Shown: piece by piece, positions 1-64,000 of the stretch
Layout of the letters: the number at the start of each line of letters is the position of its first letter
How positions within the stretch are numbered: position 1 is the stretch's first letter
From: Lytechinus pictus
Taxonomy: Eukaryota
Reading direction: 5' to 3'
Assembly: GCF_037042905.1 (NCBI RefSeq)
Contig: NC_087255.1
Coordinates: 14,074,001-14,138,000 of the forward strand
Length of the DNA stretch: 64,000 nucleotides
Notes under the pieces: model-generated
The model's input: the letters and a program-made list of their open reading frames with translations, nothing else
Told to the model about the DNA's origin: nothing
Database searches by the model: none
Translations under genes and position numbers: made by a program

Positions 1-42
1 GAGTGTACCATTGTGATCATTATGAAGACGAATCAACATGCA
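1..42 (+). CDS. Exon B0 (partial): end of LDLa module (..VYHCDHYEDESTC)
   Basis: Homologous to later 99-nt LDLa exons; donor GTAAGT at 43. Confidence 0.85.
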
Positions 43-123
43 GTAAGTCAAATAAAGAAAAAAAAAATGTTTTTTTGCCCTTTAAGCACCTATGATTTCA
101 TTTAAAAATTATTTCCATTTTAC

Positions 124-612
124 AGGTCAAGTCCACCCCAGAAAAATGCTGACTTGAATAAATAGAGAAAATCAAACTAGCAAAACGCTGAAAATTTTAG
201 CAAAATCGGATGTAAAATAATAAAGTTATGACGTTTTAAAATTTTGTTTATTTTTCACAAAACAGTGATATGCCATATCCAATGAGACAGTCGATGATGT
301 CCCTCACCCACTATTTCTTTTTTTTTTTTTTTTTTTTACAGATTTGACAATAAGTACCAACCTGACTGAATCATATAGTAGTAAACAATGCTCAGTCATT
401 ATGTTCAGGAAGGAATTAATTTTTTTTTGTATTTTCTTATATGAAATAGGGAATATTTTTCTCTTCATTGTCAAGTGAAACAAGGTTGTTTCACTTGACA
501 ATGAAGAGAAAAATATTCCCTATTTCATATAAGAAAATACAAAAAAATAATGTGTGGATGACGTCATCAGACTCCTCATTTGTATAACCACCAGGATGTG
601 CATATAACTTCA
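124..612. mobile_element. Truncated Kolobok-type MITE (AGGTCAAGTCCACCCC family)
   Basis: Homologous to copies at 13452, 37180-37320 (right end) and 58439. Confidence 0.7.
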
Positions 613-643
613 TAACCTTCCTTTCTCTCGATTTTATTAATAG

Positions 644-988
644 ATTACACTGCGACATATCTGCAATCAGGTGCATCTTATTCAGTCGACATACCACGCA
701 ACTACACAAGACGATTTTACCACGCAACCGTGCTACAAACAAACGATACGAATGGATTTCGAATCGTGTTCCAATATTTATATCTCTATTCTAGTCATCG
801 AATCCAAATAGGGGCAGGTACTGATCCGTCTGATCAACAATCTGTCATCACAACCATCAATGGATATAGAACTTGCTGCCCTGTTGATGTCTACGTAGAG
901 ACCAATAGGATGTGGATTGCTGTCATAGGAGGTCTGACTTACACCAATCTTGAGATTGAAGCGGACATCGTTGCTTTCAACATTTCAA
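644..988 (+). CDS. Exon A1: divergent CUB-like domain
   Basis: TAG acceptor 641-643, GTGAAT donor; 345 nt phase 1-1; FRIVF..IQIGxGxDP..ITTING..MWI motif. Confidence 0.88.
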
Positions 989-1246
989 GTGAATATTGAT
1001 ATTTTACTAGCAGTTTTATATTGTATAAGTATAGAAAAACTCGGTCCTGCCAACTTTCATTAAAAAATTATAAACCGATTAAAATATTAGCCTATTTTAA
1101 AGTAAATGAGATAGAAACACATTGAAATTAAGGATCAAAATGGTTGTGATCAGAAAATGTCAGTACACCTAGAATAAAGCATTGTCTGAATGTTGTGCTC
1201 ACATAGCAGTGCAATTTCTTCCTTCCCCCTTCTTTCTCCTTATCAG

Positions 1247-1345
1247 CTCTGTTTAATTGCCCGAGGAGCAATATGAACGTGTTATCAGATGTGCTGTGTG
1301 ATGGAGTGTATCATTGCGATCATTACGAAGATGAATTGGCATGCA
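1247..1345 (+). CDS. Exon B1: LDLa module (LFNCPRSNMNVLSDVLCDGVYHCDHYEDELAC)
   Basis: Polypyrimidine+CAG, GTAAGT; 99 nt; CDG..C...EDE..C. Confidence 0.9.
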
Positions 1346-2095
1346 GTAAGTCAAATCAAGAAGCATTCCTGTCTCTTGCGTACTTTTTATTCCATTTGCT
1401 TTCTATTTTGAGTAATTATGATTAAAGTATACTGATAGTGACAAAAAAAATCAAAATCAATATTTTGAGTGAAATATATTTGTCATCCGAAGTAGGAAGC
1501 TGGACGACCGCGATCATTCGCTTGCAAACTTACAGTATATACCATCATCTGGCAAATAATGTAGAGCCTGATACTTATGATGTATGAGTACACCTTTATG
1601 GCAGTCACACTGTTTGCTTTCACCCAGGTGTGCAAAAAACTGGTTATCATTATAATAGGCAAAAGCCTATAAATAAGAGAAACAAATAACTTCATCAGAT
1701 TCCCCTATACTTGTATCATTAGTTTTTGTCATTATAAGCCTTCATAAATCATAGAAATAAGGCATGTACTACCACTTGCACCGGAAGCAATGTGTGATTG
1801 GATAACACAGGTGAGTTCACTTTCCACATGTTCCAGGAACGTTAGATTTTTAATATGTTGACGTAAACCAGAACCTCATCTCAGAAAGATTTGTATAACA
1901 TTTAAATCAAACTGAAAATGCATTTAATAAAAAATTCCTTTCACTTAATTATACAGATATGAATCAATTGCAATCTGATTTACACTCCTACAAGCCGTTA
2001 TGAAATAATCGTGTGCTTAATAGACAAGCCGTAAATAAAGAGCAAAATGAGTCTTTAACAGGTTATTGTATGTGTCTTCCTCTGCACCCTCTCAG

Positions 2096-2437
2096 ATTAC
2101 TCAGCGACGTATGTACAATCAGGTGAATCTTATTCAATCGACATACCACGCAACTACACAAGACGATTTTACCACGCAACCTTGCTACAAACAAATGATA
2201 CGAATGGATTTAGAATCGTCTTCCAAAATTTCTATATCAGACATACCAATCAAATCCAAATAGGGACAGGTACTGATCCATCTGATCCAGAGTCTGTCAT
2301 CACAACTCTCTTTGGATATCGAAGCTCTTCTCATGATGTTTATGTGGAGACCAATAAGATGTGGATTTCTGTCATAGGAGGACTGGCTGACACCAATCTC
2401 TTCATAGATGTTGACATCTTTGCTATTGATCTCTCGA
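2096..2437 (+). CDS. Exon A2: CUB-like domain
   Basis: CAG acceptor, GTAAAT donor; 342 nt; open frame. Confidence 0.87.
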
Positions 2438-2796
2438 GTAAATAAATTTCATGCGACTTCACTTTCGTGGAGTTATATGGTATATAATTGGTAGGGCAAA
2501 GTTCAAAACATGAAATGTAACCACTTTAATGTTGAGTAATGAATCAAATCTTTAAAGATTGTCAAAACCTGCCACTTTTCACGCAAAAATTATAAAATTG
2601 ATGAGAATAAAACCTTTTCGACGGTAGTATGAGGGGTATGAGTAATATATCTAACAAAAATAAAACAAAACAGTAACACGGGTAGATTGAAGGTAGCAGT
2701 TGTAATCAGCAAATGCCATTGAATAATGCATTGTTATAACTTTCTGCTCATATAGCCGTACGATCTTTTCCTTCCCTTCTTTCTCCTCCAAATCAG

Positions 2797-2895
2797 CTCT
2801 TTTTAGCTGCCCAGTGAGCAATATGAACGTGTCATCAGATGTTCTATGTGATGGAGTGTACGATTGCGATCATTATGATGATGAATTGGCATGCA
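2797..2895 (+). CDS. Exon B2: LDLa module
   Basis: CAG/GTAAGT; 99 nt; LFSCPVSNMNVSSDVLCDGVYDCDHYDDELAC. Confidence 0.9.
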
Positions 2896-3848
2896 GTAAG
2901 TCAAATATAGAAGCATTCCTGTCCATATTGCGTACTTTTTATTTCATTTGCTTTCTAATTTGAGTAATAATGATTAAAGTATACTGATAATGAAAAAAAA
3001 AATCAAAATCAATATTTTGAGTGATATATAATTGTGATCCGAAGTAGGAAACTGAACGACCGCGATGTTTCGGTGGCAAACTGACAGTACCATCATTTGC
3101 TATAAATGTAGAGCTTGATACTTGATTTTTGAGTACACCAATATGGCCGTCACTCTGTTTGCTTTGCAAAACTGGTTATCATTATAATAGGCAAAGGCAT
3201 ATAAATAAGAGAAACATACCTTAATCAGATTCCCCTATACTTGTATCATTAGTCATTGTCATTATAAGCCTTCATAAAATCCTAGTAATAAGGCATGCAC
3301 TACCACTTGCACTGGAAATATTGTGTGATTCGATAACACAGGTGAGTGCACTTTCCACATGTTCCAGGAACGTTTAACTTTTAATGTGTAGAAGATAAAC
3401 CAGGACCTCATCTCACAAAGATTTGTGAAACATTTCAATCGAACTGAAAATGCATTTGATAAAGATTCCCTTCACTTAATTATACAGATATAAATCAATT
3501 GCAATCTGAGATTGTATGATATGATTTACACTCCTTGTAAGTGCCGGGCTAGCGACAAGCCGTTATGAAATAATCGCGTGCTCAATAGACGACAAGCCGT
3601 AAATTAGAAGCAATCTTAGTCAAAATGAGTCTTTAACAGGTTATTGTATATGTTTCTTCCTCTGAACCATCTTAGATTATCCAGCGACGTATCTGCCATA
3701 AGGTGAATCACATTAAATCTACATACCACGCAATAGTAATGGAATGTTGTCACACTGTGTATCACAGTGTTGTGATTGTGTTTTCTTTTTGGTAGGTTGG
3801 GTCAAACATCTTATTCATTACCTTCATTTCTCTCGATTTTATACATAG

Positions 3849-4193
3849 ATTACACTACGACGTATCTGCAATCAGGTGAATCTCATTCAATCGACATACC
3901 ACGCAACTACACAAGACGATTTTACCACGCAACCGTGCTGCAAACAAACGATACGAATGGATTTCGAATCGTGTTCCAAGATTTCTATATCAGATCTACC
4001 AATCAACTCCGAATTGGGACAGGTTCTGATCCCTCTGATCCAGAGACTGTCATCACAACTATCTATGGAACTACATATTGCTGTCCCTGGGATGTCTACA
4101 TAGAGTCCAATGAGATGTGGATTGGTGTCATAGGAGGACTTTATGACACCACTCTTGAGATTGATGCAGACATCGTTGCTTTTGACCTTTCAA
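3849..4193 (+). CDS. Exon A3: CUB-like domain
   Basis: TAG/GTAAAT; 345 nt; within ORF 3776..4273. Confidence 0.87.
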
Positions 4194-4466
4194 GTAAATA
4201 TGATATTTTAACCAGTGTTATATCAAGTATAGAAAAACTGGGGCCTCTCAACTTTCATTTAAAACAATTATAAACCGATTAAAATAGTAGCCTTTTGTAA
4301 AGTAGTATGATGATTACATTAACTAAAGAGAGACAGAAACAAAGGGCAATTGAGGATATAAATTGTTGAGATCAGGAAATGTCAGTAGACCTACAATAAT
4401 GCATTGTGTGAATTTTGTGCTCACATAGCAGTGCATTTTTTCCTTTCCATTTTTACTCCCTATCAG

Positions 4467-4565
4467 CCCTGTTTGATTGCCCGAGGAGCAATATGAACGT
4501 GTCATCAGATGTTCTGTGTGATGGAGTGTACCATTGCGATTATTATGAAGATGAATCGGCATGCA
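4467..4565 (+). CDS. Exon B3: LDLa module
   Basis: CAG/GTAAGT; 99 nt. Confidence 0.9.
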
Positions 4566-5514
4566 GTAAGTAAAATATGGAAGCATCCCTGCCTCTTGCG
4601 TACTTTTTATTTCATTTGCTTTCTAATTTGAGTAATAATAATTAAATCATACTGATAATTTAAAAAAAAATATCAAAATCAATATTTTGAGTGATATATA
4701 GTTGTCATCCGAAGTAGGAAACTGAACGACCGCGATGTTTCGGTGGCAAACTGACAGTACCATCATTTGCTAATGTAGAGCTTGATACTTGATGTACGAG
4801 TACGCCATTATGGCCGTCACTTTGATAACTTTGCAAAACAGGTTATCATTATAATAGGCAAAGGCCTATAAATTAGAGAAACATATACCTTAATCAAATT
4901 CCCCTATACTTGTATCATTAGTCATTGTCATTATAAGCCTTCATAAAATCATAGTAATAAGGCATGCACTACCACTTGCACTGGAAGCATTGTGATTGGA
5001 TAACACAGGTAGGTGCACTTTCCACATGTTCCAGGAACGTTTGAATTTTAATGTGTAGAAGATAACCAGGACCTCGTCTCACAAAGATTTGTGAAACATT
5101 TCAATCAAACTGAAAATGCATTTGATAAAGATTCCCTTCACTCAATTATACAGATATAAGTTAATTGCAATCTGAGATTGTATGATATGATTTACACTCC
5201 TTGTAAGTGCCGGGCTAGCGACAAGCCGTTATGAAATAATCGCGTGCTCAATAGACGACAAGCCGTAAATTAGAAGCAATCTTAGTCAAAATGAGTCTTT
5301 AACAGGTTATTGTATATGTTTCTTCCTCTGAACCATCTTAGATTATCCAGCGACGTATCTGCCATAAGGTGAATCACATTAGATCTACATACCACGCAAT
5401 AGTAATGGAATGTTGTCACACTGTGTATCACAGTGTTGTGATTGTGTTTTCTTTTTGGTAGGTTGGGTCAAACATCTTATTCATTACCTTCATTTCTCTC
5501 GATTTTATACATAG

Positions 5515-5859
5515 ATTACACTACGACGTATCTGCAATCAGGTGAATCTCATTCAATCGACATACCACGCAACTACACAAGACGATTTTACCACGCAACC
5601 GTGCTGCAAACAAACGATACGAATGGATTTCGAATCGTGTTCCAAGATTTCTATATCAGATCTACCAATCAACTCCAAATTGGGACAGGTACTGATCCCT
5701 CTGATCCAGAGTCTGTCATCACAACTATCTATGGAACTACATATTGCTGTCCCTGGGATGTCTACATAGAGTCCAATGAGATGTGGATTGGTGTCATAGG
5801 AGGACTTTATGACACCACTCTTGAGATTGATGCGGACATCGTTGCTTTTGACCTTTCAA
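5515..5859 (+). CDS. Exon A4: CUB-like domain (near-identical to A3)
   Basis: TAG/GTAAAT; 345 nt. Confidence 0.85.
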
Positions 5860-6132
5860 GTAAATATGATATTTTAACCAGTGTTATATCAAGTATAGAA
5901 AAACTGGGGCCTCTCAACTTTCATTTAAAAAAATAATAAACCGATTAAAATAGTAGCCTTTTGTAAAGTAGTATGATGATTACATTAACTAAAGAGAGAC
6001 AGAAACAAAGGGCAAATGAGGATAGAAATTGTTGAGATCAGGAAATGTCAGTAGACCTACAATAATGCATTGTGTGAATTTTGTGCTCACATAGCAGTGC
6101 ATTTTTTGCTTTTCATTTTTACTCCCTATCAG

Positions 6133-6231
6133 CCCTGTTTGATTGCCCGAGGAGCAATATGAACGTGTCATCAGATGTTCTGTGTGATGGAGTGTACCAT
6201 TGCGATTATTATGAAGATGAATCGGCATGCA
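6133..6231 (+). CDS. Exon B4: LDLa module
   Basis: CAG/GTAAGT; 99 nt. Confidence 0.88.
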
Positions 6232-8570
6232 GTAAGTAAAATATGGAAGCATTCCTGCCTCTTGCGTACTTTTTATTTCATTTGCTTTCTAATTTGAGTA
6301 ATAATAATTAAATTATACTGATAATGAAAACAAAAATCAGAATCAATATTTTGAGTGATATATAGTTGTCATCCGAAGTAGGAAACTGAACGACCGCGAT
6401 GTTTCGGTGGCAAACTGACAGTACCATCATTTGCTAATGTAGAGCCTGATACTTGATGTACGAGTACACCATTATGGCCGTCACTTTGATTGCTTTGCAA
6501 AACAGGTTATCATTATAATAGGCAAAGGCCTATAAATTAGAGAAACATATACCTAAATCCAATTCCCCTATACTTGTATCATTAGTCATTGTCATTATAA
6601 GCCTTCATAAAATCATAGTAATAAGGCATGCACTACCACTTGCACTGGAAGCATTGTGATTGGATAACACAGGTGGGTGCACTTTCCACATGTTCCAGGA
6701 ACGTTTAACTTTTAATGTGTAGAAGATAACCAGGACCTCGTCTCACAAAGATTTGTGAAACATTTCAATCAAACTGAAAATGCATTTGATAAAGATTCCC
6801 TTCACTCAATTATACAAATATAAGTTAATTGCAATCTGAGATTGTATGATATGATTTACACTCCTCGTTAAGTGCCGCGCTAGCGACAAGCCGTTATGAA
6901 ATAATCGCGTGCTCAATAGACGACAAGCCGTAAATTAGAAGCATTGTTGGTCAAAATGAGTCTTTAAAGCTCGTGGATAGTGTTGGTAAAGGATACAAAA
7001 ATTCCACTTGAATTGATCTTTTCCATTGAATAACAATTGCTGATAATAGTTCAATGAGAAATTGATAAAATTTCTTCTTGGAAATATTAAAATTTCAAAT
7101 AAACACTGAGAAATGAAATCATTTTCCTCGCTGAATTTAAACAGCATTTGGCTGAATTTACGGGCACTCACATAGCGCCCACTATCGTCCACGACTGATT
7201 TTCCCACCTGTTCGCCGATCGCTGGCCATTCCACTTTTACCAACCCGAAATATCCCTGCGAGCGTAGTCTGCTAATTCCGTGTGTACGCTCGCCAGTCGT
7301 TGTTATACCATGGTATCCGTCGAGTTTCTCCCCCAGCGAGTTCGGCGAGGAGCACAGTACAGGCAACGGTAACATTGTAAATAGATTGGTTAGAGAATAA
7401 ACCGGGATAATAATATAAAATATGTGGACTTACTTACCCTTATGATGTCCCTCCAACCTGTAGTTCACATGTTACTTAAGTTTGTTTTGACGTTCATGTA
7501 AACGTATATTCATGAAAACGTATTGGAGATGTTTCTGTGAAAATTTTGGCTACAAATTTTCTCGTGCGACAAGATGCAAGATTGGTTGAACCACGGGATA
7601 CATTGCACTACACTGCGACCGACATTGGCCACGCTCGCTGAGCAAAACATTCACATACACATTTTTGCGGGTATGACATTATCTTTATGGTGTACGATGA
7701 TTGTGGTCATGTTTTTCACGTCATATTTCAACGCATGCATTGGGGAAGGGAAATGGGAAGAAAAAGGGAGAAAAGAAAGAAAGGGAAAAGTAAACAAAAG
7801 GAAGAAAACAAGAAAAGGAAAAGAAAGAACATGGAGAGAAGAAAGGGAAGGAAAAGGAGGAGACTGATGTCGGCCTACTAGTGAGAAAGAACACTCGCGA
7901 AATACTAATAAATGATGGGGATTAAAAATATATATACATAAGAGATTGGAAAATGGAACGGGAATTTATCTCGGGAATGGGAAGGAAATGAGGCATAAGG
8001 AAACAGTAAGTTAGAATGGAACGAGCTAATATGATAGCAGGGGCGGATCCAGCTTTCGCCAATAATGGGGGGGGGGAATTTTTTCATCCATATTTTCCAC
8101 GATCGACCGCTATAAGCAGGAGGGGGGGGGCTGGGCACTTTTTTTCCAAAACCGTGTACAAAAACGTAAAAATTACCATAGGATTGTGATTTTTTGCGTG
8201 GTCAGCCCCACCCCCCCCCCCCGACTTTGCAAACCGTTCCGCGGCCCCTGTAACAGTCAGCTTTATTCTTATAAAACAACATAAATGTATATTCCTATAA
8301 GTCCTGTTCAAAAGTACGAGCGTATAAAGTGAGAGCTAAATTTTTTTTGAAATGTCATATTTTTCCTGAAAAAAAAAGTTCTGAGTAATGTTTTTGATCC
8401 TGAGCAAGATTCGTACAACTAATAACTACTGCGAACATGAACGTGAAGCGCGAGCCTGATAGAAAAGGACCAGTTCTGATTGCAGTATAGCCATGACGAT
8501 ACGTAGGCCTATTTCAACAATCGAATAATGTGAGTGCGAAGTGCGAGCCGATCATTTTTTACATTCAAAC

Positions 8571-8837
8571 CGCTAGCGTACCTACGGGGGGGGGGGGCAG
8601 TCTGTCCCCCTGACGAGCCACAACCCATGCAAAAGACGTATCCCTGCCCCCCCCCCCTCAGTGACGAGCTTGAAAGACCTGTTTTGCCCCCCCCCCCCCT
8701 GACAGATTTGAAGACATTTATTGCCCCCCTGACGAGCTTGAAGACCTTTTTTTTTTTTTTTTTTTTTGCTTGTCAAATTTTTTGGCGGAGGGTTTTGCCC
8801 CCCCCCCCCCCTGTGGAAAATCCTAGGAACGCCACTG
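8571..8837. mobile_element. hAT-type MITE with 8-bp TSD ATTCAAAC
   Basis: TSD at 8563-8570 and 8838-8845; TIR-like C(G/A)STRGCGT..CTA; second copy 14121-14366. Confidence 0.8.
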
Positions 8838-9755
8838 ATTCAAACCAAGAAAATTGACATTCTAAGCATTTTTTGTATTCCTGAACTGGATAGGTATATA
8901 ACTAAACAATACGAGCGCTAAGCGCGATGGGAAAAAAATGAGATTTAGAGCTAAAAACGAGACACTATACTAGCATGACTAGTATTCGTATTTTGTAATT
9001 CGTGAAGATGGGTATAATTAGTTATCTTCCTACATCTATAAGTGCGAGCAGAAAATTTTTGATATTTTGATCTGAAAACGTCAATATAAGCACTAGTTTC
9101 AAACAATGAAAATGAAAATTGTAAATTGGAGTTGGATCGCACTTAAGATTCGAGCGCGAAGCGCGAGCTGATATTCTAAGGACATTTTGTCATCATATGA
9201 AAATGGTAATTATCTTCCTATTAGTCTCCCTAATCACGAGATGAAACTTGTCGACATTCTGAAAAAAGGACAATATAATTGTTGGGAATTCATGAAATTG
9301 TTATCTTATTTACTACTCTGATAAGCCCGATGAGAGCGAGAAATTAGTTGATATCAAGTTCGGAAAACTGGATATTCTTAGCATTTTTGTATTAATGAAT
9401 AGAAGGCATTGGTTGATACATCTTTAACAATTAATGCAAGCACAAATCACGAACCGAAAATTTTGATAAATTGTCATGAAAAGGGATTTAGAATAGTTTG
9501 TTATAGAGTTAAATTTCTCACCAATCAAAATGCGAGCGCGCATCGCTAGCTGATAGGTTTTGACAATTAGACATGAAAAGGAATATTTTGAGAATTTATG
9601 GAATATATGAGAACTAGAGAATGGGTACTTGACAAATAATGCTAGCTAGCGCGTAGCGTGAGCTGCATTGATAATGAGACCATAAAACGGATTACGGCTG
9701 CACATTAAAAGAAAATGTAAATCAAACAAAATAATAACGGCTCGATGTCCGAGCT

Positions 9756-9976
9756 NNNNNNNNNNNNNNNNNNNNNNNNNNNNNNNNNNNNNNNNNNNNN
9801 NNNNNNNNNNNNNNNNNNNNNNNNNNNNNNNNNNNNNNNNNNNNNNNNNNNNNNNNNNNNNNNNNNNNNNNNNNNNNNNNNNNNNNNNNNNNNNNNNNNN
9901 NNNNNNNNNNNNNNNNNNNNNNNNNNNNNNNNNNNNNNNNNNNNNNNNNNNNNNNNNNNNNNNNNNNNNNNNNNNA
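9756..9976. other. Assembly gap (221 N)
   Basis: Run of n. Confidence 1.
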
Positions 9977-11617
9977 GATTTGTATCTCGACATCAAACAT
10001 GCGAGCGCGAGCGAAAAACTTATATAATGATATGAAAGATTCTTTTTTTTCCAAGCCTTCCCCTCACCTTATTTTATTTACTTGCCTTTCTCCTCTATCC
10101 CCCATTCTTTTTCTCTCCTCTTTTTTCCCTTTTCCTTTTTTAGAATTTTCCTTTTTTCGTTTTCTTCATTTTACTTTTTTCGTTTTTTCCGCCACTATAG
10201 GGGGACCCGGGTACTTCGCCCCCTAGATCGGCCTATGTGATAGCGATGAAGCTGAATTGAAAAATGAAGAGAAGGGATTAAGGAAAAGTGGAATTGGGCC
10301 CATAAAGACACATCCGGATTGACGTTTGAGGATTATTAAAAAAAAAAAAAGAACGGGAGTAAAAAAATGTGATGACGTATGTGCCATGAAGTCTATATCC
10401 TATTTAATGCTAAATCCTAGCCAAAGAATTTGGGGGCATACCCCCCCCCCCCCCCCCATTTTCGCTTTCACCGCCGTGTATGTATGGGTGTCCAGTGTTG
10501 GTCTTCCCGGGGTTGGATAACTGACACAGTTAAGTTTGGTCCCTGATGTGAGTATTTCTTTTTTACATTTAGGCCTATTATCTATCATTATCATTATGAT
10601 TATTTTTTTTTGAGGGGGGGGGGGGGTGTCAGTTCCATAACCAGTCTAAAATTTGTATGGGGGACAGAATTGCACAAAAGGATAAAATTATTAATAGAAA
10701 AGCTGCGATCGAGCGAGCAATTTTTTTTACCCTTTGAATTCAATACAAAAATGTAACTTTGTGTTCAGTATATTTTGACGTGATACTTGTCATGTCATGT
10801 TTCACCCTTCTCTTTTACTATTCTTTTCTCTTCAAGGGGGGGGGGGCAATGCACCAGGATGGGGGTAGACCAAGACTGAGTGTTATAAGGATTATATCAG
10901 CAATGCTAGCGCGAGTTTAGATGCTACCAGAATCATGATCATAATAATAATGTTACTCCCTCCTTATCATGATCATACTTGTCATTATAATTCATAAAAA
11001 ATTATGTCGTTCGAAGTAAGGGAAGTTTATCATGTTAATGTATCCCCTATCACCATGGATCGACACTCACCACCCCCCCCCCCTCCCCCGAACTCTGAGC
11101 AATTCCTGGAGGGTAGTGATGGAGCCGGACTCGTATTATTTTAGAGAAAAATGGGGAAAGGGGAGTATAGGGAGTGTGCATGCGCGTAAATGGATCTCAA
11201 TTTATTTGAAAGGGGGAAGAGGTCATCTATGTCAACTAGTGGGTTATTCATGTTTCATTCTAGGTGTTTTTTGTACAGTGTAGTGTAATTTTAGGGTATA
11301 TCCAAGGAGATATCACCTCTAAAAGTTAGAGGTGATATCTCCTTGGTATATCTTAATTTTTGGATGTATATGGGAATTCATGAATATGGTATTATGAAAA
11401 ATGATAGAAATTAAGTGCAAGAGATGTTTCTTTTATCATTTTCTTCCCTAACTCATCTTTTCATTCCCTCCCTCTTCTTTTTTTTTACTGAGCTTCCCTT
11501 TTCGCCGCCAATAGAGGGGGGGCCTAACTGGCCGCTTCGCCCCCATGGATTTGAAAGCCTTGCCTATATACATAATGATCCTGTCTTCATTACAGAATAT
11601 TTTCACTTTAAATTTCC

Positions 11618-12600
11618 ACAAAGGCGGATTTAGGGGGGCGAGGGAGTAGGACCGTCCCCCTTTTTGGCGGAGCAAAAGCAAAATGAAAAAAAGGGGGAAA
11701 GAAACAAAAACGAAAAAGAAGGGGGAAAAGAAATAAGTGAAATATGAGGAGGAAGACGAATGAATAAAATAAGATGAGGGGAAGACTTGGAAAATAAAAC
11801 AAATCTTTCATGTCACTTGATAAAATTTTTGCTCACTGTTCGTGCTCGTATAGCCTGGTAGGTTATTTACATATCATGCACAATATGGACTTTGAAGTAT
11901 CAAATTTTAAAGTCAATATACAGAACATACTTATGCTCAGTAATCGAACTTTCATTTCAAAAGTTACAAATTGATTGTTCTGTAAAAATGTCACTTTTAT
12001 GGTCTGAATATTAGTATCTTCTACTCGCGCTGTGTAAAATTTGATTGGTTTATAGGTAGGCCTATATACCTATATTATTTTCCAGGTCTACCTATACGCT
12101 CGCGCTTCGCTCTCGCATCATTGTTCAGTGATATACCTATCCTGTTCACGTTTACAAAAAAAAACTTAGAATTTCCCTTCTTTAGGTAAAAAACATTGCG
12201 CTCGCACCATTTTATTGTTGAAACATGTAACGCATTCATTGCTAACTGCAAGAAGTCCTTGACAAAAAAAAATTCTACTCACTCTTCCAGTAATTATTTG
12301 CATACACAATGTGTTCAGGACCACAAACATTGCCTAGAATGATCAAATTTTAGGACAAAACACATACAATTTCAAAAGCAAAATTCGTTCGCGCTTCGCG
12401 CTCGAACTATTCAGATAAGGCTTATGAGATTATTATATATTCTTGCTGATTTTTAAGAATAAAGGTAGAGAGGTGCACTGTTAGGGCTATACCCCTTCAA
12501 ATAAACATACACAAATCAACTTCGAGCTGCCGATCGGGGAAAATATGGCAGAAACATATATGATCCGCCCCCGATCAGCGAAGGCTGGATCCGTGTCTGT
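11618..12600 (-). mobile_element. hAT-like element, GCGCTTCGCGCTCGC family
   Basis: Inverted homolog of 8038-10237. Confidence 0.55.
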
Positions 12601-13451
12601 ATCCGATATATTATTTGTAAAGATGCCTCTACAAAGGAGCTATGTAGTCCTTTACTAAATTGTATTTCTGCTCATACTCATCAGAAAGGTCCAAATTGGA
12701 AACTCGAAACTGAGCATGTACCCATTGCCATTTTGCCAGGGTATAGGTGCATGAACAACTTTTGTTTCTTAGCAATCGATTTATCAGTATAGTTGATGTA
12801 ATTTTCAGTCCATATCAAATTGGAAAGAATGTGTCAGGCAAGCTCCCAATTTATAGTAAAACGGTTCTTATAAAATTTTACGTTGTGAAGAAAGTTTGAA
12901 TATGGTCACTCGTTTCGTGTTAGATGTCAAGTAAGATTTTTATTTTATTTTATTGGAACGGGTAAAATGAACATTGAGCATTGTCACAGCACCCCCAGTA
13001 ACAATAAAGATCATCCTCCGTGGCCAGGTCCATGATTATTTCAATGCACTATATGAATTTTGTTGCAATAATTTAGGCCGATAACGCAACATATTTTTTT
13101 ACAGCTTTTCTCTCATAAATTCAGTCCGATTGACAATATCCGGATATTTATCCATTTTATAATGAGGGACGTACGTATATGTGCATGACTTGTTTGTCAA
13201 GTTAGAAACGGAAAGTTGCAATAAAGTTTTGAAGGCTCCATCATTGTCAGAACAAATTCCCAACGACGCGATCTAGCCCCCCCCCCCCTTTCTTCAGTTC
13301 TTTCTTTCTTTATCTACTAATTTCTGTCTTGCATTTTTCCTTCTCGTTCTCAGTTTCTTCTTGCTTATAAATGACTTGAAAATCAGTGCTTATAATTAAA
13401 TCATTGTCACTAGCTGCAATTTTTGCACCGCGCACATGGTTCAATGTTTAA

Positions 13452-13940
13452 AGGTCCCGTCCACCCCAGAAAGTGTTGATTTGAATCAATTAATAGAAAA
13501 AAATCTAGCAAGCATGATTTTGAAAATGTCACCAAAACCGGATGTGAAATGAATGAAATGAAATTGTTTGAATTATATAATCTTAGAGATTTGAAAATAA
13601 GGACCAACTTGACTGCAACCATTAAAATGTAATCCACAACGGTTATTCCACATATTCAGGAACAAATAACACTTTTTGTCACATTTCAATGAGGAGGAAA
13701 TTAGATAGTCATATTGCATATACAACTAAAAGAGGTGTATGCCGTCATCAGTCATATACAGAACAGGATGTGCATATAAATTACTGTTCTGTGAAATTAT
13801 GAACATACACAAATCTTACATCCGATTATCATGATCATAAAATCATAATCATAACAAAAAAATTCATCCGATTTTGATGAAATGTTCAGTGCTTGGATTT
13901 TTCTTTTTATTCAAATAAACCTTGGGATGGACTCCACCGA
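13452..13940. mobile_element. Kolobok-type MITE copy
   Basis: TTAA|AGGTCCCGTCCACCCC start; long imperfect inverted arms. Confidence 0.65.
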
Positions 13941-14120
13941 CTCCATTGGACTTCGTTCAATCGATCGCTGTGCTTCCTTTATGTGGATACAAAACATATA
14001 TTTGGACGGTTAGTAGCAGATCAAGTGACAGTTTGCCATATTTTTCCACATGAATATGACCCCGCCCCCAAAAAAACACGTTATAAAAATATATATCTCA
14101 TTCGAGTCTAAAGTATATAG

Positions 14121-14366
14121 CACTAGCGTACCTACGGGGACATTCTGCCCCCCCCCCCCTGACGACCCACCTACAAAGGACGTATCCCTGCCCCCCCCCC
14201 CCCTGACGAGCTTGAAGCCCCCCCCCCCCTTTTTTTTTTGCTTGTCAATTTTTTTCTGGTACGATATCTTTTTTTTGTGATTGAAGACCTTTTTTTTTGC
14301 TTGTCAAATTTTTTGGCGGACGGCTTTGCCCCCCCCCCCTTGTGGAAAATCCTAGGTACGCCACTG
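14121..14366. mobile_element. hAT-type MITE, same family as 8571-8837
   Basis: CACTAGCGTACCTACG...CCTAGGTACGCCACTG; TSD not preserved. Confidence 0.7.
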
Positions 14367-16261
14367 ATAAGAAGGTAAAATCTGCGCACATCGATCACTG
14401 AATGTATGAATAGAGATCTGAGAAGTGAGACAGATATTCATAACAGTATAACATTTGGTGACCCATAATATGGCATCAGTGCCCCCCCCCCCCATTGCCA
14501 GTTATAAAGAGAAAGGGGGAAATTGAAATATGGAGAAAAATATGACGATCGAGGCCCTAATTATCGACGTTACACCCAACCCAAATTTCTTTTTTTTTGG
14601 CAGGCCTAGTTAGTTTATTTAGTGATTTACCATGTGAAATGACCTACATCCAGTTATGGAAAAATATACTTTCAAACTGAATGTCATTATTTACAGAACT
14701 TTATCCAATAATTAATTACAAGTTCATTACTATTTCCATAGGATTGCCAGTTTTCCAAAATTTGACACTGGCATGCTGAGGTTTAGTTAGAGATTATCTC
14801 TGGGCAGGAGATGAGTTCTTGTCCATAGGTCCATGCCCTGACAGAACACGAGAAAAGAGCACATGCATGGAACAACACATAAAAACCAGTTGACTGAACT
14901 ATGTCCATGGGCCATGCATGTGCATGGTGCAGGGCAAATGTGTTTTTGACCTCCTTAGTCCTTACGTAACCTCAAGGAGCTTCCAGCTCCTTGGTAACCT
15001 GCAGTGATTCTTCAACACAAATACACACATCCCTGCCTCGCACACACACACACACACACACGTATCCAGGCCTACTGTACTACCAACACACACTGCCAAG
15101 GCGCATACTGTACTAGTCTATAAATTCAGACACAGTTTACCCAAAGACGGTTAATATATCATTTTAGTGAGAAATCAGTGCATTTCCAAAACATAAACAT
15201 GATGCATAATCTTGGAATTTCCTTTGTAAGGGTTTCTTTCTGTTGGTTTTATTTCCCTTTTTTCTCTTGGTTCATCAGTATCATAGAATAAAACGTTTTT
15301 ATGAATCGATCTGAAACAATTATGAGCTGAGACTAAAACGCGGATAGTCAGAGAAGAACCCAAAAGAAGTTTTTTTTCTTCCAATTCTGTGCTAGTTGTA
15401 TTCATTCTGAATTGAGTTTTATGAATTGTTCCCGTGTTATCTCGGCAGTGAGAGAGCATATTTATGTGCAACAGCGTATCACATCGTGGTCCACTTCTTT
15501 TTTTTTTTTTTTGAAATGGGGACGATCGGGTTTGTTTATCGAATGCAAGCCCCAGCCAAGGCAAGAGCATGCAAGCTGCAAGGAAGGTAGGAAAAACAGA
15601 GTGGTGTTGCATGTTGTGCATAGCGCATGTGAGGAACGTATATACTGATTCTAATAGTAATATCGATATGCGATCGATGCTTTTTAGATCTAAAGTCTGC
15701 TCTGCCGTTCATTGTAATGTGATGCAAGAAAATCAGGAAAACGCAATGTATCAACGAGCTTTATAAAACTGACTGACAACTCAATTGTGTAGCGGACTAC
15801 ATTATCGTTCTCGCGTAGCACACGCACGGCAGCAGCGGTGATGCGCACTGTGGTGTCTGTGCGTTTCAATTCTCGGGTATCCCGGTAGAATTGATTCACT
15901 CATAAAAGAGCATAATTTATCATGAAAAACACCATTTCATTTCATATCATTTACATCATGACTGTTTAAGGGCATACCCATTCATATTATATACAAATTA
16001 GTTAGAATGGTGACAGGCCGATTTCGAGGAATTTACCAAAACTATCCACCCTCTTTAACAGGTTATATGTCTTACTCTGCACCATCTTAGATTATCCAGC
16101 GACGTATCTGCCATCAGGTGAATCACATTCAATCTACATACCACACAAAAGTAATGGAATGTTGTAACACTGTATCACAGTGTTGTGATTGTATGTTCTT
16201 TATGGTAGATTAGGTCAAACATCTTATCCATAACCTTCCTTTCTCTCGATTTTATTAATAG

Positions 16262-16600
16262 ATTACACTGCGACGTACCTGCAATCAGGTGAATCTTATT
16301 CAATCGACATACCACGCAACTACACTAGACGATTTTACCACGCAACCGTGCTACAATCAAATGATACGAATGGATTTCGAATCGTGTTTCAAGATTTGTT
16401 TATCAGATATACCAATCAAATCCAAATTGGGACAGGTACTGATCCATCTGATCCACAGTCTGTCATCACAACTCTTTATGGTACTAGAAGCTCTTCTGAT
16501 GATGTCTATGTGGAGACCAATAAAATGTGGATTGCTGTCATAGGTCTGACTTTCACCAATCTTGAGATTGATGCGGACATCATTGCTTTCGACCTTTCAA
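16262..16600 (+). CDS. Exon A5: CUB-like domain
   Basis: TAG/GTGAGT; 339 nt. Confidence 0.88.
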
Positions 16601-16857
16601 GTGAGTATGATATTGAGTTCTTTATCAGGTTTAAAATAACTAAGACTTGCCACTTCTTTATAAGATTAATGAGAATAAAACCTTTTCCACGGTAGTATGA
16701 GGGGTATGAGTAATGTATCTAACAAAAAACAACAGAAACACGGGTAGATTGAGGGTAAAAGTTATAATCAGAAAATGCCATTAAATCATGCATTGTTATA
16801 AATTTTTGCTCAATGACCGTACGATTTTTCCCTTCCCTTCTTTCTCCTCCATATCAG

Positions 16858-16956
16858 CTCTGTTTAGCTGCCCAGTGAGCAATATGAACGTGTCATCAGA
16901 TGTTCTATGTGATGGAGTGTACCATTGCGATCATTATGAAGATGAATCGGCATGCA
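16858..16956 (+). CDS. Exon B5: LDLa module
   Basis: CAG/GTAAGT; 99 nt. Confidence 0.9.
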
Positions 16957-17743
16957 GTAAGTGAGATATAGAGTCATTCCTGTCTCTTGTTTATTTTCTT
17001 TATTTTAGTATGATGTCTATTAAAAAAATAACACTGATGAAATTCGGTTAAGTGATATATAGTTGTCATCCGAAGTAACAATCTGAACGACCGCGATTTT
17101 TCGGTTGCAATCTTACAGAACCATCATCTAGTAATGTAGAGCTTGATGCATATTGTGTGCGAGTGCAACTTATGACCGTCGATCTTGCTGCTTTCACCCA
17201 GTCATTCCAGTTGTGCAAAATATAGGTTATCATCGTAACTGGTAAAGGCATATAAATAAGAGAGACATATACACTATAGTAATAAGGCATGCACTGCCAC
17301 GTGTACCGAAAGCACTGAGTGATTGGATAACAGAGATAAGTGTCATTTCACAAGTTGCAAGAACATTTAATTTGTTCATGTGTTGACTCTAGACCAGGCC
17401 CTGGTCTTACAAATATTTGTGAAACATTTAAATCAAACTGAAATTGCGTTTGGTAAAAAAATATTCCTTATAAATCAATAATTTCAATATGTAATTAATG
17501 CGATTTACTCTCCTTGTAAGTGCTGCGCTAACAGGTAAAAATTGCGTTTGATAAAAAGAAATTGCTTATAAATCAATAATTGCAATATGTAATTGATATG
17601 ATTCACTCACCGCTCACGCTCACGGCTAAGCCGTAATGAAAAAATGGTGTGGTCAATTGACCACTTTCTAAACATATAAATAAGCAGCAATGTGAGTCGC
17701 AACTAGTCTTTGACAGGTTATTCTATATTTCTCCTCGTCTTAG

Positions 17744-18088
17744 ATTATTCAACGACGTATCTGCAAGCAGGAGAGTCACATTCAATCGACATATCACGCA
17801 ACTACACCAGACGATTTTACCACACAACCTTGCTACAAACAAATGATACGAATGGATTTCGAATCGTGTTCAAAGATTCATATCTGTATTCTAGTAATCA
17901 AATCCAAATAGGGAAAGGTACCGATCCGTCTGATCAACAATCTGTCATCACAACCATCAATGGATACAGATACTGCTGCCCTGTTGATGTATATGAAGAG
18001 GCCAATGAGTTGTGGATGTCTGTCATTGGAGGACTGACTTACACCAATATCTTTATTGACGTTAATATCATTGCTATTGACCTGAGAA
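17744..18088 (+). CDS. Exon A6: CUB-like domain
   Basis: TAG/GTAAAT; 345 nt. Confidence 0.87.
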
Positions 18089-18360
18089 GTAAATATAAGA
18101 TTTTATATATACTGGTTTAGAAAATGCCGTCGAGATAAAATCATAGATTTTAAAAGGAGCATAGCTCTCATAATGAAAGGTAAAGTCACACTCTTCGTCA
18201 GTGCCCATGGTGTGACAAAAAAAAATAGAAATCAAAATCCGTTATACATATATATATATATCTATCTATCTTTCTATATATATATATATAAGTGTATATG
18301 TATAAATATTTTGCATTATTCATTGCTATTGATCATGACTTATTCTTGAACAATATATGA

Positions 18361-21300
18361 TTTTGAAAAGAAAACAAGTGTACAAATAATTTGCCATTGC
18401 TTGCCATTTAATTCCATACGAGGCATCAAAACACATGATAGGCGATATGCCTAAATAACATAAAAGGTAATGAACATCAACACAATCTGAATAATGTCGT
18501 GAGACATAACAAAAGACTACATATGCATTAGAACTGTGGCATACTGAAAGATATGGTCACGTGAACACCAGGAGGGTAGTAACTCCTCCATGGGGCTGTT
18601 GATCACGTGACCCACCCGCAGGATAGTAGTTCCCACAGGTATTTCCCCTAAATATTGGTAATCAACATCTTTGGAGCATATACTTTGATATTAATATTGG
18701 TGATCTGTCAGGTTTCAAACAATTTGTTTCTTTTTTTTTTGCCCCTTTGTATGTTAAAGGAATTTGAGGCATACATCAGTTTGTCATGTTTGCAAATAAA
18801 GCTGCCCAATATATTGGCATGGAGCTGCTTATTCCTAGCTCCCCGTATCCAAACATAAATTCACAGGAGTGCCCTATGCATGAATGCAAACGGCTTGTAA
18901 GAGAACAATCCATCTAAGTTAACATAAACAAATTCCACCTGATACAATAATCTCAGGATTAAATACATGTAGTAAATTTGGAGGAACTGAACAAAATAGC
19001 TTGGAAAAGGCTTAACACACTATTCACAATCATCTTCATGCAGCCTTTAGGAGCAAAATTATTCCAAGAAAATCAGTATCCTCTCAAAAGGTATGTCCAA
19101 AAATAGTGTATTTTGTTCTCCTGTCTTAGTAGAAGTCCACTTTTTTTTCCTGTTTAAATTATGCATGTCACCACAGGGACAGCCGCGCCTTGCGACTTCT
19201 GATTCTGTTTTTTTTTTCTTTTTTTTTCATTTCACTGGTCATATCCAGTGGTTAGTGGACATTTGGGCTAAGACATATTTGCTTGATTTATCCTAGAATA
19301 GATAGGGTGGTAATCACCCTAGGGGCATCCCCAATAACATGGAAAGTGGGGGAATCGGCGGACAAATGTCCGCCGCAATGGGAGGACACGTGGCACTGGG
19401 GCACGGAGGAGATAAGGGCAAAAACCAATAGGACGCAATGGCAGTGCCTCCTCACTTGGAGGGGTTATGCTGGAGAAATTCCCTTATCATGCTTATGGCC
19501 CACCTGTGTTATGGTAGGTGCGACCGAGACTTGCTCCACCACCGAACCACAGACCACTGACCTACCCGGTGAATAATTGGATTCATTATATTGCACTTGT
19601 GTATTTTGCAAATGATCTCTATCCTGAACCATGTTACATGTATACCAATGCTATGTCCACATTCGAGGCCTTACAGAGATCCAAATTATGATATCTGACC
19701 TTTATTCAAACAAATAAATGCCATCTCTTGCGAGAGTTATGGTTGGTTCTGTGGATGGCAAGTTGGGTTATAGAACAGCCATTTTATTGAAATGGGTACC
19801 TCAAGGAATGTCACATGAAAGGCCATGTCGGACGTTTCATCCGACAAAATCCTGTTTATCTAATTGTAGTCAAAGTAAATGAGGTTTCTTTTAGCTAAGC
19901 TTACTCAAGAATAGTTGTTAAATTGGACCACATTTGGACCGCACTGTTGATGGGACACTCCCCAAAACCACCAATTCCGAATTTTATCAATCAATAAAAA
20001 ATGTGACATTTCGGCTAAAGATACAAATTCAAATTGGATGATTCTCCATTACCGTCCCGACCCATGGCTAATGGGTCCAATTCTCAGAGGATCAGACTAG
20101 CCCCCAAATTATATTAGTGCTTAACTATGATTTGCCATCTACAACACCATTCTAGTTGTAATTCTTATCATTTAGCCATCCTTCCCCCTCAATTCGATTT
20201 CTGGGTAGCTCTCTTCATAAAGACAGACACCCTATAGTATCAAGATGTGAGCCATGCTCTGATCTCCTGGGGGGGGGGTCCATTTCATGATGATCTTGAG
20301 TACAGCAGAGAGGCTTTTCTGACCACTGTGTTCAATGAACATGTCAATAATAAAGCCTGAAATATCAGGGTTGAGAGAACATCCACGACTGGTGCTGGCC
20401 TCTTTCTCATACTAGTATGCGGGAACAGTCCATGCAGCTTGTTGTGGGTCTCTGCATGTCCTCAGGTCTGACACCAACATGCCTGTGTCCTTGAGTACCC
20501 TATGGCATGCCCAGCTACCAGCGATCAGCTGCCCTCTCATCTAGTCTCCAAGTAACTCCATCCCCAGCAACAAAGTGCGGTCGTCTTGTAACAGGCCTAT
20601 GGCTGGGGTGGGGTGGGGACATAGACCCCCAAACGTTTACACGACCGCAACAAGAGAGAGAAAAAGACAAAAGGAAATGGTGAATTATGCTAGCATTCAC
20701 TGGGTATTAGCCCAATATATCATCATATTAGATTTTGCGTAAAGAATATGTTCAAATTTCGACTCGCACCCTAGTTGCCCCCTATAGGGATAAATTGCTT
20801 ATAATCATATAATTACATATGAATTGCTAATATCAAATCCCTTAGCAAAGTCAAATAATTGCAGGGGTCCTAAGGGGCACATGAATATATGAATGTGGAA
20901 ATAGTGAAAATTCGGCATAATAAAACCAAAGAAAGAAATAATAATCACAATTGGCCCAGCAAAATGCCATCTCTAATTTCATTTCTACACCACACTACTA
21001 AACCACAAAAATTACATATATATTTGTGTACATATGTACATTATCTGTATCTACAAGCACATATTCATGTGAGCGTATTGTGGCTGCCTGTTGCCTGTTT
21101 AGTTTTAGTTTGTTCTTCTTTTTTTTTGGTACAATATTTTGTATTGCCCATTCACATTGTGTGACATATGCCATCAGTATGTTCCACAACAATCTCAGCG
21201 ATGATAAACATCCCGGTGCACATTACATTACTTAATATGAATCGTAAAACAATTCAGTGTGTGGAACAAAACTGGAAATGTGTATACATGTGTATACAGC

Positions 21301-23975
21301 ACTGTGAAATGACTATGAATTTGATCAATGTTTGTGCAATCAAAACCTGAGCAAAGACCTCTCTTTGCATAAAAAGGGTGGCCGGCTATCGTTATCGCAA
21401 ACAATGCTTCGAGCCAGAGTTATTCTAGTGATTGCGTGATAATGTATAGAAATCTGCACAATGACCAATAAATTCAACCAATCAAATTTATGGAGCTTTA
21501 CTATGTGTGAGCTGTGAACACAGACAATTTTCAAACCTACTGCTCAACTTCATTACATAACACTTTATGAAAGCTCATTTTCGAGATATCCTCTATATCA
21601 TTCCCGACAATTGCAATTGGGAAATTCTTGGTGCAGGAGACAATACCTTTTGTATTGCGTTATTTATTTATTTTTTTATCCTACTCATCCCCCCGCCCCC
21701 GTCTCACAATTCCTTTCAGCCATAATAAGCATCCAAACTCACTGTTGCCAGCTTAATTAAAGTAATGACTCTCTGCGACTACTAGCTGAAAGCACCATTC
21801 GTTCCCTGACTTTGTTAATGATGAAATAGTGTTTGTGAGCAATTTTTGATCTGACATGTACATGAAGTCCAGTAAATACGTATGAGGACGTGTGCGGTGT
21901 GCTCACATGCCCCCAATGGGGAGAGTGACAGGAGTAGTGCCCCTATTACTTTTGTGTCCTATTAAACTTTTTTTTTCTTATTTATTAGTCAATCTAACCG
22001 TAGAAATCTTCTCCTTTTTTTTAATTATCATATATTCATCATTATTTCTAAAACTCCAAAGGTCTAGTGGTCATGACTTCCACCCTGCAATCTGAGGATG
22101 TGGCACAATTCAAACCATTGTGTGCCCCTTCTCAGCAGGAAATGCTGAGCTGCACCAAACCCAGGTGAGGCTAATAAAGCACCTGGTAAGAATCTACATG
22201 TATTCATTAATACACAGAGCGCATAACAATCACTCTGCAAAAGCCAGGGTGATTTTGCTACCTTACTACATATCACTTAGACTCCTCATAAGAGGCCCAA
22301 GTCTTAAGCGGTATATAAGCCAATATAATTATTTCATTAATCTGTTTATTTTAGTTTGTCTTATTGTCGATATCATAATGCTATCATCGTAATAATATCA
22401 TTTTCTCACACCTTTGGTGTTTTGCAATGGCCGGGGGGGGGGGGGGGTGGGATAAGATCACCTCTGACACTTGGCCCCATAGATAAAATTAACATCATCA
22501 TTAAATATACTGACTTCCAACTGAATATCCAACTGGTTTTAAAGGTATGGTACCTTTATGCACAAAATGTATGACTTTGACCTATGTATTTGCTAAATGA
22601 CGCTCAGCTTTTGTAGCAGTGACTTAAACTGAAAATCTTATAGAGCGTGTTATCCCTTTGAATTTGATACCAATTTTAGGTCTGGATAGGCCCTTTACAT
22701 GATTGTATTTGAGATATGTTCCTAAAAACTAAAAAACCTCGGCCATTCACTTTTGCCAACGACCAAATAATACATGCGAAAAATAGGCCCAGACCAATAA
22801 AACCCAACTCAGAACCGTGGAAAATATTGAATAACAGGCACTTCATGTGACGGTCTAAAAATACAGCTTTCTTTATCAAAATCCCTATGTAACATGGAAA
22901 TTAACGGGTGCTGAGGGTTTTATCTCTCAAAGGAATTCTAACGTTACGGCCAAGGGATGAATTTCATGAAATCAACCCAAAGTTAGTGAACTAAGTAAAA
23001 AGAATTTCATGTTAATTTAATTATTGGGTTATTTATATCTATTGCGTGGCCGTACGTGTGAGAAAACAAATCATGCAAATGGTTGCCTCCATTCGTATAG
23101 CTAGGGATGCCAGTGGAAATTGATCAGAGTCCTGAAAATCACTTACAATACAATATTTTGTACACAAAAGTAGTATAAGTTAACTACGTCTACGGCCTGA
23201 AAATAAATGACCAGAGCCTGAACTCAGACTTTTGCCCGAAAACTGGCACCCTGTATAGCTTATAAGGGATGAGAAAGAGGTTACAACATCGGGCATAGTA
23301 AACCTGAGGACATTACCTGTTATTTGTGGAAGAAGCCGTGGCGTGGTTGTTTTCCCTACCACGTCACCAGCGGGTTGGAACCAACGGCCTGCGCCTGTAC
23401 CTGTCTCCCCGCTGTGCGGCGGGGGTTAGCGCGTGAAGCCCGTATCAGCTGGTCTAGATCTTGTCCTCCATTTAGGCATACCGCGTTTCCGGCCGGCCGG
23501 CCGAATAGATGCTGTATTTTGCTTCTTTTTGTTTCTTGTTCCGCCTCCAACTAAGCTTAAACTTTCAATCGAGAGGTGTGCTAAGACCTTTGTCCTCTTC
23601 TCTTTCCCGTCTCTATGGCACTTATTGTTGGATAGACGGACAGATTTCTGAATTTCTGAAGCGAAAGCTATAAACTTGTTGCCTCGATGGGATTTCAAAC
23701 TGCAATGGCTTTATACGAGCACATGTCATTATAGAGCCGGGGTAATAGTATGGAGCGCTTAGAATCATTTGTATTAAGCGCGATATGAATGCTGCATATT
23801 ATCATGCAAGTTCCCTGCTGTGATTATTTCACATGATTTGCAACTAGTGATCAGATGCGCGTTCTAACTCAATTTAAACTATTTACATAGTTAAGCATCT
23901 GACTTATTATTCAATAAAGCTAACACTTGTCTCTCTCAAAATTTTACTGATCACTAACAATGATCATTACCATTT
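18361..23975 (-). mobile_element. Decayed tyrosine-recombinase (Ngaro/DIRS-like) element, copy 1
   Basis: 18361-19205 aligns with 30613-31525 and 23670-23975 with 35060-35296; possible SGNH remnant ~19250-19565 (-). Confidence 0.75.
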
Positions 23976-24475
23976 GTACAAAGAAAGAAAAAGGTCACCA
24001 TATACATGTTATCATACATTTTTTTGCAAACAACCATTCAATTACCTACTATTCAAACTACCTATTCAACGACGCAAATCGTCTACTGGGTGTTCGTCCA
24101 CTACACACACAGATATTCTAACAACCATTTTGTACCGTCACCATTTCATACAATCACCATTTCGTCTAATAACCAGTTGGTTCAATGGCCATTTAGTCCA
24201 TATACATTTGGTCTTATTTGACTACGTGTTAATTGGGCGAAATTTATGAAAAAAATGGACATTAGACCAACTAGTTATGGGGCGAAATAGTCATATACGA
24301 ATTGGTGATTAGACGTAGTGACGATTGGACAAAAAAGGTTTTTGAACCAAATGGTTGTTAGACGAAATTTTGATGGACGAAATGGCATTAGGATTAAACC
24401 AAGGTAGACCATGTGATAAGTAAACGAATTGACAGTTTACCCCTTATCATATATGCATTCCTCCCTGTCTTGTAG

Positions 24476-24574
24476 AATCCTTTCATTGTCCAGTCTCGAG
24501 CAGAAATATATCAGTAACCTTGGCATGTGATGGATATTATGACTGCGATAATTTCGAGGATGAATTATATTGTA
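24476..24574 (+). CDS. Exon B6: LDLa module (SFHCPVSSRNISVTLACDGYYDCDNFEDELYC)
   Basis: TAG/GTAAGT; 99 nt. Confidence 0.9.
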
Positions 24575-24865
24575 GTAAGTAATGGGGATCACTTCTTTGG
24601 ATTATCTTCTGGTGTTGATGTTTGGTGTTTCTTTGTCAGCGGGATATTGTTGATAAATTCAATTCAGGTTCTAGAACAAACAATCATGCATTGACTAATT
24701 ATTCTGCCTCACAAAATTGCAAAATCAATGACCTATTCGAGTAATTAATACTTTCTAATTCCCTCTAGTGCAGTGCACTTTTCATATTATTGAATATTTA
24801 TTTTCGAAGACATTATGATTGAATAGTTTAAGCTGGAGATTCCTAGACTGTTGATATATAATATA

Positions 24866-25671
24866 CAGTGCGTCCCACAAAAACGAAATCGAGATCGATG
24901 ATTTATCATAACTTAATCACAAATAAAATATACAAATGACCTACCATTTTAAGGCTTAGAATCTCCTCTTTCATCTGAAATTACATTATTTCTCATTCAG
25001 GTATGAGTGAGCAAAAACAATTTGAAAAAGGGGATTCCAAAAAGTCACTTGGCGGGCCGTATCTGGGTTTTAGAAAGAAAACCACATTTTTTTTTAAAGT
25101 TCAATATCTGCTTTTTAATTTGATACCTCAATTACAGGAAATGGATAAGGAATAAGAAAGTTCTGGTTATTTGAAATAAGGCTTGAATTTCAATAATTTC
25201 ATAAAATGAAGAGGTTTTACAGGCTAGCGTTCAAACTCACTCGACGCTCCGTTTTGTTGACGATCAGCCATGCATTAACTCTTTTGTTACCGTGCGATAG
25301 CTTCTGTGGGAAACTGGTGAAAACACGTTTAATGAAATTATGGAAAAACAAGCATTGTTTCGAGGGATCATGACTTTTTTTACTTCTTGACCATTTTTTG
25401 TGATTAAGGTATCAAAAAAGGAGCAGATATTGAACTTTTTAGTCATGTGACTTTTTATTTGAAATTTAGATATCCCCGGCCAAATGAGTTTTTGGCGTCC
25501 TTTCTTTGATTTTTTTTGCTCACTCATGCGTGAATGAGGAATAATCTAAGTAGTATCTGATGAAAGAAGAGATGCTAAGCTTTACGTTGGTGGTCTTTTT
25601 TCTATTATTTATGATTAAGTTATGATAAATCATCAGTAAATCTCGGTTTCGTTTTTTTCTGGCACGCACTG
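24866..25671. mobile_element. Tc1/mariner-type MITE (806 bp, ~300-bp imperfect TIRs)
   Basis: TA|CAGTGCGTCCC...GCACGCACTG|TA. Confidence 0.88.
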
Positions 25672-26319
25672 TATATATTTTTAGTATCGTAAAAGAAGCG
25701 ACACATTCATGAATTCATAATCCATAATTTACATAAAGTTAAAATGATCATGCAGATGTTGACAATCATTTTTAGATTTATCATTATCATCATTGTTATC
25801 ATTTAAATTACTTTCTCTTATTTTTGCAGTCGCTTATTTGCTTTATTATGATATTTTGTAGATTACTTGTTTTTAGAGCTCATCTCCGTCTCCATTATTG
25901 CTTTGCTTCATTACGGCTTTGTTAATTAGTATTGAGATTAAGTTTATATGGACTTTCCTTTTATACAAGCACTGCTTTTCTTGGAAAGTCAGATAATTTA
26001 TCTTCTATATTTGTTATGAAATGTCATTGAACTGTCTGTATTATTCCTAATATGTACTATTATTTCGATTATATTTTGTTAGCTATGTTGAACAGAAATA
26101 AAGAAATCTAAATCTTTTTCTCACAGCTGTTCGAAAATGATAATTGAGAGATTACGTTGAATTTAATTCTCTTCTCCAAAACCTCATGTGGGAAGATCAA
26201 TAAGATTTAAACATTGATTATCTTTCTATATTTAGTCAAGTCGAGATAGGAGCCATCACAAGATAGGACTGACATTTTTTTTTCTTATTCTCTTTTTTTC
26301 CGAAACAACTACAATTTAG

Positions 26320-26670
26320 ATAACCCAGTTACACACCTCGAGGAAGGCCAATCACATTCTATCAGAACGCCATCTTTCACAAGAGAATTCTACAATACAA
26401 CCTTGTTAAAAGCAAATACTACAAATGGATTTCGAATTGTGTTCCATCGTTTGTATCTCAATTATTATGATGACGAAATCCGAATAGGGACAGGGAACGA
26501 TCCATCTGATATCCAGTCTATTGTAACAACTATCCATGGATATGCATACTACGAGGATGATATGTACATAGATAACCATAAAATGTGGATTGTTGTCATA
26601 GGATCAAAACAGTACAGTCATTCATATCATCTTGATCTGGACATTAGTATTACTGCCATCGATTTATTTA
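26320..26670 (+). CDS. Exon A7: CUB-like domain
   Basis: TAG/GTGAGT; 351 nt. Confidence 0.88.
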
Positions 26671-27037
26671 GTGAGTATTTGAACTTCATTTAATCCCAAT
26701 TTAAATTGTTTTGTTTAAGTTCTTGATAAAATGTAATGAGAATTACATTACATTACACAATGATAATTCTCAATCAACATTGTAATATAGATAACTCATT
26801 ATTGAATTTTTCACACGTTAAAATCATCATATTACATGCGTAGAATTTCACCATTATTACCATATTGCATGGTATTCTGATAATGTCTAAAATAACACAA
26901 ATGTAACATTTCTATCATTATTAAAATAAGGTTTAGCAAACCAATAAAATAATGCATACTTGTAGATTGTGGTTAGCATCAGTTTGATAAGCACCAAGAT
27001 GGCCCGCAATCAGATATTCATTATTCTTCAATTTCAG

Positions 27038-27136
27038 ATTCTTTTCCTTGTACGTCGTCTTACATGAACGTGCCAGTGACGTTGGTTTGTGATGGATATT
27101 ACGACTGCGATAATTATGAAGACGAATCGTTATGCG
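27038..27136 (+). CDS. Exon B7: LDLa module (SFPCTSSYMNVPVTLVCDGYYDCDNYEDESLC)
   Basis: CAG/GTAAGA; 99 nt. Confidence 0.9.
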
Positions 27137-27385
27137 GTAAGAAATACAATAACATTACATTACATTATTATTGAGCTGATATATCAGTCACCAGCGCATA
27201 CACCCTACCTATGGCATCCCCTCTTGTTCTAGCCTACATGTAATCTAGGCGGAGTCTGCAGCTATAAGAAACTGTTCGTAGTTTACCGCACCTTTTGAAC
27301 TCGCATACATGTCTTACGAGAAAAACCAACCGCATCAGTCTTCTTTCTTTCAAAGAATAAACCCCTTTACTCAACCTGCCTAATA

Positions 27386-27665
27386 CACTCTACAAATTCG
27401 AATGTTAAATCAACATTTGAAAGGTTGGAGATGTTGGATTCAGCTTTATACAAGGTTGAATGTAACATTTGGAAAAGGTTGTCACTCCTCCAAGTTGGAG
27501 GAGTGACAACCTTTTCCAAATGTTACATTCAACCTTGTATAAAGCTGAATCCAACATTTTAAGTGTTGGGTAGAACCATTTAAAGTGGTAAATGCAACAT
27601 TTACAAGGTGTTGTCACTCCTCCAACCTTTTAAATGTTTCGTTAACATTTCTGTTTTTTAGAGTG
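27386..27665. mobile_element. CACT...AGTG MITE (TA flanks) containing a perfect 127-bp palindrome
   Basis: TA|CACTCTA...TAGAGTG|TA. Confidence 0.7.
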
Positions 27666-28679
27666 TACCTACAACCACGTACACTTCCGTCCTCCCTGTT
27701 TTATATGCAGCCTACCTTATTGCATATCTTACTATAACAAATCCTTATGAAGTACACCCCCCTACTTGTGCTAACTTAAGTCTGCTTTTCAAACGCCGAT
27801 ATCCCTTTGCAACTCTCTACATCCATGCTCACACACCCCGACCTATTTTAAAAATGCACACACTGTTTAATATATTCTACACACGCATTTACACCCCCTC
27901 GATATTTCCAAACACACAAAGGCCTACTCCTTTGTAATAATTTACAACTCACCTCATCATCTCCTTTAAAATGCCAAACTTCTTTATTGTACACTGACGC
28001 ACTACCTCAAACACGCAAAATCATTCATAATCTAGACACACACACAACACTTGTCTTTATCTAAGTTTAAAAAGAACATAGACCTATATACTCTTTCATG
28101 GTATTCTACCTAGAACCCGCCGCACTTCTTTTTCTTTGATTACACTATCCCATTTGCAATGTTAAACAAACTCGTACGCACACACCCACACGCAAACTCA
28201 CCCTCATACACTATTCGATTAAAACGCACACTTTCCATCCTAATATTTACACGCACACCTGATGTTTTACTTCCTTTCAAACGCACATACTACTTTGAAA
28301 TATTCTAAACTCACACTTTCATTTTTTTTTAATACTTAATATTTTACACGCACATGCACACACGCTAACTTCCTTTGAAATGCAGGAACCCACTGTAATA
28401 ATCTACACCCACATACACCACCCTCTCTTAATTCCTTTGAAACGCCTACAGCCCTTTGAATATTCTACACCTGTGTGCAAATACTTTCTGAAACGCACAT
28501 ATTCCTTCTTCATGTTCGTGATGTATACTTTTTGCATTTTGCATGAATTTTGATATGACTAATAATATTGAAGAAATAAGAACCTAGCCTTTAGATTTGT
28601 TTCTTGGGAAATATTTTTCGCCTATATATAACTTTCTACCCCCACACTGAAAGTCATTGTGACCTTTGAAAAAACGTTG

Positions 28680-29314
28680 TCAAATGGCTCAACTTGCCCC
28701 ATCTGTGGGGTAAATTGTGCCCACTTGCTGGGGTAAGTTGAGCCACAAAAACTGTGTACATCCAGCATGTCAATTTGTATTTAAAGTATTTTTAATGGCT
28801 AATTCTGTATGAATACCAACATCCTCTAATATTAAAAGAACTGTTTGCTCCTTTCTGCCTGCATATCAATGGCTTTTAAGGTTGGTTTTTATTATACTTT
28901 ACCATAACAATTACTATGGCTCAACTTGCCCCATGTTCGCTGGCTCAAATTACCCCAGTCCGAACTTAATGCGATATTTTCACATCCACACATTTCTTAT
29001 GCATCCGTCATGTAAAAGACTATGACAAGGATGAGAATCCATACCTGGACTAACAATATTGTTCTTATTTCTTAATCATATTTAAAGACGTGTGCGGGTA
29101 AAAAGCACTTATCAATTTCACACCCTTTTTTACTTTTGGGGCTGAAATTTGCATTTTCCCTCTGAAAAGAAGTTGAAAACAATTAGATGGAGTTAAGGGT
29201 CATGAAATGGGTCATCAATACATGACACCACCACAATGTCTGACTCATTCATTATTGGCCTGGGGGTGGCGGCTCAACTTGCCCCTATGTTCAACTTACC
29301 CCGCCTTCCCCTAC
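28680..29314. mobile_element. Partial pogo/Tigger-like MITE with repeated GGCTCAACTTGCCCC motifs
   Basis: Motif recurs in both orientations; right end AACTTACCCCGCCTTCCCCTAC. Confidence 0.5.
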
Positions 29315-29632
29315 ATCCATACGGTCTCACACACCCTTTCTTAAAAAGATAAGCAACCAAATTCTACACCCACACACCTCACTCTTCTCTCAACTTAAGA
29401 TCGCATGTACTCTTGTGAGTGTTCCTGCTCCCACTATCCCCTACCTTTTTCTTCCTTTAAAACACACCCTCAAACACACACACTTTTGTCATATTATAGA
29501 CCTGAGCTTGCTCCTCTTCCCTTAATATACCAATACTCCTTCATAATATTTGAACACCCACATCTAAACTCTATTTTTTTTAATGCACACACCCTTTGTA
29601 ATATTCTACACCCATTTTCACCCATACACACG

Positions 29633-30145
29633 CACACATTTCAACGTTGTATTGTATTGCTACCCTCACGCACACACTTCAACGTTGTATTGTATTGCTA
29701 CCCTCACGCACACAGTTCAACATTATATTGTATTGCTGCCTTCCCGCACACACTTCAATATTATATTGTATTGCTACCCTCACGCAAACACTTCAACGTT
29801 GTATTGTATTGCTACCCTCACGCACACACTTCAACGTTGTATTGTATTGCTACCCTCACGCATACACTTCAACATTATATTGTATTGCTGCCTTCACGCA
29901 CACACTTCAACGTTATATTGTATTGCTACCCTCACGCACACACTTCAACATTATATTGTATTGCTGCCTTCACGCACACACTTCAACATTATATTGTATT
30001 GCTACCCTCACGCACACACTTCAACGTTATATTGTATTGCTACCCTCACGCACACACTTCAACGTTGTATTGTATTGCTACCCTCACGTACACAATTCAA
30101 CATTATATTGTATTGCTGCCTTCACGCACACACTTCAACGTTATA
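29633..30145. repeat. 38-bp minisatellite (CACACACTTCAACGTTGTATTGTATTGCTACCCTCACG), ~13 copies
   Basis: Direct tandem repeats with no spacers. Confidence 0.95.
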
Positions 30146-31962
30146 CAGTGCGTCCCACAAAAAACGAAACCGAGATTTATCGATGATTTACCATAACTTA
30201 ATCATAAATGCAATAGACAAATGTCCTACCATTTTAAAGCTTAGAATCTCCTCTTTCATCTGAAATAACTTAGATTATTTCTCATTCACGCATTAGTGAG
30301 CAAAAGCAATTTGAAAAGGGGATACCAAAAAGTCACTTGGCGGGCCGTATCTGGGTTTTAAAAAGAAAACCACATTTTCAAAAAGTTCAACATCTGCTCT
30401 TTAATTTGATATCTCAATTACAGAAAATGGTCAAGAAAAAACAAAGTTCTGGTTATTTGAAATAAGGCTTGACTTTCAATAATTTCAGAAAATGAAGAGG
30501 TTTTTCAGGCTAGCGTTCAAACTCACTCGACACTCCGTTTTGTTGACGATCAGCCATGCATAAAGTATTTTGTTACCGTGCGATAGCTTCTGTGGGAAAC
30601 CGGTGAAAACACTTTTGAGAAGAAAACACGTGGACAAATGATATGCCATTGCTCGCCGTTTAATTCCGTACGAGGCATCAAAACACAGAGGCAATATGCC
30701 TAAATAACATAAGAGGTGATAAACCTCAAAACAGTCTGAACAATGTCGTAAGACATAACGAAAAACTACATCTGTGGCATCCTATTAATCTTACTGAAAG
30801 ATATGGTCACGTGATCGCCAGGAAGGGTAGTAACTCCTCCCTGGGACTGTTGATCACGTGACCCACCCGCAGGATAGTAGTTCCCACGGGTGTTTCCCTA
30901 AATCTTGGTAAACAACATCTTTGGAGCATATACTTTGATATCAATATTGGTGATCTGTCAGGTTTCAAACAAATTGTTTCTGAACAAAAACCTTCCACCC
31001 AATTAATTATTTATTTATTTTATTTTATTTTATTTTATTTTATTTTATTTATTTATTTTTTTTTTTATTTTTTTTTTTTTTGCCCCGTCATAAGTCACAT
31101 GATTCTGGAGCATACATGAACTTGTCATGCTTGCAAATAAAGCTACCTAATATATTGGCATGGAGCTGCATTAAACACTTAACCTCACATGAATGGATGC
31201 AAAATGCCTATAAAAGCACGTTCCTTCTAGGGTAAACTAAAGCTACTTCTAGTTGATATAATCATCTCAGGACTAAATGCATATAAGATGGAGGATACTG
31301 AGCACAATGGCCTGGATAAGGCATTACACACCATTTACAAACATTATCATGTAGCCCTTAACAGCAAAACCTTCCAAAGACCATCAGTATCCTTTCAAAG
31401 AGTATAAACAAAACAGTATATTTTGCTCTCCTGTCTTAATTATCGTCCTTTCTTTCCCAGTTCGTTTTCGGTTCTCAAATTTATGCACGTCACAACAGGG
31501 ACAGCCCCGTCTTGCGATTTCTGATCAACTAAGCAATTCCAAGAGTAAATAATGTATTGTACAACTACAATAAACAGGCTTTACCAAGCTGATTCATTCG
31601 AAAGAACTGGTTTGTCATAATTGACCTATACACTCTCCAGTGCAGTCCCTGCTTCTCACCCCTAAAATATGAAGAATAAAAAAGAATTGTTCGTCTATCT
31701 ATTCATTCTATTCAGTTGTTCTTTCTTTCTTTTTACTTCCAAGTGTTATTATCCTCAATCCAGACACGTGCATATCATTATTGATAATAGCAAGGTAGTA
31801 CTGTTGACGGTGCCCTTCACAAAGCCCGTAAACTGAAGTATGTACATAAACGACTAGAAACAATAAACGTAATAACACTAAGATACATTACAAAAGAAAA
31901 AAAAACCTTGCCAGAAGCCTCGAGTTCTCAAAATGTTTCTCAAACTCGTCTCCTCTCCATAT

Positions 31963-32543
31963 CTAAACAAATCCTGCTTCCCTTGCTGCAGTTCTGAAAC
32001 TGTCAATGAGAATGTCTGAACCCAAATCAGAGAGGTGCAATCCATCTCTATTGAAGAGGATGTGGATTGTGGGGTCAAATTCATGTTTGATGATGGTGGT
32101 ATCCGACATCCTGGCTAGTTTCCTCCTAGCGTATTTGTTAAGAGACTTACGAACTCCATCCAAGGCCTCCTGTGAATTAGAGCCTTGCTTGCAACCATAG
32201 TAGAAGAGCCGCGGTAAAATACCAGACCAGGCGGTATGGGTGTGCGGCATTCTCGCGCGTAGATATTGGATGGCTGTGTCAATTGCCATCCTGCACCGGC
32301 AGACATCATACTGTCCGATGTCATTTGATCCTAAGTGGACAATAGCTAATGCAGGAGGAGTGCCGCATCTCAGCCGGTTAGAGACCATCCTGGGGAGATC
32401 CTGGAGCGTGGCGCTGCCTTGCCCATGCCAACGGACCACGATACCTCGCTCTCCAAATTGCTGATAGTTGCGTTGTGAAGCTCGTTCTTTTGCTCTTCTG
32501 ACCAGGCTATCCCCTACAATCCAGATCCAGTTTCCAGTCCCCT
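31963..32543 (-). CDS. SGNH/GDSL-type hydrolase ORF of the YR element (intact, probably spliced)
   Basis: Blocks WIVGDS, G, HLGSND, DGLHL; upstream acceptor TTTTTTATTGCAG. Confidence 0.85.
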
Positions 32544-33164
32544 CTGCAATAAAAAAATGAGAGTTCCCGGAAGTAACATGTTCTACACATGTACACATGC
32601 CCAGTGCACTGACATCTTTCTTGTCATATTACATTTATAGCTGATTGGCTATTATCTCTGTTATTGTACTTTGACAACTGATTGTAGTTAAGTTGATAAG
32701 TAGGTTAGGATGTATAAATTAGAGCTTTGAGAAAGTTTGAAAGGCACTATATGAATATTGAATTATTACTCATTATTGTCATCATGAACTTGGATATCCG
32801 TTCACACACAAAGGGTAATTACAAATATGCACCCTATGCAGTATCCAATTGTCTACATTGTTATTAGCCGACTAGATATATCTTTATTATTATTGTGTTA
32901 CTTCTGCTTACATACATGTTTAGACAAACTACAAATGTGCTCCCCGTGTAGAAACCCACTACTCGGCTAACTGGATTCTACCTTTATTATTATTGTATAG
33001 TTATGAATAAATGTAATGATACGTGGATGAAACTGCGACCAAGTATAGCGAATTATAAGTATGCTTCCTGAGTAGTAACCACAGGAACCATCCATAATTG
33101 TTTGCCCATAGCTTACATAACCTTCCCACAGAGTTAGCTGTGGTAGTTACAATGTCGCAATAGG

Positions 33165-33690
33165 TCACCTTATGTAACGTAGATAGGCATCACTACGCCA
33201 TCTACCCGTGGTCATAATTTGCTCAGGAGGTATACCCTTTAGAAGTTTAGGGCTGCCATTGTGGCTGCCCCAATGCGAAAGAAGTGTGTTCCATATTGGT
33301 TAGCCCCGACCCCCGACACAAACAGTGCCTCCTTCAATACTGCACTGAACTGATACCTGGAAAGGGGGGAGCCATTCATATGGCAGAAAAGTGGCCCTCT
33401 CCCTTTAGACCGTACCCTTAAGTACGTCTCCATAGCCTCGACAGGGCATGTGCCCTCTGTCTTATTTTCTTTGATTTAAAGCGTGGTACCCCTCCCGTAT
33501 TGGTCTGTCTTTGAAAATCTACTCTGTACCAACATGAATTGTGAATTTTCTTCCTGACCCCATTGGATATCATCTATAGCCAATATCTTCCTCCCATCAT
33601 CACTCTGACTCTGAACCGTGAATTCTCCAACCCTCAAGAAGCCAAAGAAAGCCAAAAAAAATGCCGCTTGAAACATTATTGACTCAAACC
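33165..33690 (-). pseudogene. Tyrosine recombinase catalytic domain (in-frame stop at 33476, frameshift near 33240, N-terminus missing)
   Basis: AFFGFLRVGE, SKTDQ, CPV, THFFRIGAAT, GRWRSDAYLRYIR give the R-K-H-R-W-Y catalytic set. Confidence 0.92.
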
Positions 33691-34965
33691 TCGAGATTTG
33701 CAGCCGGCACGCCTGGGCGTTTGCCCCCTTTGTTTACCCACTGTTGATGAATGGGGGCAGGGCCCCTTGCCGAACATGGAGATCCACCCCCTACTACGTG
33801 GAGGAGCCACAACTCCCCGTTTATCTCCGCCCAGGAACCCCCTGTGGCATGAAATCGGTGCCGAAATTCTATATCGTAGTCCCTCCAACCATATCCGTAG
33901 TAGCGTGAAGCAGCAGAACGAATGAGGTGACAGTACTTCAGAATGTCATGAGTGTGTCGTGGATTTGCTGCCAGATAGACGCTCATGTATATTAGGAAGG
34001 CATTTGTCCAAATTTCAATGGACATGATTTTGTTTTTGGAGGGGGCATTGTAGGGCTTTAACACCCATTTTCCTTCCTCCTCGGCTATCGCCAGATTAGT
34101 TCTCTGTTCTGCTGCTTCGCGCAGTGTGTTGGAGGCTACATCTTGGGCGTTAACTAACAGATTTAGATCCACATACTCCCCCTTCCAAATCTTTTCTTTT
34201 ATGCTTTTGGGAATAGATACACCCAGTGTGTCACCTACAGGGTTTAACGGGGAATAGTGAGGGTGGTGATAGCCTCTATTCATGTTCTCTGTGTTAGGTC
34301 TACGTTCTGTATTGATTATGGTTTGGTTATTTGGCCCTGTGGCCTCATTATCATGGACACAGTGTGAATTTTGAGTTAGGTCGGTTCTTATCTGAACACT
34401 CATGACACTAGGAGGTACAATTGCGGGGAAGGATGATGTGAATGGGGTCTCTCGTACCATCCCAGACTGACTTCGTTCTCTAATATTGTGCGATTCGTGA
34501 CCTGTAATGTTATTATTAGTATGGCCAGGTACGCAGAACGAATCTGTATGATCTTGTATTTGTACTGACATGTATTCAGGTCGAGAAGGCTCACCTGCGG
34601 TATTATTACTAGTGCTGGTCCTGGGACAACTCTGAGTCTGACCCTGAGTGGATGGTAATTGCAGCACAGGCCCTTGTGAAGCTGCTGGCCTCTTAGCTGA
34701 ACGGCTGGGTGAACGGCCGGATGAACGACCCTGCTCAACGTCAATGGGTTCTGGCGCTGCTCCTACTGCAGTGGCAGCTAGCGGGGGCTTGTCCGGGCTC
34801 ATTCCCCGTCGTACTCGTAGGCCTACCGCTTCCCGGTGGAGCTACCGTCCGAGTTGCGTGTGAGGCAGCTGTCGTTTTTGTCTGGCGGGTGCCTCGACTT
34901 CTACCTCGTTTTGCCCGAGAACGCGTCTGAGCCGGTTCAGTGGTGGCCTTTCTCCTCTTCCCCAT
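33684..34965 (-). pseudogene. DIRS/Ngaro-type gag-like ORF (frameshift near 34800; C-terminal zinc finger missing)
   Basis: KEKIWKGEYVDL, SIEIWTNAFLIYMSVY and GWRDYDIEFR motifs typical of DIRS gag. Confidence 0.8.
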
Positions 34966-35376
34966 TGTTTTCCGATTCTGTTCGATTATGGAATGACTAA
35001 AATAGAAGACAAATATCGCTATTTCGTCGTTGGGGAAAACAAAAACGTTGCGACCTCCTAAAAAATTTGTTGCCTCGAAGGAATTTCAGACTGCAATGGC
35101 TTTATTACGTGCACACGTTACTAGTATATTCCACAACGCACATGTTTCCCGCTGTGATTAGATCACATGTTATCCGGTTAGTGATCACATGCACAATCTG
35201 TATCGATTTGGACTTTTACACATTATATTCCTCTATGAACCTACCACTTGTTTCTCTCAAAAATTTACTGATCACTGAGAATGATCATTACCTTTTATTT
35301 AATGAAATTATGGAAATACAAGCATTGTTTCGAGGGATCATAACTTTTTTAATTCTTGACCATTTTCTGTGATTAA

Positions 35377-36147
35377 CCCTAATTCTCCCGGGGGGGGGGG
35401 GGGCCATAATGGCCCCCCCTTGACAATTTTCGCGATATATCTGCTGCGCAAATTTTTTTGACCTCGCCGCTCACTGACTTTTTACTTTCAAGTCTCGCGC
35501 AAATTTTGAGACCAAATTTGTGACGCCCGGGTACACGGTTACGACATTACGCAACATTATGTAAGTGCATGTCAGACCCAAAATTGCTCATAAACGTGAT
35601 TTCATGTACAAATCCAATGCAAATTGTGTATTTAGCCAAAATTCATAAATGTATCATTATTTCTACTTTTACTGATTAAACTGAATTAATTTTGCCTTGT
35701 TTATGATCAGAACTAAGTCTGGAATGATTTCCATTGAAAAAACAATAAAAAACAAAAAGTAAAAAAACAAAGAAATACATAAGAAATTCATAAAACAATA
35801 AAATACATAAGAAATTGATTTCCGAACCGAAGTTTGTTTAATTGCGATTGTTAAGATTGCTACAAATAATTTTTTTACAAAAAATTAGCATTCTAGGAGC
35901 TTTATTTAGTGAATTATAGCAAAAAGTATGATTTATGCATAAATTAGCATAATTAATTCATATAAAATAAAATCTAATTATTTTGGAAAATTTTACCATA
36001 CAGCCTTGTAGATTACATCGCACACTACCAGTGTGCAAATTTTTGCGTCGCTCGCGCAATCGGCGGCCGAGATCTTAAGGGGGGGCCATAATGGCCCCCC
36101 CCCCCCCCGGGATTGACAAGAATCAAAATACCCCGGGAGATTGAGGG
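35377..36147. mobile_element. piggyBac-type MITE
   Basis: TTAA|CCCTAATTCTCCCGGGG...CCCCGGGAGATTGAGGG|TTAA; single TTAA at the empty site (~25403). Confidence 0.88.
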
Positions 36148-36418
36148 TTAAGGTATCAAAGAAAAGAGCAGATATTGATCTTTTTAGTCATGTGATTTTC
36201 TTTTTGAAATTCAGATACCCCCGCCAAATGAGTTTTTGGCATCCTTTCTTCAAATTGTTTTTGCTCACTCATGCGTGAATGAGAATTTATTCAAGTAATA
36301 CCAGATGAAAGAGGAGATTCTAAACTTTGCATTGGTAGGTCATTTGTCTATTTTATTTATGATTAAGTTATGATAAATCATCAGTAAATCTCGGTTTCGT
36401 TTTTTCTGGGACGCACTG

Positions 36419-36585
36419 TATTGTATTGCTACCCTCACGCACACACTTCAACGTTGTATTGTATTGCTACCCTCACGCACACACTTCAACATTATATTGT
36501 ATTACACACTTCAACGTTATATTGTATTGCTACCCTCACGCACACACTTCAACGTTATATTTTATTGCTACCCTCACGCACACAT
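36419..36585. repeat. Continuation of the 38-bp minisatellite (~4 copies)
   Basis: Resumes in register after the TA duplication. Confidence 0.92.
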
Positions 36586-37544
36586 ACGTGCGCGTAATTC
36601 GTATTAAACACACATTTTTTTTTCTAAAACTCTTCCTTAAAATGCACACACATACACGCTCTCTATATCTTCCTTTAAATCACTGACACTCCTTCATAAT
36701 ATTTTAGACGCACACTCTATCTCTACTTTTAAAACACCCAAACCCTACTGAAATATTCAACAAATATGTTCCCAAAGCATATCTTTAAAACGCACATCCT
36801 CCGAAATATTCTAAACCCACACCCACACACACCCTATTCCTTTAAAACACTCATACTCCTTTGTTACATTTCTACACCCACATTCCTCACATACGCTTAC
36901 TTCGTGTGAAACGCAGCTCTCCTTTGGAATATCATACGTCCACGGTGACCAATTCTTAGTCTGCAGGCACAGACCCTGATTGAAACTTTGATACATAGTC
37001 CTCTGATATTCTAAACACACACACACACATAAAATCCCGAAAAAGCACAAGTGCCTTTTCTTTTGAAATGTAATAACACACAATCTCATCAAACGGCACC
37101 CACCCTTTGTAACAGTATTTTTTTCACGCTCACATGCTCTACACACATCCGGCCCACACACTTAATTGTAGATACATCTCTTTTGTGGAAAATAAATGAA
37201 ACTTTAAAATGTCAAAACTCTTTTTTATAGAATTATACATCCGATTGTGATAGAATTTTCAGTGTTATTCTTGTCTCATTTAATTAATCAAATCAACATT
37301 TTCAGGGGTGGACTTGACATTTAATGTTACCGAGGCGTTCCACTACATTCCACCCCACACCCTTCCTGTTCTGTTTAGATCTTACAAGCTCTCACCCTTA
37401 CAACTAAGTGCAACCATAATCATATTCTCTCTGGTCTTTATTATTTATTGTAAAACATTACTATCTTGCCCAAAGTAAACCTAGATATACATGTTCATGT
37501 TACTCTTTAACTGCGTAAGCTGTCTTCCAATCGTAGGATTTATA

Positions 37545-37835
37545 ATAATAATTATTATACTTGCTTATATCGCGCTTAATACTTACTTTGTCAGAAGTCT
37601 CTAAGCGCTCTACAGTATATGCAGCATAATTACCCTGGCTTTAGCAGTGCAGCTGTAACGCGCGCTGCGTTTCAAGGAATAAATTCCTGCCAGGTACCCA
37701 TTTACCTCACCTGGGTTGAGTGCAGCACATTGTGGATCAATTTCTTGCTGAAGGACATTACGCCATGGTTGGGATTCGAACCCACGACCTTCTGTTTCAA
37801 AGTCCGGAGACTAATCCACTGGGCCACAACGCTCC
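37545..37835 (-). mobile_element. tRNA-derived SINE
   Basis: A box TGGCCCAGTGG, B box GGTTCGAATCCC, body and (TTA)n-like tail; fragment also at ~44790-44910. Confidence 0.85.
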
Positions 37836-37933
37836 ATTTATTACAGATTATATATTTGTTGTGATCACATCAATTTTTATGTTCCTTCTGCTACATTATT
37901 TTAAATCATTTTAAATGATTTTATTTTTCACAG

Positions 37934-38281
37934 AATATCCCGCAAGCTTTCTACAAAAAGGTGAGTCATATTTTATCTACCTCACACACAACACAACGCG
38001 CAGACGATCATACGATACTCACCTTTTGCAAACGGATACTACGAATGGATTTCAAATTATATTCAGGGATTTATATCTCTATTATGGCGAACAAATCCAG
38101 ATAGGGAAAGGTACTGATCCGTCTGATCTACAGTCTGTCATTACAGCCATCAATGGATATAGACATTGCTGTCCCAGTGATGTTTATGTAGAGAGCAGTG
38201 ATATGTGGATCGCGATCATAGGAGGCATGGAATACTACAACCTTGAAGTATATGCTGAGATAATATCTACTGATCTTTCCA
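37934..38281 (+). CDS. Exon A8: CUB-like domain
   Basis: CAG/GTAAGT; 348 nt. Confidence 0.88.
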
Positions 38282-38566
38282 GTAAGTGATTTTAAAATCA
38301 TAACGTTTTGTGTCGATTTTCACTGATGCAATATAATCCATGAACGGCTTTTAGAAGTATCACTTATATGATTCATAAAAACAATAATTAATAGAAGTGT
38401 TCAATTTTACTATCAATTTATAAAAACTTGAATGTTCTTAAAAGCCTTGTTTGAGATTTATCTTTACTCTAAAAGCGCAAACACAAGTTCATACTAAACC
38501 AGGCTGAATAAAGATTGCACATGTGAGTAACTGTTCATATTTTTTTTCTGTGTCATCTTTTCATAG

Positions 38567-38665
38567 CTTTATATAGATGTTCGATTTCTGACAAATTTGT
38601 TCCAACGTCAGCCCTTTGCGATGGATTTTACCATTGTGATCATTTTGAGGATGAATTAGCGTGCA
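38567..38665 (+). CDS. Exon B8: LDLa module (LYRCSISDKFVPTSALCDGFYHCDHFEDELAC)
   Basis: TAG/GTAAGT; 99 nt. Confidence 0.9.
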
Positions 38666-38793
38666 GTAAGTACATAAAGAATAAATATTCAGCACTGTTC
38701 CCGAAATTATGGTTTGCGGGCACTAACATGAACTCCTGTCCTGTAATATTTTGAAACATAGGGTAGACAAAGTCTTAACTTTATGGATGGCTG

Positions 38794-39031
38794 GGCCCTG
38801 TCTTTCAAAGAGTTACGATTGATTTGGTCAACCTCAATTATATGGAAATCCATTAATGTCATAATTTTGTAATGTCCTTTTGTAAACAAAGAGAAGCAGC
38901 TTCAAGAAAACTATGAATGTATGAATAAACATCATATCTAGAAAATATTTTCAAAAACATGCATTTCAGATGTTGACGTTGCTGGCTTTCCATGATCGGG
39001 TCAATTGTAACTCTTTTTTTAAGATAGGGCC
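38794..39031. mobile_element. PIF/Harbinger-type MITE, TSD CTG
   Basis: CTG|GGCCCTGTCTT...AAGATAGGGCC|CTG; second copy 56540-56806. Confidence 0.75.
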
Positions 39032-39325
39032 CTGATCTGCGCTTCATACCATTCCAAACAGACTTCCAATATGGGGCATTTCTTAGCTTGGCCGAGTACT
39101 TTGAGCAAGTTCAAAATTTTCGAGTGGAATTGTGCAGGGTCGATAACTTGAAGGCAGATTGCCCTCAACCATGTCAACACGGTTATCTTGCCGAGCTTGA
39201 ACAACTAGGCTCCACATTTTGTTTGATGGCCCTTTAAGAGTTTTCAATTGGCAGTATGATCTGAGCCCCTCATGGGTACAAACCTCGGTCTAATTCATTG
39301 GAAATTATCTATTTCTTAACTATAG

Positions 39326-39721
39326 ATCACTCAACAAGGTTTTTAGCCTCTGGCCAGTCCACTTTCATCACCGCTTATTTCGTGGACAGCGGACATTTTG
39401 GTATATCTGTTCTAAGCACAAACGCGACTGCAATATTTCGACTCGAGTCCCAGGAGGATCATCGTCAAAACAGTGAGGAAACAATTCTAATAGGAACCGG
39501 AAATGACGTCAAATCAGCTATTAGAACGTTCCATGGAGATACTCCATACCATGCTGATATATACGTAGGATCAAATGTGATTTGGATTGCTATTGTTGGT
39601 CATAAGGACTACAACTACTACGGGAACTATCATGACTCTTATGAGAGTTATTATGACTCATATGACTATAGTTATGACAATAGTGACATCAATCTCAAGG
39701 TCACTGCAATTGACAGGTCTG
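39326..39721 (+). CDS. Exon A9: CUB-like domain with Tyr/Asp-rich insertion
   Basis: TAG/GTAAGT; 396 nt. Confidence 0.86.
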
Positions 39722-39927
39722 GTAAGTATTTCTGTTTTATGTTTATTTATATTTGCCATTAAAATATGTATGAAAATTATGATATGATCAGGTGGTTTGG
39801 GTAATTCAGTGAAATCTTATTCTAAAACTATCCGGAAAAAAAAATTGTCCGAAATGAACACAGTGAACTTAATCCTGTTAATTCCAGGTTTAAGTTTTCG
39901 TTAACCATCGAAGACCATGATTGTCAT

Positions 39928-40309
39928 ATACCCCTTTCATAAACCTATCCTCCAATTAGCCGCCTAATAGTAATGCGGATAATTCAATAAAAATTGCGTT
40001 CACAAACTCCGAAAATTATCCGCATTATTTTTACGAGCGCCCGTCCTGAAAAAGGCGGATAATGGTCATGACAACTGGACACGCCCCCTCCGATGCGGTT
40101 GTGTTGGAAAAGGGTGACCTTGTGACCGCACCATGGCAATTATCCGCATTATTTGGAAATGCGTTCATAAACTCAAAATCTTGTCCCGATGCTGCTATTA
40201 TGCGGATAATTGCAGCATCAAAATAATGCGGATAACTCTGGTCCTCCTCCGATTTTACGACCAAATTATGCTGCTATTAGCCGCATAATTGGGTTTATGA
40301 AAGGGGTAT
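39928..40309. mobile_element. MITE with TIR ATACCCCTTTCATAAACC
   Basis: 18-bp perfect inverted termini; internal GCGGATAAT repeats. Confidence 0.75.
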
Positions 40310-40589
40310 TAGATGATATTCCAATCACATCCATTAAGTTCTTATTTCAATAATAAAAGGACAAATGGGTACTGGCAGGAAGTAATTCCTCAAATAAGCT
40401 GTGAGCGCCGGAATGGGTTGACCTTCTTGGACGGGGTAATATAGGAACGCCTTGAGCACTTAACAATTTGGATACGTGCGCTATACAAATCTTATATTAG
40501 TATTATATATATAATACAGAAAAATATATGTATTCGTAGGTAATCCTAGATGTGATTTCAATTTTTTTTTGTATTTACATTCACAATAG

Positions 40590-40688
40590 ATCTACAGGAA
40601 TGCGGAATGACTGGCCTGTCTTTCTCAAATAATGACCGATGTGATGAAGTATTTACGTGTCCAGACTTTGCCGATGAAGAAGAGTGCA
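40590..40688 (+). CDS. Exon B9: LDLa module (LQECGMTGLSFSNNDRCDEVFTCPDFADEEEC)
   Basis: TAG/GTGAGA; 99 nt. Confidence 0.86.
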
Positions 40689-41066
40689 GTGAGATTTTCT
40701 TTCTTTTTTTCATTTTGAAGATGTAGGGACTACTTTACTGTCCACAAATAATTGATAATTGATAATGCGGGTGAATTTTTGGGCCCTTCTATATGCGACC
40801 ATTCTAACTGTTCGCTCGGTCATATCAGAATGAAATAAAATACCTGCCAAAATGTATTAAGTTGAAAACGTCAGAGATAAAATGTTCGAAGTAAAATCTT
40901 AAAGAGGTAAAATTGAACTGGCAGAAATGTCTGAAGAAAGGTGTCCGGAAAGACCGAATGAATACTTGATATAAATGTGTAAGGGATATAACGTCAGATT
41001 TTGAAAATGACAGACCGAGGGGGAAAAAGGGTTCCCCCCCCCCCGCTCTGACCACGTTTACCTATA

Positions 41067-41258
41067 CACTATTAAAAATGTTGGGCAACATACTGTCCAC
41101 ACAACAGTTGGTTAAAACTTTATGTAATTCTGGGTAGTTTTAAACCAATAATGTGTGCTTTGGGTGAAAACTACACATTCGTTGAAAACTACCCAGAGTT
41201 GGATAATTTTTTAACCAATTGTTGTGTGGACAGTATGTTGCCCAACATTTTAAGAGTG
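41067..41258. mobile_element. CACT...AGTG hairpin MITE
   Basis: Arms AAAATGTTGGGCAACATACTGTCCACACAAC and its reverse complement; TA flanks. Confidence 0.8.
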
Positions 41259-42196
41259 TAACAATCTCACACCTAACTTAACCGTCTACTTCTGACAGGT
41301 TTACAACTGCATTTTTACCTCTTTACAACTTAACCTCTAAACAATCTACATGTATTTACCCCTTCCTCCACAATCTTAGCCCTGACCAAGTTTACTTGTG
41401 ATATTGTATTATTTTGATATTTAGACCTTTATTCATTTTTACCACTTATCAATAATTGTTTTTGTTGAACTGGTACAGCTTATGATTAAACAAATATCCT
41501 ATCTGACAGGCCAATCGTTCTATCTGGAAATATTAAGGTAGACTTATATTTGCTCTGGATTTCCCATATATTTATTTCAATAGATATGGTATAAGAATGA
41601 TAAATTCATTAATTTCACCGATATTCCATCCACAAATTTCATTAGCTATATGAATTATTCCCGATACTGATTTGATACTATAAGGATAATAGTCCTGTGT
41701 AATGTCTCCAACGAATTATTCTATGCACTCTTGATAACGTAAAATGTTTTTATTAGCTACGTTTCCCTTTTCCTTCGAAGATCTTTTAATATCAGCTATC
41801 ATCACTTCAATACTTTCAGCTGTCTTATGTAATTTTATTTGTTTGATTTAGAACAAATGGTAAATACGTAATGCAACAAGATGTAAAAATAATATTCATT
41901 TCTTTCTACAGAGGGAGTATACTCCATTAATATATCATTATTGTTATAAATATTTTTACTTTTATAAGTATTATTAAAATCTCCATGCTGATGTTTATTA
42001 TTATATTACGATAACTATCATTACCAATGGTAGTAGTATAGCTATTATTATCGCTATCATTGCCATTATCAGTACTAATTATCAGCAATAGTATTCTTAT
42101 AATTATTGTGATAATTATTATTGTTATTGTTTTAATATTAGGGCATATTATTATCATTATTGATATTATTATGTTTATTCTTCTCATATTCAACAG

Positions 42197-42583
42197 GTCA
42201 TCCATCCATTTTTCTCCTTGAAAACGAAAATTACACAATTGCCTTTTCCGATATCAAAGCAGAGACCTACAATGAAACACTTTTTAAGACCAGCGCTTCA
42301 AATGGATTTCGAATAAGGTTTTTGGATATCTACCTTGCTTGCTATGATTATTATAGTTATGGACAATGCGACGATGCTGTCATTCAGATAGGCACCGGAT
42401 ATGGTAGTGCTAACAGCCGATCGATCGTGAAAACACTTCGTGCTTTTACTTATTTCGAGGACGATGTTCATGTGGATTCCAGTGAGATGTGGATATCAAT
42501 CAGCGGTATATGGAGATATGACACGTATGGCTCAAACGCGTACGGCTATGGCGAGATGGAATTGAGCACTGCCAGGTTGAATA
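42197..42583 (+). CDS. Exon A10: CUB-like domain
   Basis: CAG/GTACGT; 387 nt. Confidence 0.84.
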
Positions 42584-42831
42584 GTACGTATCGCAGGTTT
42601 AATAAGAGCATTGACAACTGACATAGTTTACAAGATGAACTGAACAATGAAAGTCAATGAATATTTTCATATAATTATAATTCTTTTCACTATTTCAGGA
42701 TTATAATATATTACAAAAAAAGATTTTACATGATATAAGAATTGTAGAGGGGGAGGGGGGGGGGGCTACAAAAGCAAGGGCTATAATTAAACAGTTGTTC
42801 ACATATGACGACAATAGAAGAACCAGACCAG

Positions 42832-43002
42832 GGGGCCGTTTCATAAAGCTGATCGTAAGTTAAGAGCGACTTTAAGAAAGACTGGTGATCCTTTCTTATG
42901 GCGAATGGTATATTCATTAGCGATGGTTTTGCGCGTAAGAAAGTATCACCAGTCGTTCTTAAAGTCGCCCTTAACTTACGAACAGCCTTATGAAACGGCC
43001 CC
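42832..43002. mobile_element. Harbinger-like hairpin MITE
   Basis: GGGGCCGTTTCATAAAGCTG...TTATGAAACGGCCCC; second copy ~56378-56536. Confidence 0.75.
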
Positions 43003-43599
43003 CGGCTTTTACGGGGGGGGGGTTTGATCACCTTACGATGTCGGCCTTAGGTTGTGCATTTGCAGCGAAAACATGCAAGTTCGTACAGCCGGATATAGAA
43101 TTTAAGACTGTATAGTTAAATTTTTAAACGATTATTTTTTGGTTACATTTTTGAATAAATATTTAAATATTTTCATAAACGTGTTTTAGTGTATGTTTGT
43201 GCATTGAACTCACTTTGAATAGTCAGTGGAATGCGAATTTTGTTCGAAATTTGAAAACTTGCGCTTACAAAATATTGCGTAACTTCGATCCGCGTACCCA
43301 GGCGTCGCACAGTTGTTCAAGACTTGAAAGTAAAAATACATTGAGCGGTGCGGTCAAAAGATACGGCGCAGTGGCATAGTAACAATAGTAAACGATGGGG
43401 TTCAGATTGACCCCCACCCCCTAGTTTATAAGGCTTGAAGACAATGAAGGGAATCGATATGAAAAAAGGAAAACATACCTAGGAATTCAGAAAAGGTGAA
43501 AATGTCCAATTTCTTATCTATATTATTCTAGTAATTATTGCCGCTAGCAATTGTGTTTACGGACATGTGTGTAATTGACCTATATCAATTTTTACAAAG

Positions 43600-43698
43600 G
43601 TCTGAGACCCTGTGCCAACTCGAATCGGGTGATTTCTCAAGACAATATCTGTGACGGATTTTATCAATGCGATGATTATTCGGATGAAATATCTTGCG
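43600..43698 (+). CDS. Exon B10: LDLa module (LRPCANSNRVISQDNICDGFYQCDDYSDEISC)
   Basis: AAG/GTAAGT; 99 nt. Confidence 0.87.
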
Positions 43699-44349
43699 GT
43701 AAGTATTCAAGAGCTACTGACTGCTTTAAGAAAACAAATTTATAATCATTATAGTAATTCTTATGCATATTATTGAAACCAACATCGTTATTGTTTTTAG
43801 TATATTTATCATTATCATTATTATTAGCATTAGCGTTGTCATTCCTTTCCCCGTTCTCCTTCTGCTTCTTCTGTTTCTTGTTCTTCTAGCTCTTCTCCTT
43901 CCTGCAATTCTTCCTCTGCCCATCCTTCTTTGTATTTTTTATTTAATTTATCCTCATCCTTCACATTCTTCTTTTTTTTTATTTATTATTATTTGCCTTG
44001 TTTCTACATTTACTGTCATATTTTCTTTTCGTATTTTAGATTTCTACTGCTTCTTATTGATCTCTGCCATTACAAGACGCATCTGGTTCATTGAGGTCTG
44101 CTTTTTGTCGATACAAAAAATACCTGAAGCTCTTCACTGTTTGCCTACCCTCATACATTGTATTCCAGGGGGGGTACTCAAATTATTTTTTTTAAGGGGG
44201 GTGTGCCTCATAAAACCCTGAAATGGGGGTCTAAGGAACCCCCGGGATTGTATTCCCCATAATGTTAATGTTATATACATAATCTAATAATGTTATATAG
44301 TTATTTTCCCCAAGTAGTAACTGATGTTGTTTTGGTTTGTATTTCAAAG

Positions 44350-44697
44350 ATAACGCAGAGGTAGTTTTGCATGAAGGAGAATCGTTTGGCATAAAGGTTG
44401 TAAATGCTGCACGTAGATCATATAATACTACGATACTTCAAACGAATGTAACATTGGGATTCCGAGTGCATGTCGGCTCCTCCGACTACGGGGATTGGTA
44501 CGGAGCTCGTATTGCAATTGGTACACGTAACAACTCAAGTCCAATCTATGAATGGTCCTCGACCAGTAACTACAATTATTTCTCCAATGACTATGATGTG
44601 TATGTGACGACGAATGAAATATGGACTGCCATCATTGGTGGTGTTTACCATGCGTATGGGTCTATGGAATTCAATGTCACTTCGGTTGATATACCAG
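44350..44697 (+). CDS. Exon A11: CUB-like domain
   Basis: AAG/GTAAGC; 348 nt. Confidence 0.84.
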
Positions 44698-45751
44698 GTA
44701 AGCAGTGTATCATTCTAGAATTCTTGCAATAATGATGATTATTATAAGGTATTTTAGTTTTGCATATATCCAACGTGTTGAGTGCTCAAGGTGCTCATAT
44801 ACATCACCCCGGCCGAGCTAATAAGTTATCGATTCCGATGTTCACGGTGTTTTAAGATATTGCTCGCTCGTACCCCTTCACCTCACCTGGGTTGAGTGAA
44901 GGATTAACTTCTTGCAGCAATGAAATTGTAAGCTAAAAGTTTCAAACTCTTTTCATAAAGATGTTCTTACTTGTGGTCCTTCACGTCCTTTTCGAGGAAA
45001 GACATTATTCGCATTAACTTTTACCTCGAGGGAATGATAATTATGTTTTGATTACTCTCAATGCGAAAAATGTATTTGGGCTCATTAGTCATTTACTTTT
45101 AAAGTTTAGTGAAAAAAAAAAGAAAAAGACGATTTGCACTCTGAACATGGCACGCACACCCCTGCTTTCCAGGAAGCAAAATATATCTAACACGATAGTA
45201 TTCAAAGTTATTTCAAAGATGCAATGATAGCAATAATAATTGTGATCATCACGGTATTTCGTTAAGCAGTGATTAGAGCACAATTAAACAATTTATTTAA
45301 TTTTGAATCCTCCACAATTGATTACAACTAATCCAGTTCAAGTTCGTACTTTTGGCATCAACATGAATTAACAAGTCGTATAATGTGTTAAATGGTTTAC
45401 AATTTTAATGACCAATTTGGGTGTACAGTGATAATAACAATAATTATGATAATAATAATAATAATGATAATCATAATAATAGTAATAAAGATATATAATA
45501 ATAACAATTATTGCATTAATATAGCGCTTCAAACTTTGTTTTCCTACATCACTACATTGAACTGCAAATGTTTGTAAGGGTGGGTATGTGGTTGGGAGTG
45601 TGTGTGAGAGAGAGAGTTCATACACATTGGTGTTTGTATGTTCATTAATAGCCTACCTGGCGGATCTATTAGAAAAAAATATCAAGGCCTGTAGAAAACA
45701 ATGACGTTTAGTGATTTTAATGTCTCAATTAATTTTTGTCTCTCAAATCAG

Positions 45752-45853
45752 ACTTGTATACCTGCCCGGGAAACTCCCATATCGGAATTCCTCAGAGTAG
45801 ACTGTGTGATGGAAGGTATGACTGCAGCAATTATGAAGATGAATCGTCATGCA
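45752..45853 (+). CDS. Exon B11: LDLa module (LYTCPGNSHIGIPQSRLCDGRYDCSNYEDESSC)
   Basis: CAG/GTAAGT; 102 nt. Confidence 0.9.
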
Positions 45854-47498
45854 GTAAGTTCATACTTTTTTGTGGGATTTCGTTAGTGTAATATCTCTAT
45901 ATTGGTGTTCAAAATTTACTGCACCCCACCAGGAAATGAACATATTTGAAAATGTATATTGTTCTGCCATTTTTTTTAAATTTAATTGTTAATTCGGGTG
46001 TTTAAATATAACAATCAATCTAGGTTCTTTAAACATTGTATTGTTGTCTACGTTCAACACCCAGCATGAAAGTGTGCATTTTGTGGTGGGGTTCACTAAT
46101 TTTTGAGCACAAATGTATACATATCTCTAAGCAGATCGTTAACGTCATATGTAGTGCGTATCAATAGCACGTTTACCCTTTCAAAAAAGCTTCCCAAATT
46201 GAATAAAATACATCAAATTAGATAACTATATTATCACAGAATTTCATGCTTGAGTGAGAGCTGTCCATTTTTGAAAAAATTACAGAAATCGGTTTGGGCA
46301 AGTGACATTTTACACAAAAGTTCCACTTCTTTAGGAAAATTACTTAAAAATTGTATATTGCACACTAGTTTTTAGTATTTATTTCAAAGTATTGATGATA
46401 CACATTGTCAAACAAAAAATTGAATTTAATGCCGTTTTTTTGTAGGACTTATTTCAGTTTGGTTATTGTAACTCGCGTGACGCGACACTAGTAAAGATTC
46501 CTGACCTAAACTGTATTAGTCTGTAATTTCCTCAGAAGATACTAACCAGATTTTGATAAAATTTTGGAGAGAATTTTAAAACATCGGAACTATTATGTTA
46601 AATATTCATTAACGTATGACTCTTAGTTTTGGGACGATTGCCATTTGAAATTGAGACTCACGTCACACAGGAGTGTGACTCTCGCGACAAGTATCATTTG
46701 GGACCACTGACGGATCCAGGGGAGGGGAGGGGAACCAGTGCCCCCACCTTTTGAAAAGCAAAAACATATTTGTTAATGTCAATGTAATGTTATTTTCTTC
46801 AGGGACGCAATGTCGTAAATTTTTATTTAAAACCCTTTTTTTTTCTGCTGGTGAAATTTTTTTCGGGGACGAAATATCCTTAATTTTGGGTTAAAAATCG
46901 TTTTTTTTTTGCTTATCAAATTTTCCCTCGGAAAATGTGCACCCCTTTTGAAAAATCCTGAATCCGCACCTGTTTGGGACTATAAATTGAACAAATCATG
47001 ATTTTATACAGTACCAAATTTCATTCAAACAGAATTATGGTAATTTGCATCCCATTTCTCTTTTAAACAAAGGAATTTTGAAATGAAGCTCTGATACATA
47101 AGACTTAAATGAAATTTTACCTACATGATAAGCCTTCATGTAAAGCAGCTATCCAGTAATGGTCTTGGTGTGCGGGGGAGGTGGGCAGTGGCACTCGTGG
47201 GAGGGTTTTGGCAAAGGAAACTAGGTAGAAAGGAAAAATATCTTCAATTCAATCTTCTTAGCTAAAATCCATGCATGTGCTATTCATGATTAATCCTTCC
47301 GGTGCGAATATTCAAGAAACTTTCGACACAAACCTCACGTATTCGTCAGGATACAAAGTTCTGTATCCTTGACGAAGACATAAGGTTTGTGTCGAAAATT
47401 TGGAGAATACTTGGAAATAAGCTTTGTTGTAACTGCAATGCATTACTTCTTTGTCTCTTTTGTCTCATCTGCGTCCAACAAACGGGATGTAATATCGT

Positions 47499-49661
47499 TA
47501 TTAGGTGGTCTGTCATGAAAATGACAGATCACCTATTATATTCGTCAGAATTTGCTTTATTTTTATTGCCAAATCTTTGTCCCACTTTATCTCAAAATCG
47601 GGCATGTCAATTTCCTTGATTTTCATGTCATGTATGGCCATCATTATGGACATGGGAAACGAAACTTTTCAAGGTTATCAAATCATGATGACGTCATCTA
47701 GGCGCCATTTGGTAAAATTAAATGATTGATCATATCATCGCAACTAATCATAAAAAATCATCCATATTTGCATCATATCAAGTTCAGGTGACAGGTCATC
47801 AGGACATATCATCAGAGGTCATGCAAAGGTCACGACGCGCACGTACGCGCGCGTCAAAATTTTAAATTTCCCCAAATCGACCGTGGTCAAGTTTGGCTAC
47901 GTGTCTGGTCATTTTGAGCATGTCAAGAATTTGCGCGCGCACAGGTATGCGTGCGCGTTCTTGCACCTACCATCGGTATGCATCTTCGAGTCATCATTTG
48001 TTTCATGTCTTTCCATTGTCCATTATCTTCTAATTAATTTGATACCTCATTCAGCCTCTTACGACCAATAATACGGGAATGCGCGTCCATTCAAATTTGC
48101 ATTACTCGCGCGTGCAAACTTGCAAAATAAGTCATAAATGGGCAAAAATATGCCTATATAAAATTCACTGTAGCTCTTCAGGGAGTCCGTTGACCCCAAA
48201 TTTTTTCTCACTCTTGGATATAGTCAATATCTCATTTGGAGATTTCGTAATTATGTCAAGATTAAGTTATTAGTGAGAATTACATATTTTCGCAACATAC
48301 ATCAACGTATTTGACCGTATCTTCGTTATTACTGGTCAGTTTTCTCCCAAATTTTGATATGATGTAGTTAAGATAATTCTCTGCAAATAACGTGTGCCTA
48401 ATTTTCATTTTTGACCACAGCATCAATGTGTTATGACTTGTTTAATTTTTTTCAATTTTTTTCTGGACCTAATTTTTTAGAAATTTTTAAAGGACATTTT
48501 TTACTAATCAATTGTACGGTCTTGCTGAAAATGTCAATCCCCCTTGCATTGCGGTTTTTTATGTAGGACATTTTTTTGTAATTTTGCCGGAACTTTATAA
48601 GGGGTAATTTTAACATTGTAAAACATCATTTACGCATTTTTTTAAGGAAACGCTGCAATATTGAGACGCTAATGGGTTGAAAAATTTCATTCTGGACTTT
48701 TTGCGGAAATTCATGGATTTTTTCTATTTGGTAATTTTTACTAAATAACGTATAACAAGTTTTCAGGTACCTTCTGTCAAATGAAAAATTGTGCAATTTA
48801 GTTAATTACAGATTTTCCCTAATTTTTGCAGGAATATTGCATGTATTTGAATATTTTACCTGACGTTTTTCAGCAAAAACCATCAAGAAAGAATTTTCAG
48901 GTAAATTTCGAAGTCTTACACAATTGATATATGGATATTGAAAATTCTTGACGGAAAATATTATGTGAAATGTCTAGAAATTTGCAGAGATTTTGCAAAT
49001 ATTTACCCCAAAAAAATATACTTAATTCTTTTATCAAATACATCACTGATGAGTATTAAAGTGAATGCTGTAAAATTGTTACATTGTGAAACTTCTCATA
49101 AAAATTATTAAAATTAGCAGAAATTTTGAATGAAAATATTAAAGATATTTTATTTTTCAGAAAGTATCACCTATGAATTTTCAAGTATTCTGTAAAATTC
49201 ATTCCCAATGATGTTGTAAAAATTCTTGCTTGAAATCATTAAAAAAAATGCTGACAGTACAAAGAATTAAAAAAAAAAGATTTTGCATAAAAACATTAAA
49301 GTACTGTCGATTAAAATTAGCTGCTGTGAAAATTAAGGCGCCTTTCAATACGTTATTTTGAAAAACTAATTTGGGTAAAATCGTCTGAAAATTTTGAGGA
49401 GTTTTTAAGGCGTTTTACGTGCTCCAAACTTCATTTCGTATTTACCGTTTTGCATTATCACCACCATCATTATAATCATCCGCGATTGGCATCACCACAT
49501 TAATAATCACATTTAGCAATGGTCAAAATTTATTCCTATGATGTCTATGATGAAGATTATCAATCATATCTAAATGATTCATTCCATACAACATTAGCCA
49601 ACACTGAATGAAAAATCATGACAGACCACCTAATTCGTCCACATGACGAATTAAAATCTAG
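47499..49661 (+). mobile_element. Non-autonomous Helentron/Helitron2 (HINE)
   Basis: 5' subTIR TTAGGTGGTCTGTCATGA forming a 5' hairpin; 3' subTIR TCATGACAGACCACCTAA followed by hairpin AATTCGTC-CACAT-GACGAATT and CTAG|T. Confidence 0.82.
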
Positions 49662-49903
49662 TATATATTTATATATGTATATGTATGCATATATATATAT
49701 ACGATAGACCAGGCAATATCTGTTCTATTATATAGTCTACAATGTATATGGATTAGCCATCGGAGATTGCATTCTTCATCATTCTCGCTCTCTGATTAAC
49801 CCCAAATTCTTTCTGCAGCTCTGATCCATCTACGTCATAATGTAAAAAATTCGGAAAATACCTCAAACGCGTTCTTCATGCAATCGACGCGATAACACTA
49901 GCG

Positions 49904-52900
49904 CATAGTCGGATCCAGGGGGGGGGGGCGAGGGGTGGAGCAAAAAAATTAAAAAGAAGGGGAAAGAAAGAAAAACAGAAAAAGAAGGGGAAAGAAAGGA
50001 GGAAAAAATAGGAGGGAGACAAGTGAATAAAATAAGGTCAGGAGAAGTCTTAAAAAATGATTTAAAAAATATTTCATGCCCACAATATTAAATTTTCGCT
50101 CGCTCGCGCTTCGCACTCGCATTGCCTTGTAGGCGATACACATATCTTGCTCAATAGGCTGATATGTAGCTTAAAATATCAAGTTTTCAAGTCAATATAC
50201 AAAGCATATTTCAGCTCAGACATCGAGTTTTCAATATTTTGTTTGATTTACAAATTGATTGCTATGTAAAATGTCCGTTTTATGTTGTGAATATCATTTG
50301 CAGCTTTTTGCGCTGGGCGCTCGCATTATTTGATTTGCCAAGTAGGCCTACATATTCTCTTTGTTTATTCCATAAGATTATTTATATATTTATTCTATAA
50401 CAAACTAGTTAAAATCCCCCTTTTATGACAGTTTATAAAAAATTTCGTCTCGCGATTTGCGCTCGCATTAATATTTACAAATATATCAACTCATAAATCC
50501 TAATCATGATTACAAAAGTGCTTAAAATATTTTGTTTTCAGGCCTCAATGTCAACAAATTTCACTCACTCATTAGGCTTATTACATTAATATGTAAATAT
50601 GATAATAAAATTTCATGAATTTCTAATAACTAAATTGTCCCTTTTTCAGAAAGGAATATCGAGAAGTTTCATATTACGGGTTCATATCGCATTCAGAAAG
50701 GAATAGGAAGATAGTCATTTTTATGTGATGACAAAATGTCCTAAAGCCTAGAATTTCCAAGTCCTAGTTCAAAATAATAATAAAAATATCAGCTCGCGCT
50801 TCGCACTCGCATCATTAAGTGCTATCAACATCCACTTCACAATTCCCCTACACAGTGCTTAAGATAGCGCATAAAATTATCATCCTTTTTATACCGGATC
50901 AAATAATTTCCACTCGCGCTTCGCGCTCGCATTATTGATGTTCATAATAAAACATAAGTATTCAGAATGCCCTGAATCTGTCTAACTCTAAAACACGCGC
51001 ACACATGTTTATTAAAATACGCAGCTTGATCTTTATTCAAAACGTGCTAAAATTATCCAGTTTCAGATCAGAACATCAAAAACTTTCTGCTCGCACTTTG
51101 CGCTCGCATTGTTAATGTAGGAAGATACCAAATTACCCATCATTTTTCATGATTTACAAAAAATGAATAGGGTGTTCCATTTTAACGTCTGAAATATCAT
51201 TTTATTTCCGCTCGCGATCTGCGCTCGCATGAATTGTTTGGTTATTTACCTATACCGTTAATGATTACAAAAAATGCTTAGAATGTCATTTTTTGTAGGT
51301 CTGAATATCAAAAATTTTCAGCTCGCGCTTCGCGCTCGCATTATTTAATAGTTGAAATATGCATCGTCTGAATGGCTAACTGCCAAACTTCCTTAACCGG
51401 TCCCTTTCCGATCAAGCCAAACAATATCTGCTCGCGCTTCGCGCTCACAGTAATTATATAGTTGCATACACATCTTGTTCAGGTCAGAAAATTGTTGATA
51501 TTCTGATCTGAAACTCCACACTGAATGTAAAATGGTTTGAACAAATAAAGAAAACTCAGACGAACATAAGAATAAAGATTTGATCAAAATCAGACAAGGA
51601 ATATCACAGTTATTGTATTTTAAAGATGAGCATTATTCCAGTGAAACATTTTAGGCATGTCTTCATTAATATTCAATGAGCAAACTGGTGATGTCATATC
51701 CCCACTTGTTCTTTTGTATTTTATTATATAAAATTAGGTTTGTTCAATTTTTTTCTTTCAAGAACCAAAACAGTTGAATTGACAACTGATTTAGTCCATT
51801 AGATGTTCTTTGCTGCAACTTATTTCATTATGAGGGAGACATATCATTCACTCTGGTATGAAAAAATGAAACTATTTTGATTCCACAAGAAACAGGATAG
51901 TGGGAATTTCACAGCATCAGCCAACCTATGAAATATTCATGACGACATGTATATCACCATTTTCATAAAATATTGCTAAACTTTAGAATTAAATAATTTA
52001 ACTAATGGTTATCAGATTTTGATAAAATGTATTCATTGTTCATAAAATGTATTTGATATAAATATTTTCAGCCCGGAGTACACCCCCCCCCCCCAATCAA
52101 GCTGCGTATCTGAATAAACATGCCTGCGCGTGTTTAGAGTTAGACCTAGAATATGGGCATTCTAAATACATTTTTTTATTATAAAAATCAATAATGCGAG
52201 CGCGAAGCGCGAGCAGAAAATATTTGATATTCCGATCTGAAAGAGGGTGATTTTAAACACTATTTCAAGTAATGTGTCGGAAAATTCTGAAGTGGGGGGG
52301 GGATTCTATAAAACGTCGTTCATTTTCATTACATTTCTGTTATTTATCATACCTACCACTAGATTTCCAGGAGGTGCGCTGCCTATGGAAAATAACACAC
52401 GCAGCACCCCCAAATTTTGGGGGTGCTTCACCCCCAGCACCCCCGCTTCCCAGCCCCCAGGGCCATGGGGCAGGGCGAAAAAGACTGAAATTTGATTTAT
52501 ATTATCTGACTTGTAATTTGTGTATACAATACACGGGCGGCCGGGCGCGCGCTCACTTAATTTGACATAAAACCTGGAAGTTTCAAGTCCAACCACCCCC
52601 ATGTCCCTCCCTGCTATCGAAGAGTGTGTATGGTTATCACGTATTGCGCGCGACCACGTCTGTATCGGAGTGCTGCCCCGCTGGAGCTTGATTGAGTCGC
52701 GTTATAGGAGGGATGTTATTGGAATGTGTGAAAGACTATGTAAATGATTTGCGATTGTCGGATGTGATAATTATGTACATTATAACATATTTAAAAAAAT
52801 ACAGGGGGACCCGATTTTGTGGGGGTGCTGCCTATGGAAAATAATACACGCAGCACCCCCAGGATAATTTCTGGGGGTGCTTCAGCACCCCCAGCACCCC

Positions 52901-53261
52901 TCTTCCCAGGTCCCTGCCCCCCCCCCCCCAATTTTTCACGACCAAGAAGAAAAAGAGAAAAGGAAAGGGATAAGGGTGAAATATAGGCCTATTTTTCCAA
53001 GTTTTATGTAAAAATCTATCACAAAGTTTGATTTTTGTATTTAAAATGTCAATTTTTTGCTCGCTGGCTTCGCTCGCTCGAAACTTATCAATTTTGCGCA
53101 ATATACCATATCGAGCCCCCTCAAAATTTTTGGCTCATTACGCCACAGGGACAACTTCAAAGAAACAAACAAAAACTTTAAGCGGCCGATCGGGGAAAAT
53201 ATGGGTGAATTTTTTTTTCGCCCCCCCCCCCCCCTATTGGCGAAAGCTGGATCCGCCCCTG
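49904..53261 (-). mobile_element. hAT-like element with many GCTCGCGCTTCGCGCTCGC modules and nested fragments
   Basis: Ends ...GGCGAAAGCTGGATCCGCCCCTG, the reverse complement of the 8038 terminus. Confidence 0.6.
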
Positions 53262-54104
53262 CCAGCGCGCACATGAAAAAAACTACTGCATATGTTGTGA
53301 AAGAAATGAATAAAGAGAACAAAAGGGAGAATAGCTCTGGGAAATTTGGGGACAGTCATTGAACTGTAATACTTCATCATTAAACGAGACCTAATTCCAC
53401 ATTGATTTTCCAGATATCGAGCGAGCGCTGCGGCATTTTTCGCGGATATACGGTCCGCATACAGGGAGCATGTGCAGTTCTCCCTTGAGATAACATATCG
53501 GGCGGAGCATGCGCAGTGTTCTCCATGCAAGTTTACTTACTTTACTTACTCCAACGATGTTGTAGGACTAATCCTGTTCATCGATCAAAATAGAGATGTC
53601 CATTGCTGCTCTCCTTCAGACAAAATTACACAGATGCACTGCTTGTGTTGGCAGGGAGGGGTGGCAGGGGTATCGAGGACAGCTACAAATTCAATGAAAA
53701 TATAGGGAGCTATATAAGAAAATTTTACGGAATTATTTTCAGCGATTTTTGTTTCCTAGTGAAATTCTACTTTGTCACATGATCTGATGACCACGAATTG
53801 ACCAATCGTTTATCTAGAATACTCATGAATATTCACGAGAGGGATATATATGATGTACGAAATTAATCTTAAATTGCTTACTATCTTAATAATCTTTATC
53901 AAATAATTCTAACTTCATAAACATATTGTTTTCTTCTTTCGTATTCACATGTTAAACGAAATTGGAAACGTTTATGAAACGCACAGAAGAAAGCACGAGC
54001 CATTATAATAAATTTAAGGTATATTATGTTCTTGTTCAATATGTCAAATAAACGTGATGAAATCGTTATATTTACAATTAAACCTATTATTCTATTACCA
54101 CTAG

Positions 54105-54518
54105 ACGAATCTTCAATACTTATAAACGACGAGACGTTTTACTTCAGTGTCTACACTTGGGTCTACGATTATCAAAGACTTTACAGAGATTGGCTCTTCG
54201 AAACGAACACTGGAAATAGCTTTCGTGTTGACCTGTATATAAACGTGGAATGCTATAACTATTACTGTAGACAAGGTCATGAAGGTGGACATGATGGAGT
54301 GTTCAGTCTTATTATTGGGACAGGAAAAGATTCAACCAACCAGGAGTCAGTTGTTCAAACATTCACTACCGAGATTACTTATTGGCCATACTTTAGGAGT
54401 TATGAAGAGTTGTATGTTGACAGCCAAGAAATATGGATTGTTTTGATTGGTCCGCAGTTTGTTGGATATGGTGACAACAGCGCAATTAATTTAGAAATAA
54501 ATGGCGTTAACATGTCTG
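54105..54518 (+). CDS. Exon A12: CUB-like domain (most divergent)
   Basis: TAG/GTGAGT; 414 nt; LIIGTGKD and EIWIVL motifs. Confidence 0.83.
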
Positions 54519-55848
54519 GTGAGTATTTAATTAACATGAATTAGACTGATACAAGTGTTTTATTTGATCGATGGTTCCGTGCCGCTAAAATAGCCCGGGA
54601 AGGCCCGGGCTATTTAAATTTACCCCTCAAACTCCTTCCCCGCCTAGATCATTAGAATGTATATAACTGAGGAGGCGTTCGTTCGTTCGTAAAAAAATAA
54701 GTCAATGTAATAATCGCAATTTAAGGACCGCCATAAAGCCGAAGCGTGAATAATGATATCAATCTGAAAAAAAATATTTTGAATAAGTAACCCACCCATT
54801 CTTATTAAGTTTATAATCGAAATAATTATGACCAATATTTAGTCCTAATTCTACATGTCTTAGCTTAGGCCAAGGTAATTTGGTAGCCAAGAACTTGTCA
54901 TTTCGTAATTTTACTGATTTTAAAGTATTTTTCACTTTAATCGCAAGTTTAGTGGGTCATATAATTGTGGTCTGAGCGAGATGCTCCTGAGTGGGTAGGA
55001 TAAAAAAGTTGAAATGAGGATTCATATATCCGTACTGTTTTCATACAAACGGAAGCTTCTTTATTACGATACGAAAACAGGGGCTGTTATTATTTGAAAA
55101 CAATTCGTCTTAAATCCCTTTTGAATGAATTTACATAAGTGGGCACATCCGTGGCTGTACGCAGACCCCCCCCCCCCCCCCTGGAAAAGGGGGCGGCGAG
55201 ACGCACACATATTTTTTGAAGAAACTCGAGATTGACGGAGCTTGTCATGGGGACCTTTGCGTGTTTTGATGTGAAATTGGAGGATTTTATGTACACTTCT
55301 GGTGAATTTTGTAAAAGTTAGGTAAAAGAGGGAAGTTTTTAAAGTCCCCCACCCCCACTGCGTATACGGTCGTAAGCACAGTCGGAAAGATAATCGTGTC
55401 GGTGAAAATTTAATGAAAACGAATGTGCATAAGAGACTTGAGCTTGACAAAGCTCCAGAGGTAAGTTGTTCCCCATGAAGTCGAAATCAAAATGAAACTT
55501 TTAAAACAAAAACATGTATGACACGCAAACTACACCTTGTAAATCACGTCTTCACTTATTTAACCCAAAATGATAGGGTATTTGGTGGGGATTGGACTCT
55601 TTGAGAACGTATTTTCGATCAAAAATCCATTTTGCAAGGCATTATGAGATAATGTAAGCATGGTAAATTTGACTTATCTTTAATTAGTCATTCTTATTTA
55701 AGCACAACTGGGACCCCCCCCCCCCCTTCTCACTTCGCGGGCTGGTATCCGCAAAAGCTTTTGTAATTTTGATTTTTTAATTCGTAATTTCACTTATCTT
55801 ATATGTAAAATATAACTTTCTTTTGTATTTAATATCATATATGTGTAG

Positions 55849-55947
55849 GATGGATACCATGCAAGGATTCAAAAACAAGTGTGTCTCCAGATTACGCATG
55901 TAACGGTCGGTACGAATGCGACGATTACGGAGATGAAATATCATGTG
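55849..55947 (+). CDS. Exon B12: LDLa module (WIPCKDSKTSVSPDYACNGRYECDDYGDEISC)
   Basis: TAG/GTAAGG; 99 nt. Confidence 0.87.
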
Positions 55948-56377
55948 GTAAGGGACTGTTAGACTGCTATTACATTTAAACAGTTATGACTAAACTTCTA
56001 AATACTTGTATACTAAAGAATCAGAAAAAGAAAGGCGCCATTTGTGTCTAACTCGTAAAGAATAATCGATCATGTGAATTTCAATGGTATTAGTTGGTTA
56101 AGTCAAGATTAAGCTCAAAACATAATGTTAAGGGGTCTAGATACTAGATATTGATATGAAACTGAAGAACCGTTCTAAGTTAAATCAAGATACCTCCCCC
56201 CCCCCCCCCCCTGGATTGGGTAAAAATAAATGGTGAGGTTCGTATTTACTCTTATTGAAAGGATATAAAGCAAATTATAGAATAAGCAAAATAATATGTA
56301 TATATACACTTTCAATAAAAGTAAATCCCAACCTCACACACAGGATGAGAATATGGGGGAAAATGAAGTGTGACCAG

Positions 56378-56536
56378 TGGGTCGTTTCATAAACCTGTTC
56401 GTAAGTTAAGAGCGACTTTAAGAACGACTGGTGATCCTTTCTTACGCGCTTAACCATCGCCAATGAATATATCATTTACCACAAGAAAGGATCACCAGTC
56501 GCTCTTAACTTACGAACAGCTTTATGAAACACCCAC
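56378..56536. mobile_element. Harbinger-like hairpin MITE (same family as 42832)
   Basis: Shared CGTAAGTTAAGAGCGACTTTAAGAA.GACTGGTGATCC. Confidence 0.7.
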
Positions 56537-56539
56537 CTG

Positions 56540-56806
56540 GGCCCCGTCTTATAAAGAGTTGCGATTGATCCGATCAATCACAACTATGGCAAGCTAGTAT
56601 CGTCAAAATCTACAATTCATGTTTGTTTTCAAATGTTTTCTCGATATTGTATATTTAAACATATATTGTTGTCTTGACAATTCAGTGTGCTCCCCTTTGT
56701 TTACAAAGGACGATGTGCAAATTTACTGTGGAAAAATATGACAATGATGGATTTCCATATAGTTGAGGTTTGATCGATCAATCGTAACTCATTGTAAGAT
56801 GAGGCC
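56540..56806. mobile_element. PIF/Harbinger-type MITE, TSD CTG
   Basis: CTG|GGCCCCGTCTTA...TAAGATGAGGCC|CTG. Confidence 0.75.
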
Positions 56807-57425
56807 CTGGTCTCTATTTACCGTTCTTAATTGATTTATTTTGTTTTTGTTTTTTAATCTGATATAAAATGCAACCACGAAAGAAAATTTTTTTAAAATG
56901 CCTTAAACATTTCAGGTGTCATAATAGATTATGCTAATAGCTAATTAAATACGAATAACGCACAAAGGTAATCGACTGTTCAAAAAGATTCATTGGCAGC
57001 TACACTTTTAAAAGATTGGCATGTACTTGAAGATAAGTACTTGATCTGTTTTCCAAAACTTTAGAGAGGAATCTTTGTGGGTATAGATGTGGGTACTTTT
57101 TTTTTTTTTTTACATATATGTACCTTTTACAAAGCAATTATTCATGAATTTATTTTATTAATGTAGATGATGAAGATATGGTTCTTTGTAATTTTCAACA
57201 TTTCTGCCTCTGAAAATACTCTCGTTGTAAGTTTACAAGTGTAATATTTGCTCTATATTGTTCTTGATTCTCTTTTCGTGTGTCAGGTTTGTTATACTTG
57301 TCTCTTCTAACGGAGCATTGAATAAATGAAATGAAATTGAATTTTTGAATTGAAATTAATACGCTTTTATTTTAACTTTAAAAATGTGCGCTGATTTAGT
57401 CTGCTGTTTATTGTGTTATTGACAG

Positions 57426-57776
57426 ATCGTTCACCGACCATCATCAGTGAAGGGGAATCTTATGCCATCTCAGATTTGGAATTGTTTGAACGGGAATACC
57501 ATGCCTTAATTATACAAACCAACCAATACTCTAGATTTCATATCAGGTTCCAACATATCTCTCTTGGCTGTTGTGATGAGCGTGTGCAGATCGGAACGGG
57601 GACTGATCTATCTGACGAAGATTCCGTTATAATGTCCATCCAGGGATATACGAATTATGTCGATGATGTTTATGTGAATACTACCCACATGTGGCTTGTC
57701 ATGACTGGTCATAAGGACTCTGACAACTATCCTAATGGTCATGTCGATATGATTGTCACTGCTACCTCTCTTTCTG
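57426..57776 (+). CDS. Exon A13: CUB-like domain (last; no LDLa follows)
   Basis: CAG/GTGAGT; 351 nt. Confidence 0.87.
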
Positions 57777-58438
57777 GTGAGTTTATTATGGTGGAGTTTT
57801 TTTAATTATATTTTCATGGTGGCATCCTTTAGGAGAGATGTTCAGATGACCAATTCCCTTCATGGGGATATCCTAAAGGATGTAGGTATGGCGAAATCCA
57901 AGATCATGTCATCCGATGATCTCTCTAATTGATGTGGACATGATGAGATCTGAGGTCCTGTCATATCTCTTCAGCAGGATGTTGACATGGCAACATTCGA
58001 GATCCCGCCATCTCAACCATCGTTTCTTCTACAAAAGTTGAAGAAACAACGAGACTAGAAATGCTGTAATCTTATCATCTTGTCTAGAGGGTGTTGACTT
58101 GACATGACTTGATCTTGGATATTGTACTGTGATCATCTCTTTTGCATGATGTCGACATGACAATATCCATGATCTAGTCATTTTGTCATCTTTCCTAAAA
58201 TGTTGATGTGAAGAGATGATTATCCGTACACCTGGCTGACGCGTACTGTATGTGTCAAAATTCAAATTCGAGGGGATCGGAGAAAACCTTTCAAGATAAA
58301 AAGTTTAATGTAAAGAAGCCCTCATGAGCTTGAATTTGAATTATCTGTATTTACACAGGAAAACTTTGAAGCACATGGTGGCTGATTCGAGTCGTTCTCA
58401 TTGTGATGACATTGTTAAAAACCCCAGCTTACAGTTCA

Positions 58439-59422
58439 AGGACAAGTCCAACCGAACAAAAAGTTGATTTGAATAAAAATAGAAGGATTTAACAAGCATA
58501 ACACTGAACATTTCATCAAAATCGGATGTAAAATAAGAAAGTTATGACATTTTAAATTTTCGATTAATTTCACAAAACAGTTAATGCACATCCTGGCTGG
58601 CGCATACATTCGTAATTCCGAAGCTTCGTTATTCCGAAGGTTCGGATATTCCGAAGGTTCGTTATTCCGAAGGTTCGTATTTCCGAAGGTTCGTCATTCC
58701 GAAGGTTCGTTAGTCCGAAAACGAATGATTAACGAACCTTATTTCGTTTTCGGACTAACGAACCTTCTGAACAACGAACCTTATTTCGTTTTCGGATTAA
58801 CGAGCCTTCGGAATTACGAACCTCACTTCGTTTTCGGACTAACGAACATTCGGAATTACGAACCTCATTTCGCTTTCGGACTAACGAACATTCGGAATTA
58901 CGAACCTCATTTCGCTTTCGGACTAACGAACCTTCGGAATAACGCCACAAATGTTCGGATTAACGAACCCTTTTATGTTTTCGGATCAACGAACATCGAG
59001 GTATAGGCAATTTACGTGTTTCGGAATTACGAAGTGTAACCCTGGCTGGTATGCAAATGAGACTATGAGGAGACTTTTGTATTTTATTATATGAAATATT
59101 ATAATTTTCTCCCCATTGTCAAGTGATACAACGATTAATTCCTCCCTGAACATGTGGAATTAGCATTGTTTAATAATATATGATTCAGTCAAGTTGGTCC
59201 TTATTGTAAAATCTATAAAGAAATGAAATATTGTATAATTCAAACAATAAAGAACAAAAGAAATAGTAAGTGATGGACATCATCGACTGACCTACCTAGT
59301 TGTGCATATCACTGATTTGTCATAACTTTCTTATTTTACATCCGATTTTGACGAAATTGTCAGCACTGTGCTATTTTAATCTATTTATTCAAGTCAGCAT
59401 TTTCCTGGGGTGGATTTAACCT
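58439..59422. mobile_element. Kolobok-type MITE interrupted by a foldback element
   Basis: AGGACAAGTCC...GGGGTGGATTTAACCT termini. Confidence 0.7.
58601..59040. mobile_element. Foldback MITE made of inverted arrays of TTCCGAAGGTTCG / ~39-bp repeats
   Basis: Flanked by direct repeat CCTGGCTGG (58592-58600, 59041-59049); arms TTCGTAATTCCGAA / TTCGGAATTACGAA. Confidence 0.8.
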
Positions 59423-60071
59423 TTAGGCTATGTTTTTGAAAGGAAACTCTAGGTGGAGGTGGATTTATTCCTTGAGTGCTTTAGCGTTTATAGCGGCTAA
59501 GGTTGTGATTATAACATGATTATACAAATGTACATAATATATTTATTTTATATGATTTTTGCTCAATAAAACATCATCTTACAACTGTATAGTTACCCTC
59601 TTAGATGATTTGGCCGGCATTTCTAGTATTTTTACCTGATTTTATGGCAACCTTGTCCTAGACAATACAGTTTGAAGAATTAAGTACCATCAGAATGTAT
59701 AAGAAATGCCTAGGTACTGTAGACATGGTAGGCCATACCATGTGTAAAGCAAGTTTATAGGCCATTAAAGCACGTTAGACATTCCTATAAAAAACGTGCC
59801 GATAATTCAAATCGAAAATATACTACAGACAACCCTATAACGGAAAACCCGCATTTATTAAATACATTTTGTGAAAAAAAAATGAATTCAAGCGTCTCTT
59901 TATGTTAATACTGTAATGATTATCAGGACACCCTACTAAACTGCTGAAGACCAACAAATCTTTACATTTGCGATTGTCTTTATTTCTGGTATTTCGATCC
60001 CACTTGATGCTAGAAAACTGGAATTGCCCTCGAGATTAGGTAGATTTTGTACGGTTTTCTTGATTTAAAAG

Positions 60072-60182
60072 GTGGATGTCTCTCAAACCCCTGTCTAAAC
60101 GGAGGAACTTGCAATCACATTGCTGATGGCGGATACCGATGTGACTGCATGAATACCTTTACCGGACTCAACTGTGAAATAG
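60072..60182 (+). CDS. EGF-like domain exon 1 (CLSNPCLNGGTC...CDC...TGLNCE)
   Basis: AAG/GTTTGT; 111 nt; six-Cys EGF pattern. Confidence 0.9.
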
Positions 60183-60680
60183 GTTTGTGCAAACTGGCAA
60201 AGCCCCCCCCCCCCCTCCCCCAAAATATATATATTTTTTTTGTTTTACACAGTTTGCCTTTCCTGGAAGATATCTCTGACTCATTTCACCTTTTATCTTA
60301 TGCTACGACCGTGATATATACGATATTTTGCCAGTTTTTTTTTTAATCTGACAGAGGTAAACACCAAATATTAGTTTTGATTGCACAGATGCTATTATCG
60401 GGCTTAACTGAATGACTTGTGTGCAACCAGGATAAGGTCATACGAAGAACACATAAATGTTTACAGTTTGCATTTTCTAAAAAGATATCATTTGGAAAAG
60501 TCTGTACAAAGTGAGCTTCATACGAATTTTGGGAGACTGTTGTGAATAATGCTTCAACGATTACATGTTGACTGAAATAGCATGCAGTGTGTCTTCCACT
60601 TCCTGAAAGAGTCATTACATATTCTTGGCCCTAGATTCCTATTAAACACTACTGTCTTCTTCCCCCCTATTCATTATTTA

Positions 60681-60712
<32 letters not shown>

Positions 60713-60717
60713 TACAG

Positions 60718-60843
60718 CAAACACCAATCCCTGTGTCGAACGAAATCCGTGTGTCCATGGTGTCTGCATTAACATAGGACAAGAACGGTACGAGTGCGAA
60801 TGCCAAGATAATTATGACGGGATTCATTGTGATGAACCCATTC
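60718..60843 (+). CDS. EGF-like domain exon 2
   Basis: CAG/GTAAGT; 126 nt; NPCVERNPCVHGVCIN...YECEC...GIHCD. Confidence 0.9.
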
Positions 60844-61275
60844 GTAAGTAATAGCATTCCTATCTCCATATTATAAATTATTGTTTCGGGCAAAGCATTT
60901 CAACTCAATGTTTTTATTTCACAACTAGCAAATATTTACCCGACGTTTATATCAAATTCATTACTGAGTTGAAGAAACATCAGCTTATTTAAGAGAAGAC
61001 TGATTGTTTTCGAAAGCTCTTTATTACGAAAATGAAACCCTCTCTTGGGTCTTATGTTAAAAGTTTCGTTGAATAATTATGTATAAACATGTCGTTCCAG
61101 ACATGGAAGACGATGCCCGAGCGACACGATAAAACCAAGTTTTTAAACATAGGCCTAATTATTTGTGACATTCTTGTTCTCCTATTGTCTTGCACACTTA
61201 CCACCATTGTCTTCTTCATCATTGTAATAATCGTTATCTTTCCATATTGCTCGCAATCTCATGGTCCTATTCTAG

Positions 61276-61548
61276 TTCCAATAGAGGTTTCTCAGCATCC
61301 GTCTAGCCAAATAGTCAATATCAATGCCATTGTAAACCTGACATGCGGTTTCAACCATGCCAAGCGTTACCACTGGTACAAAACTGTCAGGGAAGAGGGA
61401 TACGGTGTCCTTTTGCCAGACAGTGAGAATCGGAATCCATTGATAATCACGTCTGCCTCACACAATGACATCGGGTATTACTTCTGTAGAGGTGAAGGTA
61501 GAAATGGAGAAACTTTGGAGACGGCGCGAGCATCTGTATATCTTAGAG
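61276..61548 (+). CDS. Immunoglobulin (I-set-like) domain exon
   Basis: TAG/GTAAAT; 273 nt; HPSSQ..VNLTC..YHWYK..DIGYYFC. Confidence 0.9.
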
Positions 61549-62232
61549 GTAAATACAATCATCTAAGATGCAACCTTTTCGACTTTAGTTTAGATTTTTA
61601 CTTCCTCGGACTACCAGCTGGTACAGCTAGTTACCTTTGTTCTGGATGCTCTCGAATCCTAGCATTCTCGAAGAGTAAACCATGGCTTCTTACATGTATA
61701 TTGAATACCATTCATAACCAAAATCACCTATTTTTTATTTCCGTGTCATGGATCGACATAGTAGGTCTACCTTCTTAATAATCACATGATATTTCCTTTC
61801 TGCTCAAATTCCGGTTATGATTTTTTGTTGAAACATGACAATAAATTTGTTCTTACCTGAATCCCCTGAATGTAACACTAACCTTAAAGCAGATTCGAAC
61901 CAATAGCGCCATCTTGAGTCATCAGCTACTCATACCTGGCCAGTTTCTTGACCCATAATGTTAGTGTAGTCAAGTAATATAGACCCATTTAAATGATAAC
62001 ATGTTGATTAACTACTCAATACATTTATACCTCAATATTTATGTTACCAAGTATATCAAAACATTTTAGTTTCTCTATACAAATACAATTATAGGTCAGT
62101 TTATTATCTGTAGTATTAGTATACATGTATATCTGAAAACGTATATTTTAAGACTGTGTTTATAACACACAAGCAATGAGAGACCACACAGTACACCCCC
62201 CTTCCTTTTAATTCCTGTCTGTTTTTTTCCAG

Positions 62233-62345
62233 ATCTAACCAATTTAGAGGTTTTGAATGTTCGATTTGCTACTCCATTTCGCGAAGAGCTTCGTGACCAA
62301 ACTTCAATAATGTATAAAGAAACAGCTTCCTATATCACCACCTTT
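62233..62345 (+). CDS. Exon encoding N-terminal part of a SEA-like domain (LNVRFATPFREELRDQTSIMYKETAS)
   Basis: Long polypyrimidine tract+CAG, GTGAGT; F..eL.d..S..Y pattern typical of SEA. Confidence 0.72.
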
Positions 62346-62475
62346 GTGAGTTTTTACTGAGTTTTATTATCGGCAATTGTCGCAGAAAACCCCCCGATTC
62401 ATCATTCTGTTATTATGATGTGCTCCGATAACGATGATTGAGATCATATCTTAGAAACAATTTATGATATGAAAT

Positions 62476-62972
62476 CAGAGGCGTCGATCGTGGGGGGCAG
62501 GGGGGTGGGGCGATCGCCCCTCCAATGAAAATATGGGGGGGGGGCAAACATATCGTTTTGCCCCCCCCCCCCCAATAATTCCGCATGTGCAAAAAATAAA
62601 ATAAGATTATAATGTTACATAGAAATCAGCAAGCGAGATTGAGATACACAACTCGTTCTTCATCTAAAATCGTGCTCAAAATGTCCGCTTTTCAGATTAC
62701 AATATAAAAAAAATTCAGCTCGCGCTTCGCGCTCGCATCATTTCTGGAGCAAAAACCCATACTTTTCATGATTAAATAGGTGGATAGAATGTCCCGTTTT
62801 CAGTTCTCAACCCAAAAAGAACTCCTACTTTGATTTGCAATAATCTTTTGTTGGATATATATCTTGTTCTTTATTATAAAACGTCCATTACACTCAAGTT
62901 TTTTCAGATCGAAATATCAAAATTTTCAGCTCGCGCTTGCATTAATTTGTTGGTGAGATATGCATATATATG

Positions 62973-63007
<35 letters not shown>

Positions 63008-63123
63008 ATAGGCATATGTGTCTGTGTGTGAGTTTTATTTGTTTTGTGTGTGCGAGCGCCTTTGGAAAATTGATTCATGATTTTGCCCCTCCCCCCAATC
63101 TGAGAAATGGATCGACGCCCCTG
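62476..63123. mobile_element. hAT-type MITE with 8-bp TSD TATGAAAT
   Basis: CAGAGGCGTCGATC...GATCGACGCCCCTG; TSD 62468-62475 and 63124-63131. Confidence 0.82.
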
Positions 63124-63339
63124 TATGAAATCAAATCAGAAGTTATAATTCCATAATTAAGCTCCTGAACATTTTTTTTACAATCTCTTCTTTATTCCGA
63201 CATTAACGGATTTTGTTCATGTTTCTTCCGAAGTCACCTAGATGAAGTTCTGCATTGCTGAAGGGAACGATTTATATTCTCATTATTATTTTTTTATACA
63301 AGTTCACATCTAGTTACCAATAATGCATATAGCATTTCC

Positions 63340-63477
63340 ATTTATATGAAAGCAGGATAAAAGAGCATTGTATATTAAATGCCTTGCTCACGGGCATATC
63401 TGCCGCGGCCGGGGATCGAACCCCAGACTTTTTCATGTATAGCCAGGCGCCTTAGACCACTCGGCCAGGGCACCTCC
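63340..63477 (-). mobile_element. tRNA-derived SINE head (truncated)
   Basis: TGGCCGAGTGGTCTAAGG A box, GGTTCGATCCCC B box, followed by non-tRNA body CCCGTGAGCAAGGCA. Confidence 0.75.
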
Positions 63478-64000
63478 ACGAATTGAAGTTTAAAACGATC
63501 TATTTATTGAGATTTAGTACAGAACCAGTTCGAAGACAATGGATAAAGTTAAAGTATTTTATCCTAAAAAACATAAAGCATTATACTGGGGGTCTGAGGA
63601 AACAGTCGGACGATTGTTGTAATAAATTTGCATTTGTTGAATATTCTTCTCCGTCGTTTCTCAACAAACCTTCTAACGAGGATACTAATCAACTAGGTAA
63701 TGTAATTTCATTAAAGGGGAATCCAGCCTTGGCCATAAAATGTTGTATTGGGAAGGAGAAAAATAAATTAAACAGAATGGTGAAAGTTTGAAAGAAATCG
63801 GACAAGCAATAAGAAAGTTGAAGCCGTTTTAAAATTGAGATCACTAATACTATGTAGATTTCAAATTGGCAGCTGGGGAAGTAAATTATGACAAGAGGCA
63901 AGGACAACTTTCCCATAGGCCATGTACTTTATTATCAGGGATTTGTGGTTTTCTCCTAAGTACCCTTTCCCCTGGGGCAGTAATCTAAATATAACCCAAG

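What the first reader, a model, noticed from the sequence alone, without database searches (positions are those of the whole stretch)
1..62345. Giant receptor ectodomain built from a tandem array of an atypical two-domain unit (Cys-poor CUB-like + 4-Cys LDLa)
Seen: 13 A exons (339-414 nt) alternate strictly with LDLa exons (12 complete, 99-102 nt, plus a partial one at the window start), followed by EGF-EGF-Ig-SEA, all in frame. Knowledge: the A domain keeps the echinoderm CUB core (F.i.F, iG.G.dP, ..G, mWi) but has lost the canonical CUB cysteines, SPNYP and FxSD..GF. Inference: a lineage-specific repeat unit on a membrane receptor. EGF-Ig-SEA is a plausible membrane-proximal arrangement of long-N-terminus adhesion GPCRs. 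Like the EBR repeats of the egg bindin receptor, this could be a fast-evolving recognition surface (gamete, immune or self/non-self).
Basis: partly seen in the sequence, partly recalled or inferred. Interest (0 to 1): 0.8.

Follow-up and report, generated by a model that had tools for sequence, protein, structure and literature searches.

The report
Sea-urchin adhesion GPCR with LDLa–CUB array
The window holds most of the giant extracellular part of a sea-urchin-specific adhesion G-protein-coupled receptor gene, built from 21 tandem pairs of a reduced LDL-receptor module and a cysteine-poor CUB domain; this copy has lost the exon for its first membrane helix.

Summary
The window has 13 A exons (339-414 nt) alternating with 12 complete B exons (99-102 nt) plus a partial B exon at base 1, then EGF, EGF, Ig and the first SEA exon. 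All have AG/GT borders, and all repeat exons are phase 1.

A is a CUB fold: AlphaFold pLDDT 89, Foldseek TM 0.7-0.8 to many CUB structures. It has no Pfam CUB hit and no conserved cysteines. B is an LDLa module lacking the first and third cysteines.

The gene runs beyond the window on both sides. Upstream lie a signal-peptide exon and eight more units (21 in all). Downstream lie the second SEA exon, a Cys-rich linker, GAIN/GPS and 7tm_2 exons. From ATG to the GPS exon, 54 exons give 3,873 codons without a stop.

This copy, however, lacks the TM1 exon through a clean 643-bp deletion.

The genome (Lytechinus pictus) has 96 A exons, all in five arrays within 0.9 Mb. The assembly gap sits in an inserted element inside an intron. 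No RNA evidence was obtained. I found no publication on this family.

The parts
1..42 (+). 3' end of a B (4-Cys LDLa) exon; the exon starts 56 nt before the window
644..988 (+). A exon (CUB-like), unit 9 of 21
1247..1345 (+). B exon (4-Cys LDLa)
2096..2437 (+). A exon, unit 10
2797..2895 (+). B exon
3849..4193 (+). A exon, unit 11 (99% identical in DNA to unit 12)
4467..4565 (+). B exon
5515..5859 (+). A exon, unit 12
6133..6231 (+). B exon
6968..16051 (.). 9.1-kb insertion inside a standard B-to-A intron; it contains the assembly gap 9756-9975
16262..16600 (+). A exon, unit 13 (339 nt)
16858..16956 (+). B exon
17744..18088 (+). A exon, unit 14 (last of the young, similar units)
24476..24574 (+). 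B exon
26320..26670 (+). A exon, unit 15 (first of the old, diverged units)
27038..27136 (+). B exon
37934..38281 (+). A exon, unit 16
38567..38665 (+). B exon
39326..39721 (+). A exon, unit 17 (Tyr/Asp-rich loop insertion)
40590..40688 (+). B exon (most diverged copy)
42197..42583 (+). A exon, unit 18
43600..43698 (+). B exon
44350..44697 (+). A exon, unit 19
45752..45853 (+). B exon (102 nt)
54105..54518 (+). A exon, unit 20 (414 nt; fastest-evolving between paralogues, omega 0.88)
55849..55947 (+). B exon
57426..57776 (+). A exon, unit 21 (last; followed directly by EGF)
60072..60182 (+). EGF exon 1
   Evidence: Pfam PF00008, 28.9 bits; borders
60718..60843 (+). EGF exon 2
   Evidence: Pfam PF00008, 28.9 bits
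61276..61548 (+). Ig exon
   Evidence: Pfam Ig_3, 31.7 bits
62233..62345 (+). First SEA exon; the second lies at 64201-64420, just past the window
   Evidence: 76% identical (tblastn) to the SEA region of paralogue protein P0074; that region scores SEA 33.3 bits

Best explanation
The window is the middle of a gene of about 99 kb in Lytechinus pictus that belongs to a sea-urchin-specific adhesion-GPCR family. The encoded chain runs in this order: signal peptide; 21 tandem units, each a 33-residue LDLa module that keeps only cysteines 2, 4, 5 and 6, followed by a roughly 115-residue CUB-fold domain without the canonical disulfides; two EGF domains; one Ig; one SEA; a conserved Cys-rich linker; a GAIN domain with an intact HL/T cleavage site and a TNFAVLM tethered-agonist core; then 7TM exons. 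Every repeat exon is phase 1, so units can be duplicated, converted or skipped without breaking the frame. The 14 outer units are young copies and the 7 inner ones are old. In intact family members the inferred mechanism is the usual one for adhesion GPCRs. The long glycosylated N-terminal fragment binds a partner, probably through the acidic pockets of the LDLa modules, and pull on it exposes the tethered agonist, which switches on the 7TM. In this copy, as assembled, a 643-bp deletion has removed the TM1 exon. The predicted product is therefore a protein of about 3,900 residues that ends just after the GPS and has no membrane helix. It would be either a secreted form or a very young pseudogene.
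For: Exon structure and a 3,873-codon open frame over 54 AG/GT exons. A is a CUB fold: AF2 pLDDT 89, Foldseek TMq 0.70-0.80 to TSG-6, NRP2, C1r, PCPE-1 and enteropeptidase CUBs. The A profile also hits multi-CUB cubilin-like proteins at E 1e-23. B is LDLa: invariant C, C-D-G, C, D-E, C; PF00057 above threshold in multi-unit orthologues; hhalign probability 84%. The two-domain unit folds as one body (pLDDT 89.8, pTM 0.85). GPS scores 44 bits and the 7tm_2 exons lie on the same strand 7-12 kb past the window. Three paralogues are colinear from unit 20 to TM7. L. variegatus and S. purpuratus models carry units, EGF, Ig, SEA, GPS and 7tm_2 in one protein. The TM1 deletion has flanks 99.7% identical to the paralogue and a 4-bp GGCA microhomology, and the genome holds 3 GPS exons of this family but only 2 TM1 exons. 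The constraint gradient runs from omega 0.04 (7TM) to 0.88 (unit 20).
Against: Splicing, expression and the link from SEA to GAIN therefore rest on frame logic, paralogue colinearity and gene models of other species. The deletion could be an assembly error or the allele of one haplotype. TM2-TM7 show no decay (1 non-synonymous against 5 synonymous differences in the TM2-4 exon versus the paralogue). Ligand binding, Ca2+ binding by B and GAIN cleavage are inferred from family knowledge and were not tested.
Confidence: 0.7

Rival explanations
1. The gene is a fully functional adhesion GPCR of about 4,260 residues, and the missing TM1 exon is an assembly artefact or a deletion carried by only one haplotype.
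For: All other exons, including TM2-TM7 and the tail, are open and 97-99% identical to the intact upstream paralogue. The region is a 96-98% identical segmental duplicate, where assemblers often err.
Against: The junction is clean, with 4-bp microhomology and 99.7% identical flanks, which is typical of a real deletion. The assembly holds three GPS exons of this family but only two TM1 exons.
Confidence: 0.2
2. The LDLa-CUB array is a separate secreted-protein gene that is not spliced to the downstream GAIN/7TM exons.
For: S. purpuratus LOC100888963 has a signal peptide, six units and EGF repeats with no TM. Two of the five arrays in this genome have no close Ig, GPS or TM1 exon behind them.
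Against: The frame stays open through all 54 exons to the GPS, with matching splice phases. The EGF-Ig-SEA-GAIN-7TM block is colinear with the array in three paralogues. L. variegatus and S. purpuratus models join both parts.
Confidence: 0.07
3. The whole locus is a dead duplicate, and the open frames merely reflect its youth.
For: TM1 loss would frameshift the 7TM. The 3' part is only 2-4% diverged from the paralogue.
Against: The seven inner units and the EGF-Ig-SEA part are 8-15% diverged from the paralogue yet are all open, with omega 0.2-0.55. All 43 repeat exons keep their splice sites.
Confidence: 0.1

Closest known systems
ADGRG6 (GPR126) and ADGRG2 (GPR64), vertebrate adhesion GPCRs
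   Same: These are the best solved-structure matches of the GAIN and 7TM part (E 2e-41 and 1e-42). ADGRG6 also has an N-terminal CUB, a SEA domain, then GAIN/GPS and 7TM, with the same HL/T site and tethered-agonist motif.
   Different: ADGRG6 has one canonical CUB (by family knowledge disulfide-bonded and Ca2+-binding), a pentraxin domain and HormR, and no LDLa, EGF or Ig. Here there are 21 degenerate CUBs, each paired with a 4-Cys LDLa. No Pfam HormR match was found for the linker. Subfamily membership was not tested by phylogeny.
Uncharacterized sea-urchin models: L. variegatus LOC121423798, S. purpuratus LOC100891145 (isoforms X1-X3), L. pictus 'adhesion GPCR G2-like'
   Same: They have the same unit, the same EGF-Ig-SEA-linker-GAIN-7TM order and a homologous signal peptide.
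   Different: The models hold only 2-4 units, against 21 here. None carries a descriptive name or a publication that I could find.
Enteropeptidase, matriptase/TMPRSS6, LRP12 and NETO: proteins that mix LDLa and CUB
   Same: LDLa and CUB modules sit side by side. Enteropeptidase CUBs are the best sequence match in the PDB (E 0.06) and are among the top fold matches. Enteropeptidase also has a SEA domain.
   Different: By family knowledge those proteins use canonical six-Cys LDLa and disulfide-bonded CUBs in one to a few copies, on proteases or single-pass receptors rather than on a GPCR.
Sea-urchin egg bindin receptor EBR1
   Same: It is a long tandem array of a two-domain unit containing CUB, on an echinoid extracellular protein, with lineage-specific repeat numbers.
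   Different: The EBR repeats pair TSP1 with canonical CUB on an ADAMTS-like protein. No sequence relation was tested here.
Amphioxus adhesion GPCRs with LDLa and CUB in the N-terminus (PMC2246102)
   Same: This is a precedent for LDLa and CUB on invertebrate deuterostome adhesion GPCRs.
   Different: The passages I read list them only as domains found in the N-termini and say nothing of arrays or reduced cysteine patterns.

Membership tests
CUB domain | A beta-sandwich of about 110 residues with the CUB topology | tested here: met
   AF2 model pLDDT 89, ten strands. The top Foldseek hits are mostly CUB domains (TSG-6, NRP2, C1r, MASP, PCPE-1, spermadhesins), TMq 0.65-0.80 over the full length.
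CUB domain | Match to the Pfam CUB model PF00431 | tested here: not met
   No hit for four A exons at E up to 1. The A profile reaches canonical multi-CUB proteins only by summing many weak stretches (E 1e-23). hhalign against one canonical CUB gave E 0.14.
CUB domain | Four conserved cysteines forming two disulfides | tested here: not met
   No invariant cysteine across the 13 copies of the window, and none conserved in the alignment of all 21 copies.
CUB domain | Ca2+-binding Tyr/Glu/Asp/Asp set of the ligand-binding CUB subclass | tested here: inconclusive
   In the HMM alignment to enteropeptidase CUB2 the expected acidic positions are not conserved in A. That alignment is weak.
LDL-receptor class A module | Six cysteines forming three disulfides | tested here: not met
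   Only four invariant cysteines. By spacing they are Cys2, 4, 5 and 6, so the Cys1-Cys3 pair is absent.
LDL-receptor class A module | Acidic C-D-G...D-E calcium-cage motif and a match to PF00057 | tested here: met
   C-D-G and D-E are invariant or nearly so. A single exon scores 18.4 bits, below the 24.1 cut-off. Multi-unit relatives score 44.7, 37.4 and 25.7 bits. hhalign probability is 84%. The fourth side-chain ligand position is His in most outer copies.
Adhesion GPCR (class B2) | GAIN domain ending in a GPS motif with an HL/T site | tested here: met
   PF01825 scores 44.2 bits at window coordinates 71337-71537, with the motif C-x-C-D-H-L-T-N-F-A-V-L-M. GAIN subdomain A is hit only weakly.
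Adhesion GPCR (class B2) | A complete seven-helix 7tm_2 domain | tested here: not met
   TM2-TM7 exons are present, but the TM1 exon is deleted in this copy. The feature is met in the paralogue and orthologue proteins (7tm_2 120-126 bits).
Adhesion GPCR (class B2) | N-terminal fragment and 7TM on one transcript | not testable with these tools
Indirect support comes from the open frame, colinear paralogues and gene models of two other species.
SEA domain | Match to PF01390 | tested here: met
   The in-window exon alone gives no hit. The whole domain in paralogue protein P0074 scores 33.3 bits, above the 26.4 cut-off. A Gly-Ser pair lies at the place of the autoproteolysis motif; cleavage was not tested.

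The most novel reading that the evidence does not exclude
The five arrays (96 phase-1 CUB-like cassette exons that exchange segments by gene conversion, and that are variably included in predicted isoforms) could form a diversifying recognition system. Individual- or cell-specific combinations of units on a GAIN/7TM signalling module would serve gamete, immune or self/non-self discrimination. Copies without a 7TM, such as this one, would act as soluble decoys or opsonin-like forms.
Probability: 0.1. Interest if true: 0.8.

Novelty: new variant of a known kind. Interest (0 to 1): 0.45.

Why it matters
Adhesion GPCRs are thought to sense pull on, or binding to, their N-terminal fragment. This family offers natural paralogues and predicted isoforms that differ mainly in the number of one repeat unit (2-4 in the annotated models, 21 in this gene). 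That makes it a natural series for asking how stalk length and unit number affect signalling. The family also defines a CUB subfamily that Pfam's CUB model misses, and an LDLa variant with two disulfides. Both explain why public annotation leaves these genes fragmented and unnamed. Finally, the locus shows how symmetric-phase exons let a receptor ectodomain expand several-fold within one genus.

Tried and rejected
RNA evidence: two run searches found only small shares.

Locating an annotated L. pictus model through the look-up of encoding contigs found nothing.

Pfam on single A exons gave nothing. hhalign of the A profile against one canonical CUB was not significant.

I suspected the Cys-rich linker between SEA and GAIN to be HormR-like, by its position and Cys/Trp pattern. 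It gave no Pfam match even at E 10, so that reading is left open.

I looked for domain-wide positive selection in the units. Mean omega is about 0.5 among the 14 young units, and only 3 of 91 pairs have dN greater than dS, so the claim is not supported at that level.

Four literature searches found no description of this family.

I considered and rejected the idea that the assembly gap hides units or breaks the frame.

I also considered that the long canonical-CUB proteins among the profile hits might be orthologues. They are cubilin-like, protease, polycystin or mucin-like proteins with ordinary CUBs.
Full report
**Observation.** Translating the + strand shows 13 open segments with a shared motif set of about 115 residues. 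Between them lie 12 short segments with a C...C-D-G...C...D-E...C pattern. The window also starts inside a thirteenth such segment. Every one has a polypyrimidine-AG acceptor and a GT donor in phase 1. A exons are 339-414 nt. B exons are 99 nt, except one of 102 nt. After the last A exon come two EGF exons (PF00008, 28.9 bits each), an Ig exon (Ig_3, 31.7 bits) and an exon that matches the first half of the SEA domain of paralogue proteins.

**The assembly gap.** The gap at 9756-9975 lies between a B exon (6133-6231) and an A exon (16262-16600). The first 736 nt of that intron match the standard short B-to-A intron of the neighbouring units (for instance 4566-5302, 96.7%). The last 210 nt match the end of that standard intron (5296-5514, 87.7%). 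The standard 946-nt intron is thus fully accounted for, and it has been split by a 9.1-kb insertion (6968-16051) that contains the gap. No exon is interrupted, and phase-1 exons on both sides keep the frame.

**What A and B are.** An alignment of the 13 A copies has no invariant cysteine; the invariant or nearly invariant residues are Phe, Ile, Gly, Gly, Asp, Tyr, Trp and Gly.
- Pfam gives no CUB hit for A.
- An AlphaFold model built from that alignment is confident (pLDDT 89, pTM 0.82, ten strands).
- Foldseek returns mainly CUB domains over the full length: TSG-6, neuropilin, C1r, MASP, PCPE-1, enteropeptidase, TMPRSS6, spermadhesins and DMBT1, with TM 0.65-0.80 normalised to the query.
- The A profile searched against 1.84 billion representatives finds only 61 proteins. 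The strong ones whose source names a species are all sea-urchin 'uncharacterized' proteins. The weaker ones are multi-CUB proteins such as hemichordate cubilin-like proteins (E 1e-23 summed over 13 CUBs).
- A is therefore a divergent, disulfide-free CUB subfamily.

B keeps four invariant cysteines, C-D-G and D-E. By spacing these are Cys2, 4, 5 and 6 of the LDLa module, so the Cys1-Cys3 disulfide is gone. A single exon scores below the Pfam cut-off (18.4 bits against 24.1). Multi-unit relatives pass it (44.7 and 37.4 bits; 25.7 bits), and hhalign against a canonical LDLa gives 84% probability. A model of one B-A pair is confident as a single body (pLDDT 89.8, pTM 0.85). Its fold matches again centre on CUB, and enteropeptidase chains align over both modules at high rmsd.

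**The whole gene.** The window is C11:14074001-14138000 of an 812-Mb genome. The contig length equals that recorded for a Lytechinus pictus RefSeq protein, so the organism is L. pictus.
- Upstream flanks hold eight more A and nine more B exons. At window coordinate -23248 there is an exon encoding a signal peptide homologous to the N-termini of L. variegatus and S. purpuratus relatives.
- Downstream lie the second SEA exon (64201-64420), two exons for a Cys-rich linker that looks well conserved when set beside the S. purpuratus protein (read by eye), GAIN exons, a GPS exon (71337-71537; PF01825, 44 bits; motif C-D-H-L-T-N-F-A-V-L-M), and 7tm_2 exons up to about 76036.
- Joining 54 exons from the ATG to the end of the GPS exon gives 11,619 nt and 3,873 codons. 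There is no stop, there are 81 N-glycosylation sequons, and no strongly hydrophobic 19-residue stretch appears.

Indirect evidence is consistent.
- The frame is open and the splice phases fit.
- Three paralogues on the same chromosome are colinear from unit 20 through TM7.
- Gene models of other species contain both parts. L. variegatus LOC121423798 has four units, EGF, Ig, SEA, GPS and 7tm_2. S. purpuratus LOC100891145 has 4, 3 or 2 units in isoforms X1 to X3. X2 differs from X1 by one exact 153-residue unit-length deletion with no other mismatch.
- Among solved structures, the GAIN and 7TM part is closest to ADGRG2 (1e-42), ADGRG6 (2e-41) and ADGRL3 (9e-40).

**The missing TM1 exon.** Between the GPS and TM2 exons this copy has only 400 nt, and no frame there encodes a helix. 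Compared with the upstream paralogue it lacks a 643-bp block between 71628 and 71629. The flanks are 301/302 and 370/372 identical, and GGCA occurs at both borders of the block. In the paralogue that block holds the TM1 exon; the third paralogue also has a TM1 exon in the same GPS-TM2 interval. Genome-wide there are three GPS exons of this family but only two TM1 exons. The TM1 exon starts in phase 0 and ends in phase 2, so splicing GPS directly to TM2 shifts the frame and stops at residue 3912. Read-through instead stops after nine codons. As assembled, this copy therefore encodes no membrane helix. TM2-TM7 show no decay. The loss is thus very recent, or limited to one haplotype, or an assembly error.

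**Family and dynamics.** All 96 A exons in the genome lie on C11 between 13.50 and 14.40 Mb. They form five arrays of 31 (plus one partial), 15, 17, 21 and 11 exons, every one open.
- Within this gene the 14 outer units are 77-99% identical in DNA. Neighbouring pairs have dS as low as 0.013, and mean omega is about 0.5. Nearest relatives change along the exon, which fits gene conversion between units.
- The seven inner units are old (dN 0.4-0.9).
- Between this gene and the third paralogue, omega rises from the membrane outward: 0.04 (TM2-4), 0.08 (GPS), 0.07-0.11 (linker), 0.33-0.38 (SEA, Ig), 0.39 (unit 21) and 0.88 (unit 20). This shows much weaker constraint, or diversification at some sites, in the outer modules. 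It is not proof of positive selection.

**Mechanism.**
- Shown: domain order, intact GPS and tethered-agonist motifs, unit structure, and the TM1 loss.
- Inferred from family knowledge: in intact members the N-terminal fragment stays bound after GAIN cleavage, and its removal or pull exposes the agonist to the 7TM. The LDLa modules keep three of the four acidic side-chain ligands of the calcium cage, so they are the likelier binding sites. The CUBs have lost their usual calcium site and probably act as variable spacers or surfaces.
- For this copy, the predicted product is a secreted protein that ends at the GAIN domain, or there is no product at all.

**Novelty.** LDLa and CUB have been reported on amphioxus adhesion GPCRs (PMC2246102). 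Vertebrate ADGRG6 has a CUB and a SEA domain (my knowledge), and a BAI3 CUB structure appears among the fold hits. What is new here is threefold: a strict array of a reduced LDLa plus a disulfide-free CUB; its scale (21 units, and about 4,260 residues if the 7TM were intact); and the five-array cluster. Orthologues exist in public annotation but are unnamed, and I found no paper on them.

Noticed in passing
just outside the window: window coordinates 71628/71629 = G000:C11:14145628/9 (L004:7628): A 643-bp deletion relative to the upstream paralogue removes the TM1 exon of the 7TM domain. It has 4-bp GGCA microhomology at the junction.
   Followed up: yes
G000:C11:13.50-14.40 Mb: All 96 A-type exons of the genome lie here, in five arrays of 31 (plus one partial), 15, 17, 21 and 11. 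The first two arrays have no closely related Ig, GPS or TM1 exon behind them. Only distant Ig-like exons (37-38% identity) occur at C11:13636255 and C11:13845232.
   Followed up: partly
window 57000-64000 and on to 80600, versus window coordinates -79434 to -48187: This is a segmental duplicate of the gene's 3' part. Identity is 85-92% up to about 63700 and then jumps to 96-98% from 64094 onward, suggesting a recent conversion tract or a second duplication event.
   Followed up: partly
window 61885-62204: A repeat of about 320 bp in the Ig-to-SEA intron has at least 40 copies across many chromosomes at 82-86% identity (SINE-like).
   Followed up: no
window 29405-30263: A C-rich tandem repeat gives long overlapping open frames in three + frames with a repeating peptide pattern. 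It lies in the 10.8-kb intron next to the mobile element noted by another reader.
   Followed up: no
window 31963-34802, minus strand: Two long ORFs (211 and 372 aa) lie on the opposite strand inside the same intron. They belong to the tyrosine-recombinase element flagged in finding s1-306803.
   Followed up: no
window 644-18088 and upstream units: The nearest relative of a unit changes along the A exon (for example unit 3: first third nearest unit 4, middle nearest unit 13, last third nearest unit 10). This fits the mosaic or gene-conversion reading of finding s1-306878.
   Followed up: partly
P0078, P0079, P0080 (S. purpuratus LOC100891145 isoforms): The predicted isoforms differ by whole units. 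X2 equals X1 minus exactly 153 residues, with no other mismatch, which suggests cassette skipping of the phase-1 exon pairs.
   Followed up: partly

Follow-up and report, generated by a model that had tools for sequence, protein, structure and literature searches.

Tyr-rich loops on divergent CUB-like units in the array of a putative sea urchin adhesion GPCR

Array architecture and described relatives

Canonical CUB domains have four conserved cysteines paired in two disulfides (C1-C2, and C3-C4 between L5 and L7), and LDL receptor class A (LDLa) modules comprise ~37 residues with six cysteines and an acidic Ca2+ cage near the C terminus (CDGxxDCxDxSDE). The CUB and LDLa modules are neighbors in LRP3/LRP12, NETO, and the matriptase/enteropeptidase stems, all of them single-pass receptors or proteases that contain 2-5 modules and retain the canonical cysteines. 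ADGRG6/GPR126 carries N-terminal CUB and SEA domains ahead of GAIN-7TM, and an amphioxus adhesion GPCR has an N terminus with CUB, LDLa, and Ig domains (Nordstrom et al. 2008, PMC2246102). In solved CUB domains the odd-numbered loops L3, L5, L7, and L9 are divergent and point outward, a conserved disulfide links L5 with L7, and a Ca2+ ion is common to L5 and L9, between which the Ca2+/ligand site is located (PMC8051872).

The window analyzed here is a stretch of 64,000 nucleotides from Lytechinus pictus (GCF_037042905.1 NC_087255.1:14074001-14138000). It holds 13 homologous CUB-like units, all on the + strand (jackhmmer E 1e-18 to 2e-59) and each encoded by a single phase 1-1 exon, in perfect alternation with 12 LDLa mini-exons. 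The interval first annotated, 644-57776, runs exactly from the start of the unit 1 exon to the end of the unit 13 exon. Units 1-6 are referred to as young and units 7-13 as older, diverged units. EGF, EGF, and Ig exons follow 3' of the array within the window, and SEA, GAIN/GPS, and 7TM exons lie just past its end. The features are as follows.

644..988, +, CUB-like exon 1, phase 1-1; translation identical to a unit of L. pictus RefSeq protein P0002
1258..1344, +, LDLa-like mini-module 1, Cys-to-Cys core (exon ~12 nt longer 5'); Pfam Ldl_recept_a 8-37 of 37, E 0.0022
2096..2437, +, CUB-like exon 2; unit homology
2808..2894, +, LDLa-like module 2 (core)
3849..4193, +, CUB-like exon 3, young, modeled; AF2 pLDDT 93.6; Foldseek CUB, TM up to 0.79
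4478..4564, +, LDLa-like module 3 (core)
5515..5859, +, CUB-like exon 4; unit homology
6144..6230, +, LDLa-like module 4 (core)
6968..16063, no strand, 9.1-kb repeat insertion holding the N gap 9756-9975, non-coding for this gene
16262..16600, +, CUB-like exon 5; unit homology
16869..16955, +, LDLa-like module 5 (core); Pfam-tested
17744..18088, +, CUB-like exon 6; unit homology
24499..24573, +, LDLa-like module 6 (core), 6.4 kb past CUB exon 6
26320..26670, +, CUB-like exon 7, first older diverged unit; unit homology
27049..27135, +, LDLa-like module 7 (core); Pfam 27.7 bits, above cut-off
37934..38281, +, CUB-like exon 8; unit homology
38578..38664, +, LDLa-like module 8 (core)
39326..39721, +, CUB-like exon 9, 28-residue L9; spliced contig X2 record 8 spans 39326-39720
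40589..40688, +, LDLa-like exon 9, ends set by RNA; joint 40688>42197 (GT..AG) in three runs; X2 record 8
42197..42583, +, CUB-like exon 10, long L5 with two Cys, long L9; spliced RNA
43600..43698, +, LDLa-like exon 10, ends set by RNA; X2 record 8; Pfam E 3e-4
44350..44697, +, CUB-like exon 11; X1 record 7 spans 44349-44697
45763..45852, +, LDLa-like module 11 (core); Pfam 28.9 bits
54105..54518, +, CUB-like exon 12, longest loops, modeled; AF2 pLDDT 83.9; VIA-align CUB, Z 11.6-8.6
55860..55946, +, LDLa-like module 12 (core)
57426..57776, +, CUB-like exon 13, last unit; unit homology
60059..60184, +, EGF exon 1; Pfam EGF E 7e-7
60714..60863, +, EGF exon 2; match to P0003 residues 813-865
61272..61559, +, Ig-like exon; Pfam Ig_3 E 1.6e-7
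G000:C11:14138198-14150051, +, SEA, GAIN/GPS, and 7TM exons beyond the window; mapping of homologue P0070

Because 8 more units lie upstream of the window, window unit 1 is the ninth unit of the gene, which comprises 21 CUB-LDLa pairs over ~92 kb (G000:C11:14.058-14.150 Mb). Five such arrays, this one included, form a 0.9-Mb cluster with ~96 units. The same CUB/LDLa alternation was found in RefSeq proteins of L. pictus, L. variegatus, and S. purpuratus. Splicing was observed in one 1014-nt RNA contig that reads CUB9-LDLa9-CUB10-LDLa10; one 2026 RNA run gave no reads on the array exons. The LDLa modules are N-terminally truncated, matching Pfam Ldl_recept_a (PF00057) from positions 7-10 to 37 only, and have four Cys, not six, with the acidic cage partly kept as CDGxYxCDxYEDE. 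Two of the six modules tested against Pfam scored above the cut-off and three below it.

The L. variegatus homologue P0070, a RefSeq model, contains CUB10-13, EGF, Ig, SEA, GPS (E 3.7e-10), and 7tm_2 (E 1.9e-36) in one protein with seven hydrophobic segments. Its cleavage and tethered-agonist motif, CACDHL|TNFAVLM, contains an HL|T GPS site immediately ahead of the secretin-type 7TM domain, the arrangement that defines adhesion GPCRs. The GAIN, GPS, and 7TM exons of P0070 map at G000:C11:14144521-14150051 on the + strand with 70-89% identity. This model and the same-strand synteny suggest that the array is joined to the 7TM region in one gene; the RNA of L. pictus itself joins CUB9 to LDLa10. 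Since EGF-EGF-Ig is followed by SEA, GAIN/GPS, and 7TM exons beyond the window, the gene appears to encode an ADGRG-like adhesion GPCR. The "single stalk" of the first-pass annotation would accordingly be the N-terminal fragment of such a receptor, whose remaining exons were outside that reader's view.

The nearest solved relatives of the homologue's GAIN/7TM region are human ADGRG2 (E 1.8e-42) and ADGRG6 (E 5.6e-41). ADGRG6 differs in having one canonical, Ca2+-binding, disulfide-bonded CUB domain together with PTX and HormR domains, whereas 21 Cys-free CUB domains alternating with LDLa modules, EGF, and Ig are present here, and no PTX or HormR domain was found in P0070. The amphioxus receptors resemble the locus in domain content, as invertebrate-deuterostome adhesion GPCRs with CUB, LDLa, and Ig, but no long CUB-LDLa alternation, Cys-free CUB, or Tyr-rich loops are reported in PMC2246102. 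Likewise, the LRP3/LRP12, NETO, and protease stems share the pairing of modules but not the 21 pairs or the 7TM domain, although the units' best matches by sequence and by structure include the CUB domains of enteropeptidase and TMPRSS6.

Fold of the CUB-like units

AF2 models were obtained for unit 3 (pLDDT 93.6) and unit 12 (pLDDT 83.9). Both show a ten-strand jelly-roll β-sandwich that superposes on solved CUB domains, and their structural matches are nearly all CUB, including TSG-6 (TM 0.78), TMPRSS6 (Z 11.6), neuropilin, and cubilin. The best 38 PDB matches of the unit 3 model were all CUB (Foldseek, TM 0.62-0.79), as were the best 17 of the unit 12 model (VIA-align, Z 11.6-8.6). Alignment of the units with 34 canonical CUB domains gave a probability of 96.8% (hhalign, E 2.8e-10) and placed the first variable site on the "TExxxD" Ca2+ loop and the second on "SGxxxP." The unit profile matched 61 proteins among 1.84 billion, and the matches outside the sea urchin family are bona fide CUB arrays, e.g. 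the cubilin-like P0020 (E 7.6e-23, 13 stretches). None of the 13 units reached the gathering score of Pfam CUB (PF00431; 14.3 vs 21.4 bits, E 0.052).

No scaffold cysteine was found in any of the 13 units, and both canonical CUB disulfides are missing. Every cysteine of the units sits in a loop and is confined within a single one, as CC in L7 of young units or, in units 10, 12, and 13, as two Cys in L5. The profile alignments and models identify the scaffold as a divergent CUB domain that lacks cysteines. In the hhalign register, the Ca2+ triad of Glu/Asp (L5) and Asp (L9) was not found in young units, which have Arg/Ile, Asn/Gln, and Gly instead; the classical Ca2+-dependent binding mode is therefore probably inapplicable to them. 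An acidic "YDDE" in L5 is kept by some older units and by S. purpuratus units. Compared with the canonical Ca2+ CUBs (cubilin, C1r/C1s/MASP, neuropilin a1/a2, PCPE-1, and TSG-6), the units share the jelly-roll fold and variability in the same odd-numbered loops, which hold the ligand site in those proteins (PMC8051872), but lack the conserved disulfides and, in young units, the triad, and carry Tyr-rich inserts of up to 28 residues.

Variable loops and the role of the array

Sequence and length variation had been noticed at three spots in each unit, and this was borne out. In the alignment of the 13 units (A1), 52 of 57 gapped columns fall within these zones, and most of the remainder belong to L3, another loop at the pole they share. 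Among the 33 distinct young units of the whole cluster, column entropy exceeds 0.8 bit at 19/30 loop vs 13/84 scaffold columns (OR 9.4, p 1.9e-6). DSSP of the unit 3 model assigns the variable residues to the β4-5, β6-7, and β8-9 connections, i.e. the consecutive odd-numbered CUB loops L5, L7, and L9. Strand parity and CUB homology place these loops at one predicted pole, which corresponds to the Ca2+/ligand pole of canonical CUB domains. For this reason one variable face per unit, as first proposed, is a sound structural reading of the model; its use in ligand binding would follow by analogy to other CUB domains.

Every loop string quoted at first pass was recovered: YLYSSH and RTCCP in unit 1, RSSS in unit 2, YLNYYDD, AYYED, and KQYSHSYH in unit 7, ACYDYYSYGQCDD and WRYDTYGSNAYGY in unit 10, SSDYGDWYG, NYNYFSND, and YHAYGS in unit 11, and ECYNYYCRQGHEGGHDG and TYWPYFRSY in unit 12. 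The proposed Tyr/Asp/Ser/Gly richness holds for three of the four residues. In units 7-13, Tyr makes up 20.5% of loops vs 4.5% of scaffold (p 3e-12), Asp 12.6 vs 5.0%, and Gly 10.2 vs 5.6%; His is also raised (5.9 vs 2.5%), whereas Ser shows no loop enrichment (7.1 vs 10.9%). The long loops are dominated by Tyr adjoining Asp or Glu (DY, EY, and YD). The 28-residue L9 of unit 9 is a Tyr/Asp-rich, low-complexity DSY/ESY repeat.

Both between paralogues and between species, differences are 2.7 to 3.0 times more frequent in the loops than in the scaffold. The predicted non-synonymous excess was found in young units relative to the scaffold (pooled loop omega 0.83, CI 0.51-1.50, vs 0.36), with omega not above 1, and relaxed constraint fits the loop data as well as diversifying selection does. 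Near-neutral rates are also compatible with functionless loops.

With a probability of roughly 0.6, we favor a Cys-free CUB/4-Cys LDLa array of an ADGRG2/ADGRG6-like adhesion GPCR that binds multivalently and signals to the 7TM domain. The 21 CUB-LDLa pairs and EGF-EGF-Ig-SEA would constitute the extracellular N-terminal fragment, and each unit would offer a Tyr-rich contact surface at the L5/L7/L9 pole. Partners could be matrix, cell surface, or microbial, and pull on the long fragment, or its occupancy, might reach the tethered agonist and 7TM by way of SEA and GAIN. The loops would be weakly constrained in exact sequence with their composition kept, and in young units tandem duplication and gene conversion would reshuffle a few loop versions.

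Diversifying selection on the loops, with the ~96 units serving as a germline library of distinct binding sites, e.g. for microbes or allorecognition, and a GPCR readout, is an unlikely alternative on balance. It would account for the faster loop divergence, and the L5 omega is 1.49, but the interval (0.57-9.6) includes 1, as does that of the pooled loops, and loop dN, at 0.25, does not reach intron divergence (0.31-0.39). Among the differences listed for CUB11 transcripts, 7-10 are non-synonymous vs 0-1 synonymous, but CUB9 transcripts show 7 non-synonymous vs 8 synonymous. All three in-frame transcript indels are located in L5 or L9, each of the eight combinations of two-state loop classes is present, and 33 units hold 30 distinct loop sets; however, the same few loop versions recur, reshuffled, in young units, copies of units 9 and 13 have nearly identical loops, and alleles are inseparable from paralogues in the copies compared. 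The family is lineage-specific and clustered, which favors this alternative, and three neighboring β-sandwich loops rich in Tyr, Asp, and Gly resemble antibody CDRs and Tyr-rich paratopes. In contrast to antibodies, the fold is CUB and not Ig, Ser is unenriched, and somatic diversification is not indicated by the copies compared. With the loops changing at roughly the neutral rate, the antibody-like, CDR-like germline repertoire of the first-pass annotation is not demonstrated. Slightly more doubtful still is the extension to a camarodont sea urchin adhesion GPCR family whose arrays of 11 to 31 Cys-free CUBs form a germline library of Tyr-rich three-loop sites, reshuffled by gene conversion and diversified by loop turnover. 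If true, these arrays would amount to an innate recognition receptor with multiple paratopes and direct coupling to G-protein signaling.

We give just as little credence to the diversified library as to a mainly structural role, in which the array is a long, glycosylated, mechanically extensible stalk of a mechanosensing adhesion GPCR, the loops drift as the portions of a CUB fold under the least constraint, and slippage creates low-complexity Tyr/Asp-rich inserts. Near-neutral rates, the general divergence of odd-numbered CUB loops (PMC8051872), the repeat in unit 9 L9, and the loss of canonical Ca2+-binding residues are in line with this spacer. However, Tyr at 20% is about four times the base-composition expectation (estimated from 36% GC), and the loops stay Tyr-rich from one L. 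pictus paralogue to another and in L. variegatus even as individual residues are replaced. In unit 9 the long loop is conserved, its copies showing 1 difference in 48 loop positions, and L7 omega is below 1 (0.57). Quite improbable is a role of the loops as substrates for tyrosine sulfation or peroxidase dityrosine cross-linking, as in the fertilization envelope. The prevalence of DY, EY, and YD would suit it, and sea urchin envelope proteins that carry CUB and LDLrA domains undergo cross-linking by ovoperoxidase after their assembly (bioRxiv 10.1101/369504; PMC2114886). But rendezvin, SFE1, SFE9, and proteoliaisin are absent among the homologues, all of which are "uncharacterized," and the protein is apparently a 7TM receptor and not a secreted matrix protein.

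The N gap between LDLa exon 4 and CUB exon 5

A run of N occupies 9756-9975, inside the intron that separates LDLa exon 4 (end ~6231) from CUB exon 5 (start 16262). This is a standard 950-nt intron, with 6231-6967 matching its positions 1-738 (97%) and 16064-16255 matching positions 749-944 (90%), split by the 9.1-kb insertion. Both flanks of the gap belong to one dispersed repeat and are collinear in at least four other genomic copies, 92-138 nt apart. Therefore both sides are continuous within one intronic repeat, and the gap lies within an intronic transposon, hides no exon, and leaves the reading frame unaffected.

Repeated units, their fold and their variable loops

The window is eukaryotic sequence with ~36% G+C and few long ORFs. 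A six-frame search with one unit as seed returned 13 homologous segments free of stop codons, each of them on the + strand (E 1e-18 to 2e-59). Every unit is a single exon, preceded by AG and followed by GT, with one codon base 5' and two 3' (phase 1-1).

644-57776, + strand: series of 13 CUB-like one-exon units (1-6 young, 7-13 older and diverged), from first to last exon base

The translation of unit 1 was identical to part of the L. pictus RefSeq protein P0002, in keeping with this species as the source. In the alignment of the 13 units (A1), F38, I55, G56 and W90 are invariant and the scaffold motifs FRIxF, IGTG and MWI recur. The first-pass annotation had named three variable spots, (i) after FRIxF, (ii) after TTxxG and (iii) after MWIxxIG. 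These are real: 52 of the 57 gapped columns of A1 fall in these zones, and all the strings it quoted are present. From the window and 30 loci of the same cluster 42 full units were recovered. Among the 33 distinct young units of this set, which are 70-100% alike, entropy exceeded 0.8 bit in 19 of 30 loop columns compared with 13 of 84 scaffold columns (OR 9.4, p 1.9e-6). The loops had also been described as rich in Tyr, Asp, Ser and Gly, which held for Tyr, Asp and Gly but not for Ser.

Residue composition of loops and scaffold in the seven older units
Residue; loops; scaffold; p
Tyr; 20.5%; 4.5%; 3e-12
Asp; 12.6%; 5.0%; 2e-4
Gly; 10.2%; 5.6%; 0.02
His; 5.9%; 2.5%; 0.02
Ser; 7.1%; 10.9%; 0.1 (not enriched)

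A Pfam scan of seven units gave no match above threshold, with a sub-threshold CUB match at E 0.052 (profile positions 8-93 of 110), and searching PDB sequences with the profile of the units yielded weak enteropeptidase CUB matches only (E 0.06). Alignment with 34 canonical CUB domains by hhalign gave a probability of 96.8% (E 2.8e-10, 87 columns). When the 13-unit profile was run against 1.84 billion representative proteins, only 61 matches were obtained. The top matches were uncharacterized proteins of S. purpuratus, L. pictus and L. variegatus, and true CUB arrays ranked next, among them cubilin-like proteins of hemichordates (E 7.6e-23, 13 matched stretches). Named matches at E <1e-30 came from Strongylocentrotus or Lytechinus only, together with a few unnamed ENA contigs, and those beyond E 1e-30 were ordinary CUB proteins.

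AlphaFold models were built on a 97-row alignment. For the model of unit 3 (pLDDT 93.6, pTM 0.86) the top 38 Foldseek matches in the PDB were all CUB domains, including TSG-6 (TM 0.78, rmsd 2.6), neuropilin-2, TMPRSS6, MAP-1, C1r and PCPE-1. For the long-loop unit 12 (pLDDT 83.9) Foldseek was ambiguous, with mixed jelly-rolls at E ~1e-4; in an exhaustive VIA-align search, all of its top 17 matches were CUB domains (Z 11.6-8.6). This search and the young-unit model settled the fold, and despite the sub-threshold Pfam score the stronger tests are in agreement that the scaffold is a CUB domain. Canonical CUB domains contain two conserved disulfides and Glu/Asp/Asp Ca2+ ligands, whereas the window units are without both disulfides and the young units without these ligands.

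In the unit 3 model, DSSP assigned strands to residues 3-6, 11-21, 25-32, 36-47, 52-57, 67-72, 82-84, 88-94 and 100-112. The variable residues fall in the connections 48-51 (i), 73-81 (ii) and 95-99 (iii). Because the sandwich is all antiparallel and these are every second connection in it, the three share one pole, which also carries the small indels at A1 columns 18-23. In the hhalign register, (i) corresponds to the CUB 'TExxxD' loop and (ii) to the 'SGxxxP' loop; the match ends at the MWI strand, and (iii) falls on the 'SDxS' loop when the same register is extended. By this homology the three places are assigned to the CUB loops L5, L7 and L9. The odd-numbered CUB loops L3, L5, L7 and L9 point outward, are the most divergent and form the binding site in ligand-bound CUB structures; the Ca2+ site lies between L5 and L9, and the second conserved disulfide links L5 to L7 (PMC8051872). 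With these loop facts and the shared pole, strand order and homology place the three variable sites as predicted neighbors on the classical CUB ligand face. The single variable face proposed in the first-pass annotation is thus a sound structural reading.

All Cys residues of the units are located in loops. A vicinal Cys-Cys (TCCP, YCCP) is found in L7 of units 1, 3, 4, 6 and 8, and Ser-Ser(-Ser) in units 2 and 5. The two Cys of the L7 pair come and go together in every case, a pattern suggestive of a vicinal or intra-loop disulfide.

Divergence of the loops

In the young units each loop exists in two to four main versions: DFYIRSTNQ or YLYLYSSHR in L5; TTYCCPW, YRTCCPV or SRSSSD in L7; and LTYTNLE or LYDTNLF in L9. 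With the loops grouped into two-state classes, all 8 of 8 combinations were found, and the 33 young units contain 30 distinct loop sets. The young units are thus recombinant mosaics. Substitution rates were calculated with the Nei-Gojobori method over all pairs of young units, with 95% bootstrap CI.

Substitution rates in young units
Region; dN; dS; omega; CI
All loops; 0.246; 0.297; 0.83; 0.51-1.50
Scaffold; 0.073; 0.204; 0.36; 0.23-0.57
L5; 0.195; 0.131; 1.49; 0.57-9.6
L7; 0.315; 0.548; 0.57; 0.27-1.16
L9; 0.235; 0.241; 0.97; 0.25-4.26

The excess of nonsynonymous change anticipated for an antibody-like repertoire was found relative to the scaffold, but pooled omega of the loops was not above 1, and their dN was below the divergence of the flanking introns of the same young units (0.31-0.39). 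Older units were compared at the protein level only.

Positions differing between the older units and homologous proteins
Protein; loops; scaffold; OR; p
L. pictus P0003 (paralogue or allele); 43/199; 40/436; 2.7; 4e-5
L. variegatus P0070; 76/154; 85/350; 3.0; 5e-8
L. variegatus P0071; 31/147; 31/343; 2.7; 5e-4

Loop change was uneven. Compared with P0003, units 10-12 differed at 23-49% of loop positions, and the loops were nearly unchanged in unit 9 (1 of 48 positions, a DSY-rich loop of 28 residues among them) and in unit 13 (0 of 30). Residues turn over while the Tyr-rich character is kept, as in L7 of unit 11 (NYNYFSNDYD, NYYYFYNDYD or SYYYSYYDYG). All three in-frame indels between transcripts and the window are in loops (unit 9 L9, unit 10 L5 and unit 11 L5). 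The rates fit weak sequence constraint with composition retained. Diversifying selection was not demonstrated by them; for L5 or units 10-12 it would be compatible with the data.

The receptor gene and its cluster

In the RefSeq proteins of the family, a module of ~35 residues (C..CDGxYxCDxYEDExxC) lies between consecutive units. The window contains 12 such LDLa-like mini-exons, which alternate with the CUB exons without exception. Their matches to Pfam Ldl_recept_a cover the last 28-31 positions of the profile at its C-terminal end, and two score above the curated cut-off. Two EGF exons and an Ig exon are located 3' of unit 13. P0070, a homologue of 1689 aa from L. variegatus with 80% identity to L. 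pictus P0003, further contains SEA, GPS and secretin-type 7TM (E 1.9e-36) domains, seven hydrophobic segments and CACDHL|TNFAVLM, a motif for cleavage and the tethered agonist. Its residues 935-1682 correspond to exons with 70-89% identity directly 3' of the window on the + strand (G000:C11:14140925-14150051, the same contig in the genome), and the SEA exon starts 198 nt beyond the window end. As eight more units lie upstream of the 13 in the window, the gene model has 21 CUB-LDLa pairs over ~92 kb. No record was found of the contig encoding P0003.

Among solved structures, ADGRG2 and ADGRG6 are closest to the GAIN-7TM part. Homology and synteny place the CUB-LDLa array in the outer part of an ADGRG-like adhesion GPCR, and the units vary at the loops with which classical CUB domains hold ligands. 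By analogy with other CUB domains, L5, L7 and L9 would be the likeliest contact surfaces, and the array may provide multivalent binding coupled to GAIN and 7TM signalling. A fertilization-envelope protein of the rendezvin or SFE type was set aside, as the homologues included no named relative and the gene model encodes a 7TM receptor.

The unit profile gave 97 matches in the genome, 96 of them on C11 at 13.50-14.40 Mb. They form five arrays of ~32, 15, 17, 21 and 11 units, a few matches being partial. Arrays C, D (the window gene) and E are accompanied by EGF, Ig, SEA and 7TM exons with 70-95% identity to P0003/P0070. Behind arrays A and B the 7tm_2 exons are more distant (46-49% identity to P0070; G000:C11:13648294-13654337 and 13855911-13864187), and these two arrays may represent an older, second branch of the receptor family. 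In complete arrays a near-identical young block precedes six or seven older units, which can be paired one-to-one from array to array.

CUB-bearing adhesion GPCRs are already known (ADGRG6, ADGRB3), and CUB, LDLa and Ig domains are on record for adhesion GPCRs of amphioxus (PMC2246102). Literature searches for a sea-urchin CUB-LDLa adhesion GPCR returned only general statements on amphioxus, and those on the RefSeq locus names of the family returned nothing. None of these searches returned a description of a GPCR that bears a long CUB-LDLa alternation, of CUB domains that combine Tyr-rich loops with a lack of cysteines or of this echinoid cluster. Public annotation of these genes consists of 'uncharacterized' fragments, e.g. 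L. pictus models of 667 and 1069 aa, which are now joined into one receptor design.

Most adhesion GPCRs are orphans. Here one small module occurs >20 times on one receptor and varies only at the loops of the classical ligand pole, and thus offers a natural experiment on how the large outer parts of these receptors select their partners. Laboratory breeding and editing are possible in L. pictus, so functional tests are realistic. If the loops are selected for diversity, a non-Ig, non-LRR scaffold would join the known animal recognition repertoires.

Transcripts, introns and dispersed repeats

Spliced forms were present in three RNA-type runs. A 1014-nt contig joins 39326-39720, 40589-40688, 42197-42536 and 43600-43698 (CUB9-LDLa9-CUB10-LDLa10), and the joint 40688>42197 (GT..AG) was seen in all three. 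For these four consecutively joined exons, Dscam-like mutually exclusive splicing is unsupported. Word depth on exons was low (5-45), and run X21 (2026 raw RNA reads) had zero reads on exons. For 44410-44526 (CUB exon 11), one run contained two contigs, one equal to the window and the other differing from it at 10 of 117 nt. Two alleles or paralogues are co-expressed.

The assembly gap lies in an intron whose ends resemble the standard 950-nt intron of its neighbors, 6231-6967 corresponding to positions 1-738 and 16064-16255 to 749-944.

6968-16063: 9.1-kb insertion, splitting the standard intron at position ~740
9756-9975: run of N between LDLa exon 4 and CUB exon 5
18089-24486: 6.4-kb intron from CUB exon 6 to the LDLa exon (~270 nt in neighboring young units)
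29405-30263: tandem minisatellite
31963-34802, - strand: two long ORFs (211 and 372 aa) in the unit 7-8 intron
39843-40566 and 42739-43100: intronic repeats
47495-49680: ~2.2-kb dispersed repeat

The 1.5 kb on either side of the gap belongs to one dispersed repeat with dozens of copies (74-97% identity). In copies on contigs C8, C14, C19 and C3 both gap flanks are collinear, in the same orientation and 92-138 nt apart. These collinear flanks and the split intron indicate that the gap interrupts an intronic transposon. CUB/LDLa alternation stays in register across it, and the reading frame is unaffected.

The 6.4-kb intron probably holds another insertion. The repeats at 39843-40566 and 42739-43100 reach a word depth in the thousands in the RNA-type runs, compared with 5-45 on exons, and are probably transcribed transposon families. 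The 2.2-kb repeat has >30 copies on many contigs, and their 87-97% identity points to a recently active element. The minisatellite contains three overlapping long ORFs of repeated 'HTLQHYIVLLPSRTHFNV..LYCYPHAHTSTLYCIA' units, and the 28-32 kb bin has a GC skew of -0.28.
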